This document shows positions 1 to 64,000 of a DNA stretch of 64,000 nucleotides, piece after piece. The stretch's first letter is position 1. The number at the start of each line of letters is the position of its first letter. The notes under the pieces are model-generated. The model did no database searches, had not been told where the DNA came from, and saw only the letters and a list, made by a program, of their open reading frames with translations. Both the position numbers and the translations under genes were made by a program. Source of the stretch: a bacterium (GTDB lineage: Bacteria; UBA8248); contig CBDBEV010000001.1 of assembly GCA_965204535.1 (NCBI GenBank), positions 32,001-96,000 on the forward strand, given 5' to 3'.

Positions 1-824
1 GCAAGGGTCTGGTCGAGGCCCACGGGGGCCGCATCCGGGCGGAGAGCGGCGGTCCGGGCCAGGGAACCTGCTTCACCTTCACCATCGCGACGGCAGGGGA
101 GGCGGGCGAGGGCGCTGACGAGCGGCCGCCCCGGGAAGCGCGTGAGCCGACGCGCATTCTCGTGGTGGACGACGACCCGCAGACGCTGCGTTTCGTTCGC
201 GACACGCTTACGGAGGCGGGTTACGCCCCGCTCGTCACGGGCGAGGCGCGGGAGCTCTCCCGGCTCATCCGGGCCGAGAATCCCCAGCTGGTCCTGCTGG
301 ATCTGGTGCTGCCGGGGGCCGACGGGATCGAACTGATGGAAAGCGTCCCGGAACTCGCCGACCTGCCTGTGATCTTCATCTCGGGCTACGGACGGGACGA
401 GACCATCGCCAAGGCCCTGAAGAGCGGAGCCGCCGACTATATCGTCAAGCCCTTCTCGGGGACCGAGCTGACGGCGAGGGTCGGGGCAGCCCTGCGCCAC
501 AGGGTCGAGCCCGAACCCTTCCTCATGGGGGAGCTGGCCATCCACTACGATCTGCGCCGGGTGACCATGGCTGGGCGCCGGTTGGAACTGACGGCGACCG
601 AATACGAACTGTTGCGCCTGCTCTCACTCCGCGCGGGGCGGGTATTGACCTGCGATTCGTTGCTGCGCCAGATATGGGGCATACACGACCCGGACGACCC
701 AAAGCTGGTGCGCACGTTCGTGAAGCAGCTCCGCCGGAAGCTCGGCGATGACGCGGCCCGGCCCACCTGGATCCTGACCGAGCGCGGGGTCGGCTACCGC
801 ATGGCCGCACCCGAAAACCCCTGA
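1..824 (+). CDS. Hybrid sensor histidine kinase / OmpR-type response regulator, 5'-truncated by window edge
   Basis: The frame of ORF 162..824 is open back to base 3 and reads KGLVEAHGGRIRAESGGPGQGTCFTFTI (HATPase C-terminus), then ILVVDDD...LLDLVLP...KPF (receiver) and LRRKL...TERGVGYR (winged helix). Confidence 0.85.
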   Translation, partial: KGLVEAHGGRIRAESGGPGQGTCFTFTIATAGEAGEGADERPPREAREPTRILVVDDDPQTLRFVRDTLTEAGYAPLVTGEARELSRLIRAENPQLVLLDLVLPGADGIELMESVPELADLPVIFISGYGRDETIAKALKSGAADYIVKPFSGTELTARVGAALRHRVEPEPFLMGELAIHYDLRRVTMAGRRLELTATEYELLRLLSLRAGRVLTCDSLLRQIWGIHDPDDPKLVRTFVKQLRRKLGDDAARPTWILTERGVGYRMAAPENP

Positions 825-858
825 GAGCCCTGCGCTTCGGGCCAGGGCGGGCAGCCCC

Positions 859-1306
859 GCTCTGTTCCGGATGTCCGAAGTCGCAGCCTTTGACGCACAG
901 GATGTGAATCCGCTGCGGCAAGACGGATCAGGAGGGTAGGGGCGTGGTGCAGTTTCTGGGCGAGCCGACGGTGGCGCGCGTCCGGGCCTGGCTTCTGGAG
1001 GCAGGCCTGACGAAGGGGCCGCTGTTCCGGCCGCTGTTCAAGTCGGGCCGGCTGCGGGAAGGGCGCCTGACGGAGAGGAGCATCCGCCGCATCATCATCC
1101 AGCGCGCCCGGGACGCGGGCGTGGAGGGGCGCATCAGCGGGCACAGCCTGCGCGTGGGCAGCGCATTGAGTCTGGCGAGCGCCGGGGCTTCCCTGGCCGG
1201 GATGCAGGTCGCAGGCCGCCAGCGATCGCCGGCCATGCCGGGGCGCTACGCCCAGGGACAACTCGCGAAACAGGGCCCGATGGCGAGGCTGCGCTACGGG
1301 CGGTGA
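859..1306 (+). pseudogene. Cre-like tyrosine recombinase remnant (catalytic domain, frameshifted)
   Basis: ALFRMSEVAAFDAQDV (LRxSE-like, from 859) is out of frame with IRCGKTDQEG...GHSLRVG...GR...RYA (from 908; TGA at 905-907). No N-terminal domain is present. Confidence 0.8.
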
Positions 1307-1335
1307 GGTCCGCCCGTCTTCTCCCGAATATCTCC

Positions 1336-2055
1336 CTACCGCCTCTTCTTTCTCCGGGCGGCTCTCTCCTCCGGCGCGAAAGTCCACCTCCGGGCGGAGG
1401 CCCACTTCTCGAGGTCTTCGAGCAGGTAGCGCACCCGGTATCCGGTGCGAAGAAAATCCGGCCCCTCGCCGCTCACGCGGTAGCGCTCGAGCGTCCTGGG
1501 CGAGAGGCCGAGCCAGGCGGCCGCCTCCCGCGTGTCCAGGCGGTTCTCCCCCGTGCGCTCATCGACGCCTCCCGCGGCCCCGGGTTCCACCGCGGCGTCC
1601 CACGTCCCGTCGAACGGATCGGGCAAGTCCGCGAGCCTCTCGCGTATGGCGCGGACCTCCTCTCGGGTCGCGCCCGCCGCCATCCAGGCGCGCACCCGGT
1701 CGAAGGTCCTGAGATACGGCGAGGCGCCCCGGCGCAGCCTTCCCACGAAGGAGGGGTTCCCCACGGCCTCCTCGCCCAGGATCGAGACCTTGGTCCCGCT
1801 CACCGCGAGAAACGCCTCGACCTCGGCCCGCAGGAGCGGTCCCAGGGACGGGTACCCCATGAACGCGAGCACCCGGTCCGCCGTGTCGACCCGCAGGGGC
1901 CGCCCCCGGGCCTGCAGTCCCACGAAGCCGGGAACCCCCGGCGCGCCCACCCCGAAGCGCCTCGCGCTCATCCCGCGGCGCGCGCGCCAGAGCGCAATGC
2001 TCCGGCGCAGCCGCTCGTCCAGCGGGGCGCCGGTATCGTCGTCGAACGCGGTCAT
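1336..2055 (-). CDS. DNA-binding protein: two tandem Cro-like modules plus C-terminal excisionase/AlpA-type HTH
   Basis: Repeated motif (FG/LG)..A.G.P.FV..L..G...LR..T.DRV.A.M, followed by LDTREAAAWLGLSPRTLERYR...GPDF...VRYLLEDLEKW. Confidence 0.75.
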   Translation of the reverse strand: MTAFDDDTGAPLDERLRRSIALWRARRGMSARRFGVGAPGVPGFVGLQARGRPLRVDTADRVLAFMGYPSLGPLLRAEVEAFLAVSGTKVSILGEEAVGNPSFVGRLRRGASPYLRTFDRVRAWMAAGATREEVRAIRERLADLPDPFDGTWDAAVEPGAAGGVDERTGENRLDTREAAAWLGLSPRTLERYRVSGEGPDFLRTGYRVRYLLEDLEKWASARRWTFAPEERAARRKKRR

Positions 2056-2600
2056 GGCGCGCGAACATAAGGAAAGGACGAGCGCCCGTTCAATCGTTGT
2101 TTCCAGCGCGGAAGGTACACCCGGGAAGAGTCCGCGCCTGCGTCCGTGCGCGGGTCGCTCATCGGTTCAGCCTGAAATCAAGGGCGTTTCCCGGAAAACG
2201 AGGGTCGCCGGAGAACGCGCAGCGAGACGCTACGGAAAAAAAGGAAGGACGCCGCCTCCCGGGCGAGAGCTCGAAAGCCTCTTTCGTTCACGCCGCAGTG
2301 GGCTGTTTCGCGAGTCGTCCCTGCGAATGGCGGTGAACGGTATCTCGAACTGCCGCTGTTCGGGAACTTGCTGTTACGGCCTGGCTGAATGATTGGCTCG
2401 AGCGCTCACGGACGATAGCCCGCAGGGATGCGCAGGGGTTATAATGAATCCGCTTGCGGCTTGATTACAGGCTCTGCGGGGCCGGTTCGGAATCGGTTCG
2501 GGATCAGGTCGGAAAATGAGTAAACTGAAATAATATCAATACGATAAAGGAATCCTGCACATGACGGAAAACGCCTAGCATTTCCAAATTCCTAGATAAT

Positions 2601-2760
2601 ACGATAAATTCACGGGGTTTTCCTGTAAATTTCTGAAAATTACCGGCCATGCAAGTGGTTGTAATAAAAAGAGTTACCATAGAAACCTGAGTGTCCCGCA
2701 CTCAGATATGGCGGCAAAAAAAGTTTTTCGCCGACCCCCGCATTTGCGCGCATTTGCCCG
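2601..2760 (-). repeat. Left copy of long diverged inverted repeat (partner 25191-25370)
   Basis: The reverse complement of 2601-2730 aligns without gaps to 25241-25370 at 103/130 by hand count. Two GCG(G/C)GCAAAT-type units lie at 2741-2760. Confidence 0.95.
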
Positions 2761-2860
2761 AGGCGCTGCTTGCGGACGGCGCCGAAGCTGAAGCCGGTGA
2801 CGAGGCGCTTCCGGATCAGGACGCCGAGGATGGCCACGGGGGCGAACGACGTCAGCGTCC

Positions 2861-2876
2861 CGTTTCACGTGAAACG
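2861..2876. promoter_or_regulatory. parS: parS-type palindrome (ParB loading site)
   Basis: CGTTTCACGTGAAACG is a perfect palindrome matching the consensus TGTTTCACGTGAAACA at 14/16. It is intergenic, just past the tkt stop. Confidence 0.8.
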
Positions 2877-2878
2877 GT

Positions 2879-4915
2879 TCAGAGGAGGTCTTTCACGCGC
2901 GCGGCGACGTTCTCCGGCGTGAGGCCGAAATGCGAATATATTTCCTTGTACGGCGCGCTCGCCCCGAATCGATCGATTCCAATCACGGCGCCATCATCCC
3001 CCACCCACTCACGCCAGCCCATGGTGGCGCCCGCCTCGATCGCCACCCTCGCCCTCACTTCCGGCGGGAGAACAGAATCGCGATAGGCGGGGGATTGCCC
3101 TCGGAAAAGCTCCCAACTCGGCATGCTCACGACCCGGGCATCGATTCCACCTGCTGCCAATTCGCTTTGCGCTTCCATCGCTAGATGAACCTCCGAGCCT
3201 GTGGCGATCAATACAGCTTGGGGGGAATTCCCACTCTCCGCCGAGATGACATAGGCCCCTCGCGACAGGGCATCCGCTTCGTTCTCCTCCGAACGCTTCA
3301 AGATGGGCAGGCCCTGGCGGGTCAACACGAGCATGGTCGGACCCTCGAGGCGCTCGATCGCCACCCGCCAAGCGACAGCGGTTTCGTTCGCGTCGCATGG
3401 GCGAATGATGGTGAGGCCCGGCATGGCGCGAAGCGATGCGAGGTGCTCGATCGGCTGGTGGGTGGGGCCGTCCTCGCCCAGGCCGATGGAATCATGCGTC
3501 ATCACGTAGATGACGGGCAATTCCATCAGCGCCGCGAGGCGTATCGCCGGGCGGGCGTAATCGGTGAATGTGAAGAAAGTGGCCGCATAAGGACGAACAC
3601 CTCCGTGCAGGGCCATACCCGAGCAGGCGGCTCCCATGGCGTGTTCCCTGATGCCCCAGTTGATGTTGCGATTGGAGAAATCCCCCCTGGCGAAATTTCC
3701 CGATGCCTTGATGAGCGAGTTGTTTGAAGCCGCCAAGTCCGCGCTTCCACCGATAAGCCAGGGCATGGCGGGGGCGATTTCATTCAGTACTTCCCCGGAT
3801 GCCGCCCGCGTAGCAAGCGCCCCGCCGTCAGCCTGGAACCGGGGAATCCGGCTCTCCCAACCGGCCGGCAGTTCTCCTTGAATCGCCGCCTGAAACTTCG
3901 CAGCCAACTCCGGATTCTCCGCCTCATATTTCGCGAACCGGCGATTCCAGTCCTCTTCAAGCGCGGAGCCGCGGGAAACCGCCTCTCCCATGTGAGCGGA
4001 CACTTCATCAGGCACCAGGAACGTTTCATTCTCAGGCCAGCCATAGCTTCTTTTCGTAGCCTCGACTTCTTCATCCCCCAAGGGAGCGCCATGCGCGCGT
4101 GCGGTATCCTGATATCGAGGCGAGCCATATCCGATGTGCGAGCGAACGACGATCAAGGACGGACGTTCAGCCTCTGCCTCCGCCAAGTTGAGCGCACCGG
4201 AAATCCTGGATAAATCCTCCGCGCTGTCACCCAGGTTTTGCACATGCCAGTTGTACCCCGCAAAGCGCTTCCCTACATCATCGGAATAACTGAGCGACGT
4301 CTCGCCGTCGATGGTAATGCGGTTATCGTCATAGACACAAATCAATTTGCCGAGACCCAGATGTCCAGCGAGGGATGCCGCTTCATGGGAGGCGCCTTCC
4401 ATGATATCGCCGTCGCTCATGAACACGTACGTACGGTGATCCACTATCGAGTGGCCCGGTCGATTGAAAACGCTCGCCAAATGCGCCTCCGCCATTGCCA
4501 TGCCCAGTGCATTCATGAATCCCTGTCCCAGAGGGCCTGTGGTCGTCTCGACACCCGGCGTAAGCCCGTATTCGGGATGCCCCGGCGTCTTGCTTCCCCA
4601 CTGACGAAAACGGACGATCTCATGGAGCGGAAGGTCATAACCGCTCAGATGGAGAACCGCGTAAAGAAGCATGGAGGCATGACCACACGAGAGCACGAAG
4701 CGGTCCCGGTCAAACCATTCGGGATTTCGGGGATTATAGCGCAGGTGGTTCATCCACAATTCATACGCCAGCGGCGCCAGAGCCATTGGCGTTCCCGGAT
4801 GGCCGCTGTTCGCCACTTGCACCGCATCCATCGAAAGTGTGCGTATGGTGTGAATCGATTGTTCGGAGATGCTCATGCCGGAAAACCGCTCTTTTTCCGT
4901 CGAGAATTTCGTCAT
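2879..4915 (-). CDS. tkt: Transketolase
   Basis: [31 protein letters not shown] and [16 protein letters not shown] motifs. Alternative start at 4876. Confidence 0.98.
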
Positions 4916-5026
4916 GCCTGATATGCTCGCTTACAGGGGGAAGAAACTAAAAAAGCCGGTTCTATGCCACGTCCCGCCATCGGGGCCCGATATTTCATGC
5001 AATCCATTCAATGTGCCCGGATTGGG

Positions 5027-6214
5027 TCATGCGTTCGCCTTGCGCCGCTGCAACGTTTCGAGCCACCCTTCCAAAGTTTCCACAACTATCTGGTCAGCAA
5101 GAGGGAAAACCGGCATCGTTCGGTCTTTATCCTCTTCCGCATCATTACGCAACAGGGATGCGGCCGATTCTTCCACTTTTCGCTCAAGCGCCGATATTTT
5201 CCCCAATATCCAAGGGGCATCCTCTCCCAAGGCTTGCGCCTTTCGACACATATCCAGCGCTTGTGCATCGTTTTCCTCTTCGACGTAGAGTTCAACCATC
5301 CTTCGGAGAATTGAGTCGACGGCTTTTTCCCCGATAACACCCTCTTCTCCTGGCGCGATACCAGACTCTCGCCCCTCACTCACGGTTTCAGCTACTTTAT
5401 CCGCAGGGCTCAAAGCATCACCCAAATCTTCAAATTCGGCGGCTGACGTATCGGCGTCCTCTTCAACTGCTTCCATATTTCCGGACGCGACATCATCTCC
5501 CTTCGCCTCAACTGGTACGTTTGCCTCACCTTTTATTTTTCCTGCTATTAAATCGAGATTTTCTCCCGTCTCGGGGGATCCCGTGGGCACATCAACATCC
5601 TCGCCCCGCGATAATCGCTCTCGGATGGCAGCCAACTTCTCATTCCATTCGACTTTAGCGGGCTCAGACTCCAAAAGACGCTCATAAACGTCCCGCGCCC
5701 TATCCAGATGGCCTTGAGCCATATAGAGTTCAGCAAGAGCCGGCGTGGCCACTGCGTCCAATTCTTCCTCGGGAACAACAGGTGAGGAGCTATCAACATC
5801 GGAATCGGTTATCGTGCTTTGGGGCGATACTTCATCGGCCCCGAACACCTCCGCCGCCCTTAACGCAACTTGCGCGGCCTTTTCATCGCCCTTTTTCCGC
5901 CAACACTCGGCCAAAAGACGTTGACCCGAGATATTCCAAGGAGCGATTTCCAGGGCTTTTGCGATAAAACGGGCTGCTTGTTCGTGTTCATCTTTCGAGA
6001 GGAGTATTCCTCCAAGCAGAACACCCGCGGCTGCGTAGTTGGGATAGGTTGCCAATCCACCTCTCAGGAGATTTTCGGCCTGGTCTACTTCACCTTTTTC
6101 CCATAAAAGGGATGCCAAAGGGAAAAAAGCAGCCGAGGCGGGGTATTGTTGCAAACGCCCTTCCAAAGCTTTGATTCGGGCTTCTGGATTACTCAAGCGA
6201 CGTATCATTGACAC
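5027..6214 (-). CDS. Tetratricopeptide-repeat protein
   Basis: N-terminal TPR helices, ATPALAELYMAQGH motif, acidic linkers and C-terminal LEGWL helix. Confidence 0.8.
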   Translation of the reverse strand: MSMIRRLSNPEARIKALEGRLQQYPASAAFFPLASLLWEKGEVDQAENLLRGGLATYPNYAAAGVLLGGILLSKDEHEQAARFIAKALEIAPWNISGQRLLAECWRKKGDEKAAQVALRAAEVFGADEVSPQSTITDSDVDSSSPVVPEEELDAVATPALAELYMAQGHLDRARDVYERLLESEPAKVEWNEKLAAIRERLSRGEDVDVPTGSPETGENLDLIAGKIKGEANVPVEAKGDDVASGNMEAVEEDADTSAAEFEDLGDALSPADKVAETVSEGRESGIAPGEEGVIGEKAVDSILRRMVELYVEEENDAQALDMCRKAQALGEDAPWILGKISALERKVEESAASLLRNDAEEDKDRTMPVFPLADQIVVETLEGWLETLQRRKANA

Positions 6215-6357
6215 CTGATTCTCGGCAGGGAATAAAGGGCACCTTCATGCGTATGAAGAAATGCTAGCAAAGGGCGCCCTGCCCTGACAAGAGCTTCGTA
6301 TCTCCTGCAGTCATCCAAGTTCTCATGCCTGAAAGAGTTATAAATTCGATTTTATCG

Positions 6358-6786
6358 TTATGAATCGACAACGGCCAAGGCGTTCACCTCGATGAGACAA
6401 CGTGGATCTGTAGCCAGTTGAACCACCTGAACGGTGGTAGTGGTTGGTTTGTTGTCTCCGAAATACTCCGCCCACACCTTGTTTAGGGAATCTTGACCCT
6501 CCATGTTGGTTACAAATCGGCTGGCAGAAACGACATCGCCAAAATCAGCGTCCACCGCCTCAAGGCTTTTTTTCAAGTTCGCCAACGCCGCTCGAGCCTG
6601 CCCTTCCATATCCCGGGGCATGGCATCAAATTCTTCCGGCTGATGCGGATGATGGTGATAGACGGGTGCTGCGGTTACTCCAGCAAGAAATACAAGGCTA
6701 CCCTCAGTTACTTTGATAACCGGCGCATAAGGCATCCACAGATCAGGTGCATCCGGCCAATGGAGATGCTCTACTTTCTTACCCAT
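6358..6786 (-). CDS. RidA/YjgF (Rid) family protein
   Basis: VFLAG, Q...AL.NL...L, N.VW..YF...P..T.VQV..L and IEVNA motifs. Start chosen at MGKKV, downstream of a GAAAGGA RBS. Confidence 0.88.
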   Translation of the reverse strand: MGKKVEHLHWPDAPDLWMPYAPVIKVTEGSLVFLAGVTAAPVYHHHPHQPEEFDAMPRDMEGQARAALANLKKSLEAVDADFGDVVSASRFVTNMEGQDSLNKVWAEYFGDNKPTTTTVQVVQLATDPRCLIEVNALAVVDS

Positions 6787-7105
6787 TTCATTTCCTTTCA
6801 TATATGTAACTGCCCATATTCCAGATATTTTCATCCGGCCTTGTAAACACTCTGCACTTTTTGAGCAATTCAAATGAACGATTCGATCGAAGAATCCTCT
6901 CGTCAACATTATCGCTTTCATTTTCACATCATATCACCAGGTAACAAGTGTGACGCCCGCACAACCTACTCGGCCTTCTACCTCAAAACCGCCGGTTTCC
7001 ACGCCATGGTTAGAAACTACGAAACTTCAAATGTATTTACGCTCATCGCAATCTATTCGATAATATTCATTCGTGCTCTTCTCCTGCATCACAAAAGGAT
7101 ATTCC

Positions 7106-7870
7106 ATGTCTATGAAACCACTAGCGGATAAACGTGTCATCATCACAGGAGCATCAAGCGGTATCGGAGCCGCTATCGCTCACGAATACGCGAAAGCGGG
7201 AACTCACATATGGAGCGCAGGAGGCAGCGACCTTCAAGGACTACAAAGCACCATTGATGCGTGTAAAAACCTTGGCGTAAACGCTGGTGGAAAATGTTAT
7301 AATTTATCTAAAGCGCAGCGTTCGTCTCAACTGATTCGCGATGGCGTCGACTTTCTTGGTGGACTTGATATTTTAGTCATTTGCGCGGGCACAAGAGCCT
7401 TCAAACCCATCGTCGAAATCACGGATGATGAAGTCGACCTTTTATTCGAAGTCAATGCGAAAGCCGCCTACATCGCATCCCGAGAAGCGGCAAAGGTGAT
7501 GATTCCTCAAAAAAGCGGCTCTATCCTGATGATTGGCTCAGCTGCCGGCCACCGTGGCAGAGCCGATACGAGTCTATACTCAGTGACTAAATCCGTGCTT
7601 CATCACCTTACGAAATGCTTGGCTATTGAATTAGGACCTCATGGGATTCGCATAAACTGTCTGGCGCCGGGCCTGGTTGCAAGCCCGCGCGTAAAGGCAA
7701 GGCTCGATGCAAAACCTGAATATCTACAGTCCAGGCTAGAGGGCATACCACTCCATCAAATCGGAACGGTTGAAACCATGGCGGCCACTGCTCTGTTTAT
7801 GGTCTCTCCTGGAAACGAATTCATGAATGGCTCGATTGTGCTTTCGGATGGGGGCGTCACGGCAGGGTAG
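7106..7870 (+). CDS. Short-chain dehydrogenase/reductase
   Basis: TGASSGIG, YSVTK (YxxxK) and C-terminal DGG. Confidence 0.92.
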   Translation: MSMKPLADKRVIITGASSGIGAAIAHEYAKAGTHIWSAGGSDLQGLQSTIDACKNLGVNAGGKCYNLSKAQRSSQLIRDGVDFLGGLDILVICAGTRAFKPIVEITDDEVDLLFEVNAKAAYIASREAAKVMIPQKSGSILMIGSAAGHRGRADTSLYSVTKSVLHHLTKCLAIELGPHGIRINCLAPGLVASPRVKARLDAKPEYLQSRLEGIPLHQIGTVETMAATALFMVSPGNEFMNGSIVLSDGGVTAG

Positions 7871-7875
7871 AAAAC

Positions 7876-9231
7876 ATGCGCGATGCGATGATGAGAATTT
7901 CAAGAAAGAAATTTTCTCTTTTGATAGTTCTGGTCTGCTTCTTCACCTTCTATCCGTTTGAAAATATCGCTGCAGGAGAAACTGCCCTAGATACCCACCA
8001 AACTCTCACCGCATTGGTTTCAAGCAGAACGAAATGGTTATTGACAGCACCTGCCGAAAAAGGCTCCTCCAAGTCAAATGCTACTCTGCTGGCCTTTACA
8101 ATGGATGGAGATTTTCATCCGATTACCTTCAAGAAAACAGGCGGGGTATTTCGTGTAAATGTGCAAGATCACCCCACCCCTTCCGACCTGGCTGCTAGTG
8201 TCCCACCCACCCAGCTACCAGATGGCAGTTTTGTCGGTGCAGGAAAAAGCGGAATGTTCATCAACGTCGACACTATCGAGCGACGTTGGTCATTCGTCTG
8301 GCCGAGCATCCGCCCTTCAATCCTATCGAAACCCGCTGTATTGGACAGAGCTAACGTGGCAATGGTCGGAGTCGATGGCTCCATACTTTTATTCCAAAAA
8401 AAAGAAGACAAATGGCTGCAAACCCAACTGATAAAAGCGAAAACAGCAAGGGTATTGCCAGATGCTGTTTTAACGACAGCCGATCTGGATGGCAATGGTC
8501 GAAAAGAACTTATCGTGCCTGCTGTACCATCCAAACTATACAGGCACGCCGTGCTCGGCGATGATATCGAACCCACGGAAATTCATGCGTATCGATTCAA
8601 CCAAAATTCTCTCGAACTGATGGCTACATACACCGCAGGGAAGAACAGTGTTTTTGAAGCCATTGGCACCCTCGTCTCCGACTTGGACAAAGACGGGAAG
8701 CATGAAATTCTCGTTACAAAAAGCGATTTCGATAGTGGGGCAGCCCATCTCGTTTTGGGAATGAGGAACAAAAAACTCATGCTCAAGGCGCGAAGCGGTG
8801 CAATCGGGGCCGGAAATCGCTGGTCGCATCTGTTGGGCGCATTCAACATAGATGGCAGCGCTCCTAAAATTCTAGCCGTAGAAACGCCGCACCTGTCAGG
8901 CCTTTTGCTGGCGCTGAGGCTAAGCGGCGATCGGCTCCGCGAGCGAGCTCGCATGGCTGGTTTCACTACGCATTCGGTTGGTTCCAGAAACCTTTGGAAA
9001 TTCGCCTTGCTAAGACGCCGTGGCGTTGTGGAAGCCGTGATGCAAGAAATCGGCCAGCAATATTTGAGCGGTCTCGCGCTCTTCGGAAATCGCTGGCACT
9101 TCAGGTGGTCGCGCCCTATTCCCTCACCCGTTCGATCCAATTTGCTTACCGCAGATTTCAACCAAGATGCGAAAGACGACATCGCTTTCGTCGATCAAGC
9201 CGGTCTCGTGCACATCTATTTATCCAAATAA
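7876..9231 (+). CDS. Secreted FG-GAP/VCBS-repeat protein
   Basis: Signal-like N-terminus and repeats ADLDGNGRKEL, DLDKDGKHEI, ADFNQDAKDDI. Confidence 0.78.
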   Translation: MRDAMMRISRKKFSLLIVLVCFFTFYPFENIAAGETALDTHQTLTALVSSRTKWLLTAPAEKGSSKSNATLLAFTMDGDFHPITFKKTGGVFRVNVQDHPTPSDLAASVPPTQLPDGSFVGAGKSGMFINVDTIERRWSFVWPSIRPSILSKPAVLDRANVAMVGVDGSILLFQKKEDKWLQTQLIKAKTARVLPDAVLTTADLDGNGRKELIVPAVPSKLYRHAVLGDDIEPTEIHAYRFNQNSLELMATYTAGKNSVFEAIGTLVSDLDKDGKHEILVTKSDFDSGAAHLVLGMRNKKLMLKARSGAIGAGNRWSHLLGAFNIDGSAPKILAVETPHLSGLLLALRLSGDRLRERARMAGFTTHSVGSRNLWKFALLRRRGVVEAVMQEIGQQYLSGLALFGNRWHFRWSRPIPSPVRSNLLTADFNQDAKDDIAFVDQAGLVHIYLSK

Positions 9232-9329
9232 ATTCTCATCGATTTAATTCAACTGCGTGAAACGAACCGAACCAAGAGATGTCCTCTAATCCCTGCAGAC
9301 TAATGTCTTATAGCAGGGAACTCAGCTCT

Positions 9330-10640
<1,311 letters not shown>

Positions 10641-10813
10641 TTAAAACCACTCCCATCGCCTTGCGCTCCAAAGTCGCCTAGGGTAGCCCATCTTGAGCGA
10701 GGGATAAAAGACGGAAAAGAACTTTTATGCTCTTATAAATTGATCTTTGAAACGTCGAATGATATCGCAATAAACATTCTATTTATTTCCAGAATGAAAA
10801 GGAAAGTTATGAG

Positions 10814-12025
10814 ATGCCTCTGACAGGTGTACGTGTATTAGACCTAAGCCGCTTGCTGCCCGGCGGGCAATGCACATTGATGCTCGCCGATATGGGGGCA
10901 GATGTCATCAAAATAGAAGAACCGCTGCGCGGCGATTATATCCGCCTCGCATCTCCTTTTGATGAGCATGGCGTATCCCCCCTTCACCTCTGCTACAACC
11001 GCAACAAACGCTCCCTGGCTTTGGACCTTAAAAACGTAGATGGCGTATCCACACTCCTCAGATTGGTGAGAGATACAGACGTGCTCGTCGATAGCTTTCG
11101 GCCCGGGGTGATGGAGCGCCTTGGCACTGGCTATCAAATACTCAAAAAAGAGAACCCCGCCCTCGTCCATTGCTCTATCACCGGATATGGACAAGAAGGC
11201 CCTCTCGCCAGAACTCCGGGTCATGACTTGAACTTCCAGGCCCTCGGCGGTGTCGTAGAACTCACTGGCGACGCCGGCGGTCCTCCATATGTGCCCGGGG
11301 TGCTCATCGGGGATGTGGGCGCCGGCATGTGGGCGGCTTTCGCCATACTCGCAGCGTTGCGCCTCGCCGAGCGGACGGGCGCTGGACAATTTATCGACAT
11401 GTCGATGCTCAATGCCGTGATGAGTTTCCTATCCATCCATGGGCAAACATATCTCTCGACGGGACTGAGCCCAGGACGCGAAGAGATGCGGCATAATGGC
11501 CGGAGACCATGTTATCGTCTCTATCCCACCAAAGACGGTCGGATGCTCTCCGTCGCCTGCTCGGAACCGAAGTTTTGGGTGAATTTGTGCGAGATGCTCG
11601 GGCATGAAGATTTTTATGACGATTATGGCGCCAGAGGAACGCGACGCACAGAAGTGATTCAAGCACTCAATAAAACTTTTCAATCGAAGGCACTCGAAGA
11701 GTGGGTTGCGTTTTTTGATGGCGCAGAAGTATGTGTGAGCCCAGCTCTTGATATGCACGAAAGCTTCGGACACACACAGGTTCAATCGAGTGGACTCGTA
11801 AGGGAATATCAACATCCTGTCAAAGGGACTTATCCCGGCACGCGGCCAGCCCCAAAATTCTCGAACCTGCCTATTAGAGACTCTCTCCCGCCACCCCGCC
11901 TGGGAGAACATTCAGTTGAAATTCTAAAGGAATATGGGTTTCAAGATGAAGAAATTGAGGGTTTGCTGGCATCCGGCACCTCTCACAATGGCACCGACCC
12001 GGTGGGTGAAACCATCAGCGAATGA
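10814..12025 (+). CDS. CaiB/BaiF family III CoA-transferase
   Basis: GVRVLDLSRLLPG, LADMGADVIKIE, NRNKRS and GHD motifs. Confidence 0.93.
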   Translation: MPLTGVRVLDLSRLLPGGQCTLMLADMGADVIKIEEPLRGDYIRLASPFDEHGVSPLHLCYNRNKRSLALDLKNVDGVSTLLRLVRDTDVLVDSFRPGVMERLGTGYQILKKENPALVHCSITGYGQEGPLARTPGHDLNFQALGGVVELTGDAGGPPYVPGVLIGDVGAGMWAAFAILAALRLAERTGAGQFIDMSMLNAVMSFLSIHGQTYLSTGLSPGREEMRHNGRRPCYRLYPTKDGRMLSVACSEPKFWVNLCEMLGHEDFYDDYGARGTRRTEVIQALNKTFQSKALEEWVAFFDGAEVCVSPALDMHESFGHTQVQSSGLVREYQHPVKGTYPGTRPAPKFSNLPIRDSLPPPRLGEHSVEILKEYGFQDEEIEGLLASGTSHNGTDPVGETISE

Positions 12026-12039
12026 ATCTACTTCAATCT

Positions 12040-12504
12040 TTATCCGGTATGGCTGCGTTCTTCCAATTTTTCCAACTCAGCCTCGAAATCCTTGAGGGTC
12101 CCGAATGAGCGATAGACCGATGCGAAGCGAACGTAGGCCACCTCATCTACTTCCCTCAACTCATCCATCAATTTTTCACCTATTGCTTTTGTCGATATCT
12201 CTTTCTCGCCACTATCAAGGATATAGCGCTCTACCCGGTCGGCAATCGCTTCTTGATCCTCAGCGGATACAGGCCTTTTCTCCAATGCCTTTTTGATGCC
12301 TATGCTGATCTTGTCGCGAAGATAATTCACCCTTGTGCCATCTTTTTTGACAATGAGCGGCCAGGAGACTTCTGCCCTCTCGTAAGTCGTAAATCGGTGC
12401 GCGCATTTTTCGCACTCTCGTCTTCTACGAATCGAATTTCCTTCCTTGGTCGTACGGCTGTCGACCACTTTACTTTCGGAATGACTACAAATCGGACATT
12501 TCAT
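12040..12504 (-). CDS. nrdR: Transcriptional repressor NrdR
   Basis: MKCP.C...SKVVDSR, IRRRREC..C..RFTTYE and AYVRFASVY. Confidence 0.98.
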   Translation of the reverse strand: MKCPICSHSESKVVDSRTTKEGNSIRRRRECEKCAHRFTTYERAEVSWPLIVKKDGTRVNYLRDKISIGIKKALEKRPVSAEDQEAIADRVERYILDSGEKEISTKAIGEKLMDELREVDEVAYVRFASVYRSFGTLKDFEAELEKLEERSHTG

Positions 12505-12531
12505 AAGGATCCAGTCCGGGCAGTAGAATCA

Positions 12532-12990
12532 CTAAGACATCGGCTGAGGCGCATCTTCAATATCGGCAATCTTATCCAGACGACGGGCGTGACGCCCGCC
12601 TTCAAACTCCGTTTTCAACCAAATGGTTACAATTCTCTTTGCTTCCTCAAGGCTCAGCACCCGGCCACCCAGAGCCAAGACGTTGGCATTGTTGTGCAGG
12701 CGGCTCATACGCGCGGCCCATTCATTGTGACAAGCGACAGCGCGAACACCCGGAAATTTATTCGCCACGATGACCATACCCGCTGCTGACCCACAACAAA
12801 AAATTCCTCGCTCGGATTTGCCTTCACTCACCGAACGAGCGGCGGGCCCGGCATAATCGGGATAATCACAAGATTCATCCGAGTTTGTCCCGAAATCATG
12901 GTATGGAATCGCTCTATCATCAAGCAGTTGCTTCACTGCTTCTTTGAGTTCAAATCCCCCATGATCAGCTGCAAGAGCGATTTGATTCAT
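12532..12990 (-). CDS. rpiB: Ribose-5-phosphate isomerase B
   Basis: ADHGG, DYPD, CGS, ANK.PGVRA, HNNANVL and FEGGRH.RR motifs. Confidence 0.96.
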   Translation of the reverse strand: MNQIALAADHGGFELKEAVKQLLDDRAIPYHDFGTNSDESCDYPDYAGPAARSVSEGKSERGIFCCGSAAGMVIVANKFPGVRAVACHNEWAARMSRLHNNANVLALGGRVLSLEEAKRIVTIWLKTEFEGGRHARRLDKIADIEDAPQPMS

Positions 12991-13183
12991 CGGAATTCTC
13001 CGGGCGATGCGCGTTGGAGGGACACAGCCTTTCAAAACTAGGCCGTAGCAAATTATAAGTCAAGAAATCACTCATTCACACAGCCATTCCAAAATCTGTG
13101 TAATCCCGCACTTAAATAACGACCTTTATCATCAATGCCAATAACTATGCTCGTGCAAAAACATGATTCTTCAACACAAGGAT

Positions 13184-14461
13184 TCAATATGGTTTCAGCT
13201 CCGTTCCAGAAATTGCTTTGCCCAAAAGAATTCTTGATGCCTCCTGCGCTGTTTTTTTGAATTCATTCTCTGCGGCCAGCCTCTCGCCTTTTTCCTGCAA
13301 ACATCGCGCCTCGATCAAATGCAGTGCCAGACGCACCCAAGAATCCTGACCTTCCATCGACACGGCCATGGCAGATGCCTGCTCCAAGCTTTTATTGACT
13401 TTCTCGATTTGACCTGCTTCGAGCATCAACGCTGCGTGGAGCACGTGATGATGGATATCATTCTCTCTGCGCTTGCCTGCAGAATGAACATTTGCGGCAG
13501 CTTTTTTTATCGCGTTATGTGACTCCAGAGGTCCGACCGACAACGCTAACCGTTGCAAAAACTCCAAACCACCTAAAGCCTGATATCCATTTTCCCAAGT
13601 ACGTAGAGCTCGCCTCTCACGACCTTCCGCTAGCTGCGCATCACCCAACAAAAGATATGCTTTTTTTTCTTTGGCCAGATAACGCAGAGCTTGTTCTAAA
13701 AATGGAATGGCAGCCTCTGAATCCGAGTTATTGAATTTCGTCTCACCTACCGCAAGATACACGCGGCCAGCAATTTGGTTGTCTTCTTGTCGATCCAAAT
13801 CCGAAACATTCAATTGCGAGAGTTTCTCGCAAATTTCGACAGCAGCTTCGAGACGGCCATTTTCCAGATACATATCCCGGAGTTTTCGCAACACTGAGGG
13901 GCTCACGCCTCTCCCTCTACTGTTTTGCGCAAGCAACTCAAGAGCTTTTTTCGCCTGGCCGGAATGATCGAGAGTCTCCGACAATCGGATAATGGAATCA
14001 GGCGAGTTGTTCGTAACAGCACGAAGGCGCTCATTCCATTGAATAGCGTCATCGGGGTTGCCGGAATCTATCGCCAAATCCGCTGCGAGCCTCAAGGCAG
14101 GAGTAAAATGAGGGTCATCCTTGAGTGCACGCTTAAGTTCTCTTCGAGCGCGTCTTCTTTTTCCTTGAATTCCAAGGTTTTGAGCCCTGGCAAATCGCTC
14201 CTGAGCGCGATGCAAACGTTTTTGTTTCTTTGCCATTTTCTTCCGCGAAAACCAACCGAGCGCAGCCTCGCCCCACCCTAGAACGGAAGCCAGAAACGAA
14301 CCAACGAGAGCCGCTCCGATAACCACCAGAGCTAATGGAACTCGCACTGACCAGGCATCGGTGAGACGCAGGTCTATGATTTCTCGATTGTAGTGAAGAA
14401 AATAGACAGCAGCCGCAACCGGAACTGCCAGAATGAGGAGAGTCCGAATTTTCATTCGCAA
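13184..14461 (-). CDS. LapA-domain/TPR membrane protein (LapA-LapB-like fusion)
   Basis: Two N-terminal hydrophobic segments (...N...PLALVVIGAALVG) followed by many TPR-like helices. No C-terminal rubredoxin cysteines. Confidence 0.7.
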   Translation of the reverse strand: MRMKIRTLLILAVPVAAAVYFLHYNREIIDLRLTDAWSVRVPLALVVIGAALVGSFLASVLGWGEAALGWFSRKKMAKKQKRLHRAQERFARAQNLGIQGKRRRARRELKRALKDDPHFTPALRLAADLAIDSGNPDDAIQWNERLRAVTNNSPDSIIRLSETLDHSGQAKKALELLAQNSRGRGVSPSVLRKLRDMYLENGRLEAAVEICEKLSQLNVSDLDRQEDNQIAGRVYLAVGETKFNNSDSEAAIPFLEQALRYLAKEKKAYLLLGDAQLAEGRERRALRTWENGYQALGGLEFLQRLALSVGPLESHNAIKKAAANVHSAGKRRENDIHHHVLHAALMLEAGQIEKVNKSLEQASAMAVSMEGQDSWVRLALHLIEARCLQEKGERLAAENEFKKTAQEASRILLGKAISGTELKPY

Positions 14462-14476
14462 CTCATCGCTCGGTAC

Positions 14477-14854
14477 CTAACTACCGCCGCGCCTTTCAAT
14501 TGCATTTTGAGCCGCCACTGTATAACGCGCATAGGGGATCGCTTCCAGGCGGGAATAGGGAATCGGCTCATCCGACTCCTCACATATACCATAAAGTCCA
14601 TCTTCGATCCTCTGGAATGCCGCCTCCACTTCCCGCAAACGCTCCCGCTCCCTTTCTCCCAAATCCATTAAAACTTGCCGAGAATACGTGTCGGCAGCCA
14701 TATCAGCTATATCTTGAGTCCCATCATCACCAATTTCTTTGGTGTGTATCTTACTTTTCTCCACATCCCCAAGTATTTCACGGCGAACTTCATTCAATCT
14801 TTCTTCTAGATCCCTCAACTGTTTTTTAGTCAAATGCTTCACTTTGAACCTCAA
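14477..14854 (-). CDS. dksA: DksA/TraR family protein (single Cys)
   Basis: Coiled coil with DIADMA (DxxDxA), then RIEDGLYGICEES.EPI...RLEAIP.A. Confidence 0.85.
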   Translation of the reverse strand: MRFKVKHLTKKQLRDLEERLNEVRREILGDVEKSKIHTKEIGDDGTQDIADMAADTYSRQVLMDLGERERERLREVEAAFQRIEDGLYGICEESDEPIPYSRLEAIPYARYTVAAQNAIERRGGS

Positions 14855-14870
14855 CTTTCATTCTGATGAC

Positions 14871-15227
14871 CTAAGCACTAGGTGCCATTGGCTTGATGAC
14901 GGATGCGTGTGACCATAAATCTTCCAATCGATAAAAATCTCGACTCTTTTCGTTGAATATGTGGACAAGGAAATCACCACAATCCATCAGCACCCAATTT
15001 CCCTCTGCTAACCCTTCCGTTAAAAATACAGTATCACCTATGTCCTTAAGTTTTTCTCTTGTTGCCTCACAAAGCGCTTTCACATGTCGAAGGCTCGTTC
15101 CGTGGCAAATCAAAAAAGCATCCACCTCGACGGATAAAGGCCGAAGGTCCAAGAGCACTACGTCCATCGCTTTCTTCGCTTCCAATGACTCCTGGAGTGT
15201 ATGAAGCCGATTCTCTAGTTTCTTAAT
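14871..15227 (-). CDS. rsfS: Ribosome silencing factor RsfS (start uncertain: ATT 15227 or TTG 15185)
   Basis: KKA.D...LDL, G.S.RHV, WVLMDCGD..VHIF and FYRLEDLW motifs; follows nadD as usual. Confidence 0.93.
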   Translation of the reverse strand: MKKLENRLHTLQESLEAKKAMDVVLLDLRPLSVEVDAFLICHGTSLRHVKALCEATREKLKDIGDTVFLTEGLAEGNWVLMDCGDFLVHIFNEKSRDFYRLEDLWSHASVIKPMAPSA

Positions 15228-15249
15228 GGGTCTTCATCCCCCACAATAT

Positions 15250-15957
15250 TTAGTCAACATTTCCCGAATGGCCATATAACCGGCGGCGAATTATATAGAG
15301 TTCGACCTCGCGTGGCAATAAATGCTGTATGGAGGAAGACGCCCTAATGCACTGTCTAATCCGGGTGGCCGAAATGTCGATTTCAGGTATCGAAATGAAT
15401 TTTATGATCCGCTCATTGTCTGCAAATTTAATTTCTTGTAAGGACTCATCCAGGTAATAAGCCGGCTCGATTTCTCGAATCACTCGGAGAAGCGTTTCCC
15501 AATACTCTGAAGTATTTTGATTTCCTCTCAAGGTAACAGCAAAATCGACGGCGTGTAACACCTCTTTTGGTTTGTGCCATGTGTTCAACTCAAGAAACGC
15601 ATCCGCACCGATGATGAAAAACAAGTCGTTTTCATCAGGTAACCGTCTCGCTAATTCTTCCAAGGTATCAAGAGTATAAGATGCCCCTCCCCGCTCTACT
15701 TCAACGGGGTCACATACATATGCGGGGTAATCCTCCAAAGCAATCCCAACCATTTCCAATCTATCAGCAGCCGAGGCGACTTCATCATGCGGCTTATGAG
15801 GAGGAAAAGCAGAGGGAATGAACCTGATTTCATCAAGCATGAGCGCTTTGCGCACCTCTTCGGCAGACCGGAGGTGCCCATAGTGAATCGGGTTAAATGT
15901 CCCGCCTACAATCCCGATGCGCAATCGCTCTCCTTGGTTTTTCCCGTTATTCCTCAA
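15250..15957 (-). CDS. nadD: Nicotinate-nucleotide adenylyltransferase
   Basis: GGTFNPIHYGH, PPHK, SYT.DTL, IIGADA and ISAT.IR motifs. Confidence 0.97.
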   Translation of the reverse strand: MRNNGKNQGERLRIGIVGGTFNPIHYGHLRSAEEVRKALMLDEIRFIPSAFPPHKPHDEVASAADRLEMVGIALEDYPAYVCDPVEVERGGASYTLDTLEELARRLPDENDLFFIIGADAFLELNTWHKPKEVLHAVDFAVTLRGNQNTSEYWETLLRVIREIEPAYYLDESLQEIKFADNERIIKFISIPEIDISATRIRQCIRASSSIQHLLPREVELYIIRRRLYGHSGNVD

Positions 15958-17095
15958 TCAAAACGAAATTGTTTCGATGAATAATCTCGTCATAGTCCTT
16001 GCTTCCAAGAATCGAGGCGATTTCCCTGGTTTGTTTCCCGGCGATTCGAGCAGCATCCTCACTTGAATAATTCGCCAGTCCGCGCCCAAAAGCCATGCCT
16101 TGCACATCTTGTATCTCCACCACGTCACCAAACCGAAAATTTCCCCCAACAGATACGACACCACTGGGCAATAGGCTTTTCCCTCTCTTCAACATCGCGT
16201 TTACGGCACCGCTATCGAGCTTGAGCCACCCGCGAGGTTTGGCCGTTGTTCCTATCCAGCCCTTTTTCCCCTTTAAGCGCGCGCCATTCGGCACAAAAAG
16301 CGTCCCCAACTGTTCCCCCATCACCACCCGTTCAATGACATTAGGGTCCCTGCCTTTCACGATAAGTGTGCTTATGCCCACTTTATTGAGGATGTTAACG
16401 GCCTCAACCTTCGTGCGCATGCCCCCATGGGCAAGTGGGTTTGGACTGGTGCCTGCGACCGACGCGATTTCCTTAGGTAGACCTTCAACACGAGAAATCA
16501 AACGCGCCGCTCTTGATTGCCGGGGATCTTCATCATATAAACCCGCCACATCTGACAAGATGATGACGAGACCTGCTTGAACCATTTGTGCCGTCTGGGC
16601 GGCTAGTGTGTCGTTGTCCCCAAAACGGATTTCCTCAATGGAAACCGTATCGTTTTCGTTCACAATCGGGAGTACGCCTTTACTAACCAATGCCTCAAAG
16701 GTATTACAGGCGTTCAGGAATCGGCTTCTCTCATCTAAATCTGAATGGATGAGCAAAACCTGCGCCGTCTCGATTCCCCTTTGTTTGAATGCACGGCCAT
16801 ATGCTTCCATCAAGATGGGTTGGCCAACGGCAGCGGCGGCTTGACGCTCAGGGACTGCTTTAGGAATTTCTTTAAGCCCCAGCCTTTTTACACCAGCCGC
16901 AATAGCTCCAGATGAAACAACAACGACTTGCCTCCCCTCTTCTCTGAGTTTCGCGACTTGGGAGGCGATACGCCCCAAAACCCTTCGGTTGACACCTAGT
17001 TCATCAGATGCCGTCAAAACCGAACTTCCCACTTTGACCACAATGCGTCGGCTTTGGAGAACAGGGTCGTCCCTTTTAATCATCGTCTCACTCAT
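15947..17095 (-). CDS. proB: Glutamate 5-kinase
   Basis: VVKVGSS, VSSGA, NENDTV, FGDND, GGM.TK motifs and a PUA domain. Confidence 0.98.
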   Translation of the reverse strand: MSETMIKRDDPVLQSRRIVVKVGSSVLTASDELGVNRRVLGRIASQVAKLREEGRQVVVVSSGAIAAGVKRLGLKEIPKAVPERQAAAAVGQPILMEAYGRAFKQRGIETAQVLLIHSDLDERSRFLNACNTFEALVSKGVLPIVNENDTVSIEEIRFGDNDTLAAQTAQMVQAGLVIILSDVAGLYDEDPRQSRAARLISRVEGLPKEIASVAGTSPNPLAHGGMRTKVEAVNILNKVGISTLIVKGRDPNVIERVVMGEQLGTLFVPNGARLKGKKGWIGTTAKPRGWLKLDSGAVNAMLKRGKSLLPSGVVSVGGNFRFGDVVEIQDVQGMAFGRGLANYSSEDAARIAGKQTREIASILGSKDYDEIIHRNNFVLIEE

Positions 17096-17106
17096 TAGCT
17101 CTTTGT

Positions 17107-18421
<1,315 letters not shown>

Positions 18422-18433
18422 TTCCTTATCCTT

Positions 18434-18751
18434 TCACCCCGATCTGAGGATGTCTGTCACTTCTATTTGAGTATAAGGCTGCCTATGCCCTCGTTTGGTG
18501 CGGACTTTCTTGCGGCGTTTGAATCGAAAAGCAATAACTTTTTTTCCCCGCCCGTGCTCACGAATCACCGCTCTTACTTTGGCACTATCCAACGCCTCTT
18601 TTTCTGCAACAACATCTTCCCCATCTACGATAAGTCGGACATCCTCAAACTCGACACTTTCTCCAACATTCCCAAGCAAGCGCTCGACCAAGATTTGATC
18701 TCCTGTTTCGATGCGCATCTGTTTACCACCAGTTTCCACTACAGCATACAT
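18434..18751 (-). CDS. rplU: 50S ribosomal protein L21
   Basis: MYAVVETGGKQ...GHRQPYT; canonical rplU-rpmA-obgE order. Confidence 0.99.
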   Translation of the reverse strand: MYAVVETGGKQMRIETGDQILVERLLGNVGESVEFEDVRLIVDGEDVVAEKEALDSAKVRAVIREHGRGKKVIAFRFKRRKKVRTKRGHRQPYTQIEVTDILRSG

Positions 18752-18900
18752 TCAAACATTCTCCTTGACGCCCAAATTATGCTTTGGTCTTAAAAATCAA
18801 CTATTTCCCTAACTTCTGACCAACGTGGAGGATATCTATCAATCCAGCCCCTAAAAGTCAATTCAAAGTCTGAACAAAATGACTATGTTTTTCATTGTTT

Positions 18901-19299
18901 TTATTTTCTTTTCTTCTTGATCAAGCTAAACGTCACCCGTTCGGCCCGATACGATATGGTACGCCTGACAGGCAAATATCCGTTTTTTTGCACAGATACG
19001 GTAAAACCCTTAAAGACATCTGTTATGCCTACCTTGAATTTTAGGCGCAAAGGTGTCTTGCCTTGAAAAACATCATTAATGAAAACATCAGCCTGCGGTG
19101 GATTCGAGGTGATGATAAGTTGACGGTCCTTGAATCCTTTAACCGGGTTTTCAACATTTCTCTCCCACCATTTACCCATTTGCTTCCTGGTTTTGGCGCA
19201 ACCCGATATACTTGGAAGAAACAAAAGGAGAATACAGAAACCCAGAATAAACCTTGATGAAGTTTTACACATATCCCCTTGATTCCATTTTCGGAACAT
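18901..19299 (-). CDS. PEGA-domain lipoprotein
   Basis: Hydrophobic leader ending ISGC (lipobox), then ITSNPPQADVFIN....GKTP and K.GY. Confidence 0.75.
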   Translation of the reverse strand: MFRKWNQGDMCKTSSRFILGFCILLLFLPSISGCAKTRKQMGKWWERNVENPVKGFKDRQLIITSNPPQADVFINDVFQGKTPLRLKFKVGITDVFKGFTVSVQKNGYLPVRRTISYRAERVTFSLIKKKRK

Positions 19300-19431
19300 G
19301 ATTCAAAACCCTATGAAAATCGCCCGACGTGAAAACGCCAAAAGATATTCAAAACATCAGTTTACCCTGAAAACATCATGAGGAAAAACACCTCAAAATT
19401 CAGCTGCCCCCGATTTTATTGCGGCCTCTTG

Positions 19432-20355
19432 CTACGCGGGTGATTCGCCCACCTCCTGCCCCGACCATTCCTCAAACATTTGCAGCAATTCCGTCTGGTC
19501 TGAATCCGGCCCGTATTTTTGTAAACCAAGACCATATATCTGCCTGGCATGATTGAGATAAAACGCCGCCACACCGTTTTCGCGTGCCAAATCGCTCCCC
19601 ATCGAGAGATCCTTGTGCATCAATCCCGTGGAAAAACCACAGGTGAAATCCCTGGGTAGAAGAAAGCGGGGCCATTTATCTTTGGTAGCACTATTCATGC
19701 CTGAGCCACCATTGAATACTTGAAGTGCCTTTTCGGAGTCTAAACCTAACTTCGATGCTAAAACCATGGCCTCCATAGATGCGAGCAGGCTCGTGGCTGA
19801 TAGAAAGTTATTTACGCATTTCATTGCATGTCCGGATTCTGGTGCTTCATCGATATGAACAATGGTTTTGCCCAATGTCTCGAAAATAGGCATCGCGGCT
19901 GCAACAATCTCTTTGGGACCGCCTGGCATGATCGCCAGAGTGGCGGCTTCTGCACCTACGACACCACCCGAAACCGGTGCACCGATAAGGTGTAGACCCT
20001 TGGCTTCCAGACGTGACGCAAGAGCGCTCGTCCTCGTGGGATAGGAGGAACTCATATCGATTATCAATTTTTCCTTATCCAGATGCGTGGATATGCCATC
20101 CGGCCCATCGACCACGGCATCCACGACATCGCTATCGGGCAACATTGTGATGACAACATCGACCCGCCTGGCGAGGTCGGCCAAGCTTTCTGCTCCTTGC
20201 ACTCCATCATCCCTCAAGGCCGCGACATTGTCCGGCCTCGTGTCAAAGGCCACGACCGCGTAGTCACCACGCCTCAGATTTTTCGACATAGGCGTTCCCA
20301 TCTTCCCGATTCCGACAAAACCGATAGTGACGCTTCCTGGTTCTAGAGTTTTCAT
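19432..20355 (-). CDS. 3-hydroxyisobutyrate dehydrogenase-family NAD(P)-dependent oxidoreductase
   Basis: GFVGIGKMG, IDMSS, APVSGG..GA and G.AMK..NN motifs. Confidence 0.92.
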   Translation of the reverse strand: MKTLEPGSVTIGFVGIGKMGTPMSKNLRRGDYAVVAFDTRPDNVAALRDDGVQGAESLADLARRVDVVITMLPDSDVVDAVVDGPDGISTHLDKEKLIIDMSSSYPTRTSALASRLEAKGLHLIGAPVSGGVVGAEAATLAIMPGGPKEIVAAAMPIFETLGKTIVHIDEAPESGHAMKCVNNFLSATSLLASMEAMVLASKLGLDSEKALQVFNGGSGMNSATKDKWPRFLLPRDFTCGFSTGLMHKDLSMGSDLARENGVAAFYLNHARQIYGLGLQKYGPDSDQTELLQMFEEWSGQEVGESPA

Positions 20356-20531
20356 GATTACCTCGCTGTCTGGATGAAATTTTTTATTGAAGACACCGCC
20401 ATGCGTGAGGATGTTTTCATTCGCTCGAAGGTTTTTGTCAATCCCCGGATGGAGTGGTAAGCTTTTCAGGAATTTCAAGCTTTTCTCATCAATCCGCCCC
20501 TTTTTTCCATATGCCGCGCAAGGAGAACAAA

Positions 20532-21257
20532 ATGGCGCCGATTTCGGCGGACGAGGTAGTGTGTTATCTGGAAGAGAATCCTGGTTTTTTCATCGAACAT
20601 CCGGATTCACTTCGCCAAAGCGGCCTGCTGACACAAGACAGCACTTCAGCCAGGGTCTTGAACTTGCGAGCCAAACTTTTTGACCGCCTTAAAGGCGAAA
20701 GAGAGGATTTGATACGTCTTCTCGATGAAACGATAGAAATCGTTCGCCAAAATGAACAAATCGAAAAGGACTTCATCGCGATTGAACAACTTCTCTTTGA
20801 GCAAGCACCTTCATTGGCCAGCCTTACGGAAATCGTAAAGAACATCGAATCGCGCTTTGGAATTGAATACGCGGGCTTTTTACTTCTAGAACCTATCGAT
20901 GGCATTCCGGTTATCGCGGCAAAATCTGACGAATCAGCCCGCATCCGCCCATTAGGCAAAATAGAAGAAGAACTCGTCCCCATACAAGGGGGCGTTGTGC
21001 TGAAAGGCAAATTGGAGGGAGGCGGGGGACCCTTGTTCCCAAGTGCACTGAGCGAAAGAATACAATCGTCCGCTATTGTACCTTTAGAAATCCATGAGAA
21101 AAAAATCGGTTTTCTCATATTGGGTTCAAAAGACCCCGAGCGATATCAAGAAGGGATGGCGACCCACCTCCTCCGGCGCCTTGCAATGCGTTTGGCTTTG
21201 GGTATTTCCATCTTTCAGCGATTCAACAATGGAAAAACGGCACAATCGACTCTTTGA
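20532..21257 (+). CDS. DUF484 (YigA-like) protein
   Basis: V..YL.ENP.FF..HP, coiled coil, GAF-like S.A..PL and LGS.DP.RY..GM.T. AAGGAG RBS upstream. Confidence 0.85.
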   Translation: MAPISADEVVCYLEENPGFFIEHPDSLRQSGLLTQDSTSARVLNLRAKLFDRLKGEREDLIRLLDETIEIVRQNEQIEKDFIAIEQLLFEQAPSLASLTEIVKNIESRFGIEYAGFLLLEPIDGIPVIAAKSDESARIRPLGKIEEELVPIQGGVVLKGKLEGGGGPLFPSALSERIQSSAIVPLEIHEKKIGFLILGSKDPERYQEGMATHLLRRLAMRLALGISIFQRFNNGKTAQSTL

Positions 21258-21304
21258 ATCAAAGCGCTCGATTCGCCATGTTCTCCTTTCCCGCTAATGA
21301 ATCA

Positions 21305-22696
21305 TCAGGCTGGAACTCCCTGCGTTTTGGACGCAAGTTCCATGACCTCGGAGATACTGCTCAGATTTTCCAAGTTCCTGACCCGATCGATGAGCAAATC
21401 ACCCGTTTCCTTTTCGAGCACAGGGGCCGTCATCACGCGGAATCGTTCGATTAACTCATCCCACGTCAACGGATTGCGTGAATCCCCCTTGGGATAATCC
21501 TGATGCGCTTCGAAAACGCCGCGATCAGTCTCGATTTCGACACGCGCTTGCCATTTGTCCGGAAATTCCTTTTCCATTTCCGCATCGCCGTAGCATTCAA
21601 TTTTCTTGATAATGGAAGAGTAGACCTGAGAACGAAGGAAATCGTCGGCATACTCATCAAGCCCCGCGGCGCGCCTGAGAATCGCTACCGCCACGGCGTA
21701 TTGAAGGCTGAACTGCGCATCAACGATGTTTTGCGGATTCGTTTTCATATCATAGGGTTCGATGACCACCATGACGCTCGTCTCTGGAACCCGGACTTTC
21801 ACCCGCCTGATTTCCTCAGGCTGAATATCATGTGCTCTGCAAACTTCGATTGTGGCGTCAATGGAAGCGTGGTTATAGCGACAACAGGCGTAGGGCTTTA
21901 TGGCACTCTCGCAGATTTCCCAGTACTCACCAAAGTGCTCCACGACATACTCGGGCGTATAGTCATCACTATGGCCATGCAAAAATCCCGTTTTCCCGCC
22001 CAGAATATCTTCCGGCCCCGTATAACCCTCCTGGGCCAGATAGGCGGCGATGATACCGCTATGCGCCGCCCATCCCGGGTGAAACCTCTTCGTCCAGGCA
22101 CCGTTATCGAGATATTGCATCGAGCCAGCCGCCTGGCTGCCCGAGATGCCCATTGCATTGGAGGTGGCCTCGACCGACAGCCCTAGAAGCTTCGACGCCG
22201 TGATCGCGGAGGCGAAAGTGCCGCATGTGCCCGTGGGATGGAACCCGCGCTCATAGTGGCTCGTGGGGTTCACGGCATTTCCGATGCGATTGGTGACTTC
22301 ATAACCCGCCACGATAGCGGCGATTACCCACTTCGGATCAGGCTGATGCGCCTCGGCAACGGCTAACGTACTGGGCATGACGCTGACGGCAGGATGCAGG
22401 CTCGAGCGCGTAGTCACATCATCCATTTCGGTAGCGTGGCTGACGCCGCCGTTCACCAGCGCGGCATGAGGGGCATCCGTTTTCAAAGCCGAACCGATAA
22501 TCGTGCACGGCCCGCCCCGGGGAGCGCGCTTTTGGGCGAAATTATGAAATACCCGCGAACTGGCCGCTTCCACAGCTCTCAATGTGACGCCGAGGTGATC
22601 GAGAAGGAAATACTTTGCGCGCTCTCTGGCCTCATCGGGCAGAGAATCATATGTAATGGCGTGAACGTGCTCGACAAGCATTCGGCTGATATTCAT
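21305..22696 (-). CDS. MmgE/PrpD family protein
   Basis: NG..SHA.EMDD, HP, GFHPTG, K..HPG, IKPYACC and AQFS motifs. Confidence 0.93.
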   Translation of the reverse strand: MNISRMLVEHVHAITYDSLPDEARERAKYFLLDHLGVTLRAVEAASSRVFHNFAQKRAPRGGPCTIIGSALKTDAPHAALVNGGVSHATEMDDVTTRSSLHPAVSVMPSTLAVAEAHQPDPKWVIAAIVAGYEVTNRIGNAVNPTSHYERGFHPTGTCGTFASAITASKLLGLSVEATSNAMGISGSQAAGSMQYLDNGAWTKRFHPGWAAHSGIIAAYLAQEGYTGPEDILGGKTGFLHGHSDDYTPEYVVEHFGEYWEICESAIKPYACCRYNHASIDATIEVCRAHDIQPEEIRRVKVRVPETSVMVVIEPYDMKTNPQNIVDAQFSLQYAVAVAILRRAAGLDEYADDFLRSQVYSSIIKKIECYGDAEMEKEFPDKWQARVEIETDRGVFEAHQDYPKGDSRNPLTWDELIERFRVMTAPVLEKETGDLLIDRVRNLENLSSISEVMELASKTQGVPA

Positions 22697-22931
22697 TCGA
22701 ACATCTCCTTCCACTGGAAGACGGCAGGTAATTTCGAGTCGTAAGCCCGCGGCTGCGCAGGCATTTTTCTCTATCCGGAAATCATAGCAGAACTGGCTAT
22801 ATCCTGCCTCAACGCAAGAGCGGGAAATACGACTCATCCCCCCTCGGGCCACGGATGCGTTTGTCACAGGACATGGCTTGCGGATAGAATTTCCATCACT
22901 TCTGCATTCTCATCCATTCTGGAGGCATGAC

Positions 22932-23276
22932 ATGCAATCCTGCGTCTTTTGCAAAATCGTAGCCGGCGAGATCCCCTGCAAAAAAGTGTATGAAGACGAC
23001 GCATTGTTTGCATTTGAAGACGCCAACCCTGCGGCGCCCACACATATTCTGATCATTCCCAAAAGACACATGGAGACGCTCCACGAAATACAGGATGCGG
23101 ACAAGGAGTTGATTGGCTCGATTTTCGTCGTTGCGAACGAAATCGCCCGGAAACGCGGAATCGCGCAAGATGGTTTTCGAATCGTGGCGAATTGCGGAGA
23201 AAACGGGGGCCAAACGGTCTTTCATATCCACTTTCACCTCCTGGGCGGGCGTCGCATGGAATGGCCGCCGGGCTAG
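22932..23276 (+). CDS. hinT: Histidine triad nucleotide-binding protein
   Basis: CVFCKI, AP.HILIIPK.H and GQTVFHIHFHLLGGR...WPPG. Confidence 0.95.
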   Translation: MQSCVFCKIVAGEIPCKKVYEDDALFAFEDANPAAPTHILIIPKRHMETLHEIQDADKELIGSIFVVANEIARKRGIAQDGFRIVANCGENGGQTVFHIHFHLLGGRRMEWPPG

Positions 23277-23385
23277 CAGTCGCATCGTGCGTGAAGTGGT
23301 GTAACTGAATGGCGAAGCCGGTGAATCCGCCGAGCCGCAAGGCGCCTGATGCAATATCGCCGGAATGCCGATGCCCTCATGGAAC

Positions 23386-24015
23386 CTACATGACGCGAAA
23401 CCGCCGCTCCATGGCCCGGCTCCATTTGCTCGCGTGGTCACCGTCGAACAAAATATCCGGGTCCGCAGGCGCCGTATACCAGTCTCCGCGCCTCATCTCG
23501 CTCTCCAGTTGTCCGCCCCCCCAGCCGGCATAGCCGACCACGATGACGATTTTCTCGGGCCGCCGGCCCCGGGCCATGGCCCGGAGCAGCGAATCCACCG
23601 GGCTTACCGCTACATTCTCTCCCACTTTATGCGCCACCCCGAGTTCTTGCTCCCTCGTATGGAGCACGAAACCGGTATCGGGCGATACTGGCCCGCCGTA
23701 GTGAATGTCCACGCGGCCCATGTCCCCCCGAGGCGCCTCGATACCGAAGCTCCTGAACAGCGCGGAGAGGGACATGTTCTGCGCGACGCGGTTCAAGATC
23801 AGCCCGAAAGCCCCCCTTTCGCTGTGCTCCACCAGCAGAATGACGCTCCGGCGAAATCGACCGTCCGGCATGCCCGGCCGCGCGACCAGCAACTCGCCCT
23901 GGTGGGATCCGAGCAGCGGGAGAAACGCCCCCTCCAGGTTCTTGTCCTGTTCCTGGGCGGAGGCGGAGGCGGCGAAAAACAACACCACCATCGCAGCGAG
24001 AAGGATTCGCTTCAC
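23386..24015 (-). CDS. YqgE/AlgH family protein with N-terminal signal peptide
   Basis: LLVA.P.M.D..F.RSVIL, GGPV and GYAGW..GQLE.E motifs. GTG start directly after the mnmA stop. Confidence 0.88.
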   Translation of the reverse strand: MKRILLAAMVVLFFAASASAQEQDKNLEGAFLPLLGSHQGELLVARPGMPDGRFRRSVILLVEHSERGAFGLILNRVAQNMSLSALFRSFGIEAPRGDMGRVDIHYGGPVSPDTGFVLHTREQELGVAHKVGENVAVSPVDSLLRAMARGRRPEKIVIVVGYAGWGGGQLESEMRRGDWYTAPADPDILFDGDHASKWSRAMERRFRVM

Positions 24016-24016
24016 C

Positions 24017-25090
24017 CTAGGCCACCCAGCCCCCGCCGTAGAGCACGTCGCCGGCGTAGAAAACGGCCGCCTGCCCCGGTGCCACGGCGCCCAGATACGC
24101 GGGGTCATGGGGCCTGATCTCGACGGTACCATCCCCTTTGGGCTTGACGTCGCAGGCGGCGGCGCGGCCCCGGTGCCGCACCTGCACCTGCAAATCCGCG
24201 GATTCGGGGGGAATCGACCAGCGCACGTCGCGGACCCGGAATACCTCGCGCGCGAGGGCTTTCCGTTCGCCCACCACGACGGTGGCAGAATCCGCTTCGA
24301 GTTCCACCACGTAGCGCGGGGGGCCGCCCCCCAAATCGAGGCCCCGCCTTTGCCCCACGGTGAAGTTGGTCACCCCCCCGTGCCTGCCGAGCACGTTTCC
24401 CTCCAGGTCCACGATGTCGCCCGGCCTGTCGACCCCCGGTTTTTCAGATCTCAGGAAAGCGCGGTAATCATCCTTCGGCACGAAGCAAATCTCCTGGCTT
24501 TCGGGCTTCTCCGCGGTGGGGAGACCCAGTTTCCGGGCGTATTCCCTCGTTCGCTCCTTCGTGAACTCGCCCAGGGGGAACGCGGTGCGCGCGAGTTGTT
24601 CCTGCGTCATGCCGAAGAGGAAATAGGTCTGGTCCTTTTCCCTATCAAAACTCCTGGCGACGCTCAGCCTCCCGTCGACCTCCACCCTTCTCGCGTAATG
24701 GCCCGTCACGAGCACCTCCGCACCAAACGCCACCGCGCGCTCGGCCAGGTAGTCGAACTTCACGGCCTGGTTGCACTTGACGCACGGCACGGGCGTTCTG
24801 CCGCTCTCGTATTCTGAGATGAAGTCTGCGATCACGCTCTCGCGGAAGGATTCGCGCACGTCCATCACGTAGAAGGGGATGTCGAGCCGGGCCGCCACGG
24901 CGCGGGCGTCGGCCAGGTCGCGCGGCGCGCAGCAGCCCCTGTGGAAGGACTCCTGCGCGGGCCTGTCGGCGAGGCGCAGCCCCACGCCGATGGTCTCATG
25001 GCCCGCCTCCACCATGAGGGCCGCGGCCACGGAAGAGTCCACCCCGCCGCTCATCGCCACCACCACGCGCTCCGCCATCACCGCCTCCAT
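24017..25090 (-). CDS. mnmA: tRNA-specific 2-thiouridylase
   Basis: AMSGGVDSSV, TP.PC..CN..VKF, TGHYAR, KDQTYFL, ESQEICF and PGQAAVFY. Confidence 0.98.
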   Translation of the reverse strand: MEAVMAERVVVAMSGGVDSSVAAALMVEAGHETIGVGLRLADRPAQESFHRGCCAPRDLADARAVAARLDIPFYVMDVRESFRESVIADFISEYESGRTPVPCVKCNQAVKFDYLAERAVAFGAEVLVTGHYARRVEVDGRLSVARSFDREKDQTYFLFGMTQEQLARTAFPLGEFTKERTREYARKLGLPTAEKPESQEICFVPKDDYRAFLRSEKPGVDRPGDIVDLEGNVLGRHGGVTNFTVGQRRGLDLGGGPPRYVVELEADSATVVVGERKALAREVFRVRDVRWSIPPESADLQVQVRHRGRAAACDVKPKGDGTVEIRPHDPAYLGAVAPGQAAVFYAGDVLYGGGWVA

Positions 25091-25190
25091 GGTTCACCAT
25101 CCAATGCCAGGGCACGTTATACACCACACGCTCCGCCCGAGGCCACACGGCGCGGGGAGGCGGGCGGCGGTCTGTCCGGCGGGCGCCGCT

Positions 25191-25370
25191 GCGGGCAAAT
25201 GCGGGCAAACGCGGGCAAACGCGGGCAAATGCGCGGGAGCCGAAAAACTTTTTTTGCCGCTATATCTGAGTGCGCCACACTAAGATTTACATGATAACTC
25301 TTTTTATTACAATGCTTTATCTGACCATCATTTTTCAGAAATTTATCGAAAAACATCGTGAATTTCTCGA
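25191..25370 (+). repeat. Right copy of long diverged inverted repeat, preceded by four GCGGGCAAA(T/C) units
   Basis: Four exact 10-bp-period units at 25191-25230; 25241-25370 matches the reverse complement of 2601-2730. Confidence 0.95.
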
Positions 25371-25462
25371 TATTTACGGGAAATATCATTATTTTCATTA
25401 TCGCCGTTATCCTTGCTTCCATGAGCGCAACTCCCCGGCGAGAAAAAGCCCCCCTGGGGAGG

Positions 25463-25534
25463 TCAAACGCGAGTGAGGAACGAGCGTCGAACGCGACGGA
25501 TGAAGGAGTGTCGAACGCGACTGATGAGGGAGCG
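25463..25534 (+). repeat. Three imperfect 24-bp tandem units
   Basis: TCAAACGCGAGTGAGGAACGAGCG / TCGAACGCGACGGATGAAGGAGTG / TCGAACGCGACTGATGAGGGAGCG. Confidence 0.85.
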
Positions 25535-25874
25535 TTCGAAGACTTTGCGGAAGGGTCCGCCGCCCTAGCCCTCGCCCCGTCACCGCATCCCATGAGAAAG
25601 CCTCCGCGCCTTTTCGTTCCGTTCCGGCCCATGCGGGAGATACTGCTCCCCCGCGCCGCGCGCACGATAGCGGATTCCGGGATTGCGGGGATAACGGCAA
25701 TTGCGGGGAAATGCGTAATCGAACGTGAGTGATGAGGGATTTTTCAACAATCCCGAGGAGGGAGGCTACGTAATTACCCAAAAAATTGATGCTAAATTGG
25801 GAGATAACAATCTTATATAATATAGGCTGTATCGTTGAAATGATTGAAGTCGAAGAACCAAAACCCGGACTGCG

Positions 25875-26486
25875 ATGAAAGTACAAGATCAGGAGGAAGT
25901 AAAAAACATGGGAACAATTTTATATTGTCATGACGAGGATTTTAATGATTGGGCTCGAAAGAAAAGAGATAAATACCTACAGGAAATTGAATTCATTTAT
26001 GGAACTAGAGATACAAGCTACAATTTGAGTGAATGCTTTGGGGTAAGAATATGTAGCCCGACTATAATTGATGATCGTCATACGCAGGGTATCGTAATTA
26101 TACTAACCCAAGAAGCTCTTAAAGAATGGCAAAATAACAAACCCCAAAGAGCGGCATGGCAATTAGCACATGAATGCATCCATTTGCTTGATCCTCGCTT
26201 TGAAGAAGGAAACACTATTGTCCTTGAAGAAAGCCTTGCTACAAGATTTCAATATCAAATTGAACCGAATATATCCATTGGTTCTGGGAATAATGGAGAA
26301 GCATATATTGCAGCTTTTGATTTGGTTTCAGGTTTTATGGGAAATGGATACTTGCCAGAAAAGGTCAGACAACTAAGAAAAGAGAAAATTCGTATATGTG
26401 ATATTACTTCCGAAGACTTAATGAGAGTAGCCCCTGAAATTGGTCATGATACTGCAAAAGCTCTCACAAAGGAGTTTCAATCATGA
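25875..26486 (+). CDS. Low-GC hypothetical protein with HExxH motif (ImmA/IrrE-like zincin)
   Basis: QLAHECIHLL followed by LEE.LA; strongly AT-rich codon use. Confidence 0.65.
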   Translation: MKVQDQEEVKNMGTILYCHDEDFNDWARKKRDKYLQEIEFIYGTRDTSYNLSECFGVRICSPTIIDDRHTQGIVIILTQEALKEWQNNKPQRAAWQLAHECIHLLDPRFEEGNTIVLEESLATRFQYQIEPNISIGSGNNGEAYIAAFDLVSGFMGNGYLPEKVRQLRKEKIRICDITSEDLMRVAPEIGHDTAKALTKEFQS

Positions 26487-26551
26487 CTTCGGAATTTGGA
26501 GATTTATTAAAAAATAAAAATTTAGGGTACTATTATATATAATTCCCTTTC

Positions 26552-26731
26552 GTAGGGGTGTCGGGTTTCCTGACGAAGAGAAGTTCGACCGCCTCCGCCC
26601 TTTCGTGTTAGAGGCGAATTATACCGTAGGGGCGGCTCGCGAGCCGCCCATTCTTCCTGGAAAACGCCGTCATTGCGGTGTCAATTCCGACCGAGGTGAA
26701 GATTTCCCGTAGGGGGGACCTGAGTGCCCGC
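26552..26731. repeat. GTAG-type REP hairpin cluster
   Basis: For example GTAGGGGCGGCTCGCGAGCCGCCC, plus two degenerate GTAGGGG copies. Confidence 0.7.
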
Positions 26732-26800
26732 CTGCAAGGTTCGTCAATCGAGCACCATCCCCCCTTGCTTCTCCCCGCGCAATCGGCGAAAAGATAACGC

Positions 26801-29800
26801 ATGAGTCCGGTCAACCGAAACTTGACGGCGGCGGTGGAGAACTACTTCTCCGATCTTGCGCGCATCCGCGCCTCGGGCGGAGCGACAAGCGAGCGATCCT
26901 ACTATCCGGCGCTGGCGAACCTGCTAAACGCGGTCGGCGCGACGCTGAGACCCAAGGCGTTCTGCATCCCCGAACTTGCCGATCAGGGCGCGGGCCATCC
27001 CGATTTCGGCCTCTATGCGGCGCGGCAGGTGCAGCGGGGCCGACCGCGCGAGGGCCAGACACCCGAGCGCGGCGTGGTGGAGGTGAAGTCCGCAGGAGAC
27101 GACGCCTGGCTCACGGCGGAATCCGATCAGGTGAGCCGCTATTGGGAACGCTACCGCCTCGTGCTGGTGACGAACACACGCGATTTCCTGCTCGTGGGCG
27201 AGCGGACGGGCAGGCCCGCGATGCTGGAGAAATTCAGGCTCGCAGAGAATATGGAAGACTTCGAGCGACGTCTGGAAAGACCCCGCGCCTTCGCCCGCAG
27301 CATGGGAGCCGGACTGACGGAATACCTCACCCGCGCACTCTCGCATCAGGCGGCCATCGCGGAGCCGAAGGATTTGGCGTGGCTTCTGGCCTCCTATGCG
27401 CGCGACGGCCTCTCTCGCGTCGAGCGCATCGACGCTGGCGGAGACGCGCTGGCCGCGCTGCGCGGCGCTTTGGAAGAGGGCTTGGGCGTCCGCTTCGAGG
27501 GCGAGCGAGGGACGCGGTTTTTCCACTCAACCCTCGTGCAGACGCTCTTCTACGGCGTCTTCTCCGCCTGGGTGCTCTGGGCGCGACAACCGACCCGGCA
27601 AACGGACGCCTTCAACTGGCGAGAGGCCGTCTGGCACCTGCGCGCCCCCGTGCTCGCCGCGCTGTTTCAGGAAGTCGCGGCCCCCAACCGGCTGCAACTC
27701 TTCGATCTGGTCGAGGTGCTGGACTGGACCGCTGCCGCGCTGGATCGTGTGGACAGGGAGGCCTTCTTCGCCCGCTTCAACGAGGGCGAGGCGGTTCCCT
27801 ATTTCTACGAACCATTTCTGGAGGCCTTCGACCCCGCCCTCAGGAAGCAACTCGGCGTCTGGTACACGCCGAACGAGGTCGTGCGCTACATGATCGCCCG
27901 CGTGGACAAGGCGTTAAAAGACGATCTCGAAATCGCCGAAGGCCTTGCGGCGGAGAACGTCTACGTGCTCGACCCCTGCTGCGGCACGGGGGCCTATCTG
28001 GCCGAAGTCCTGCGGCGCATCAATGCGAATCTGGCGAGTCAGGGTATGGGCGCGCTCGCGGGCGCGAGAGTCAGGGAGGCGGCAACCGAGCGCGTGTTCG
28101 GTTTCGAGATCATGCCCGCTCCCTTCGTCGTCGCGCATTTACAAGTCGGCCTCGCCCTGGACAGCCTCGGCGCGCCGCTGGCGGATTATGAACGCGCGGG
28201 CGTCTTCCTCACCAACGCGCTCACCGGCTGGGAACCGACGGACGAAGAAAAACAGATGGTTGCTTTTCCCGAACTTGAAGAGGAGCGTGACCGTGCAAAT
28301 CAGGTAAAGCGGGAAACGCCCGTTCTTGTGATTCTCGGCAACCCGCCCTACAACGGCTACGCGGGCGTGGCCGTGGAAGAAGAGCGTGAACTCACCAACG
28401 CTTACCGAACGGTGCGGCGCGTCCGAAAGCCCGAGGGACAGGGGCTGAACGACCTCTACGTGCGCTTTTTCCGCATGGCGGAGCGGCGCATCGTCGAGAA
28501 AACGGGCCGGGGGGTGGTGTGCTTCATCTCGAACTATTCCTGGCTGGACGGGCTTTCATTTCCCGGAATGCGCGAGCGATATCTCGCAGCCTTCGACGCT
28601 GTGCGCGTCGACTGCCTGAACGGGGACAAATACAAAACCGGCAAAGTCGCGCCGGACGGCTCGCCCGACCCGAGCATTTTCTCGACGCCCGGCGACCCGG
28701 TGGGCATTCAGGTGGGAACCGCCATAGCGACGCTCGTGCGCAAGCAGGATCACGCCCCCGCAGGGGAAGTCGCCTTTCGCCATCTCTGGGGACGGGCCAA
28801 GAGAGAGCAACTGCTGGAAACCTCCGAAGCCGAGCCGGACGCCCTGTATGAGAGGGTCGCGCCTGTTCGGCCTCTCGGCCTTCCCTTCACGCCGATAGAA
28901 GTTAGCGAGAATTGGTTCGACTGGCCCGCCCTGCCCGATCTGTTTCCGACCTCGTTTCCCGGCGTTACCACAAGCCGCGATTCGTTTCTCGTGGATACCG
29001 ACATCGACCGCCTCAAAACCCGCATAGCCGATTATTTCGACCCGGATATTAGCCATGAGGAGATCGCCCGGCGTCATCCCCGCGTGATGCAGACCACCGG
29101 GCGGTTCGACGCCTACGCCACGCGCGACGCGCTCCTCGCGCGCGACGGGCCGAATGAGGACGGCTTCATCCGCTACGCCTACAGGCCATTCGACAATCGG
29201 TGGCTCTACTGGGAGGGGGAAACGAAGCTGCTCGATGAGAAGCGCGCCGACTACAGGCCGCATGTGTTTGAGGGGAATCTTTGTCTGTCCGCCGCTCAGC
29301 ACCTGCGCAAGGGCGCGACGGAGCCACAGACTAATTTCACTCGACACATGGGTTCGTACCACCTGATCGAACGAGGTGCTCTATGGTTCCCCGCATGGCT
29401 CCGTCACGACGACAGTATCCGTGAAGGTGATGACGGTTCGAAATATCCCCCGGTTCCAAACATATCAAGAACCACCTCACGCTATCTCGATCGCGTCGGC
29501 GCGAATGTGGAGGATTTGTTCCATCACGTCCTCGCTACGCTCCATGACCCCGCCTACCGGGAGGCCAACGCGGGCGCGCTCCGCATGGAATGGCCCCGCA
29601 TCCCCCTCCCCGGATGGCCGAACGGCGGGGCGAAAGACGCAGCGGAGATTTTGACCGAATCCGCCGCGCGGGGCCGCGAACTCGCGGCGTTACTTGACCC
29701 TGATACGCCCGTTCCGGGCGTAACCCAAGCTCCCCTGAGGCCTGAGATGGCCGCCGTCGCCGTTCCCGCCACGGAGCGTGATGGCCAGATGACGGGCGAT

Positions 29801-30163
29801 GATTTCGCCGTAACGGCGGGGTGGGGGCGCCTCGGGGCGGGGGATGCCGTGATGCCCGGCGCGGGCCGCGCCGTCGAGCGGGCCTGGACGGAGGAAGAAC
29901 GCGCGGCTCTGGGCGAGGCCGCATTCGTCCTCGGCGAGACGGCTTTCGACGTGTATCTCAACGACCATGCCTTCTGGCGGGGCGTCCCGGCGAACGTCTG
30001 GAACTACAAACTAGGCGGCTATCAGGTTTTGAAGAAGTGGCTTTCCTACCGCGAGCAGACCATCCTCGAACGCCCCTTGAAGCCCGAAGAAATCCGGCAC
30101 TTCACCGACACGGCGAGACGGATTGCGGGGATATTGATGTTGACGGAGGGGATGGTTTCGTAG
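26801..30163 (+). CDS. Single-chain restriction-modification enzyme (N6-adenine methyltransferase, type IIG/ISP-like)
   Basis: N-terminal PDF...VEVK nuclease-like motif, YFYEPFL, G.WYTP, DPCCGTG (motif I), GNPPY (motif IV), YRPFD and GGYQVLKKWLSYR C-terminus. Confidence 0.9.
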   Translation: MSPVNRNLTAAVENYFSDLARIRASGGATSERSYYPALANLLNAVGATLRPKAFCIPELADQGAGHPDFGLYAARQVQRGRPREGQTPERGVVEVKSAGDDAWLTAESDQVSRYWERYRLVLVTNTRDFLLVGERTGRPAMLEKFRLAENMEDFERRLERPRAFARSMGAGLTEYLTRALSHQAAIAEPKDLAWLLASYARDGLSRVERIDAGGDALAALRGALEEGLGVRFEGERGTRFFHSTLVQTLFYGVFSAWVLWARQPTRQTDAFNWREAVWHLRAPVLAALFQEVAAPNRLQLFDLVEVLDWTAAALDRVDREAFFARFNEGEAVPYFYEPFLEAFDPALRKQLGVWYTPNEVVRYMIARVDKALKDDLEIAEGLAAENVYVLDPCCGTGAYLAEVLRRINANLASQGMGALAGARVREAATERVFGFEIMPAPFVVAHLQVGLALDSLGAPLADYERAGVFLTNALTGWEPTDEEKQMVAFPELEEERDRANQVKRETPVLVILGNPPYNGYAGVAVEEERELTNAYRTVRRVRKPEGQGLNDLYVRFFRMAERRIVEKTGRGVVCFISNYSWLDGLSFPGMRERYLAAFDAVRVDCLNGDKYKTGKVAPDGSPDPSIFSTPGDPVGIQVGTAIATLVRKQDHAPAGEVAFRHLWGRAKREQLLETSEAEPDALYERVAPVRPLGLPFTPIEVSENWFDWPALPDLFPTSFPGVTTSRDSFLVDTDIDRLKTRIADYFDPDISHEEIARRHPRVMQTTGRFDAYATRDALLARDGPNEDGFIRYAYRPFDNRWLYWEGETKLLDEKRADYRPHVFEGNLCLSAAQHLRKGATEPQTNFTRHMGSYHLIERGALWFPAWLRHDDSIREGDDGSKYPPVPNISRTTSRYLDRVGANVEDLFHHVLATLHDPAYREANAGALRMEWPRIPLPGWPNGGAKDAAEILTESAARGRELAALLDPDTPVPGVTQAPLRPEMAAVAVPATERDGQMTGDDFAVTAGWGRLGAGDAVMPGAGRAVERAWTEEERAALGEAAFVLGETAFDVYLNDHAFWRGVPANVWNYKLGGYQVLKKWLSYREQTILERPLKPEEIRHFTDTARRIAGILMLTEGMVS

Positions 30164-30228
30164 GGACAACCCTCCGTGGTTGTCCCTTGTCGCACAGGCG
30201 CGGGCGGCCACGCGGGGCCGCCCCTACA
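30160..30228. repeat. Inverted REP pair (REPIN-like)
   Basis: GTAGGGACAACCCTCCGTGGTTGTCCC ... GGGCGGCCACGCGGGGCCGCCCCTAC. Confidence 0.8.
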
Positions 30229-30362
30229 GGTTGCGTTTTCACCGATGCGACGCGGCGGATTGGAGCCATACCGGGAAAATGATAGGATTACCTGCTCCAC
30301 GAGGCTCCACCCCAGACCCCACAAGGTAAACGGACGATGCAAAGCGTCGAGAGACTCGCGCC

Positions 30363-30857
30363 ATGAAGCCCACCGTATACATCGAAACATCGGTTATCAG
30401 CTATCTCACTGCGCGACCATCCCGCGATGTCGTGGTCGCGGCGTATCAGGAAATAACAAATGAATGGTGGCGCGATGCGCCTGACAGGTTCGCTCTCGTC
30501 GCCTCGGCGCTCGTCGTCTCGGAAGCCGGAGCGGGCGACAAGGATACGGCCCACTCCCGCATGATGGCCCTCGAAGGCGTTGCGCTTCTCGATGCAACCC
30601 TGGACGCCGAGGAATTCACCCGGAAACTGCTTGATTTCGGTACGCTTCCGCGCCAAGCCATCGATGATGCCGCGCACATCGCCATTGCCGTTACGAACGG
30701 CGTCGATTATCTGGTAACATGGAATTTCCGGCACATTGCGAATGCCGCAATGCGAGGCCGGATCGAGCGCGTATGCAGAGAGTCGGGCTATGAACCGCCC
30801 GTGATATGCACGCCCAACGAACTGATGGAGGCCGACCGTGCGGACGACGCAGACTGA
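30363..30857 (+). CDS. PIN-domain (VapC-like) toxin
   Basis: VYIETSVISYL, E, DAAHIAIA and LVTWNFRH motifs. Confidence 0.9.
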   Translation: MKPTVYIETSVISYLTARPSRDVVVAAYQEITNEWWRDAPDRFALVASALVVSEAGAGDKDTAHSRMMALEGVALLDATLDAEEFTRKLLDFGTLPRQAIDDAAHIAIAVTNGVDYLVTWNFRHIANAAMRGRIERVCRESGYEPPVICTPNELMEADRADDAD

Positions 30858-31032
30858 CCCGATAATCGCCGAGGTCCGGGCCGCGCGGGATGCGCACGCG
30901 GCGCGCTTCGGTTACGACGTGGCGGAGATTTTCCGGGACATTCGGGCCATGCAGGACGCATCCGGTTCCGAATACGTCCGCCGTCCCGCGCGCCGCGTCG
31001 CCGCCATATCCGACGATTCCCCATCGCCGTAA
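30838..31032 (+). CDS. Small partner protein, putative antitoxin downstream of PIN toxin
   Basis: DPIIAEVRAARDAHAARFGYDV..I motif; overlaps the toxin stop. Confidence 0.7.
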   Translation: MRTTQTDPIIAEVRAARDAHAARFGYDVAEIFRDIRAMQDASGSEYVRRPARRVAAISDDSPSP

Positions 31033-31065
31033 TGCCCGACCGGGCGGACACGCCGGTCCGCCCCT

Positions 31066-31137
31066 GTGTTCGCTGTAGGGACAGGCCCCCGTGCCTGTCC
31101 TGAGTGGGACAACCACAGGGGGTTGTCCCTACGGACC
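31066..31137 (+). repeat. 72-bp REP doublet, direct repeat of 35835-35906
   Basis: 70/72 identical by hand comparison; contains GTAGGGACAGGCCCCCGTGCCTGTCC and GGGACAACCACAGGGGGTTGTCCCTAC. Confidence 0.93.
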
Positions 31138-31216
31138 CCTCTCAACGGTCGGTTCTAGACGCCGAATCACGAAATCATGACTTTTCCATTAGCCCCTTTA
31201 TTCGATGACCCCCGCC

Positions 31217-32521
31217 CTAGTCCACCGCGTCCTCGCCCCGGGCGTGGGCCAGCTCGCGCGCGCTCGGGTTGACCGACGGGCAGAAGGGGACCTCGCAGAC
31301 CTGCGCGCGCTCGGGCCGGCCCGGCTCGCCGGCGTACTCGTCCGGCAGCCAGACCAGCAGTTCGGTCCCGACCGCCGACTTGCCGACCGGCACGTAGCCC
31401 AGCGCGATGTTGCACCCCAGTTCCGGGGCGTGCCACGGCGAAGTCAGGTAGCCGATGGGGTCGCCTCCGCCGGCGTCCGAGACCAGCCAGAAGTCGGGCG
31501 CGTAGTCGTCGATCGGCTTGCCGCCCAGCTTCACCCCCACCATCACCATCGAGAACGGCGGCCGCCCCGCTTCGATCTCGGCCCGCATCCCCTCCAGGGC
31601 CGCCCGGCCGATGTAGTCGCCCCGCTTTTTGCGCGGCACCTGATAGGCCAGGTTGCACTGAAAGGGCACCGTCTCGTGGTCGATGTCCTGCCCCCAGGAG
31701 AGGATGCCGGCCTGGATGCGGCGCTGGTGGCCGGGGGCGGTGACCATGAGCCGGTGCGGCTCGCCCGCCTCAATCACCGCGCGCCAGAGCTTCTCGGCGT
31801 GCAGGGTGGCGTCGCGCAGGTAGATCTCATACCCCTTCTCTCCCGAGAAGCCGGATTGGGTGACGACCACCGGGCAGCCCGCGACCTCGGCTTCCAGGAC
31901 CCCGTAGTAGGGGATGTCCCGGACGTCTTCGCCCACCAGATCGACCATCAGCGCGAGCGACTTCGGCCCCTGGATCTGCAGCGGGCAGACGTCGATCTCG
32001 TTGATCTCCACCTCCATCCGCTTCCCGACGTTGACGCCCTGGAGCCAGTAGAGCAGGTCGGAGTCCGCCAGCGAGAACCAGAACTCCTCCCCGGCCAGGC
32101 GCAGCAGGACCGGGTCGTTCAGGATCCCGCCCTTCTCGTTGCAGAGGATGACGTACTTCGCCTGCATCGGCCGGATGCGGGTCGCGTCGCGCGTGATGAC
32201 GTAGTCGACGAACCGCTCCGCGTCCGGCCCCTTCACTTGAATCTGCCGCTCGACCGCGACGTTCCAGACCGTCACGTGGTTCGTCAGCACCTCGTGCTCG
32301 ACGGCCGCGCCGCCCTCTTCGGGCCTGACGTAGCCGCGCGGATGGTAGATGCGGTTGTAGACCGTGGCCCGCCAGCAGCCCGCCTCGTGGGACAGGTGCC
32401 AGTAGGGCGACTTCCGCACCCGCGTGGAGATGAGCATCTCCACGGGCGTCCGGCCGCTCTGGCGCAGGTTGACGGGAACGATCCGGTCGGACTGGTCGAC
32501 ACTTTGCGGCTGTCCGTTCAT
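31217..32521 (-). CDS. GcvT-family aminomethyltransferase (DmdA-like demethylase)
   Basis: YN..YHPR, WNVAVERQIQ.KGPDA, GGILNDPVLL, SGFSGEKGYEIY and RRIQAGILSWGQD. Confidence 0.88.
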   Translation of the reverse strand: MNGQPQSVDQSDRIVPVNLRQSGRTPVEMLISTRVRKSPYWHLSHEAGCWRATVYNRIYHPRGYVRPEEGGAAVEHEVLTNHVTVWNVAVERQIQVKGPDAERFVDYVITRDATRIRPMQAKYVILCNEKGGILNDPVLLRLAGEEFWFSLADSDLLYWLQGVNVGKRMEVEINEIDVCPLQIQGPKSLALMVDLVGEDVRDIPYYGVLEAEVAGCPVVVTQSGFSGEKGYEIYLRDATLHAEKLWRAVIEAGEPHRLMVTAPGHQRRIQAGILSWGQDIDHETVPFQCNLAYQVPRKKRGDYIGRAALEGMRAEIEAGRPPFSMVMVGVKLGGKPIDDYAPDFWLVSDAGGGDPIGYLTSPWHAPELGCNIALGYVPVGKSAVGTELLVWLPDEYAGEPGRPERAQVCEVPFCPSVNPSARELAHARGEDAVD

Positions 32522-32599
32522 GGCTCCTCCTGCTCCGCCGCGCCTCACGGCTTTCCGGCGCGGCTCCGGTGCGCGAGCGCCTCTAAATGCTCAAGCGGC

Positions 32600-32855
32600 G
32601 GCTGTTGAAATAGCTGTCCTTGCTCGGAATTCACCACCCAGCGTCATTTCGGCGTCATTGCCGCTCCTGTTGTAGGGGTCGCATATATGCGACCCGATTT
32701 TTCCGCCGCCCGACATGGGCCGCATATATGCGGCCCCTACAGGTGAAAACCAGCTTGGTGCGAAAGTAGCGCTTCTTTCCCCTCGCCCGAAAAACCCTCC
32801 CGCATCGGGAGGGGGCAAAAGGGATGCCCCCGACGAGGGCTTTTTCAACAACCCC
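32600..32855. mobile_element. MITE-like element with GG(C/T)TGTTGAAA termini enclosing a REP pair
   Basis: GGCTGTTGAAATAGC ... GCTTTTTCAACAACCCC; internal GTAGGGGTCGCATATATGCGACCC and GGGCCGCATATATGCGGCCCCTAC. Confidence 0.65.
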
Positions 32856-33048
32856 TCCTGGCTCGCGAAACTTGTAAACAGGGCGAATTATATGCCATAT
32901 ATGCCATGATTCAAGGCCGATCTTCCGGTCGGGGCGTGATGCGGACGCCGACCCCGCTCACGGGGGCGAGACCGGAAACCGGCGCTCCCGGCTCCGGGGC
33001 CGGGCGCCTCGCGGGCCGTGACCGTCATGCGTACCTGGGGGATCCATC

Positions 33049-35601
33049 CTGAAAGACGCCATCACCAATCCAGCCGAGAGCGCTTCGCCGCCGCCTGCGC
33101 GGGCGACGATCGCCGTCATCGGCGCCGGCATCGTCGGGAATTGCCTGGTGGGACATCTGGCGGAGCTCGGGTGGGAGGACCTGGTGCTGATCGAAAAGGG
33201 GCCGCTGCCCAACCCCGGCGGTTCGACCGGCCACGCGTCGAACTTCATCTTCCCCACCGACCACGACCGCGAAATCACGCTGCTGACGCTGGAGAGCCAG
33301 CGCCAGTACGCCGCGCTCGGCGTCAACACCACGTGCGGCGGCATCGAAGTGGCGCGCACCGACGCGCGCATGGAAGAGTTGCGCCGGCGGATGACCTCGG
33401 CGCTTTGCCGGGGCATCGAGGCTGAGCTGCTCGATCCCGCCGGGGTGGTCGCCAGGGTGCCGTTCGTGAACGGCGACGTGATCCTGGGCGGCTTCTACAC
33501 GCCGAGCGTATCGGTGGTCGACCCGGTCCGGGCGGGCGCCATCATGCGTGAGCGGGCGCAGGCCAAAGGAGCGCTGACCGTGCTGGAGGGCACCGAGGTC
33601 ACCGGGCTTGAGGTGTCGCGCCCGGCGTTCGGCCGCCCGCGGGTCCGGGCCGTGGCGACGACGCGCGGTGAGATAGAGGTGGAGCAGGTGGTGATCGCGT
33701 GCGGCGTCTGGAGCCCGCGGGTCGCCGCGCTCGCCGGAGCGACCATCCCGCTTACCCCGGCGGTGCACCAGATGGTCGACATGGGCTCGATCGACCTGCT
33801 GCAAAGGACGGGAAACGAGATCGACTATCCGATCGTCCGCGACATGGACACCTTCATGTACGAGCGGCAGAGCCACGAGGCGATGGAGATCGGCTCGTAC
33901 GCCCATCGCCCCATCCTGGTGCGGCCCGACGACATCCCATCCAATACCGAGGCGGAGCGGACGCCCACCGAGCTGCCCTTCACCGGCGATGACTTCGCTC
34001 CGCAGCTCGATCACGCCCGGGCGATCATGGGCGAGTTGCTCGCCGGTTCCGAGATGCAGTATTCGGTGAACGGACTGCTCTCCCTGACCCCGGACGCGCG
34101 GCAGGTGCTGGGCGAGACCGCCGAGGTGGAGAAGCTCTGGTCGGCGGCCGCCGTCTGGATCAAGGAGGGCCCCGGCACGGCGCGCCTGATCGCCGAGTGG
34201 ATCACCCACGGCTATCCGCGCCTGTGCGACCCGCACGGCTCGGACATCACGCGGTTCTACCCGCACGAGCGGACCGAGCAGCACATCCGGCAGCGCTGCC
34301 GCGAGCACTTCAACAAGACGTACGGAATCGTGCATCCGCGCGAGCAGTGGGAGTCCGAGCGCGGCATGCACCGGGCGCCGTTCCACGACCGCACCGCGGA
34401 CCTGGGCGCCGAATTCTTCGAAGCGCACGGCTGGGAGCGGCCCCAGTGGTACGCGTCGAACGAGGACCTCGTCGACCGCTACGGCGTTTCGGACCGCCCG
34501 CACGAATGGGACCGCCGCTGGTGGTCGCCGATCATCAACGCGGAGCATCTCCACATGCGGGAGAAAGCCGGCATCGTGGATTTGAGCGCCTTCCAGATCT
34601 TCGACGTCAAAGGACCCGGCGTCGTGCCCTATCTCGATCAGCTGACGGTCAACCCCTGCGACCGTCCGGTGGGTTCTTCGATCTACACCCCGCTGCTGAC
34701 GCCCGAGGGCGGGATCCGCGCCGACCTCACCATACAGAGGCTGGCGGACGACCGGTTCCGGGTCGTGACCGGCGTCTTCGACGGTGCGCGCGACGAGGTC
34801 TGGTTCCGCCGCCATCTGCCCGGGGACGGCTCGGTCCAGTTCGAGAACCTCTCCTCAGCACTGTGCACCATCGGGGTATGGGGGCCGGACGCCCGCGCGC
34901 TGCTCTCAGGGATTGCGGACGCCCCGCTGACGCAGGAAGCGTTTCCGTACGGGACGACCCGGGAGGTGATCATCGACGGCGTCCCGACGACGATGCTGCG
35001 CATTTCCTACGTGGGCGAGAGCGGATGGGAGATCTACACGCGGGCGTCGCACGGCGCCCGCCTGTGGGACGCGATCCGGGAGGCGGGCCGCGCCTTCGAC
35101 GCCCGGCCCGTCGGCATCGGCGTCTACGGCACGACAGGACGCCTGGAGAAGGGATACGCGCTCATGGGCGCCGATCTCACGGCGGAGTACTCGCCGGTGG
35201 AGGCGGGCCTGGCGCGGCCCCGCGTGAAGGCCGCGGAATTCATCGGGAAAGAAGCCTACCTCAAGGCGCGCGCCGAAGGTCCGGCGGCGAAGCTGTGTAC
35301 GCTGACGGTGGACGACCAGGCCGGCGAATCCGGGATGCTGCGTTTCCCCGCCGGCAGCAGCGAACCGATCCTGACGCTCGAGGGGGAGCGCCTCGTCGAC
35401 GCGCGCGGACGGGAGTCCTTCGTCACCTCGGCCGGCGCGGGACCCTCCCTCGGCCAATACCTCCTGCTCGCCTATCTGCCGATCGACCAGGCGGCGCCCG
35501 GCAACAGGCTGCAGGTGCAATACATGAACGAGCGCTTCCCGGTGAGCGTGGCTGCGCGCTCGGCGATGTTCGACCCCGAGAACGCCCGCATGAAGGCATA
35601 G
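33049..35601 (+). CDS. Dimethylglycine/sarcosine dehydrogenase-like FAD oxidoreductase-GcvT fusion (non-canonical start)
   Basis: In-frame IAVIGAGIVG lies upstream of ORF start 33148; GSTGHA, GWERP.WY, RISYVGESGWEIY and RLEKGY motifs. Confidence 0.9.
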   Translation: MKDAITNPAESASPPPARATIAVIGAGIVGNCLVGHLAELGWEDLVLIEKGPLPNPGGSTGHASNFIFPTDHDREITLLTLESQRQYAALGVNTTCGGIEVARTDARMEELRRRMTSALCRGIEAELLDPAGVVARVPFVNGDVILGGFYTPSVSVVDPVRAGAIMRERAQAKGALTVLEGTEVTGLEVSRPAFGRPRVRAVATTRGEIEVEQVVIACGVWSPRVAALAGATIPLTPAVHQMVDMGSIDLLQRTGNEIDYPIVRDMDTFMYERQSHEAMEIGSYAHRPILVRPDDIPSNTEAERTPTELPFTGDDFAPQLDHARAIMGELLAGSEMQYSVNGLLSLTPDARQVLGETAEVEKLWSAAAVWIKEGPGTARLIAEWITHGYPRLCDPHGSDITRFYPHERTEQHIRQRCREHFNKTYGIVHPREQWESERGMHRAPFHDRTADLGAEFFEAHGWERPQWYASNEDLVDRYGVSDRPHEWDRRWWSPIINAEHLHMREKAGIVDLSAFQIFDVKGPGVVPYLDQLTVNPCDRPVGSSIYTPLLTPEGGIRADLTIQRLADDRFRVVTGVFDGARDEVWFRRHLPGDGSVQFENLSSALCTIGVWGPDARALLSGIADAPLTQEAFPYGTTREVIIDGVPTTMLRISYVGESGWEIYTRASHGARLWDAIREAGRAFDARPVGIGVYGTTGRLEKGYALMGADLTAEYSPVEAGLARPRVKAAEFIGKEAYLKARAEGPAAKLCTLTVDDQAGESGMLRFPAGSSEPILTLEGERLVDARGRESFVTSAGAGPSLGQYLLLAYLPIDQAAPGNRLQVQYMNERFPVSVAARSAMFDPENARMKA

Positions 35602-35654
35602 CCGGACGAGGTACCGGACGGCTTGGCCGCCGAAGAGAGTGAAGAGAAGCACAT

Positions 35655-35906
35655 CCCTTTGAGGGCCAAACCCGATTGGTGAATGAGGGTTTGACGCAAC
35701 CGGAGAGGAGCGGTTTTTGTAGGTCGGACATATATGTCCGACATATATGCGACCCTGATTTTTTCACCACTAGAAGGGCCGCATGTATGCGGCCCCTGCA
35801 CTCCTTTTGGCCAGGCGGAATGACGGCTAAAACCGTGTTCGCTGTAGGGACAGGCCCCCGTGCCTGTCCTATGTGGGACAACCACAGGGGGTTGTCCCTA
35901 CGGACC
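35655..35906. repeat. Composite repeat cluster (CAAACCC...GGGTTTGA element plus REP doublets)
   Basis: 35661-35694 recurs at 55895-55928, GTAGGTCGGACATATATGTCCGAC recurs near 55966, and 35835-35906 repeats 31066-31137. Confidence 0.9.
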
Positions 35907-37241
35907 TGCCTCCCCCGCCGCCTGCTCGAACACCACCACCGGATCGAAGTCCGCGATATCCACCCGGGGCAATGAAACGCCCGCGTAGGCGCCCGCCGTG
36001 TGGAACTTCTCGAGCAGTTCCGCGTCGCTCAGCGGCCTTTCCGGCATCCCGTAAGCCACCCCGCAGAACCCGGCCGCGGACCGTCCGTCGCCGAGCGTCA
36101 GCGTGAGGCGGATGCACTCGGGGTATTTCGCGCGCATGGCGTCGGTGGAAAGGTCTGGGGCGCGCTTCACACTCACCCGCGCCATGAGGGAGGACTTCTC
36201 GGGGTTGACAGCGCCGGGTACCAGGTCTTCGAAGCGCACCCGGCCGTGAATCGCGGCGCAGGCCAGGGCGTAAGGCAGGCTGAACTGCATCTCCTGCGGC
36301 GTGGCCGGATTCGGGAAGACGAGGCTCTCGTAGACGAGCTTCGGCACTTCGGCATGAACCCCTGCGATCTCGTTCACGCTTGCGCCGAGTTCGGCCATGA
36401 GTTCGTTCATCTGCTCGATGGCCGCCAGCGCCGCCGAACATACCGGACTGGTCTTGAACAAAAGGCCCGGCTCGCACAGGCGCCAGCGCCTGCCGATGGT
36501 TTCGAGTTCGGCTTCTACGGCAACACCCCGGTTCAGCAGCTTCAGGAAACCCCGGCTATCCTCGAACGCGGCCTCCGGCCCGGTAAGCCCGGCCTGCGCC
36601 GCCCGGGCGAACGTGACGGCCCGCCGCGCGGCCTCGCCGACCAGGAGGGGCTTGGCGTCCGTGCCGAGCACCGCCTTCCCGCCGCCTGAGGCGGCTGCGG
36701 CCAGGCCGATCGCACTCGTCATCGCGTCCTCGTCCAGCCCCAGCAGGCATCCTGCGGCAACTGTCGCGCCCGTGAGCCCGAAAGTGGCCGTGCTCCACCA
36801 GCCGTCGAAATAGTGCGCGTGCGTGCAAATGTCGGCGAGGGCGTACGCCACTTCGGAACCCGCGATGAAGGCGCGGCGAAGCGCGTCGGCGCCGGAATCC
36901 AGTTCCTGCGCCAGAGCCATGGCGGCGGGCAGCACCACCGCCGAGCCGTGCATGATGCCCGTGTAGGACGTATCGTCGAAGTCCCAGACGTGCGCCGCCG
37001 TTCCGTTGACGAGCGCTGCGGCTTCGGCGTCCGTCCGCCCGCCGGTCGCGAGCGTCGCCTTCCCCTCCCCGCGCAAAGTGGCCTGAGCCAGAGCGCGCAC
37101 CGATGGATGGGCGCCCCCCGCAAGCATGACGCCCAGGGTATCGAGCATGGCCCTGTCCGCAACTTTATTGCCGTCCGAGTCGATGCATTCCAGACCGCAG
37201 GCGAACGCCGCGAATTGTCTGGCGATTGTCTGTGTACTCAT
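35898..37241 (-). CDS. MmgE/PrpD family protein
   Basis: NGTAAH..DFDD, HGS, GWWST, FK..P.C and QFSLPY motifs. Confidence 0.92.
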   Translation of the reverse strand: MSTQTIARQFAAFACGLECIDSDGNKVADRAMLDTLGVMLAGGAHPSVRALAQATLRGEGKATLATGGRTDAEAAALVNGTAAHVWDFDDTSYTGIMHGSAVVLPAAMALAQELDSGADALRRAFIAGSEVAYALADICTHAHYFDGWWSTATFGLTGATVAAGCLLGLDEDAMTSAIGLAAAASGGGKAVLGTDAKPLLVGEAARRAVTFARAAQAGLTGPEAAFEDSRGFLKLLNRGVAVEAELETIGRRWRLCEPGLLFKTSPVCSAALAAIEQMNELMAELGASVNEIAGVHAEVPKLVYESLVFPNPATPQEMQFSLPYALACAAIHGRVRFEDLVPGAVNPEKSSLMARVSVKRAPDLSTDAMRAKYPECIRLTLTLGDGRSAAGFCGVAYGMPERPLSDAELLEKFHTAGAYAGVSLPRVDIADFDPVVVFEQAAGEAGP

Positions 37242-37290
37242 GTGGCGGCGGCGCTGTTCCGGGGCGGCGGCAGATGCCCCTTCAACCACC

Positions 37291-37713
37291 CTACGGAGCG
37301 GGTGGCGCGGACGTGCGGCGGATGAGTTCCCTGAGCGACTCGCTCTGGACCTTGATCGCTGCCATGTTTTCCTGATGCCGGCGTTCGATTGCCTCCATGT
37401 TTTCCTGGTGTTGGCGATCCAGAGCCGCCATCGTTTCCCGGTGCTGGTCGTTTTGCGCTTCTTGCTGACCTTTCAGCGTCGCCATGGCTTCTTGATGCCG
37501 GCTGTCCAGCGCCTTCATGGTCTCTTGATGCTGCGCCATGTTTTCCCGGTGCTGGGCGTCGCGTTGCTTCGCGGCCTGGCGCATGATGTAGAGACCATAG
37601 GCGATCAGACTGCATTGCGCGGCCCCGACGATCGCGGCGACCCATACGGCGGCTTGTTGCGCCGCGAGAGCGGCTTCTTGCAAGGCGAGGCTTGCAGTTT
37701 CGTATTCCGTCAT
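37291..37713 (-). CDS. Small single-pass membrane protein with H-x-E-x-M coiled-coil repeats
   Basis: One hydrophobic helix, then six HxExM units; GGAGA RBS. Confidence 0.7.
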   Translation of the reverse strand: MTEYETASLALQEAALAAQQAAVWVAAIVGAAQCSLIAYGLYIMRQAAKQRDAQHRENMAQHQETMKALDSRHQEAMATLKGQQEAQNDQHRETMAALDRQHQENMEAIERRHQENMAAIKVQSESLRELIRRTSAPPAP

Positions 37714-37890
37714 TCTGTTCTCTCCATTATTTTCTCGTGGAGATAGCAAGCCAAGCCAGTTTCACCCAGGCCGCGAAAGATGTCAAAGCGAAGGTGCGTC
37801 GGCATTCCGCCCGTTCTGTTCACAGGAGAGTCATTCCGGGATGCAGACGCAACGAACCTGTGCAAGACGGTGAGGCGTGGTGATTTCCCC

Positions 37891-39207
37891 TTAATACTCG
37901 AACACTGTGGGGCCGTCCACTTTTTCGCAGAGCACGGCGACGGCGGCGCGGGCGGCGCCGAGACGCCACTCACGTTCGGCCTCGGGCGTCCGGGAAGGGT
38001 CGCCGAATGGATGGTGGAAGTGCCCCGCGCGGTTGTTGACGATGCGGTTGACCCCGATGTCGCGCGCCACGTCGGGCAGGCAGGTGACGATGACGGTGGG
38101 GATGCCCTCCCGCTCCAAGGCTCTCGCCAGCGCAGCCCCGCTGCGCGTGCCGGTGCCTCACGTGGCGGGGAGCACGACGCCCTCGACACCGCCTTTTTTG
38201 AGTTCAACCGCCCAGGCGCGGCCGATGCCGTCCATCTCGACGAAGGCGCCGCCGTTCCCGCAGGTGCTCAGGAAATCGTCGTGGAGTTCGGCGATCTCGC
38301 CCTCGTCCGCAAGACGCCGGAAAGCGTCCACGGCGAGCATGCGGTCGGGCTCCTCGTTCACGAACACGGTGTTGAAGCCCCCGTGGATCGAGATGAACGT
38401 GCCGCCCGGAAGTGCGTCTTTCCCCTCGAATGAGTACGTGGCCCAGTTCCCGTTCCTCGATCCGGAGAAGCGGTCCGGGTTGCCGGGGGGGACCATTCCG
38501 CCTTCCGAAACGATGGCGATGCGGGCTTTCTTGAGGTCGGCGACGGGCTTAGGCGGTGCTATCTCTTCAAGCGCGGGAACGTCGAGTTCGGTCCGGTAGG
38601 GTTCGCCCTTGATTTTCCTTAAAACCATGTCGACGGCGCGGCGCGAGGTCGGTAGTTCGGCGATTTCATTGTAGCGGACTCCCCGAGGGAGGTAGCCCTC
38701 CTCTGCGGCGCTCCCGATCTCCTCGACCCGGGCGAGCTTGAGGCCCAGCCGTGCGGCGGCTTCCAGGGCCTCTTCCATGCCGACGGCGGAATCTGCGGCG
38801 GGGACCGTGTGGACGCCGGTGCCGGCGGCGGGGAAGCCCGGATTCTCCGGGTGCATGGCGGTGACGACGGGAATTCCTGCTTCCTCCGCAGCGCGGCAGA
38901 CGGCGGCGCAGGCCAGCCCGTAGCGCCCGGCGTTGAAGGCGGGTCCTGCGATAAGGAGATCGGGCGCGTATTCCTTGATGAGCGAAAGCGCTTCTGCGGC
39001 GCATGTCTCCTCGTTTTCAGCGAAAAGGCCGTCCCCCGCGAAGACGGTGCCGACGACTTCGGCGTCCCCGCCCAGGATTTTATCCAGCAATACGCCGGGG
39101 CCGACGGGGCCGGGCTTGGCGAATACGGGATGATCGCTCATGTCCTCGCCCCCGACGCCTGCGAAGAACTGGTTCAAGTAGTGAACGACCCGAAGTTTAG
39201 CGCTCAT
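37891..39207 (-). CDS. grdB: Glycine/sarcosine/betaine reductase selenoprotein B (Sec UGA at 38158-38160)
   Basis: VVHYLNQFFAG.GGE, GPAFNAGRYG, ENPG and HGG motifs. The frame continues through TGA as LPAT-U-GTGTRSG...LEREGIP to 37891, with a hairpin 11 nt after the UGA. Confidence 0.92.
38130..38146 (-). promoter_or_regulatory. Candidate SECIS hairpin of grdB
   Basis: mRNA GCGCAGC-GGG-GCTGCGC begins 11 nt 3' of the in-frame UGA. Confidence 0.65.
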
Positions 39208-39447
39208 GCCTGACCTCCTTGCAACTATTCATTCAGACAAAAATATTTGGGAATTATAAACTATTTTACTCAAATCACCTTGTCTTTCGAAATTTCGAGA
39301 TAACACCACTACCTCACTATTTCTTTGGTGAGTCTTGAGTGATGGAGCAAACAACAATTTTTATTGTTTAAGGGATAGGGGTAGTTATTTCTATTTCGAT
39401 TGAACTGCCTCGGCGATTCTTTTCTTAGTTCATTTTCTTTTCCAATT

Positions 39448-39927
39448 TCAAGATTTCGTCTCTCCTGAACTTGGGAAATTAAGTCTCCCTTGTTCTGAAG
39501 GTTGTGGCTCTCTTATAAGAAGAAGTGGCGTTCCAACAGTGCCGCTCTTTCCAATTAGATCTTCGTCAAAGGTTTCAAGCGCATCTACCGTGAGATTAAT
39601 AGCTGTCGCCACATGAATGGCATCTTTTGGTTTGATGGAATGGTCCCAAACAAGATCTTGTGCCGATTCAGCAATTTTTCTCGTAACGTTGTAAACACGT
39701 ATGTAACTACGTCGGAAGAATTTTTGAACTATCTCAGCCTTGTCTTTCGTGATCCGTGGAGCACCACGCATCCACAAGACTTCTGCAATCGTAAGAGTCG
39801 ATGTGACTATAACCACGTCTCCTCTGTCTGCCCTTTGCAATACTCCGTCGCATTTCTCGACTTTCCCTTCCTCGTTTTGAAAGTGGCCAAGAAAACAATC
39901 ACTGTCCCAATAAATCTTTTCCACCAT
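39448..39927 (-). CDS. PIN-domain (VapC-like) protein, low GC
   Basis: IYWDSDCF, TIAEV, DAIHVATA and TFD motifs. Confidence 0.88.
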   Translation of the reverse strand: MVEKIYWDSDCFLGHFQNEEGKVEKCDGVLQRADRGDVVIVTSTLTIAEVLWMRGAPRITKDKAEIVQKFFRRSYIRVYNVTRKIAESAQDLVWDHSIKPKDAIHVATAINLTVDALETFDEDLIGKSGTVGTPLLLIREPQPSEQGRLNFPSSGETKS

Positions 39928-39929
39928 AA

Positions 39930-40673
39930 TTATGTGCCTGCCATAATCCCGCGCACATCATCCGCTGTAGGCAATTCATCGTCTTCCGGCAATTCCTGGA
40001 TCACTTCGACTTCAATACTTATTGGAGTGCCGTTACGACGATAGTGAATACGCCCCTCGATCTCGACGCGACGCCGGAAGTTGTCAAGCACCTTGTTAAT
40101 CAAACTCTCTGGTACAACACAATTAATTGCACGCGGATAGAGGAAGTCTCTGACTCTGATCTTTAATCCCCCGGCCGCGTCCAAAATGGCCTCCAACCTG
40201 CCTTCAACTGTACCAAAGTCGTAATAATCGCTTCTCCAATCCTCTCGAATAACTTTCGCGATTCCAGAGCTTATGTTTATCGGTTTCTTCTCAACCCAAA
40301 GATTTACGCCCTTGCCATTCTGATGCTTTACAACCAAGTTAGATAGATTTTTCAAGTGGTCTATAGCCTTTTCAGATAGTCCCGCATCTTCAACGTTACC
40401 GTTTGCTAGTGCTATTGGTCCATGTTTTGCCTTCTTGTAGATCATAGCCAACCTAGATTTTGGCGCAGATGGGTCTGGTTCTACTCCAACTAATGCACTG
40501 CCTTCGTGAACGCGAACAACCCATGTAATGTCGGCTCCATCGCCTTTTTGCGCATCGGTAATCTCGGCGACATAACCCAAGAAATTACGAATAGCCAACA
40601 TAAAATCGTTGGGGGACAAGTCGTCTCCCAAGTCAATGGTCAGATCAGTGGGAATTTGATCCGGCGTAGCCAT
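39930..40673 (-). CDS. Hypothetical protein coupled to PIN gene, low GC
   Basis: 247-aa ORF ending 2 nt before the PIN start; beta-rich C-terminus (GTVEGRLEAI...VEIEGRI.Y); AGAGGA RBS. Confidence 0.75.
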   Translation of the reverse strand: MATPDQIPTDLTIDLGDDLSPNDFMLAIRNFLGYVAEITDAQKGDGADITWVVRVHEGSALVGVEPDPSAPKSRLAMIYKKAKHGPIALANGNVEDAGLSEKAIDHLKNLSNLVVKHQNGKGVNLWVEKKPINISSGIAKVIREDWRSDYYDFGTVEGRLEAILDAAGGLKIRVRDFLYPRAINCVVPESLINKVLDNFRRRVEIEGRIHYRRNGTPISIEVEVIQELPEDDELPTADDVRGIMAGT

Positions 40674-41011
40674 ATTGTTTAGTCCTCTTTATATAATTCT
40701 ACGCCAAACAAAAACTTTTTTTAGTTTCAGCCAGATTAAGCTATGAAATCAAGTCAATGTTGCGGAGCCGCTTGCAGTCAAATCCCTTAGCCAGCGATTC
40801 CACCTACGTAATTTTCTCCATAGGCCTACAATAATAGCTGCCTGAAAATTCCAGTTGCTTTTAACATACAGGATATGAGTATTATTAATTTTCGTCTTTT
40901 TTACACCACCTGTGATTGCCTTGTCAACAACTCCCGGCTTTCCATCTTCTCTTGCACGTAGTTCTTGATATTCTTTTGTGTGGCGAACACCTGGTTGAGC
41001 GACTCCCGCCC

Positions 41012-42295
41012 TCAATAATCCTTGCCCACCATGTTGTTGATGTCTTTCGCCCACTCGTTGGCGTAGTAGTCGCTGTCGATCAGGGTGAAGGCCTCGCGGG
41101 TGTTGACGCGCTTGCCGTTGTAGAATTCGACGACTTCCGAGCCGATGACCCGCTCCACCGCCGGGGCGTCGATGCGCTCCCCCTGCATGCCCTTGGAGAT
41201 GACGGCGTCGGCTTCGGGCACATGAAAGACGAGCGGGAACTCGCCCGAGCCCGGCCGGCCCACCTCGTAGATGATCGGAACGGCGCGCACGCCCATCTGC
41301 TCAAGCGCCTGGACGGTGAGCCAGTAGTCCACCGTGGAGTTGCCGCCGCCCTCGAAGGCGAGGACCGCGCCGTCGGCCTTGAGGAGGTTGGCGAGCTTGG
41401 CGACGTATTGCGCCGAGCGTTCCTTGAGCGCCTGGTTGTCATGGTGGCCGCGCGTGATGATCACCCCTGCGAAATTGAGATCCGCCCCGTGGCGGCGGTA
41501 GAGCTCGTAGATGAGCGGCATATTGCAGTGCAGGTAGGTCGGCGCCTTCTGCTGCGTCTTGTAGTTCGCCCCCACCACCGCGCCGTCGAGCATCTCGTTG
41601 GGGTGAATGAGCGTGGGGAGCGAATCCCCCAGGTTCCTGCCGTACATGAACGTCTGCACCATGGACGCCTGATGCATGACCTGATCGACGAAGACGACGC
41701 GGGGAAGTTCGGGGTCTACATCGCTGATCTCGAAGGTTTCCACGCGAACGGGTTCCATATCCTTCGTTCGCTCCGCCAGCCGGGACGCGATTTTAAGCGT
41801 CGCCAGTCGAACGGCGTCGTCGTGCGCTTCGTTCGATGCGCTCTCCAAAGGCTCGTAGCAGGCGACGATGTTCGCGGTCTCTGAATTCGTGCAGTGGGTC
41901 GCACCCGGGCCGGACATGTCGATGATCCCTTCCCGGAAAGTCATGATGCCCGTCATGGGACCCAGGAAATACGTGGAGCTGATGACGCACATCCCGGCGA
42001 GCTTGTGGGTGCGGCCCTCTCCTGCTGTCTTCGCCGGGCCGAGAAATCCCGGAAATGCGCATGAGCGCCCGTTTACCTTGTAGATAGGCTCGACCGCATC
42101 GAGGACATTGGTGATGCGGGCAGAATCGCCCGGCACCGCGGCGTGAAAGCTCACGTCCTTGAGACCGCCGTCTTCGAGCGCCAGTTCACGGAGTTCATCG
42201 GCATCCACGGTGAGCGTTTCGTCTTTGTACGCGAATCGCTTACCGATGATGATTCTGGAAACGGGAAATATACCCACTTCGAGTCGCATGGACAT
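41012..42295 (-). CDS. grdE: Reductase component B substrate-binding subunit (GrdE/GrdG/GrdI family)
   Basis: PG..RI..V.D..EP..K, GEGRTH.L.G, EGIIDMSGPGA, PTLIHPNE.LDGA and EGGGN...D motifs. Confidence 0.88.
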   Translation of the reverse strand: MSMRLEVGIFPVSRIIIGKRFAYKDETLTVDADELRELALEDGGLKDVSFHAAVPGDSARITNVLDAVEPIYKVNGRSCAFPGFLGPAKTAGEGRTHKLAGMCVISSTYFLGPMTGIMTFREGIIDMSGPGATHCTNSETANIVACYEPLESASNEAHDDAVRLATLKIASRLAERTKDMEPVRVETFEISDVDPELPRVVFVDQVMHQASMVQTFMYGRNLGDSLPTLIHPNEMLDGAVVGANYKTQQKAPTYLHCNMPLIYELYRRHGADLNFAGVIITRGHHDNQALKERSAQYVAKLANLLKADGAVLAFEGGGNSTVDYWLTVQALEQMGVRAVPIIYEVGRPGSGEFPLVFHVPEADAVISKGMQGERIDAPAVERVIGSEVVEFYNGKRVNTREAFTLIDSDYYANEWAKDINNMVGKDY

Positions 42296-42304
42296 CGTTG
42301 TCCC

Positions 42305-42757
42305 CTACCCTGCCGCGCGCATATCGGCGAGATCGCTTTCTATCTGCTCCAAATCGAGCACCATTTCCATCATGAGCAGCTTATCGGCATAAACGTCTTC
42401 GGGAACATGGGATCGCACAGTTTCTTCCAGGATGTGAAAAACGGAGAGTCCCAACGGGACTCCCGCCAGGGGCCCGGCCCAGCTCGGGTCCCCGGTGGTC
42501 AGCGTTTCGACGGCGAGCCGAAGGCCTTCACCGGGCATTCCCAACACCACCATCAGATTATCCGAGCCGATATCATCCGCTATCGACTTGATGGCGGCCT
42601 GGTTCTCCAGGTCCATGGCGCCCGCGGAGGTTCAGACGAAACATTCCGTCTTCTGGAATACGACCTCCGCCCCCGCCGCCTCGAGGCACTCGGCGATCAG
42701 CGGGCCGGGAACGCCGTCGCGCTCGCCCAGCGCGATCACCTTCTTGCCCTTGAACAT
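42305..42757 (-). CDS. grdA: Glycine/sarcosine/betaine reductase selenoprotein A (Sec UGA at 42632-42634)
   Basis: [24 protein letters not shown]...[17 protein letters not shown]...[12 protein letters not shown]; GGAGG RBS. Confidence 0.95.
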
Positions 42758-42792
42758 GGATTTCCTCCACTTTCTTACAAAAAACGAATGAA

Positions 42793-44211
42793 TCACGCTT
42801 CTATCAGCACCGAAGCCCCGTCGGCCTGACGGGACATCCGGCCCAGAAACAAGCTTCCTTTGGCGAGGACCATTGTACTCGCAAGGCGGCCCGCCCGCAT
42901 CCTCTCGAGAGCGTGTCCGAGAAAGGGAACCCCAGCGGGAATGTGGCCCTGCGTGGGCGCGAAACCGGGCATCCCGTGTGTTTCGATGAAGTCCGGTATC
43001 TCCTCGCAGGCGATCTCCCCGCTCATGACCGCCATGGCGGCCAGCATCCTGTAGTTCGCAGCCGCCACGTCTCCCGCCCCTGCCGGCAGCATGATTTCGG
43101 GATTATGCAGTTCGACGGCGTACTTATCGACGCTCGCAATCTTGCGCCCGGCCCGCGCCAGCGGGTCCCGCACCAGCGCTTCGGCCAATCCTTGCGGGGT
43201 GGAGGGCCTGCCCGCCGCGTGGCGTCCGGCGATTTCCAGATTGATTCGGGGGCTATCCTCCGAATTGTTGGTGAGAAGAAACGCTACTCCGCCCAACACG
43301 TCTTCCAGGACGGGCACCCCCTTTTCCAGATGGAAATACGCTTTCATCCCGAGCTTCGCCATCGATCCGCCTCCGACGACGACGGCGTTCTCGACGACGC
43401 GCGCTTCTATCAGCGCCGCCGCGTGTATGAGCGCATAGACCGGCGCCGCGCAGAAGGACTTCACGTCGACGCCGGCGGCATTCACACAGCCCGCCATCTC
43501 GGCAATCGTCTTTGCGAGATTGCCGCCGCCGCGGTTGTAGCGATCCCCGACCGCCTCTTCCGAACAACTGATGACGTATTCTACCTGCTCGGGAGCGATG
43601 CTCTCCTGTACGAGAAGCCGGCTGAGCGCGTACGCGCCGCTGGCCTTGGCCGAGAGGTTTTCGAGAAGAATGCGGGCGTCCAGGGACTCGTCCGAATCAT
43701 GATCGCGGCGCGCGCACCCGATGAGTTCTCCATCCTGAAAAAGCGGCAGGGCCTCTCCTCCCTCGATGCGCCCTGAAACCTCTGCTTGCCTGTATTCCCT
43801 GGGAGGTTTTTCTCTTTCGAGAAGGGCGGCAGCGGATTCCGAACCTGCGGCGTCTGAAACCAAGCGCTCCTTATCGAGCATGACCAACCCGAACTGATCC
43901 GCAGCTTCGAGTAAGGAATAGATAACATCCTGCGGGAGGATTTCCCCGAATGCTCCCTCAGGCGAAGCGCCTGCGAGGGGATTCTCATACCACGGAGCCG
44001 GGATTTCCCCTAAATTCTCCGGCGGCAGGTTGCCGATGAAAGCCTGGTTCGGCGGGTAGCCGACTGCTTCGTCAAAAGTGCGCAGGCTGGCGAATACGTC
44101 GCCCAGAGCCTGATCGTTCTCTAAAGCCTCGCGCCAGGGCTTCGAGCCGTAGCGAACCAGATCGGGAGCGTGAACGAGAACGTTCGCCGCCGCGCGCAGA
44201 TACGCCGTCAT
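42793..44211 (-). CDS. grdC: Reductase component C beta subunit
   Basis: [50 protein letters not shown] and [10 protein letters not shown]. Confidence 0.93.
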
Positions 44212-44265
44212 ACCGTCCGCCCGAAAAGGAGGAAGGGAAGTTTACGGGCGGTCGCCGTCACCGCC

Positions 44266-45051
44266 CTATCCCGCGGTGTAGCCGCCGTCGGCATAGAGAA
44301 TGTGGCCGGTGTAGAAATCGGACGCGCTCGATGCGAGGAACAGGAGCGGCCCGGCCAGATCCTCAGGTTCGCCCAGCCGCCCTTTCGGGACCCGGCTCAC
44401 GATGTTCTCGCGGGTCTTCACCGCCTTGGGCGCGTCGGTGAACATCCAGTCCGTGAGTACCGAGCGGAAAACGGTCGGCCCGACCGCGTTGACGGTGATC
44501 CCCGTCGGCCCCAGTTCGCAGGCGAGCGCCTTCGTGATGCCGTCGACCGCCGCCTTCGAGGCGCAATAGGCGGTATAGCCCGCCGGGTGGCCGAGAATCC
44601 CGCGCGTGGAGGAGACGAGGACGATCTTGCCGCCGTCTCCCTGCGCCTTCATCCGCCGCGTCGCGGCGCGGGCCAGAAGCCAGGACTGCGTGACGTTCGC
44701 GTCCATGACGTCGGCGAACGCATCGGGCGCCATCTCCTCGATCATCCCTACCCTGTTGATGCCCGACGCGACGACCAAGATGTCCAGGCGGCCATAGGCC
44801 TCGACGGCCTTCTCCACCATGGCGTCGGCGATGGCCTCGGTTTCGGGGCGCGCGTTCACCGTGGCGACAGCGGCTCCGAAGTCCCGGCACTCGCCCGCGA
44901 CGGCCTCGAGCGCCTCCGCGTTGCCGGCGGTCAGCGTGAGGCGGCAGCCGGCCCCGGCCAGGGTTCTTGCTGCGACCGCCCCGAACGCGCCCGAAGCACC
45001 CGTGATGAGCGCGGATTTTCCGCTTACGTCAAAAAGTTCCGAGGGTTTCAT
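44266..45051 (-). CDS. Short-chain dehydrogenase (gluconate 5-dehydrogenase-like)
   Basis: TGASGAFG, YCASK and DGGYTA motifs. Confidence 0.9.
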   Translation of the reverse strand: MKPSELFDVSGKSALITGASGAFGAVAARTLAGAGCRLTLTAGNAEALEAVAGECRDFGAAVATVNARPETEAIADAMVEKAVEAYGRLDILVVASGINRVGMIEEMAPDAFADVMDANVTQSWLLARAATRRMKAQGDGGKIVLVSSTRGILGHPAGYTAYCASKAAVDGITKALACELGPTGITVNAVGPTVFRSVLTDWMFTDAPKAVKTRENIVSRVPKGRLGEPEDLAGPLLFLASSASDFYTGHILYADGGYTAG

Positions 45052-45205
45052 GGCTTATCGTCCGGATGGGGGACCGCAACCGCCGTCCCGCAGGCGTGAG
45101 AGAAGATTCCGTATGCCCCATGCTAGGTATCGAGGGGGTGTAGTGTCAAGAATAGGGGGCTTATCCATTCCATGAGTCAGACACGACCTATTCGGAGCAA
45201 GCCGC

Positions 45206-45669
45206 CGTCATTCCGGCGCAGGCCGGAATCCAGATCGGACGAAATTGAACGAAAGGCGTGAATGTGGAGATCCCGCAAGGGTGTCAGGGTTTCCTATACC
45301 CCGAATTCTCTCATCGGTACTGGATTCCGGCATTCGCCGGAATGACGAGCAAGAGCACACCTATCATACGGGAAAATCCCGACCGTAGCCCCGTGCCTGT
45401 CCTGACGAGGGCGGGCACAGGGGCCCGCCCCTACGTCATTTCGGTTTGTGGAGGTTTTGGGCAGGGACAGGTCGCGACCTGTCCCTACGGGTGGCTTATC
45501 AATTCTTCCAAGTGAGAAACGCAATTGGAGGGGCGGTTCGCGAACTGTGGGGCAACTCCGAGGAGGGGTTTGCCCCTACGAGCGAGCGGCTACGCCGGAC
45601 TCGCTTTCCGCCCGCCCCTACGGCAATGTGGTGAATTCACCCCCATCCGGCGCAGGCGCCGGAATGACC
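45206..45669. repeat. Mixed repeat cluster: CGTCATTCC...GGAAT inverted pair plus GTAG REPs
   Basis: GTCATTCCGGCGCAGGCCGGAATCCAG ... CTGGATTCCGGCATTCGCCGGAATGAC, GGGACAGGTCGCGACCTGTCCCTAC and several CCCCTAC ends. Confidence 0.85.
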
Positions 45670-45707
45670 CGATTCCGTGGCGAACGCTATTGCCCGCAGA
45701 ACCCCCG

Positions 45708-47009
45708 TCAGACGACCTCGACCCAGGTCTTCATGCCCGACGCCTGGTGGGCCAGGGTATGGCAGTGGATAAGCCACTTGCCGGGGTTGTCGAACACGCA
45801 GAGGACGTCCCGCCGCCGGCGCGGGTCGACCAGCGTAGTGTCGCGGTAATGGCCGGGCGCGCCGTTCTTGTCGAGTTCATAAAAGTGGTGGCCGTGGATG
45901 TGGATGCCGTGCGGGAAGGCGGTGTCGTTTTTCATCGTGATCAGCGCCGTTTCGCCTCGCTCGAAGCGCTGCCAGGGCACATAGGGCAAGCCGGAATAGT
46001 CGTTGAAGGCCCAGAAATCCTTGCCCCCGTGCCGCCCGCCCATCGCGCCGCCCTGCATGGCGAGCGTCAGCCGCTTCGCCTTTTTCCGATCGGGCGCTGA
46101 AACGGTATTCGGCGGCAAGGCCGCGATAGGAGTGTCGATGGGCGCCGGGTTCGCGCCTTCCGCCGCTATTTTGCCGAGTTCATAAGGTTCGCGCCGGGTC
46201 AGGAGGGAAAAGGTGACGGACCCCGCCACGTCGAGGATGACGTCGGTCCGCTGAGCGGGGGCGAGAACGAGTTCGCCGAGCGGCTCGGGCGCCGCCAGAG
46301 GCATGCCGTCATGCGCCACGACCTTGCCCGCGCCGCCTGAGATCCGCACCGGGAAAATCCGGGCCGTCGCCGTGTTGATCAGCCGCAGGCGAACCCGGTC
46401 GCCGCGTCTTACCACTTCGCGTGAGGCCAGCGCGCGGGCGAAGTTGCCGAGCCGCCCGTCATGGGAGAAGTCGTGCCGGTTGCCGAAGTTTGCGTGCAAC
46501 TCGCCGCTGCGCGTGAGGCGCCAGTCGTCGAGAACCACCGTGATGTCGTGGTCGACGCGCGGGGGGTCGCGCTCCTCGATTATCAGGGGGCCGTAGAGTC
46601 CCTTCGCCACCTGCTCCCAGGAGCGCTCGTGTGAGTGGTACCAGTAGGTGCCGGGGTGGGATGCGTCGAAAACGTAGTCAAACGCGCCGCCCGGCTTGAC
46701 CGCCGCCTGTGTGAGGCCCGGCACCCCGTCCATCGCGTTGTCGATATGGATGCCGTGCCAGTGGATGGCGGAAGCGCTGTCGATCCCGTTCTCGAAGGCG
46801 ACGGCTACCCGGCCGCCCTGACGGGCGCGGATTTCGGGACCCGGCGTCGACCCGTTGAACCCGAGCATCCGCGTCACCCCTTGCCCATCCGGCAGGAGAC
46901 GGGCGGTGACCGGCTCGGCCCTGAGACGGAAACCTGCGGGCGCCGTCCATACGCTCGTGGGGGCCAGCGCCGTCGCCGCCAACGCTACAAGAAATTCCCT
47001 GCGTTTCAT
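45708..47009 (-). CDS. Tat-exported multicopper oxidase
   Basis: MKRREFL twin-arginine leader; HWHG, WYHSH, HGIHIHGH and HCHTLAH....M copper motifs. Confidence 0.95.
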   Translation of the reverse strand: MKRREFLVALAATALAPTSVWTAPAGFRLRAEPVTARLLPDGQGVTRMLGFNGSTPGPEIRARQGGRVAVAFENGIDSASAIHWHGIHIDNAMDGVPGLTQAAVKPGGAFDYVFDASHPGTYWYHSHERSWEQVAKGLYGPLIIEERDPPRVDHDITVVLDDWRLTRSGELHANFGNRHDFSHDGRLGNFARALASREVVRRGDRVRLRLINTATARIFPVRISGGAGKVVAHDGMPLAAPEPLGELVLAPAQRTDVILDVAGSVTFSLLTRREPYELGKIAAEGANPAPIDTPIAALPPNTVSAPDRKKAKRLTLAMQGGAMGGRHGGKDFWAFNDYSGLPYVPWQRFERGETALITMKNDTAFPHGIHIHGHHFYELDKNGAPGHYRDTTLVDPRRRRDVLCVFDNPGKWLIHCHTLAHQASGMKTWVEVV

Positions 47010-47199
47010 GTTCGATCTCCTTGGTACGAGTTTCCAGCGGCGAGACGATAATATCCCCCACGCCGCGCGGCGGCAAGATTGTGAATCCCGTCCGGAGAAT
47101 GAGGCTTTGTTTCGGCCCATGCGGCAAACGTCACCGCCTCTCCAGCGCACGCCGGAACGACGGGCAAGAACAAACCTGGTTACAGAGGAAATCAAGATT

Positions 47200-47228
47200 G
47201 TAGGGACAGGTCGCGACCTGTCCCTGCG
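47200..47228. repeat. REP hairpin
   Basis: GTAGGGACAGGTCGCGACCTGTCCCTGC, an inverted copy of 45461-45488. Confidence 0.85.
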
Positions 47229-47261
47229 GGTAACCGATTACGCGGGCCTCGCTTCCTCCAC

Positions 47262-48638
47262 CTACCCCGCCAGCATGGCGGTGAGACGGGTAAGGTCCTC
47301 CGCCTCGTCGAGCCGCCACCAGGCGTCCCAGGCGGCTTCGGCCTTTCCTTCGGGAAGGTCGGCGGCGCATTCGAGGAATTTTTCCTTGAGTTCGAACTCG
47401 CTCAGGGGATTTTCGACGTGGCCGCGCGCGCGGGCGAAAAAGCGAGAAAGTTCGCGGCCGTCGTTGAGCTTTATCCAGACTTCGGCCGCCTCGGTCTCGG
47501 GGTCCTCGCGCGCCATCTTCTCATCGAGCTCGAAGGCCACGCGCTTCTGCAGGGCGGCGATTTCGGGCCGCGCGACGCTGTCTTCCTCGAACTGGCGGAT
47601 GCCCACCTTGCGGTCCACCAGGGCGGAGGCCAGACAGAACGGCATGGAGAATTTTCCCTCGAGACCCGTGGTCGCCTCCTTGTAGCGCAAGACTTTCAGC
47701 GTCATGGTCGAGGCGCGCGCGCCCAGGGCCGCCACGTCGGCGACCGCGATGTCCTCGGTAGTCACCAGGTCGAGCATGGCGTCGATTCCCGGATGCGTCA
47801 TGGCGCAGCAGGGGTGAATCTTCACGCAGACGCCCTCTTCGATGTCCCAGGGCTGCCCCCAGGGGGCGACCGCGCCCTCCCAGTCCGCGAACTCATGCGC
47901 CTTGGGCCCGATTTCCTCCGCCGCCATGGCCGCCGTGAAGCCCGTCTCCAGCGTATCCTCCGTCGCCGTGAAGCCGTCCTCGGCGAGTTTCGCCGCCACG
48001 AGACCCGCCCGCGCGGACTGGCCCGCGTGGAAGGGCTTGGTCATCGTGCCGAAGTTCGACACCAGCCCCGCCGAGCCGCTCGCCCCCAAGCTCAGGGCGT
48101 TCCACGTCTGCTCCTCGTCCAGACCCAAAATATAGGCGCAGGCGCCCGCCACGCCGACGGATCCCAGCGTGGCCGTGGCGTGAAAGCCCCGGCGGTAATG
48201 GCGGGGGTTCACCGCGCGGCCCAGGACGTGCAAAAGTTCGAAACCGACCGTGTAGGCTTCGAGAACCCGCGCGCCGCCGATTTCCCGCTCTTCGGCCAGC
48301 GCGATGAGGGCGGGCACCAGGGTGACGCTCGGGTGGCCCAGCATCACGAAATCCACGTCGTCGTAATCGAGCGCATGGCCCGCCGTGCCGTTCACAAAGG
48401 CGGCCCAGGAGGCGCTCGTGCGCCCCGTCGTGCCGATAAGCCGCGCGAGGGGCGCGCCGCCCTCGGCGACCGCCAGCCGATGCGCCAGCCGCGCGCAATC
48501 ATCGTCCCGGCCCGCCAGAATCACGCCCAGCGTGTCGAGGACGGCGTTCCGCGCCCCCGCGCGGGCCGCAGCGCCGACGTCGGGGGGAAGGACCGCGGCG
48601 ATTCTTTTCGCCAGCTCTCTTGTGGCCGGGTATGTCAT
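47262..48638 (-). CDS. MmgE/PrpD family protein
   Basis: NGTAGHALDYDD, GHPS, GFHAT, NFGTMTKPFHAG, K.HPCC and KFS motifs. Confidence 0.93.
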   Translation of the reverse strand: MTYPATRELAKRIAAVLPPDVGAAARAGARNAVLDTLGVILAGRDDDCARLAHRLAVAEGGAPLARLIGTTGRTSASWAAFVNGTAGHALDYDDVDFVMLGHPSVTLVPALIALAEEREIGGARVLEAYTVGFELLHVLGRAVNPRHYRRGFHATATLGSVGVAGACAYILGLDEEQTWNALSLGASGSAGLVSNFGTMTKPFHAGQSARAGLVAAKLAEDGFTATEDTLETGFTAAMAAEEIGPKAHEFADWEGAVAPWGQPWDIEEGVCVKIHPCCAMTHPGIDAMLDLVTTEDIAVADVAALGARASTMTLKVLRYKEATTGLEGKFSMPFCLASALVDRKVGIRQFEEDSVARPEIAALQKRVAFELDEKMAREDPETEAAEVWIKLNDGRELSRFFARARGHVENPLSEFELKEKFLECAADLPEGKAEAAWDAWWRLDEAEDLTRLTAMLAG

Positions 48639-48724
48639 GGAGGAATCTCCTTGCATGGGGATGAATCAGGAGAGCAACAAATATGCGGGGCGGCCCCCCG
48701 GAGAGGGCCGCCCCCGATTTTACG

Positions 48725-50359
48725 TCAAATGCCGCGCGGACGCTCGGCGGGCGCTTTCGCCTTGCGCCCCTTGCCCTTGGATTTGCGCATATCTTCGGTG
48801 AGCTTGAACTTGTTCACCGCGTTCACGAAGGCCTTCGCACCCGCCTCGACCGTATCGGGGCTCGTGGCGTGGCCCGCTATCTGCAGATCGCCGTCGAACT
48901 CCACCATCATGTTCACCTCGGCGAGGGCGTCGCGCCCCCGGGTGACGGCGTTCACCGAAAAATCCGCCAGGCGGCATTCGATGCCCACCACCCGGCAGAT
49001 GGCGTTGATGGCCGCGTCCACGGGGCCGTTGCCCTGGCTCACGTCGGAGAACTCCGCCTCGCCCTGGCGGATCCGCACCGTGGCCGTGGAGGCCGGCTGC
49101 GTGCCCGTGGAGGACGTGACCTGAAGGAACTCGAGGTTGTAGTAGTTCTCCCCGCCCTCGGCGCGGTTTTGCTGCAAGAGCGCTATCAAGTCCTCGTCGT
49201 AGACCTCTTTTTTCTTGTCGGCCAGGTCGATGAAGCGCGGGTAGATGGCCGTGATGTCCTCGCGCGACATCTTGAAGCCGAGCTGCTCGTAGCGCTTCCT
49301 CAAGCCCGCGCGCCCCGAGTGCTTGCCGAGCACGAGCGTGTTCGAGGGCCTGCCCACGGACTTGGGCGTCATGATCTCATACGTGATGGCCTTCGAAATC
49401 ACCCCGTGCTGGTGGATGCCCGCCTCGTGCGCGAAGGCGTTCTTGCCCACCACCGCCTTGTTGGGCTGTACGGGCACGCCCGTCATGGAGGTGAGGAGCC
49501 TGCTCGTGGGGTAGATCTCGCGCGTCTTGATTCCCGATTTGTAGTTGAGCTCGTCGCGCCGCGTGGCGATGGCCATCACGAGCTCCTCGAGCGAGGCGTT
49601 GCCCGCCCGCTCGCCGATGCCGTTGATGGTGCACTCCACCTGCCGCACGCCCGATTCGACCGCCACGATGCTGTTCGCCACCGCGAGGCCCAGGTCGTCG
49701 TGGCAGTGCGCGCTGAAGACCACCTCGTCATAGCTCGGCACCTTTTCGAAGATGTGCTCCCAGAAGCGCTTGAACTCGCTGGGGATGATGTATCCCACCG
49801 TGTCGGGGAGGTTGATGGTCGTCGCTCCCTCCCCGATGGCGATCTTCACCGTCTCGGCCAGGAAATCCCAGTCCGAGCGCGTCGCGTCCTCCGCACTCCA
49901 CTCCACGTCCTTGCAGAGTTTTCGCGCGTGGCGCACCGAGGCGGCGATCTCCTTCAGGAGTTCCGCGCGCGTCATCTTGAGCTTGTGCTTCAAGTGAATG
50001 TCCGACGTGGCGATGAAGGTGTGGATTCTGGGCTTTTTCGCGTGGCGCACCGCCTCCCAGCAGCGGTCGATGTCCTCGCGCGCCGAGCGCGAAAGACCGG
50101 CGACGCTTGTCTTCGTCACCGCCTTGGCCACGTCGCGCACCGATTCGAACTCGTCGTTCGACGCGATGGGAAAACCGGCTTCGATGATGTCCACGCCCAG
50201 TTTTTCGAGCTGAAGCGCCATCTGCACCTTCTGGAAATGATCCATGCTGCAGCCGGGCGACTGCTCTCCGTCCCTGAGCGTGGTGTCGAAAATGCGTATT
50301 CTGTTCGAGGCCCTGCCCCTGGATGGTTTCTTTGGTACTGCCGTGGCTCCTCTCGCCAT
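48725..50359 (-). CDS. leuA: 2-isopropylmalate synthase
   Basis: IFDTTLRDGEQ, EAGFP, PDTVG, HCHDDLGLA.AN, GERAGN, HEAGIHQ and G.GPVDA regulatory domain. ATG 50359 has the better SD spacing; the ORF also starts at 50368. Confidence 0.97.
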   Translation of the reverse strand: MARGATAVPKKPSRGRASNRIRIFDTTLRDGEQSPGCSMDHFQKVQMALQLEKLGVDIIEAGFPIASNDEFESVRDVAKAVTKTSVAGLSRSAREDIDRCWEAVRHAKKPRIHTFIATSDIHLKHKLKMTRAELLKEIAASVRHARKLCKDVEWSAEDATRSDWDFLAETVKIAIGEGATTINLPDTVGYIIPSEFKRFWEHIFEKVPSYDEVVFSAHCHDDLGLAVANSIVAVESGVRQVECTINGIGERAGNASLEELVMAIATRRDELNYKSGIKTREIYPTSRLLTSMTGVPVQPNKAVVGKNAFAHEAGIHQHGVISKAITYEIMTPKSVGRPSNTLVLGKHSGRAGLRKRYEQLGFKMSREDITAIYPRFIDLADKKKEVYDEDLIALLQQNRAEGGENYYNLEFLQVTSSTGTQPASTATVRIRQGEAEFSDVSQGNGPVDAAINAICRVVGIECRLADFSVNAVTRGRDALAEVNMMVEFDGDLQIAGHATSPDTVEAGAKAFVNAVNKFKLTEDMRKSKGKGRKAKAPAERPRGI

Positions 50360-50370
50360 GGGTTCCATGC

Positions 50371-50526
50371 TCCTTAGGAATTTCTACGTTTTCGTGAAAG
50401 TGCGCCTTGGCGGAACGCCGGGTTTTCGTGTGTGATGGGGCGCTTGCGCGCAAGACGGGTGAACGCGCTGGGTTCCTAAGAAGCCAGTGGATGGCGGGGC
50501 GTCTTGAACACGCCCCAGGACCTCCT
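50371..50526 (-). promoter_or_regulatory. Candidate leuA leader: uORF plus anti-SD helix
   Basis: AGGAGG-9 nt-GTG uORF at 50511-50476 (MFKTPRHPLAS*); UUCUUAGGAA (50482-50473) can pair with UUCCUAAGGA (50380-50371), covering the leuA SD. Confidence 0.5.
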
Positions 50527-50736
50527 GCGATCCTGATGCTTCATCGAATCAATGCTCCATATCGATCCATCAGACGCGAGGTTGCGTGGCTCAACGGGCG
50601 GAGATCACGCAATTCCCCGCAAAAGCAACACCGATCTTATGGGTCAAGCGCGCGCCGAGGTCAAGTCCCTTCTTTCGTTTTTTTCGATTTTTCGGCTTCG
50701 ACGCCCAGAACGCCAAGGCTGAATCACACATGAATC

Positions 50737-50954
50737 GGGGTTGTTGAACAAGCCCCGTCTGCGGCCCCCGCAAACCGCCAACGCCTCTTTCCTCACCCTG
50801 AGTAGCCGCCGAAGGCGGCGTATCGAAGGGCGCGGGGGGTTGAACGCCTCGCGCCGGGCGAGAGCAAACGCTCATTCATCAATCACGTTTGACCTTCGGT
50901 ACGCGGCTCCGCCGCTACTCAGGATGAGGCGGATAGGACTTTTTCAACAACCCC
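50737..50954. mobile_element. MITE-like element with GGGGTTGTTGAA termini
   Basis: GGGGTTGTTGAACAAG ... CTTTTTCAACAACCCC, with an internal inverted pair CCTCACCCTGAGTAG / CTACTCAGGATGAGG that recurs near 56470-56485. Confidence 0.75.
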
Positions 50955-51739
50955 TATTGCGCGTACTGTCCGCCGTCCACGACGAGGGTCGAGCCCGTCA
51001 TGAAGCTCGAAGCGTCGCTCGCCAGGAAGAGGATCGCCCCCTTGAGTTCTTCCGGCCGGCCGACCCTTCCCATCGGGATGTGGGCCTTGATCATCCTCTC
51101 GCCCGCCTCGGAGTCGAAGAACTTGCTGTTGATGTCCGTGAGGAAATATCCCGGCGCCAGGGCGTTCACGCGCACGCCCGTCTTCGCCCATTCGAGCGCG
51201 AGCGTCTTGGTGAGCTGGATCAGGCCGCCCTTGCTCGCCGAATAGGCGGAGAGCATCTTCACCCCGATGAAGCCCGCGACCGAGGCCACGTTCACGATCG
51301 CGCCGCCGCCGCGCTCTATCATGCCCGGCGCCACGGCCTGGCACATCAGAAACGCGCCCCGCAGGTTCGTCTCCAGCACCTGGTTCCAGCGCTCAATCGG
51401 CAAGTCAGTGGCCCAGCCCTCCCCGCTCACGCCGCTGTTGTTCACCAGAACGTCGATGGCCCCCAGCGCGTCTTCCGCCTCGCGCGCCGCGTCGCGTATG
51501 GAGTCGGGCTCCGTCAGGTCGCAGGCGACGACGCGGGCCGCCCGGCCCAGGGCGCGAATCTCCTCCGCCGCCTCCTCGAGTTTTTCCTTTCGCCTCGCCG
51601 CCAGGGCGACGTCGGCGCCCGCATCGGCCAGCGCGTGGGCCATCGCGCGTCCGAGTCCCGTGCCGCCTCCTGTGACCAAAGCCTTCTTTCCGCTTAAATC
51701 AAATAGTTGTGGCAATTTACTTTCCCCTATTTGTAACAA
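50954..51739 (-). CDS. Short-chain dehydrogenase (FabG/KduD-like)
   Basis: TGGGTGLG, NNSG, YSASK and VDGG motifs; start uncertain. Confidence 0.92.
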   Translation of the reverse strand: MLQIGESKLPQLFDLSGKKALVTGGGTGLGRAMAHALADAGADVALAARRKEKLEEAAEEIRALGRAARVVACDLTEPDSIRDAAREAEDALGAIDVLVNNSGVSGEGWATDLPIERWNQVLETNLRGAFLMCQAVAPGMIERGGGAIVNVASVAGFIGVKMLSAYSASKGGLIQLTKTLALEWAKTGVRVNALAPGYFLTDINSKFFDSEAGERMIKAHIPMGRVGRPEELKGAILFLASDASSFMTGSTLVVDGGQYAQ

Positions 51740-51750
51740 TTCTGTAACAT

Positions 51751-51784
51751 TTGCCCACAGAATCCGTGAATAACTTGTGGATAA
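51751..51784. promoter_or_regulatory. DnaA-box cluster in AT-rich intergenic region
   Basis: TGTGGATAA (51776-51784, perfect), CGTGAATAA (51765-51773) and TTGCCCACA (51751-51759). Confidence 0.6.
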
Positions 51785-51993
51785 GTCTGTTGGGAGGGCC
51801 TCTAAACCCCCTATTTTCCGTCACTTAAAACACATTGACACATTTTTGGGCAAACCTTTTAACACAAATAATTTCAATGACATACACTAAATTTTCGCCT
51901 CGTCGGGCCTTGCGCTTTCGTTTTAAGCATTGTTTTTGCACAAGTTTCATGGACGAAATCCCGTTTTCGCGTCCCACGGCTCCTTTAGAATTA

Positions 51994-52587
51994 TCATTTT
52001 GACACGTCATCATCGCCCGATATCCCCGCTGGTCCCGCCTCGTAGAAGAGCAGGCGCGTATCGCCGTAGCGCCTCTCGCGCGCGAGTCTCGCCTCGCCCA
52101 CCTCGCTTTTCGCCTCAACGCCCCGGGGCGCCTCCATCACCAGCTGTGCGCATATCGGCTCGGGCAAAAAGACGGCATCGAGAAGCTCATGCCGCAAGCC
52201 CTCTTCGCTCCAGGGCGGGTCGGCGAAGGCCAACTCGAACCGGCGGGAGCCCTGCGCCCGGATGCGCCCGGTCTCGTGGGCCACGTCCGCGCAGCGCACC
52301 TCCAGGCCTTCGCTAAGGCCTAAGGCCTCGGCGTTTCTCTGCATCGCCGCGCAAAGCCGCGGGTTTTTCTCTACGGCGAGCACGCCCGCCGCGCCCCGGC
52401 TGAGCGCCTCGAGCGATATCGCGCCCGAACCCGCGCACAAATCCAGCACGCGCGCGCCGACGACCGCGCCCCCCCAGATGTTGAACAGTGCCTCGCGCAC
52501 CCGCTCGCCCGTGGGCCGTACGCCCTCTTCTTCGGGCGAGGGGATTCTCCGGCTCCTAGCCGCGCCGCCGATAATCCTGAGCGACAC
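51994..52587 (-). CDS. rsmD: 16S rRNA m2G966 methyltransferase
   Basis: LRIIGG, RPT..RVREALFNI, LDLCAGSGA..LEALSRGA, DPPW and YGDT motifs. Confidence 0.93.
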   Translation of the reverse strand: MSLRIIGGAARSRRIPSPEEEGVRPTGERVREALFNIWGGAVVGARVLDLCAGSGAISLEALSRGAAGVLAVEKNPRLCAAMQRNAEALGLSEGLEVRCADVAHETGRIRAQGSRRFELAFADPPWSEEGLRHELLDAVFLPEPICAQLVMEAPRGVEAKSEVGEARLARERRYGDTRLLFYEAGPAGISGDDDVSK

Positions 52588-52596
52588 CGCCCGGCC

Positions 52597-53505
52597 TCAG
52601 AGGCGCTCGAAGTGGGCCAGTTCGCTGAACGCCCGGTAGCGCGCGTCAATCTCCTCCTCTGAGAGCGCGCGCATGCGATCGTAGCTGAACGACTCCACGT
52701 TGAACGACGCCATGACGCTGCCGAAAACGACCGCCCTGCGCATTCCCGCCTCGCTCAGGTCGCCCGTTGCGGCGAGATGGCCCATGAAGCCGCCGGCGAA
52801 GCTGTCGCCCGCCCCCGTGGGGTCGCAGACGTCTTCTATCGGCAGCCCCGGGGCGGAGAACACGCCGTCCTCGTGAAAAAGAAGCGCGCCGTACTCGCCC
52901 TGTTTCACCACCAGGGTCTTTGGGCCTATTTTTCTGATGCGGCGCGCTGCGCGCGCGATGTTCGCCTCGCCCGAAAGGGCGCGCGCCTCCGCATCGTTGA
53001 TGACGACCAGATCGGCCATCGAGAGCGTTTTGAGCAATTCCTCGCGCTTGCCCTCGATCCAGAAGTTCATGGTGTCGCACGCCACGAGCCTGGGCGTGTT
53101 CGCCTGGCCCAGGACGGCGGCCTGAAGTTCCGGATCGATGTTCGCGAGAAAGATGAATTCGGTGTCTTTGAAATCATTCGGCAACTTGGGTGAGAAGCTC
53201 TCGAAGACGTTCAGTTGCGTGTCGAGCGTGTGGGCGGTGTTCAAGTCGAACCCGTATTTCCCCTTCCAGCGGAAGGTCCGGCCATCGCTTCTTTCGATGC
53301 CGGATATGTCGATTTTGCGCTCTCTCAGGAATTCGAGCGTGCCTTCGGGAAAATCCGCCCCCACCACAGCCACGAGCCGCACGTCCGTGAAATAACTCGC
53401 CGCCACCGAGAAATAGGTGGCCGAGCCCCCCACCGCCTCCTCGCGCGCGCCGAAGGGCGTCTTCACCGAATCAATCGCCATGGAACCGACCACCAGAAGA
53501 CTCAT
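52597..53505 (-). CDS. PfkB-family carbohydrate kinase
   Basis: GGSA.Y, DTMN.WI and DPTGAGDSFAGG motifs. Confidence 0.93.
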   Translation of the reverse strand: MSLLVVGSMAIDSVKTPFGAREEAVGGSATYFSVAASYFTDVRLVAVVGADFPEGTLEFLRERKIDISGIERSDGRTFRWKGKYGFDLNTAHTLDTQLNVFESFSPKLPNDFKDTEFIFLANIDPELQAAVLGQANTPRLVACDTMNFWIEGKREELLKTLSMADLVVINDAEARALSGEANIARAARRIRKIGPKTLVVKQGEYGALLFHEDGVFSAPGLPIEDVCDPTGAGDSFAGGFMGHLAATGDLSEAGMRRAVVFGSVMASFNVESFSYDRMRALSEEEIDARYRAFSELAHFERL

Positions 53506-53779
53506 CTTTCCCTCAATTTTTCATACTGGCCGGCTTGCGCCGCCACACGACAACGCCCACGCCCCGCCGGAAAGCTCCGGCGAAAGCGCGTCCATTCCCC
53601 TCATGCTTCAGGAGGCCAACTCTATATTCAAAGCGCGCGCGTTTCAAAGGGGATATTCATTTCCCGGCGAATTATGGTTTAATACCGATGGCCCTGACAG
53701 CGAGTGAGAATCACGATAAGACCGCTCAAAAGGAGCGCTCTCTCACACTTTTCCGCTGCAAGGGCGCAAGGAGAGCCGC

Positions 53780-54877
53780 ATGGACGCGAAACACCCCCTC
53801 GCCACGCGCGAGGAACTGGCCAACCTCGATTTTTATGCCGATCTCGCCGATCGCTACCTCGCCGTGGACGGCCTGGAAGCGCGCTGGGTGAGTTTCACCA
53901 AAAAAGAGATCCTCCCCGACCAGGAAACCGCCGAGCGGATGCACTATCTCGTCTCGCTGGCGCGCGCGGTCGAGGAGACGCTCGATTCCGCCTTTCGCGC
54001 CGGCCACATCCCCGGCACCGCCTTTTTCGGCCGAGGAAACGAGGGGGCGAGCGTCGCGAGCGCGATGTGTCTCGAAGATCACGAATGGCTCGTGCCCATG
54101 CACCGAAACTGCGGCGCGCACCTCGCCAAGGGCCATCCGCCCAGGAGCATCATGTCGCATTTCTTCGGTCGCGCAGACGGCCCCTCGGGCGGGCGCGACG
54201 GGAATTTTCACATGGGCTACCAGCCCAAGCGCATCACCCAGCTCATCAGCCACATCGGCACCATGGTGCCCATCGCGACGGGCGTGGCGTGGGCGGCCAA
54301 GGCGCGCGGCAAGGGCGAGGCCACCATCAACTACATCGGGGACGGCGGCACGAGTGCGGGCGATTTCCACGAGGCGGTGAACTTCGCCGCCGTGCGCAAA
54401 CTCCCCCTCGTCATCATCATCGACAACAACCAGTACGCCTACAAGACGCTGCTGAGCGATCAGTACGCATGCGACGCCCTGGTGCTCAAGGCGCCCGGCT
54501 ACGGGCTTCCCGGTTTTCTCATCGACGGCACGAACGCGCCCCTGGTGCACCACGTCTGCAGCGAGGCGCTCGCGCGCGCGAGGGCGGGCGGCGGCCCCAC
54601 GCTCATCGAGAGCATCACGCTGCGCGCCGCGGGCCATTCGGTGTATGACAAGTTCGCCGACTACGTGGATATGGAACACTTCGAGAAATGGACCAGCGAG
54701 CGCGACCCCATCAAGCGGCTCGATGAGGCGCTCATCGAGTTCGGCGTCATGACGCAGGAACAAGTAACCGAATCGCATAAGCGAGCGAGAAAAGACGCGG
54801 AAGACGCGCGCGATGAAGCGCTCAAAAGCCCGATGCCCGATCCCGCGGGCCTGACCGAAGGAGTCTTTGCCGAATGA
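53780..54877 (+). CDS. 2-oxoacid dehydrogenase E1 alpha subunit
   Basis: G.EG, HR, GDGGTS.GDFHEA.NFA...NNQYA (TPP motif) and GHS. Confidence 0.92.
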   Translation: MDAKHPLATREELANLDFYADLADRYLAVDGLEARWVSFTKKEILPDQETAERMHYLVSLARAVEETLDSAFRAGHIPGTAFFGRGNEGASVASAMCLEDHEWLVPMHRNCGAHLAKGHPPRSIMSHFFGRADGPSGGRDGNFHMGYQPKRITQLISHIGTMVPIATGVAWAAKARGKGEATINYIGDGGTSAGDFHEAVNFAAVRKLPLVIIIDNNQYAYKTLLSDQYACDALVLKAPGYGLPGFLIDGTNAPLVHHVCSEALARARAGGGPTLIESITLRAAGHSVYDKFADYVDMEHFEKWTSERDPIKRLDEALIEFGVMTQEQVTESHKRARKDAEDARDEALKSPMPDPAGLTEGVFAE

Positions 54878-55866
54878 TCACCTACCGCGAAGCGCTGAGC
54901 GAGGCCCTCTGGGAGGAGATGGAGCGCGATGAGGACGTGTTTCTCCTGGGCGAGGACATCGGCCTGGGCGGCGGGGCCTTCTACATCACCAAGGGATTCA
55001 TGGAGAAATTCGGGCGTGACCGCGTGGTGGACGTTCCCCTGAGCGAGGCGGGCTTTACGGGGACGGCCATCGGCGCCGCCTTATGCGGCATGCGGCCTGT
55101 GGTGGAGTTTCAGTTCGCCGATTTCGTCACCGAATCCTACAAGATGATCGTGGACTTCGCCGCCGGGAACCATTACCGGCAGATGGGGCCGGTGCCCATC
55201 GTCCTGCGCCTGCCCGCCGCCGCGCTCGTGAGTGCGGGGCCGTTCCACAGCCAGAACCCCGAGATATGGTTTTTCGGAACGCCCGGCCTCAAGATCGTCG
55301 CCCCCACCACCGCTTATGACGCCAAGGGGATGCTCAAGGGAGCGATAAGAGACCCCAACCCCGTCATCTTCATGGAATACAAAAAGTTCTATAACTACCC
55401 GGTCGACGAATTGCCCGAAGTCCTGAGGCCCGAGATCCCCGGAGACGATTACACCGTGCCCTTCGGCGAGGCGAGAACCCTGCGCGAGGGAGAGGACATT
55501 TCACTCATCACCTTCGGCACCACCGTGCTCGAAGCCCTGGAAGCGGCGGAAGTGCTCGAAAATGACGGCGTGTCGGTGGAGGTCATCGACTTGAGAACCC
55601 TCGTTCCGCTCGATAAAGAGGCGATCCTCGAAAGCGTCAAGAAAACGGGGAAAATCCTCTTCCTGCACGAAGCCAGAAAACGCGGCGGCGTGGGCGGCGA
55701 GCTGGCCGCCATCGTGAGCGAGGAGGTTTTTGAATATCTCGACGCGCCCGTCCGCCGCATCGGCGCGCCGGAGGCCCACGTGCCGCTCAGCCCCCCGCTC
55801 GAGCGCGCCTACCTGCCGAGCACGGAGAAAGTGGTGAACGAGTTGCGCGATCTCGCCGCGTTCTAG
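54874..55866 (+). CDS. 2-oxoacid dehydrogenase E1 beta subunit
   Basis: LGEDIG..GGAF, LSEAG, EFQFADF, HSQ and IDLRTL.PLD; ATGA overlap with E1 alpha. Confidence 0.94.
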   Translation: MITYREALSEALWEEMERDEDVFLLGEDIGLGGGAFYITKGFMEKFGRDRVVDVPLSEAGFTGTAIGAALCGMRPVVEFQFADFVTESYKMIVDFAAGNHYRQMGPVPIVLRLPAAALVSAGPFHSQNPEIWFFGTPGLKIVAPTTAYDAKGMLKGAIRDPNPVIFMEYKKFYNYPVDELPEVLRPEIPGDDYTVPFGEARTLREGEDISLITFGTTVLEALEAAEVLENDGVSVEVIDLRTLVPLDKEAILESVKKTGKILFLHEARKRGGVGGELAAIVSEEVFEYLDAPVRRIGAPEAHVPLSPPLERAYLPSTEKVVNELRDLAAF

Positions 55867-55885
55867 TCCGCCAAAGGTTTTTCAT

Positions 55886-56535
55886 TCCCCCCTTGAGGGT
55901 CAAACCCGATTGATGAATGAGGGTTTGAATTGAAAAAGCCCTTGCGGGACTGTCGGGATTCCAATGTAGGTCGGACATATATGTCCGACATATATGCGGC
56001 CCTCCCCCGTCCGGCATGCGGGTCGCATGTATGCGACCCCTACACCCCGAAAATGCAATGATGGAACACGAATGACATATGGGGCCGCCCATGCAACCCT
56101 TCCGCATTGGTCGGGTCTGACACCGGAATGACGAACCAGAACCGCTTTCCTCTCTTGCAGAGCGCCAACCAACCACTCCCCCCTTGAGGGGGTTGTTGAA
56201 AAACCCTCCGGTGGGGAAGGAATCCCGATCATCGAATTGTTCACCGTAGGGACAGGCCCCCGTGCCTGTCCGTGGCCCTCGCGCCCTTGCTGTATCTGGG
56301 TGAATACGACCGACGGGCGGCCACGGGGTCAGACATATATGTCTGACCCCTACAGTCGCCATTCGAGGGATGCGCAGGGGCTTTTTCAACAGCCCCAATG
56401 CGGAAGCGATTGCCCCGCACCCGCCGGGGGACGTTCGTCCCTCCTCCTTCGATGCGGCGCTGGCGCGCCTACTCAGGATGAGGAGGTTGGGGCGCTTGCG
56501 CGCCCGCTCCCGAAATCGGCTTTTTCAACAACCCC
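55886..56535. mobile_element. Nested repeat/MITE stack inside the dehydrogenase operon
   Basis: 14-bp direct repeat TCCCCCCTTGAGGG (55886, 56177), REP doublets, terminal inverted pair 56189-56396 and an extra right end at 56519-56535. Confidence 0.75.
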
Positions 56536-56648
56536 TCCTTGGCCGGGTTTGAGACCGGGATGACGGGCGCGCCCCGCTTTTGTAAATACGGAACGGATTC
56601 TGGTATATACTCCCCAGGAAATTCCCCATCACGCTTGAAGGAGCCCCC

Positions 56649-57932
56649 ATGTACACCGCGCGCATCAGAATGCCCCGCATGGGAACCAGCGTGCACGAGA
56701 GCACGGTGGTCGCCTGGAAGAAGGCGGTGGGCGACACGGTGGCGAAGGGCGAGGTGCTCCTATCCGCGGAGAGCGACAAGGTGGAGTTCGAGGTCGAGGC
56801 CCCCGCCGACGGCGTGATAACGGAAATCCTGGCGGGAGCGGAAGAGACGGTGCCCGTCGGCGAAGTGCTCGCGACCATGGAGACCGAAACCGAGGTCACA
56901 GACGAAACACCCGAACCGGAAGAACCGGAATCGGGCGCGAGCGACTGGGCGGCTCCCGTCGCGCCGCTGCAACCCAGGGAAAAACCAGTCATCCCGGCGG
57001 CGCGGGTGGAAAAAGCGCTGCGCCCATCGACTGAGGGGAAAACCTGGCTCTCCCCGCGCGTCCAGAGCCTCGCCGCCGCGCACGGGGTCGATCTCAGCGT
57101 AATCTTAAGTATTCAGGGCACGGGAGCGGGCGGAAGGGTCAGCGCGCGCGACGTGGAGGCGTTCATCGCAGGCGGCGGCGCACCGCCAAAAATCGAGATG
57201 TCCGTGGAGCCGTTGAGCGAAGACCATGACGAGTGCGTAGAACCACTCAGCAGGGTCCGGAAGCGGATCGCCGAGAACTTGACCCGCTCGGTGCGAGAGA
57301 TTCCCCAGGTCACCAGTTGGCTGGAAGTCGACATGAGCGGCGTGTCGGCCTTTCGGGACGCGAACAAGGAGGCGTTTCGCGAGAAACACGCCGTAAACCT
57401 CACCTACACGCCCTTTTTCATCATGGCGCTCGTCCACGCGTTAAGAAACACCGATAACGAGCGCTTCAGCGCCACTTTTCAAGACGACGCCCTCACCATC
57501 AGGCGCTACCTGAACCTGGGAGTAGCCGTGGATTCTCCGGGCGGCCTCGTGGTGCCCGTGCTCGAATCGGCGGATTCCATGAACCTGGTGGAGCTATCCC
57601 TCCGCCTCGACGATCTGGCGGCCCGCGCGCGCGAGGGCGCGCTCACGCCCGACGACGTCCGGGGCGGGACGCTCACGCTCACCAATTTCGGCGCTTCGGG
57701 CGCGCTGGGCGGAAACCCCATCATCAACCCGCCCGAGGTGGCCATCATCGGCACGGGGGCGGTCGCGCCGCGCCCGGTAGCCCTTCCGACCGGCGCGGTC
57801 TCGGTTCGGCCCGTCATGATTCTGGCGATCACCTTCGATCACCGCGTGAACGACGGAATGGCGGCGGGCAGGTTCATCTCCGACATGCGCGCGGCGCTTG
57901 AGAACATGGACTTTTCCCTTTTGGAATACTGA
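56649..57932 (+). CDS. 2-oxoacid dehydrogenase E2 (dihydrolipoamide acyltransferase)
   Basis: Lipoyl ESDKV, E3-binding GTGAGGRV...DV, PIINPPEVAI and catalytic DHRVNDG. Confidence 0.95.
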   Translation: MYTARIRMPRMGTSVHESTVVAWKKAVGDTVAKGEVLLSAESDKVEFEVEAPADGVITEILAGAEETVPVGEVLATMETETEVTDETPEPEEPESGASDWAAPVAPLQPREKPVIPAARVEKALRPSTEGKTWLSPRVQSLAAAHGVDLSVILSIQGTGAGGRVSARDVEAFIAGGGAPPKIEMSVEPLSEDHDECVEPLSRVRKRIAENLTRSVREIPQVTSWLEVDMSGVSAFRDANKEAFREKHAVNLTYTPFFIMALVHALRNTDNERFSATFQDDALTIRRYLNLGVAVDSPGGLVVPVLESADSMNLVELSLRLDDLAARAREGALTPDDVRGGTLTLTNFGASGALGGNPIINPPEVAIIGTGAVAPRPVALPTGAVSVRPVMILAITFDHRVNDGMAAGRFISDMRAALENMDFSLLEY

Positions 57933-58015
57933 ATACCAAAACCCATAGGCGGATTCACAATCGACGATTCACGTCCACGGATCGGCCACGAATTGAAAGA
58001 GGAGCAAGAAATCCC

Positions 58016-58930
58016 ATGGCCAGACCAGACATCGACACCCCCTTGCGCTCCATGCTCTTCATCCCCGGTTCGAGCGAGAAGATGGTGGGAAAAGGACCCA
58101 CCATCGAGGCGGACGCCGCCCTGTTCGATCTCGAGGATTCCGTCGCGCCCCAGATGAAGGAAGCGGCGCGCGAACTCGTGCGCGCAGGGATTGCGGAGAC
58201 GAGCGGCGCGCCCGGCGGCCCCTCCACGGTTCTCGTGCGCGTGAACGACGTGGAATCGGGCATGCTCGAAGAAGACATCGACGCCATCGTGACCCAAGGA
58301 CTCGACGGCATCTTCCTGCCCAAACCCGAGAGCGCCGCGGACGTGAGAACCGCCGATGCGCTGCTTTCGAAATACGAGCGCGAGCGCGGCCTGGAAGAAG
58401 GCGGCGTCGGGGTCATCGCGCAGATCGAGAGCGCCTCGGGCGTCGTGCATTGCTACGACATCTGCAAGGCGGCGGACCGGGTCGTGGGCGTCAATCTCGG
58501 GAGCGCGGAGGATGCGGATCTCTGCCGCAGCCTGGGGGCCACCTGGACCGAAGACGGCACGACGCTCCTCTACACGCGGAGCAAGGTGCTCGTCGAAGCG
58601 CGGGCCGCGCGACTGCCCCACCCCACCGACGGCGTCTACATGCGCTTACAGGACGACGACGGCTGCCGGGCGGACGCGGAATTCGCCAAGAAACTCGGCT
58701 ACACCGGCAAGGCGGCCATCCACCCGAGGCAGGTGCCGATCTTCAACGACGTCTACTCGCCGAGCGAAGAAGAGGTCTCCTACTACACCGAGATGGCCGA
58801 AGCCTACCGCGAGGGCGAGGCGCAAGGATTGGGCGCGGTCTCCTTTCAGGGCAAGATGATCGACGTCGCCATGGTCAAGCACGCCGAGAACGTGCTCGCC
58901 CGCGCCCGCGCCATCGCCGAAAGAGCATAG
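58016..58930 (+). CDS. CitE/malyl-CoA lyase-like (HpcH/HpaI) protein
   Basis: RSMLFIPG, DLEDSV, VRVN, LPK, IESA and GK.AIHP.Q motifs. Confidence 0.92.
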   Translation: MARPDIDTPLRSMLFIPGSSEKMVGKGPTIEADAALFDLEDSVAPQMKEAARELVRAGIAETSGAPGGPSTVLVRVNDVESGMLEEDIDAIVTQGLDGIFLPKPESAADVRTADALLSKYERERGLEEGGVGVIAQIESASGVVHCYDICKAADRVVGVNLGSAEDADLCRSLGATWTEDGTTLLYTRSKVLVEARAARLPHPTDGVYMRLQDDDGCRADAEFAKKLGYTGKAAIHPRQVPIFNDVYSPSEEEVSYYTEMAEAYREGEAQGLGAVSFQGKMIDVAMVKHAENVLARARAIAERA

Positions 58931-58940
58931 GCTTAAGCAA

Positions 58941-59966
58941 ATGGCGGACGCTCTAGACCCGGTCGAGCATTTCTTCGCGCAGCCCTGGTCCGACGGCCTG
59001 CCCGTCGTCGTGCCGACCGAAGAGCGCCTCTCGGACATGCTGGGAGATCATGCGTTCGATACGCTCATCGGCCACGTGCCGCCGGCGAATCACCTCGCCA
59101 CGATGGAAGCCGTCGCGCTCCACGCCGTCATGGCGGGTTGCAAGCCCGAATACTTCCCGGCGCTTCTGTGCGCGCTATCGTGCATTCTGGACCCTCGCTT
59201 CAACATGAACGGCATTCAGGCGACGATGAACCCCGCCGGCCCCCTCATCGTGATGAACGGCCCCTACCCGCGCGAGATCGGGGTCCACGGCGGCACGGGA
59301 TGCCTGGGACCGGGCTTTCGGGCCAACGCGACCATCGGCCGCGCGCTCAGGCTCATGCTCCTGAACCTGGGCGGCGGGGTTCCCGGCGTGGTGGACATGA
59401 GCACGTTCGGAAGCCCGAGCAAGTTCGCTTACTGCCTGCGCGAGAACGAGGAAATCAGCCCCTGGCCCTCACTCGCCGAGGAGCGCGGATTTGAAAAGGA
59501 AGAAAACGTCGTCACCGCCTGCGCGGGGGAAGGCCCGCGCGTCGCGCTCGATGATTCGAGCGACCATCCGGACGGCGTGCTCACCACGATTGCGAGCACC
59601 ATCTCCACCATGGGGTCGCGCCACGCCTACTCGCCCGTGGGCCTCACGGTCATCATGGGACCCGAACACGCGCAGCTTCTCGCCGACCACGGATTCAGCC
59701 GGGACGACGCCAAACAAGGACTCGCAGAGCGCGCCAGCCTACCCGTAGGGCTGCTAAAGCGCGGCGGCCGCTACCGGGGGAAAGAAAAGAGCGAATGGCC
59801 CGTGTGGGTGGATCACGACGATGACGACTGCATGGCGCCTATGATCCGGAAACCGGAAGACGTAACGCTTTTAGTCGCAGGCGGCCTGCCCGGGCCTTCT
59901 TCGTTCATCATCCCCGGATGGAACAACACGAATCGGCCCGTCTCGAAGGCGTTCGTTGTGGAGTAG
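58941..59966 (+). CDS. Conserved hypothetical protein (W.DGLPV.PT family)
   Basis: WSDGLPVVVPTE, AVMAGCKPEY, GPG.RANATIGRA and ENEE.SPW motifs. Confidence 0.75.
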   Translation: MADALDPVEHFFAQPWSDGLPVVVPTEERLSDMLGDHAFDTLIGHVPPANHLATMEAVALHAVMAGCKPEYFPALLCALSCILDPRFNMNGIQATMNPAGPLIVMNGPYPREIGVHGGTGCLGPGFRANATIGRALRLMLLNLGGGVPGVVDMSTFGSPSKFAYCLRENEEISPWPSLAEERGFEKEENVVTACAGEGPRVALDDSSDHPDGVLTTIASTISTMGSRHAYSPVGLTVIMGPEHAQLLADHGFSRDDAKQGLAERASLPVGLLKRGGRYRGKEKSEWPVWVDHDDDDCMAPMIRKPEDVTLLVAGGLPGPSSFIIPGWNNTNRPVSKAFVVE

Positions 59967-60032
59967 TTGCAAACTGGAACTATCGTCTAATCTGGCATAT
60001 GGGCGTCGTGAATCTAGCGACGCGCTCGCCCC

Positions 60033-61556
60033 CTAACACCCGTAGGCCTTGCCTTCCTGGGGCGTAAGACGTTTCCAGGCCATCGCAAGTTCCGCGAGAA
60101 TCCGCACGCCCACGCCGGTGCCGCCCTCGGGGCGGTAGGGTTCGGCTTTTCCGGTGTGCGAGGGCCCCGCGATGTCGAGGTGCACCCAGGGCGTCTCGTC
60201 GGCGAAGTGCTGCAAAAACGCCGCCGCTGTGTTCGCTCCCCCCCAGCGGGCGCCCGAGATGTTGCACATGTCGGCTATCTTGCCCTTCATCGACTCACCG
60301 TATTCCGGGAAGAGCGGCATGTGCCAGACGCGATCGCCGGTGCGCTCGCCGAGATCGCGCACCCGTTCCAGCAACTCATCGTGCGTTCCGTACATGCCGG
60401 TCACTTTCTGGCCGAGGGCCACCATGCACGCGCCCGTCAAGGTGGCCAGATCGATCATGCACTGGGGCTCGTATTTCTCGCGCGTGTAGTGGAGCGCGTC
60501 GGCGAGTACGAGCCGGCCCTCGGCGTCCGTGTTGTGGATTTCCACCGTCGTTCCCTTCATGGAGCGCACGATGTCGCCGGGGCGGGTGGCGTCGCCGTCC
60601 ACCATGTTCTCCACGAGACCCGCCACGCCCACCACGGGCACGCGGGGCTTCGAGCGCGCGACGGCGAGCATCGCGCCCAGCACGGCGGCGGCGCCGCTCA
60701 TGTCGGTCGTCATGAGCTCGAGACCGCCGCTCGGCTTGATGGAGATGCCGCCGGTATCGAACGTAACGCCCTTCCCGACGAAGGCGATGGGTTTCGTCCG
60801 CGCGCCCTGCGGCCTGTACTCCAGAATGACCATGCGCGCCGGTTCGCTGCTGCCCCGGCTTACGGAGAGAAGCGCGCCCATCTTCTGCCTCGCCATCTGT
60901 TTCTCGTCCAGCACGCGGCAGCGAAGGCCCTCGCGCCGCGCCATCGCGCGCGCCATATCGGCGAGTGCGGGCGGGCGTTTCTCGTTGCTGGGCGTGTTGA
61001 TGAGGTCGCGCGCGTAGTTCGTTCCCTCGCACAGAGCGCGCCCGTAGCGCACCCCGCGCCGCATCGCGCTCAGGTTCCTGCCGGCCCCGCCGCACAAAAC
61101 GACGCGCGAAACCTCGGCTTTCTCATCGTCATCCGCACTCTTGTATTTATCCATCCGGTAGAGGCCGAGCCCCACGCCCTCGACAATCGCCTGGGCCGCC
61201 CCGCGGGCATCAAGGTCATCGCCAACAACGGAAGAAGCCGAGATCGCAACGCTCTCAAGGCCCTCTGAGCGAGTGCGCTTGGCCGCCAGAGCGCTGGCGC
61301 AGCGAACCGATTCGGGCGTTATCTTCTCCCCCAGGCCTGCGAGAATCACGAAATCGGGCGCTCCGCCCCCCTCGGGAACCGGCAGAACGGAGACTTGCCC
61401 TTCCTTTCCCCCAAAAACCTTGCGCTCGAGCAAGGAGCCCAGGGCGCTGCCCAGAGATTTTTCGAGCCGCTCGTCTTTCTCATCTTTCGCCATGAGGCAA
61501 ACCAGGGCGTCCGTCCCCTGGTCGAAGCCGTCACCACCCACAACGGAGAACCGCAT
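60033..61556 (-). CDS. pepA: Leucyl aminopeptidase (M17)
   Basis: VGKGVTFDTGG..IK, DM.GAA, NTDAEGRLVLAD, ATLTGA and HLDIAG motifs. Confidence 0.96.
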   Translation of the reverse strand: MRFSVVGGDGFDQGTDALVCLMAKDEKDERLEKSLGSALGSLLERKVFGGKEGQVSVLPVPEGGGAPDFVILAGLGEKITPESVRCASALAAKRTRSEGLESVAISASSVVGDDLDARGAAQAIVEGVGLGLYRMDKYKSADDDEKAEVSRVVLCGGAGRNLSAMRRGVRYGRALCEGTNYARDLINTPSNEKRPPALADMARAMARREGLRCRVLDEKQMARQKMGALLSVSRGSSEPARMVILEYRPQGARTKPIAFVGKGVTFDTGGISIKPSGGLELMTTDMSGAAAVLGAMLAVARSKPRVPVVGVAGLVENMVDGDATRPGDIVRSMKGTTVEIHNTDAEGRLVLADALHYTREKYEPQCMIDLATLTGACMVALGQKVTGMYGTHDELLERVRDLGERTGDRVWHMPLFPEYGESMKGKIADMCNISGARWGGANTAAAFLQHFADETPWVHLDIAGPSHTGKAEPYRPEGGTGVGVRILAELAMAWKRLTPQEGKAYGC

Positions 61557-61804
61557 ATCCATCTCCTCTTCCGAATCACCACGTAAAGTAGAATGCGAGT
61601 AGGAAGAGTGTATCCTACAGAGGCGCGCACGGCCAGACAAAGCAGGGTCCCTGCCTCCTTTCACCCATGTGGCCGGGTGCGCGGATTGTCTTATTCCGTC
61701 TCCTGCCCCTAGAATGCCCGCGCATGCTTCACGAGGCCGAATACGTCAAGGCTTCGTGTTCAAAAACGAAATTTTTTCCGCCTCTCACGATGAAGGAATA
61801 CACC

Positions 61805-62242
61805 ATGAGTTTCTACAACTGGGACATGCTCCCCTTGAGCCACGACCGCCCCGGCGTCGCGCACAGGCGGATCTTCGGCGACAACATCCAGATGCAACAC
61901 CTGATCACCGAGCCGGGCGGCACGCCGTCCAAACTGCACAATCATCCCGATCACGAGGAGTTCTTCTACATCCAGGCGGGCGAGTGGGAGTTCACGCTCG
62001 AAGACGAGGTGCGGCGGATCGGGCCGGGCGACGTGGTGCACGTCAAGGCGGGCGCGATGCACACCCTGAAGTTGGTGAGCGATGAGCCGGGGATGGCGCT
62101 CGAGGTGTTCTACCCGATGTGGGACCCGGAACTCGCAGAAAACAAGGAGGATTTCACGATAGACGCCATCAAGAGCCGCATGGAGTTCGCCGAAGAACCC
62201 GACGAGATGAACCGTGGCCGCCCGCCCGGACACGGGGAATAA
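61805..62242 (+). CDS. Cupin-domain protein
   Basis: H.HP..EEFFYI..G and GD.V......H motifs; AAGGA RBS. Confidence 0.88.
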   Translation: MSFYNWDMLPLSHDRPGVAHRRIFGDNIQMQHLITEPGGTPSKLHNHPDHEEFFYIQAGEWEFTLEDEVRRIGPGDVVHVKAGAMHTLKLVSDEPGMALEVFYPMWDPELAENKEDFTIDAIKSRMEFAEEPDEMNRGRPPGHGE

Positions 62243-62302
62243 GAGGGAGAATCGCCTTAACCGGGAGACATTTTCCCGGATGGCGATTTTCCGAGCTTTG
62301 CA

Positions 62303-62345
62303 ACAAAAAAACAGGCGGCGCCCGTCGACGCCGCCTGCTGTTTTC
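62303..62345. terminator. Probable bidirectional intrinsic terminator
   Basis: A-run, CAGGCGGCG / CGCCGCCTG stem and T-run between convergent genes. Confidence 0.7.
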
Positions 62346-62670
62346 TTGAAAATCCCTCAATGTCCCGTTTCAGGTAACACCAAGGGGTTGTTTAGGGTTT
62401 CTTGAGAACCCTCTTTCTCGAATGAGCCGTTTTCAGGACCCTCCGGAGAGATGTGTCGTAGGCGGTTACTATCAAGTTTCTTACCATGACAGCCCTCCTC
62501 TTGCTACTTGCGATTTGTACTCTAAAATCGTAGCGAATGACGGTTTCCGTGTCAAGCATTTTTTGTTCTCACAAGCGCCGGAAAATCTCAAGTTCCATAT
62601 ATTTCAACACCTTATCATCAAAATTTTCCAGGCGCCCTTCTCCCTGACTATTCTGCCCTTCACTCTATCT

Positions 62671-63777
62671 CTACGCCTCGATGATGGCGGAGACCACGCC
62701 GCCGCCCACCGGCCCCTGGTGGAAAACGAGGCCAGCCGAGACGTAGACCGCCGGGTCCTGCACCACCGACGCGATGACGGCGTTCGCCACCGCGCGCACG
62801 GGCCGCGTGCCCAGAACCGAATCCGTGAGCAGCGTGACGCGCTTGCCCAGAAGCCTGCCGTCCCAGGGCGCGCCCGCCTTCGCGAATGCGTGCACCACTT
62901 TGTTCAAATCGCCCTGGCTTGGCAGGCCGTCGAAGGCGAGGCCTGCGTTTCTGAGCGCCTGACGGACGGCGTCTGCGTCGATCAGGTTCTGCATCACCGC
63001 CCGGCCGATCTTGTAGCGGCTCACGGATTGTGAGGAATTCGCCAACACGACGACTTCCGAGCGCATGAGTTCCACGCCCGCCGAGCAGGAGATCATCTCC
63101 GAATACAGGTCGCCCCGGCTGCAGACGTCGGTTATCTCGAACGAATCGCGGGGGATCTCCCCGATGCCCACCGCCGCACCCAGGGCCGAGCAGCCGTTCG
63201 ATAGGCTCATCGAGCGCGTGGTGTCCGTGCTCACCACCTTCTTGCCGCGCGAGGCCGCATCGTTGATGCGGTCCGACGTCAGGAGCGGGCACTTCACCTG
63301 CACGTAGCCCACGTCATCCAGCGAATCCACCCCCGCCTTCTCGAGCGCCTCCGCCGCCGCCTCGGCCACGATGTCCACCTGCGCCATCGTGCCCAACTCC
63401 TCGGGCAAAAGCTCACGGGTGAAGGCGACTCCCATGGAGAGGCGCTTCCCCCCAGGGCTTTCGGCGTCGCCCACGTCGGTCTTGGAAAACGCCACCGCGT
63501 GTGGACTCATGACCCCCTCGCATCCGCCCGACATCACCATGGCGCACATGCCCTGCACCTCGTCGCGGGAAAGATCGAGCTTCTCCATCATGTAGTCTTC
63601 GAAGGAATGGAGCGCGTAGGGCCTCGAATAGTCGTTCACCCGGCCGTTGCCCTCGGTCTTGGCGATGATGGCCTGAATGTCCGCCGCCTGAATCCGGCCC
63701 TCCGCCACCGCCGCCGCGAGACCCGAGACGTCCTCGGGTCCCGACATCTGAAACTTCACCACCTGGGTATCAAACAC
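62671..63777 (-). CDS. Ring-opening cyclic amide hydrolase (AtzD/barbiturase family)
   Basis: KTEGNG.VND.SR, MSGG.EGV.SPH, QVKCPLLT, S.SAG.E and HQGP.GGG motifs. Confidence 0.93.
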   Translation of the reverse strand: MFDTQVVKFQMSGPEDVSGLAAAVAEGRIQAADIQAIIAKTEGNGRVNDYSRPYALHSFEDYMMEKLDLSRDEVQGMCAMVMSGGCEGVMSPHAVAFSKTDVGDAESPGGKRLSMGVAFTRELLPEELGTMAQVDIVAEAAAEALEKAGVDSLDDVGYVQVKCPLLTSDRINDAASRGKKVVSTDTTRSMSLSNGCSALGAAVGIGEIPRDSFEITDVCSRGDLYSEMISCSAGVELMRSEVVVLANSSQSVSRYKIGRAVMQNLIDADAVRQALRNAGLAFDGLPSQGDLNKVVHAFAKAGAPWDGRLLGKRVTLLTDSVLGTRPVRAVANAVIASVVQDPAVYVSAGLVFHQGPVGGGVVSAIIEA

Positions 63778-63825
63778 GATTGGGCCTCCTCATTCGTCAA
63801 AAGCGCTCGATGCGCAAGCGCGGTG

Positions 63826-64000
63826 TTATGTTCCCGGAACCATCAGGCCCGCGCGCTCGACGATAGCCGCGGACGCCGCCTGCGCCCCCTCGCGAATCGC
63901 ACGCTCCTCATCTGCCGATATTCTGCTCAAACGCCCCGTCTCCATGAGCGGCTCGCCGTCCACCCAGACCCAGCGCACCTCCGTCCCGTGCGCCTGATAC
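63826..64000 (-). CDS. Amidohydrolase-family protein, C-terminal fragment (window edge)
   Basis: YQAHGTEVRWVWVDGEPLMETG resembles the C-terminal V..V.VDG strand of AtzA/MtaD-type deaminases. Confidence 0.65.
   Translation of the reverse strand, partial: YQAHGTEVRWVWVDGEPLMETGRLSRISADEERAIREGAQAASAAIVERAGLMVPGT

Follow-up and report, generated by a model that had tools for sequence, protein, structure and literature searches.

Native core genes in a GC valley between inward-facing copies of a dispersed, polar repeat element

A GC valley of core genes between two inverted elements

The window, that is, the whole 64,000-nt stretch of bacterial DNA analyzed here, contains a block of housekeeping genes (tkt, eno, nrdR, rplU-rpmA-obgE-proB-nadD-rsfS, and mnmA) that the initial annotation had placed between two inverted noncoding elements. 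Both the genes and the elements were confirmed: arms of 129 nt (2602-2730 and 25241-25369), 80% complementary, form the longest inverted pair of the window. Gene calls come from our own dipeptide-scored ORF caller and not from a standard annotation; the features of the locus are listed in Table 1.

The gradual GC valley described for this block, running through genes, holds in 1-kb GC, GC3, and GC4 (GC at fourfold sites). GC in 1-kb windows is 0.43 to 0.54 at ~5.5 to 21.5 kb versus 0.61 to 0.73 in most flanking windows. GC3 per gene is 0.42 to 0.56 on the valley floor, 0.68 in tkt, and 0.86 in mnmA, versus mostly 0.7 to 0.95 outside, where the exceptions are short foreign-looking genes. At each edge, GC4 changes through genes over 4 to 5 kb, from 0.91 to 0.43 across 2.5 to 7 kb and from 0.47 to 0.94 across 19.5 to 25 kb. 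Four of the five 60-nt lines initially counted by hand agree with our values (0.60, 0.52, 0.48, and 0.43), while the line at 24781 has a GC of 0.60 and not 0.68, the 1-kb value around it being 0.67. GC skew is negative in all 1-kb windows but one between 3 and 25 kb.

A chimeric assembly was ruled out, as independent single contigs cross the domain unchanged and show no internal join. A 17,533-nt contig of run X1 is identical to 2718-20250 and an 8,508-nt contig of run X2 to 16763-25270 (0 differences each); a 21,828-nt contig of run X3 begins at 3443. The three runs stem from a single study and may represent the source sample itself. No contig spans the boundary elements, which are repeats. 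Contig depth in run X1 was 42 on the floor versus 61 to 73 outside, and in run X2 it was flat.

Table 1. Features of the domain and its borders (window positions)
Feature	Position	Strand	Content or basis
Remnant mobile module, outside the domain	902..1950	.	Integrase fragment and HTH_17 gene
End motif of integrative mobile element	2449..2468	-	Abuts the array on its upstream side
Left element, facing inward	2548..2793	+	nhmmer, 26-copy profile, E 2e-61; alignment to right element
A-array of left element	2583..2657	+	Five to six direct 10-11-bp units, consensus TTCGATAAAT
7-5-7 palindrome	2687..2705	.	Mark of the "full-length" element type, 25/76 copies
B repeats, left element	2740..2759	+	Two tandem 10-mers
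parS-like palindrome, perfect	2861..2876	.	Just inside left element; genome has two parS-like sites
Left ramp	2879..6200	.	tkt and TPR gene; GC4 ~0.8-0.9 down to 0.5
Valley floor, genes part 1	6200..20500	.	rid, SDR, FG-GAP gene, eno, caiB-like, nrdR, rpiB, TPR, dksA-like
Valley floor, genes part 2	6200..20500	.	rsfS, nadD, proB, obgE, rpmA, rplU, PEGA gene, garR-like; no dispersed repeats on the floor
Right ramp	20500..25090	.	DUF484 gene, prpD-like, HIT, yqgE, mnmA; GC4 climbs to 0.94
Right element, facing inward	25193..25429	-	A-array 25317-25406; four B repeats 25193-25232
Variable zone upstream of right element	25875..30163	+	203-aa ORF (GC3 0.25), type ISP restriction-modification gene; gene content varies between relatives

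The left element consists, in order, of a phased repeat array, an AT-rich spacer, a palindrome, and tandem B repeats. B repeats adjoin many arrays, in both orientations, and are present at this site also in G007, a genome without the valley. Outside the domain, the remnant module comprises a broken C-terminal tyrosine-integrase fragment (902-1303, + strand) and an HTH_17 excisionase-like gene (~1381-1950, - strand) and belongs to an 8-kb duplication, whose end falls inside the left element. Most relatives have a ctpA-like left flank here, which has been replaced in G000, G002, G013, and G020. A structured RNA or tRNA was rejected as the identity of the element, Rfam giving 0 matches at gathering score in the whole window. 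A DnaA-box array was likewise rejected: canonical boxes near dnaA (C2 1.87 Mb), according to what we take to be the consensus, differ from the array unit. The palindrome just inside the left element matches the presumed parS consensus, but a parABS partition domain, one of the options first proposed, is contradicted by the presence of just 2 parS-like sites versus 76 arrays, even though one of the two is inside this left edge, and by the position of parB (C2 1.85 Mb).

The element is dispersed, and GC is lower on its downstream side

The initial annotation took exactly two inverted copies as the mark of a domain and many copies unrelated to GC valleys as evidence against one. Neither describes the genome: G000 harbors ~76 copies, each an array of phased 10-11-bp repeats, and these are tied to valleys by their orientation. 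The host group is sponge associated, and 16 of 23 congeners carry 34 to 71 copies. The core pattern had 0 matches in viral contigs. Among metagenome contigs, it had 21 exact matches.

At 61 of the 74 scorable copies (of 76), GC4 of genes 3 to 15 kb downstream is below that of genes upstream. Segments between inward-facing neighbors have a median GC4 of 0.71 versus a mean of 0.854 and a minimum of 0.80 after shuffling of orientations (0/1000 shuffles as low). Conversely, the 72 edges of the 36 low-GC4 segments coincide with an inward copy in 25 cases and with an outward copy in 4, while a shifted control gave a mean of 5.2 and a maximum of 18 inward copies (2000 shifts). Among the convergent pairs of 8 to 50 kb, 12/16 have an inside median GC4 of 0.50 to 0.76, with flanks of 0.81 to 0.94 except for one of 0.62 and one that was not scorable; the other four (GC4 0.86 to 0.88, one just 8 kb long) have no valley. 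One 50-kb valley (C1 1343-1396 kb) lacks arrays at both edges in G000 and at the right edge in G022, and sits within a 115-kb segment whose two arrays both face away. A downstream-truncated model (loss, 136.3) and an upstream-source model with a 45-kb reach (135.3) both improved modestly on the null (151.6).

Insertions concentrate upstream of arrays and occur within their core

Considering all 76 copies, 77/194 and 86/201 intergenic gaps bear repeats within 10 kb upstream, as opposed to 14/194 and 13/204 within 10 kb downstream, a fall from 0.40 to 0.07 that lone and paired copies share. With dispersed repeats as a proxy, interiors are depleted of insertions, as in an immune domain of the Mu type. 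The 12 pairs hand-chosen for having valleys contain 2 repeat loci in 279 kb versus 1.6 per 10 kb elsewhere. Upstream, the enrichment declines with distance (0.43, 0.31, and 0.24).

Arrays are also integration points. Both in a 94-kb insert of G000 (C1 826.6-921.1 kb) and in a 19-kb insert of G002, homology switches inside the array, so that filled and empty alleles cross over within the array core, as at an attB site, with the cargo upstream of the array. In a consensus built from 63 copies, two 11-bp inverted arms (9/11 positions matching) flank a 7-bp asymmetric spacer (11-7-11), resembling what we take to be the layout of an att site. Integrase-family matches lie within 6.3 kb of an array in 9/12 cases, and 11 of the 29 genome copies of the mobile-element end motif are located ≤500 bp from one, those upstream being opposite-facing (6) and those downstream same-facing (5). 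Noisy skew switches fall within 10 kb of an array in 13/22 cases. G000 encodes 8 TrwC relaxases as well as F-type transfer operons. What speaks against an oriT mimic or Hfr origin as the identity of the array is that, for the 7 relaxase starts examined, the 20 kb upstream contain no array and that TrwC is absent from four valley genomes (G004, G009, G010, and G019).

The genes are native, and a second species repeats the pattern

The segment had also been suggested to be invertible or replaced, and interior genes of another lineage would have spoken against a domain. Gene order is identical in all relatives examined, no flipped allele was seen in the relatives compared, the trees of floor genes and mnmA share a backbone, and floor and edge genes are similarly identical to relatives. 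The genes are therefore native, and, the edges being ramps and not sharp, neither a foreign replacement nor a horizontally acquired island accounts for the valley. Basal genomes (G001, G007, and G015) keep the gene order with a GC4 near 0.9 and no valley. Upstream of mnmA, the element profile matches at 15/15 close-relative loci with upstream DNA and at 0/4 basal loci; G007 has weak inward arrays (relaxed score 26). In G019 and G004, arrays with differing repeat units face inward at both ends, are the sole two peaks in 40 kb, and enclose a valley, while G009 and G010 have low GC4 at the locus without a detectable array.

The polar GC pattern is repeated in a second species, G022. In the 0.8 of 4.3 Mb compared, 10/16 arrays have a downstream gene whose G000 ortholog is ≤0.4 kb from a G000 array, and GC4 is 0.80 to 0.83 upstream and drops to 0.69 to 0.75 downstream. 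In a transplant comparison, genes shadowed only in G022 changed by -0.069 versus a baseline of -0.059.

Divergence from the sister genome G002, compared over ~1.2 of 4.4 Mb, is lower in valleys: G<->C differences per G/C site are 0.004 to 0.007 in 3/4 valleys versus 0.030 to 0.037 in four outside zones, and differences are more clustered outside. Exclusion of recombination is not absolute, since block exchanges happen inside valleys. In the valley at C1 1428-1441 kb, 10 to 33% of fourfold sites per 2-kb bin differ from G002, and G000-G016 distances jump inside the present domain, in a gene-tree comparison that shared only one outside gene.

The AT shift is strand symmetric and extends to intergenic DNA

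The shift is present in every trinucleotide context (0.76 to 1.65 log units), with no skew relative to element orientation. Single-strand deamination was rejected for lack of strand bias, and motif-specific methylation because the excess in CpG contexts is only mild (1.15 to 1.65 versus a mean of 1.30). Translational selection alone was also rejected, as intergenic DNA is shifted too (0.46 versus 0.56) and the low values of rplU and rpmA contrast with the high ones of the main ribosomal cluster. Compared to the rpoBC-ribosomal cluster, deep valleys have 1.7-fold-higher GC->AT and 2.7-fold-lower AT->GC changes, near the 2.4 and 2.0 that we calculate for a loss of fixation bias. That cluster is repeat free and import poor, yet its GC4 is 0.86 to 0.87; scarce cross-species imports alone thus make no valley. 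Repeat-free core blocks of 45 to 59 kb without inward arrays keep a GC4 of 0.82 to 0.87, whereas convergent segments at equal distance from repeats have 0.68 to 0.71. Away from arrays, GC4 dips slightly with distance from repeats (0.88 to 0.83).

None of the trans-factors searched for (H-NS, HU/IHF, ParB, ComEC, DUF1931, SMC, Lsr2, HTH_17, dnaE, and PDDEXK_1) discriminates valley genomes from others. H-NS (PF00816) has 0 matches in G000 (95.7% complete); Lsr2 (PF11774) and the DUF1931 histone are absent from 5/5 genomes; HU/IHF has 10 copies in G000; and genomes with and without valleys do not differ in SMC, ComEC, dnaE, the AddAB-type nuclease (PDDEXK_1), or two chromosomal HTH_17 genes.

Discussion

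The bounded domain of the initial annotation stands insofar as it holds native core genes under an evolutionary regime of their own; of the options then offered, exclusion of recombination fits best, with the exchanges noted above and with a protein that we can only presume. In our judgment, the chances are evenly balanced that polar boundaries bound by a protein keep recombination and insertion away from the DNA downstream, so that GC decays there. A host protein would nucleate at the phased array, one per helical turn, and coat or loop the DNA on the downstream side, where recombination and integration would reach less. Its action would run ~20 to 50 kb and halt at an opposing array, so that convergent pairs would enclose deep bounded valleys and lone copies would cast weaker one-sided shadows. 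If gene conversion is scarcer there or selection less efficient, base composition at synonymous and intergenic sites would drift to an AT-biased mutational balance, and the ramps may correspond to the reach of recombination tracts begun outside. A positive relation between recombination and GC has been reported for most bacteria (PMC11879095). More tentatively, and with somewhat less than even confidence, we propose a convergent-rule insulator system in which the protein polymerizes or extrudes a loop one way from each array and stops at the next opposing one. This would split the chromosome into protected core domains and open zones, and attB sites in the boundaries would steer mobile elements.

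Arrays might instead be passive scars of attachment sites, left at the borders of conserved operon blocks, and valleys the long invariant core far from variable sites. We consider this very unlikely. Arrays are indeed integration points and synteny breakpoints, GC4 is slightly lower far from repeats even without arrays nearby, one valley is array-less, and recombination coldspots are mostly housekeeping genes (PMC11879095), but long repeat-free blocks keep the GC4 that convergent segments lack, the same block is GC-rich in basal relatives, and arrays with species-specific units persist at both ends in genomes without the integrase. It is less improbable, though still unlikely, that arrays are starts of one-way upstream DNA exchange (Hfr-like transfer by integrated conjugative elements, packaging, or resection) and valleys the places left unreached. 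The marginally better fit of the upstream-source model, the declining upstream repeats, the TrwC genes and transfer operons of G000, the insertions relative to G002 at array cores, the nearby integrases, and the array-less valley between outward arrays all agree with such exchange, as do the core-genome hotspots created by mobile elements in Staphylococcus aureus (PMC4036114). Against it, the four valley genomes without TrwC have no matching integrase either, most other divergent segments of 90 to 140 kb have no central valley, and the insertion drop is sharp right at the array. Of the relaxase operons, those of two elements point to the adjacent array and those of two others point away from it, with oriT placed where we presume it to be in F. 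Moreover, basal genomes that lack the valley reach a GC4 of 0.9 with neither arrays nor TrwC, which would require that a general route had been lost in addition.

Alternatively, protein-delimited domains could owe their AT shift not to scarcer recombination but to a mutation or repair process that differs within them, for instance if damaged C or G were repaired less well beneath a coat. The low divergence of the GC-rich rpoBC cluster and the mild CpG excess would fit, and scaling by GC-conservative changes makes the GC->AT excess of valleys dominate, on small counts (14 and 47 G<->C events). We nonetheless regard this as improbable: strand asymmetry by element is absent and motif specificity is not strong, the lower AT->GC rate is not what a pure GC->AT mutator would give, and such a process does not by itself account for insertion depletion.

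Bacterial low-GC blocks are usually taken as foreign, and compositional island detectors will mislabel core blocks such as these, where native housekeeping genes bounded by oriented elements have lost ~0.3 synonymous GC in place. Under either reading of the shift, they offer a paired within-genome test of whether bacterial GC is set by mutation or by recombination, the latter acting through biased conversion or more efficient selection, as a comparison across more than a dozen species can set these genes with a boundary against their counterparts without one. If the convergent-rule insulator were true, a bacterium would have isochore-like GC structure, a natural experiment on recombination maintaining GC. 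Provided that shielding holds, the arrays amount to a chromosome-partitioning system with a convergence rule, for which searches of the open-licence full text of PMC and bioRxiv gave no bacterial precedent.

Comparison with known systems

The AT-rich replication terminus, fork traps, and the Ter macrodomain likewise combine oriented boundary sites with core genes that are locally enriched in AT. The fork trap initially suggested is contradicted by the many domains per chromosome, by the absence of skew reversal inside this one, and by the lack of skew by element orientation. The array unit matches the motif tCGATAAATT reported for H-NS, which is proposed to spread over AT-rich DNA from high-affinity sites (PMC2094087). 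Unlike H-NS domains, the valleys occur in a genome without an H-NS domain, their unit differs in G019 and G004, they cover housekeeping genes, and their AT richness was derived in place, with the lowest GC away from the site. The S. aureus hotspots are similar in showing more exchange near integration sites and less in GC-poor core-dense regions, but their effects are up to 2.5-fold, and the available part of the study describes no polar element or large GC shift (PMC4036114). Inverted arms, a 7-bp spacer, helical-turn repeats, and neighboring integrase and HTH_17 genes recall tyrosine-recombinase att sites and RDF/BldC-type head-to-tail binders (PMC11963761), whereas here ~76 chromosomal copies exist and are conserved at orthologous sites where the integrase is missing. 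Finally, the phage Mu domain, or "Mu genome immunity," is likewise a tens-of-kb domain between oriented ends with a proposed protein coat and an insertion-protected interior, in which one prophage guards itself via MuB and a central gyrase site (PMC2837660 and PMC3820752). In the present case, by contrast, dozens of host sites surround native core genes, lone sites act on one side, and the effect on base composition is long term.

Results

Inverted boundary elements enclosing housekeeping genes and a GC valley had been claimed in the initial annotation, and these points were borne out: the two arms are 80% complementary, GC per kb descends to 0.43 to 0.54 in the floor, and the gene names were confirmed. 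With a gene set from a purpose-written ORF caller, GC3 was 0.42 to 0.56 in the floor genes, 0.68 in tkt, and 0.86 in mnmA, and mostly 0.7 to 0.95 in genes outside. Rfam and ARAGORN gave no matches on the window. The annotation had also considered a chimeric join. Two independent contigs (17.5 and 8.5 kb), from runs that possibly represent the source sample, span the floor and both ramps with 0 differences, and the gradient is therefore not a chimera; none of these contigs bridges the repeated elements themselves. Sponge metagenomes are among the sequencing runs containing matching DNA.

Coordinates of features in the window, in the genome studied (G000; contigs C1 and C2), and in a second species (G022)
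Feature	Location	Remarks
Left element, arm	window 2602-2730	
Right element, arm	window 25241-25369	
parS-like palindrome	window 2861-2876	perfect; parB and dnaA lie 1.8 Mb away in contig coordinates; G002 (sister genome), G011, and G016 have an intact copy, G022 and G008 a degenerate one
REP/MITE-like palindromic repeats, several families	window 30142-35917, 45206-47227, 55889-56539	all outside the domain
Glycine/sarcosine/betaine reductase (grd) cluster	window 38158-44211	with selenoprotein B gene
Three low-GC3 ORFs	window 39448-41015	inside grd cluster; GC3 0.34-0.46
Core block	C1 1343-1396 kb (L098-L100)	rib operon, mutS, xerD, proS, ftsH, rpoN, metK
Faint array-like stretch	near C1 1,396,100	
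Second integrase family	C2 1499 kb, C2 2356 kb, C1 826 kb, C2 345 kb	tandem genes of ~400 aa, adjoining degenerate arrays
C1 stretches duplicated at C2 ends	C1 183-215 kb	14.7 kb, >99.6% identical
Cas9-like gene	C2 start, L086:29-2973	two adjacent ORFs (HNH part, RuvC-III part)
Enolase match	G022:C1:3028165-3029457	one in-frame TAG, possibly a sequencing error

Exactly two inverted copies, which the annotation had named as support for a domain, were not what we found: the element belongs to a dispersed family with 79 profile matches in G000, 26 of them nearly full length. Its constant portion is an array in which the unit TTCGATAAAT is directly repeated five to six times at a spacing of 10 to 11 bp, and tandem 10-mers (B repeats) adjoin many arrays in either orientation. 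We analyzed the 76 copies with E < 0.25 from 103 matches at E < 10. A periodicity scan independent of the profile returned 81 peaks, 74 of which coincide with known copies, and zero on the shuffled contig strand. A 28-bp core pattern matched 34 to 71 times in each of 16 of 23 congeneric genomes and 4 times in the valley-bearing relative G004; there were 0 matches in G001, G007, G009, G010, G015, and G019, and 0 in 19 genomes from other genera of the same family.

Copies unrelated to GC valleys had been put forward as a refutation, but the orientation of the copies tracks GC at fourfold sites (GC4), which was lower downstream, the side the array points to, in 61 of the 74 scorable copies. Genes between inward-facing (convergent) neighbors had a median GC4 of 0.71, and 1,000 orientation shuffles never fell below 0.80; for tandem copies the median within the 20 kb downstream was 0.83, and between divergent copies it was 0.87. 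Median lengths set the short convergent segments (21 kb) apart from the long divergent segments (97 kb). Twelve of the 16 pairs of 8 to 50 kb enclose a valley and 4 do not; in the valley-bearing pairs, GC4 drops from 0.82 at the array to 0.60 to 0.63 at 4 to 5 kb, and lone copies cast a one-sided shadow of about 20 to 50 kb. Dispersed repeats occupy 0.40 to 0.43 of the intergenic gaps in the 10 kb upstream versus 0.06 to 0.07 in the 10 kb downstream (genome-wide share, 0.23), alike at lone and paired copies. Across the genome of G000 the strand-balanced skew reverses sign many times, suggesting that inversions have recurred; at several of the switches an array lies within a few kilobases.

The basal relatives G001, G007, and G015 have an identical gene order with a GC4 near 0.9 (G015 from only 10 kb), and a further 160 kb of G001 contained neither array nor valley. 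FastTree trees of eight floor proteins and MnmA, rooted on L026, share a common backbone (G001 plus G007, then G015, G009, G019, and the rest), against the different lineage of the interior genes that had been named as a refuting outcome. The domain consists of native genes whose GC valley is a derived state. The element is matched upstream of mnmA in 15/15 loci of close relatives and 0/4 basal loci. G019 and G004 carry different repeat units, and the sole peaks within 40 kb are their inward arrays, one at either end; in G022 (0.8 Mb examined), arrays and valleys occur again at orthologous sites. Counting against a tie between array and valley, G009 and G010 are low in GC4 without a detectable array, the arrays of G007 are weak and enclose no valley, and a 50-kb low-GC4, repeat-free core block of C1 lacks an array at its edges.

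Most array-ending insertions and synteny breaks between G000 and G002 lie 6 to 360 bp from an array, and at a 94-kb insert of G000 and a 19-kb insert of G002 homology switches inside it. Neither element of the window matches its counterpart in G002, so copies of the family are overwritten by recombination; a remnant with an end motif lies upstream of the left one. For 11 arrays this motif occurs within 500 bp and in a fixed orientation. Of the 12 integrase matches, 9 fall within 6.3 kb of an array. The center of the array consensus can be read as 11-bp inverted arms separated by a 7-bp asymmetric spacer, and inverted arms around a short asymmetric spacer are the usual layout of a tyrosine-recombinase site. 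The site appears to be targeted by at least two integrase families. C1 and C2 probably belong to a single chromosome that was broken into two contigs at a repeated mobile region, since both C2 ends duplicate C1 stretches and the C1 ends are adjacent in G002.

Compared with G002, 4 to 5% of fourfold sites differ in three of four valleys (G<->C, 0.004 to 0.007), 19% in the fourth, and 9 to 11% in four outside zones (G<->C, 0.030 to 0.037). Differences are more clustered outside than in valleys (variance, 3.8 versus 2.3 times binomial; lag-1 correlation, 0.48 versus 0.15), and across 340 bins higher GC4 goes with more GC-conservative transversions (rho, 0.53). We infer that the low divergence common to several valleys and the ribosomal cluster is the clonal frame and that the outside excess reflects imports. 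Despite few imports, the ribosomal cluster has a GC4 of 0.86; cross-species import itself therefore does not sustain GC, which must be maintained by within-species conversion or selection, unless mutation differs.

Discussion

The pattern is solid and replicated; its molecular cause is inferred. We give roughly even chances to a putative host protein that would bind the phased repeats of the array and shield the DNA downstream until the effect fades out or meets an opposing array, with fewer conversions and insertions and hence GC decay. Block exchanges do occur inside valleys, so that any shielding is partial, and ten protein families looked for yielded no candidate binding protein. Exchange directed upstream of the array matches the GC track equally well; we regard it as rather unlikely.

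Altered mutation or repair we consider similarly doubtful. The AT shift is present in all sequence contexts with a mild CpG excess, extends to intergenic DNA, and has no strand bias. Rates in deep valleys versus the ribosomal cluster, from small counts, are 0.036 versus 0.021 for GC->AT and 0.048 versus 0.131 for AT->GC, compatible with a loss of fixation bias. That the arrays are passive att scars seems improbable to us. Carriage of the integrase (12/23 genomes) and TrwC (14/23) is patchy in the genus and both are absent from four valley genomes, and we therefore take them as users of a host site rather than its cause.

Positive relations between recombination and GC, with housekeeping coldspots (PMC11879095), and hotspots adjoining mobile elements (PMC4036114) are already known. 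Searches of the open-licence literature found no description of a polar multi-copy element bounding AT-shifted core domains. The H-NS motif of PMC2094087 is identical to the array unit, yet a domain search of G000 found no H-NS. As analogies only for shielding by an array, PMC11963761 gives head-to-tail binding with one protomer per turn, an established mode for BldC and a proposed one for RdfS, and PMC2837660 and PMC3820752 describe for Mu a bounded domain immune to insertion.
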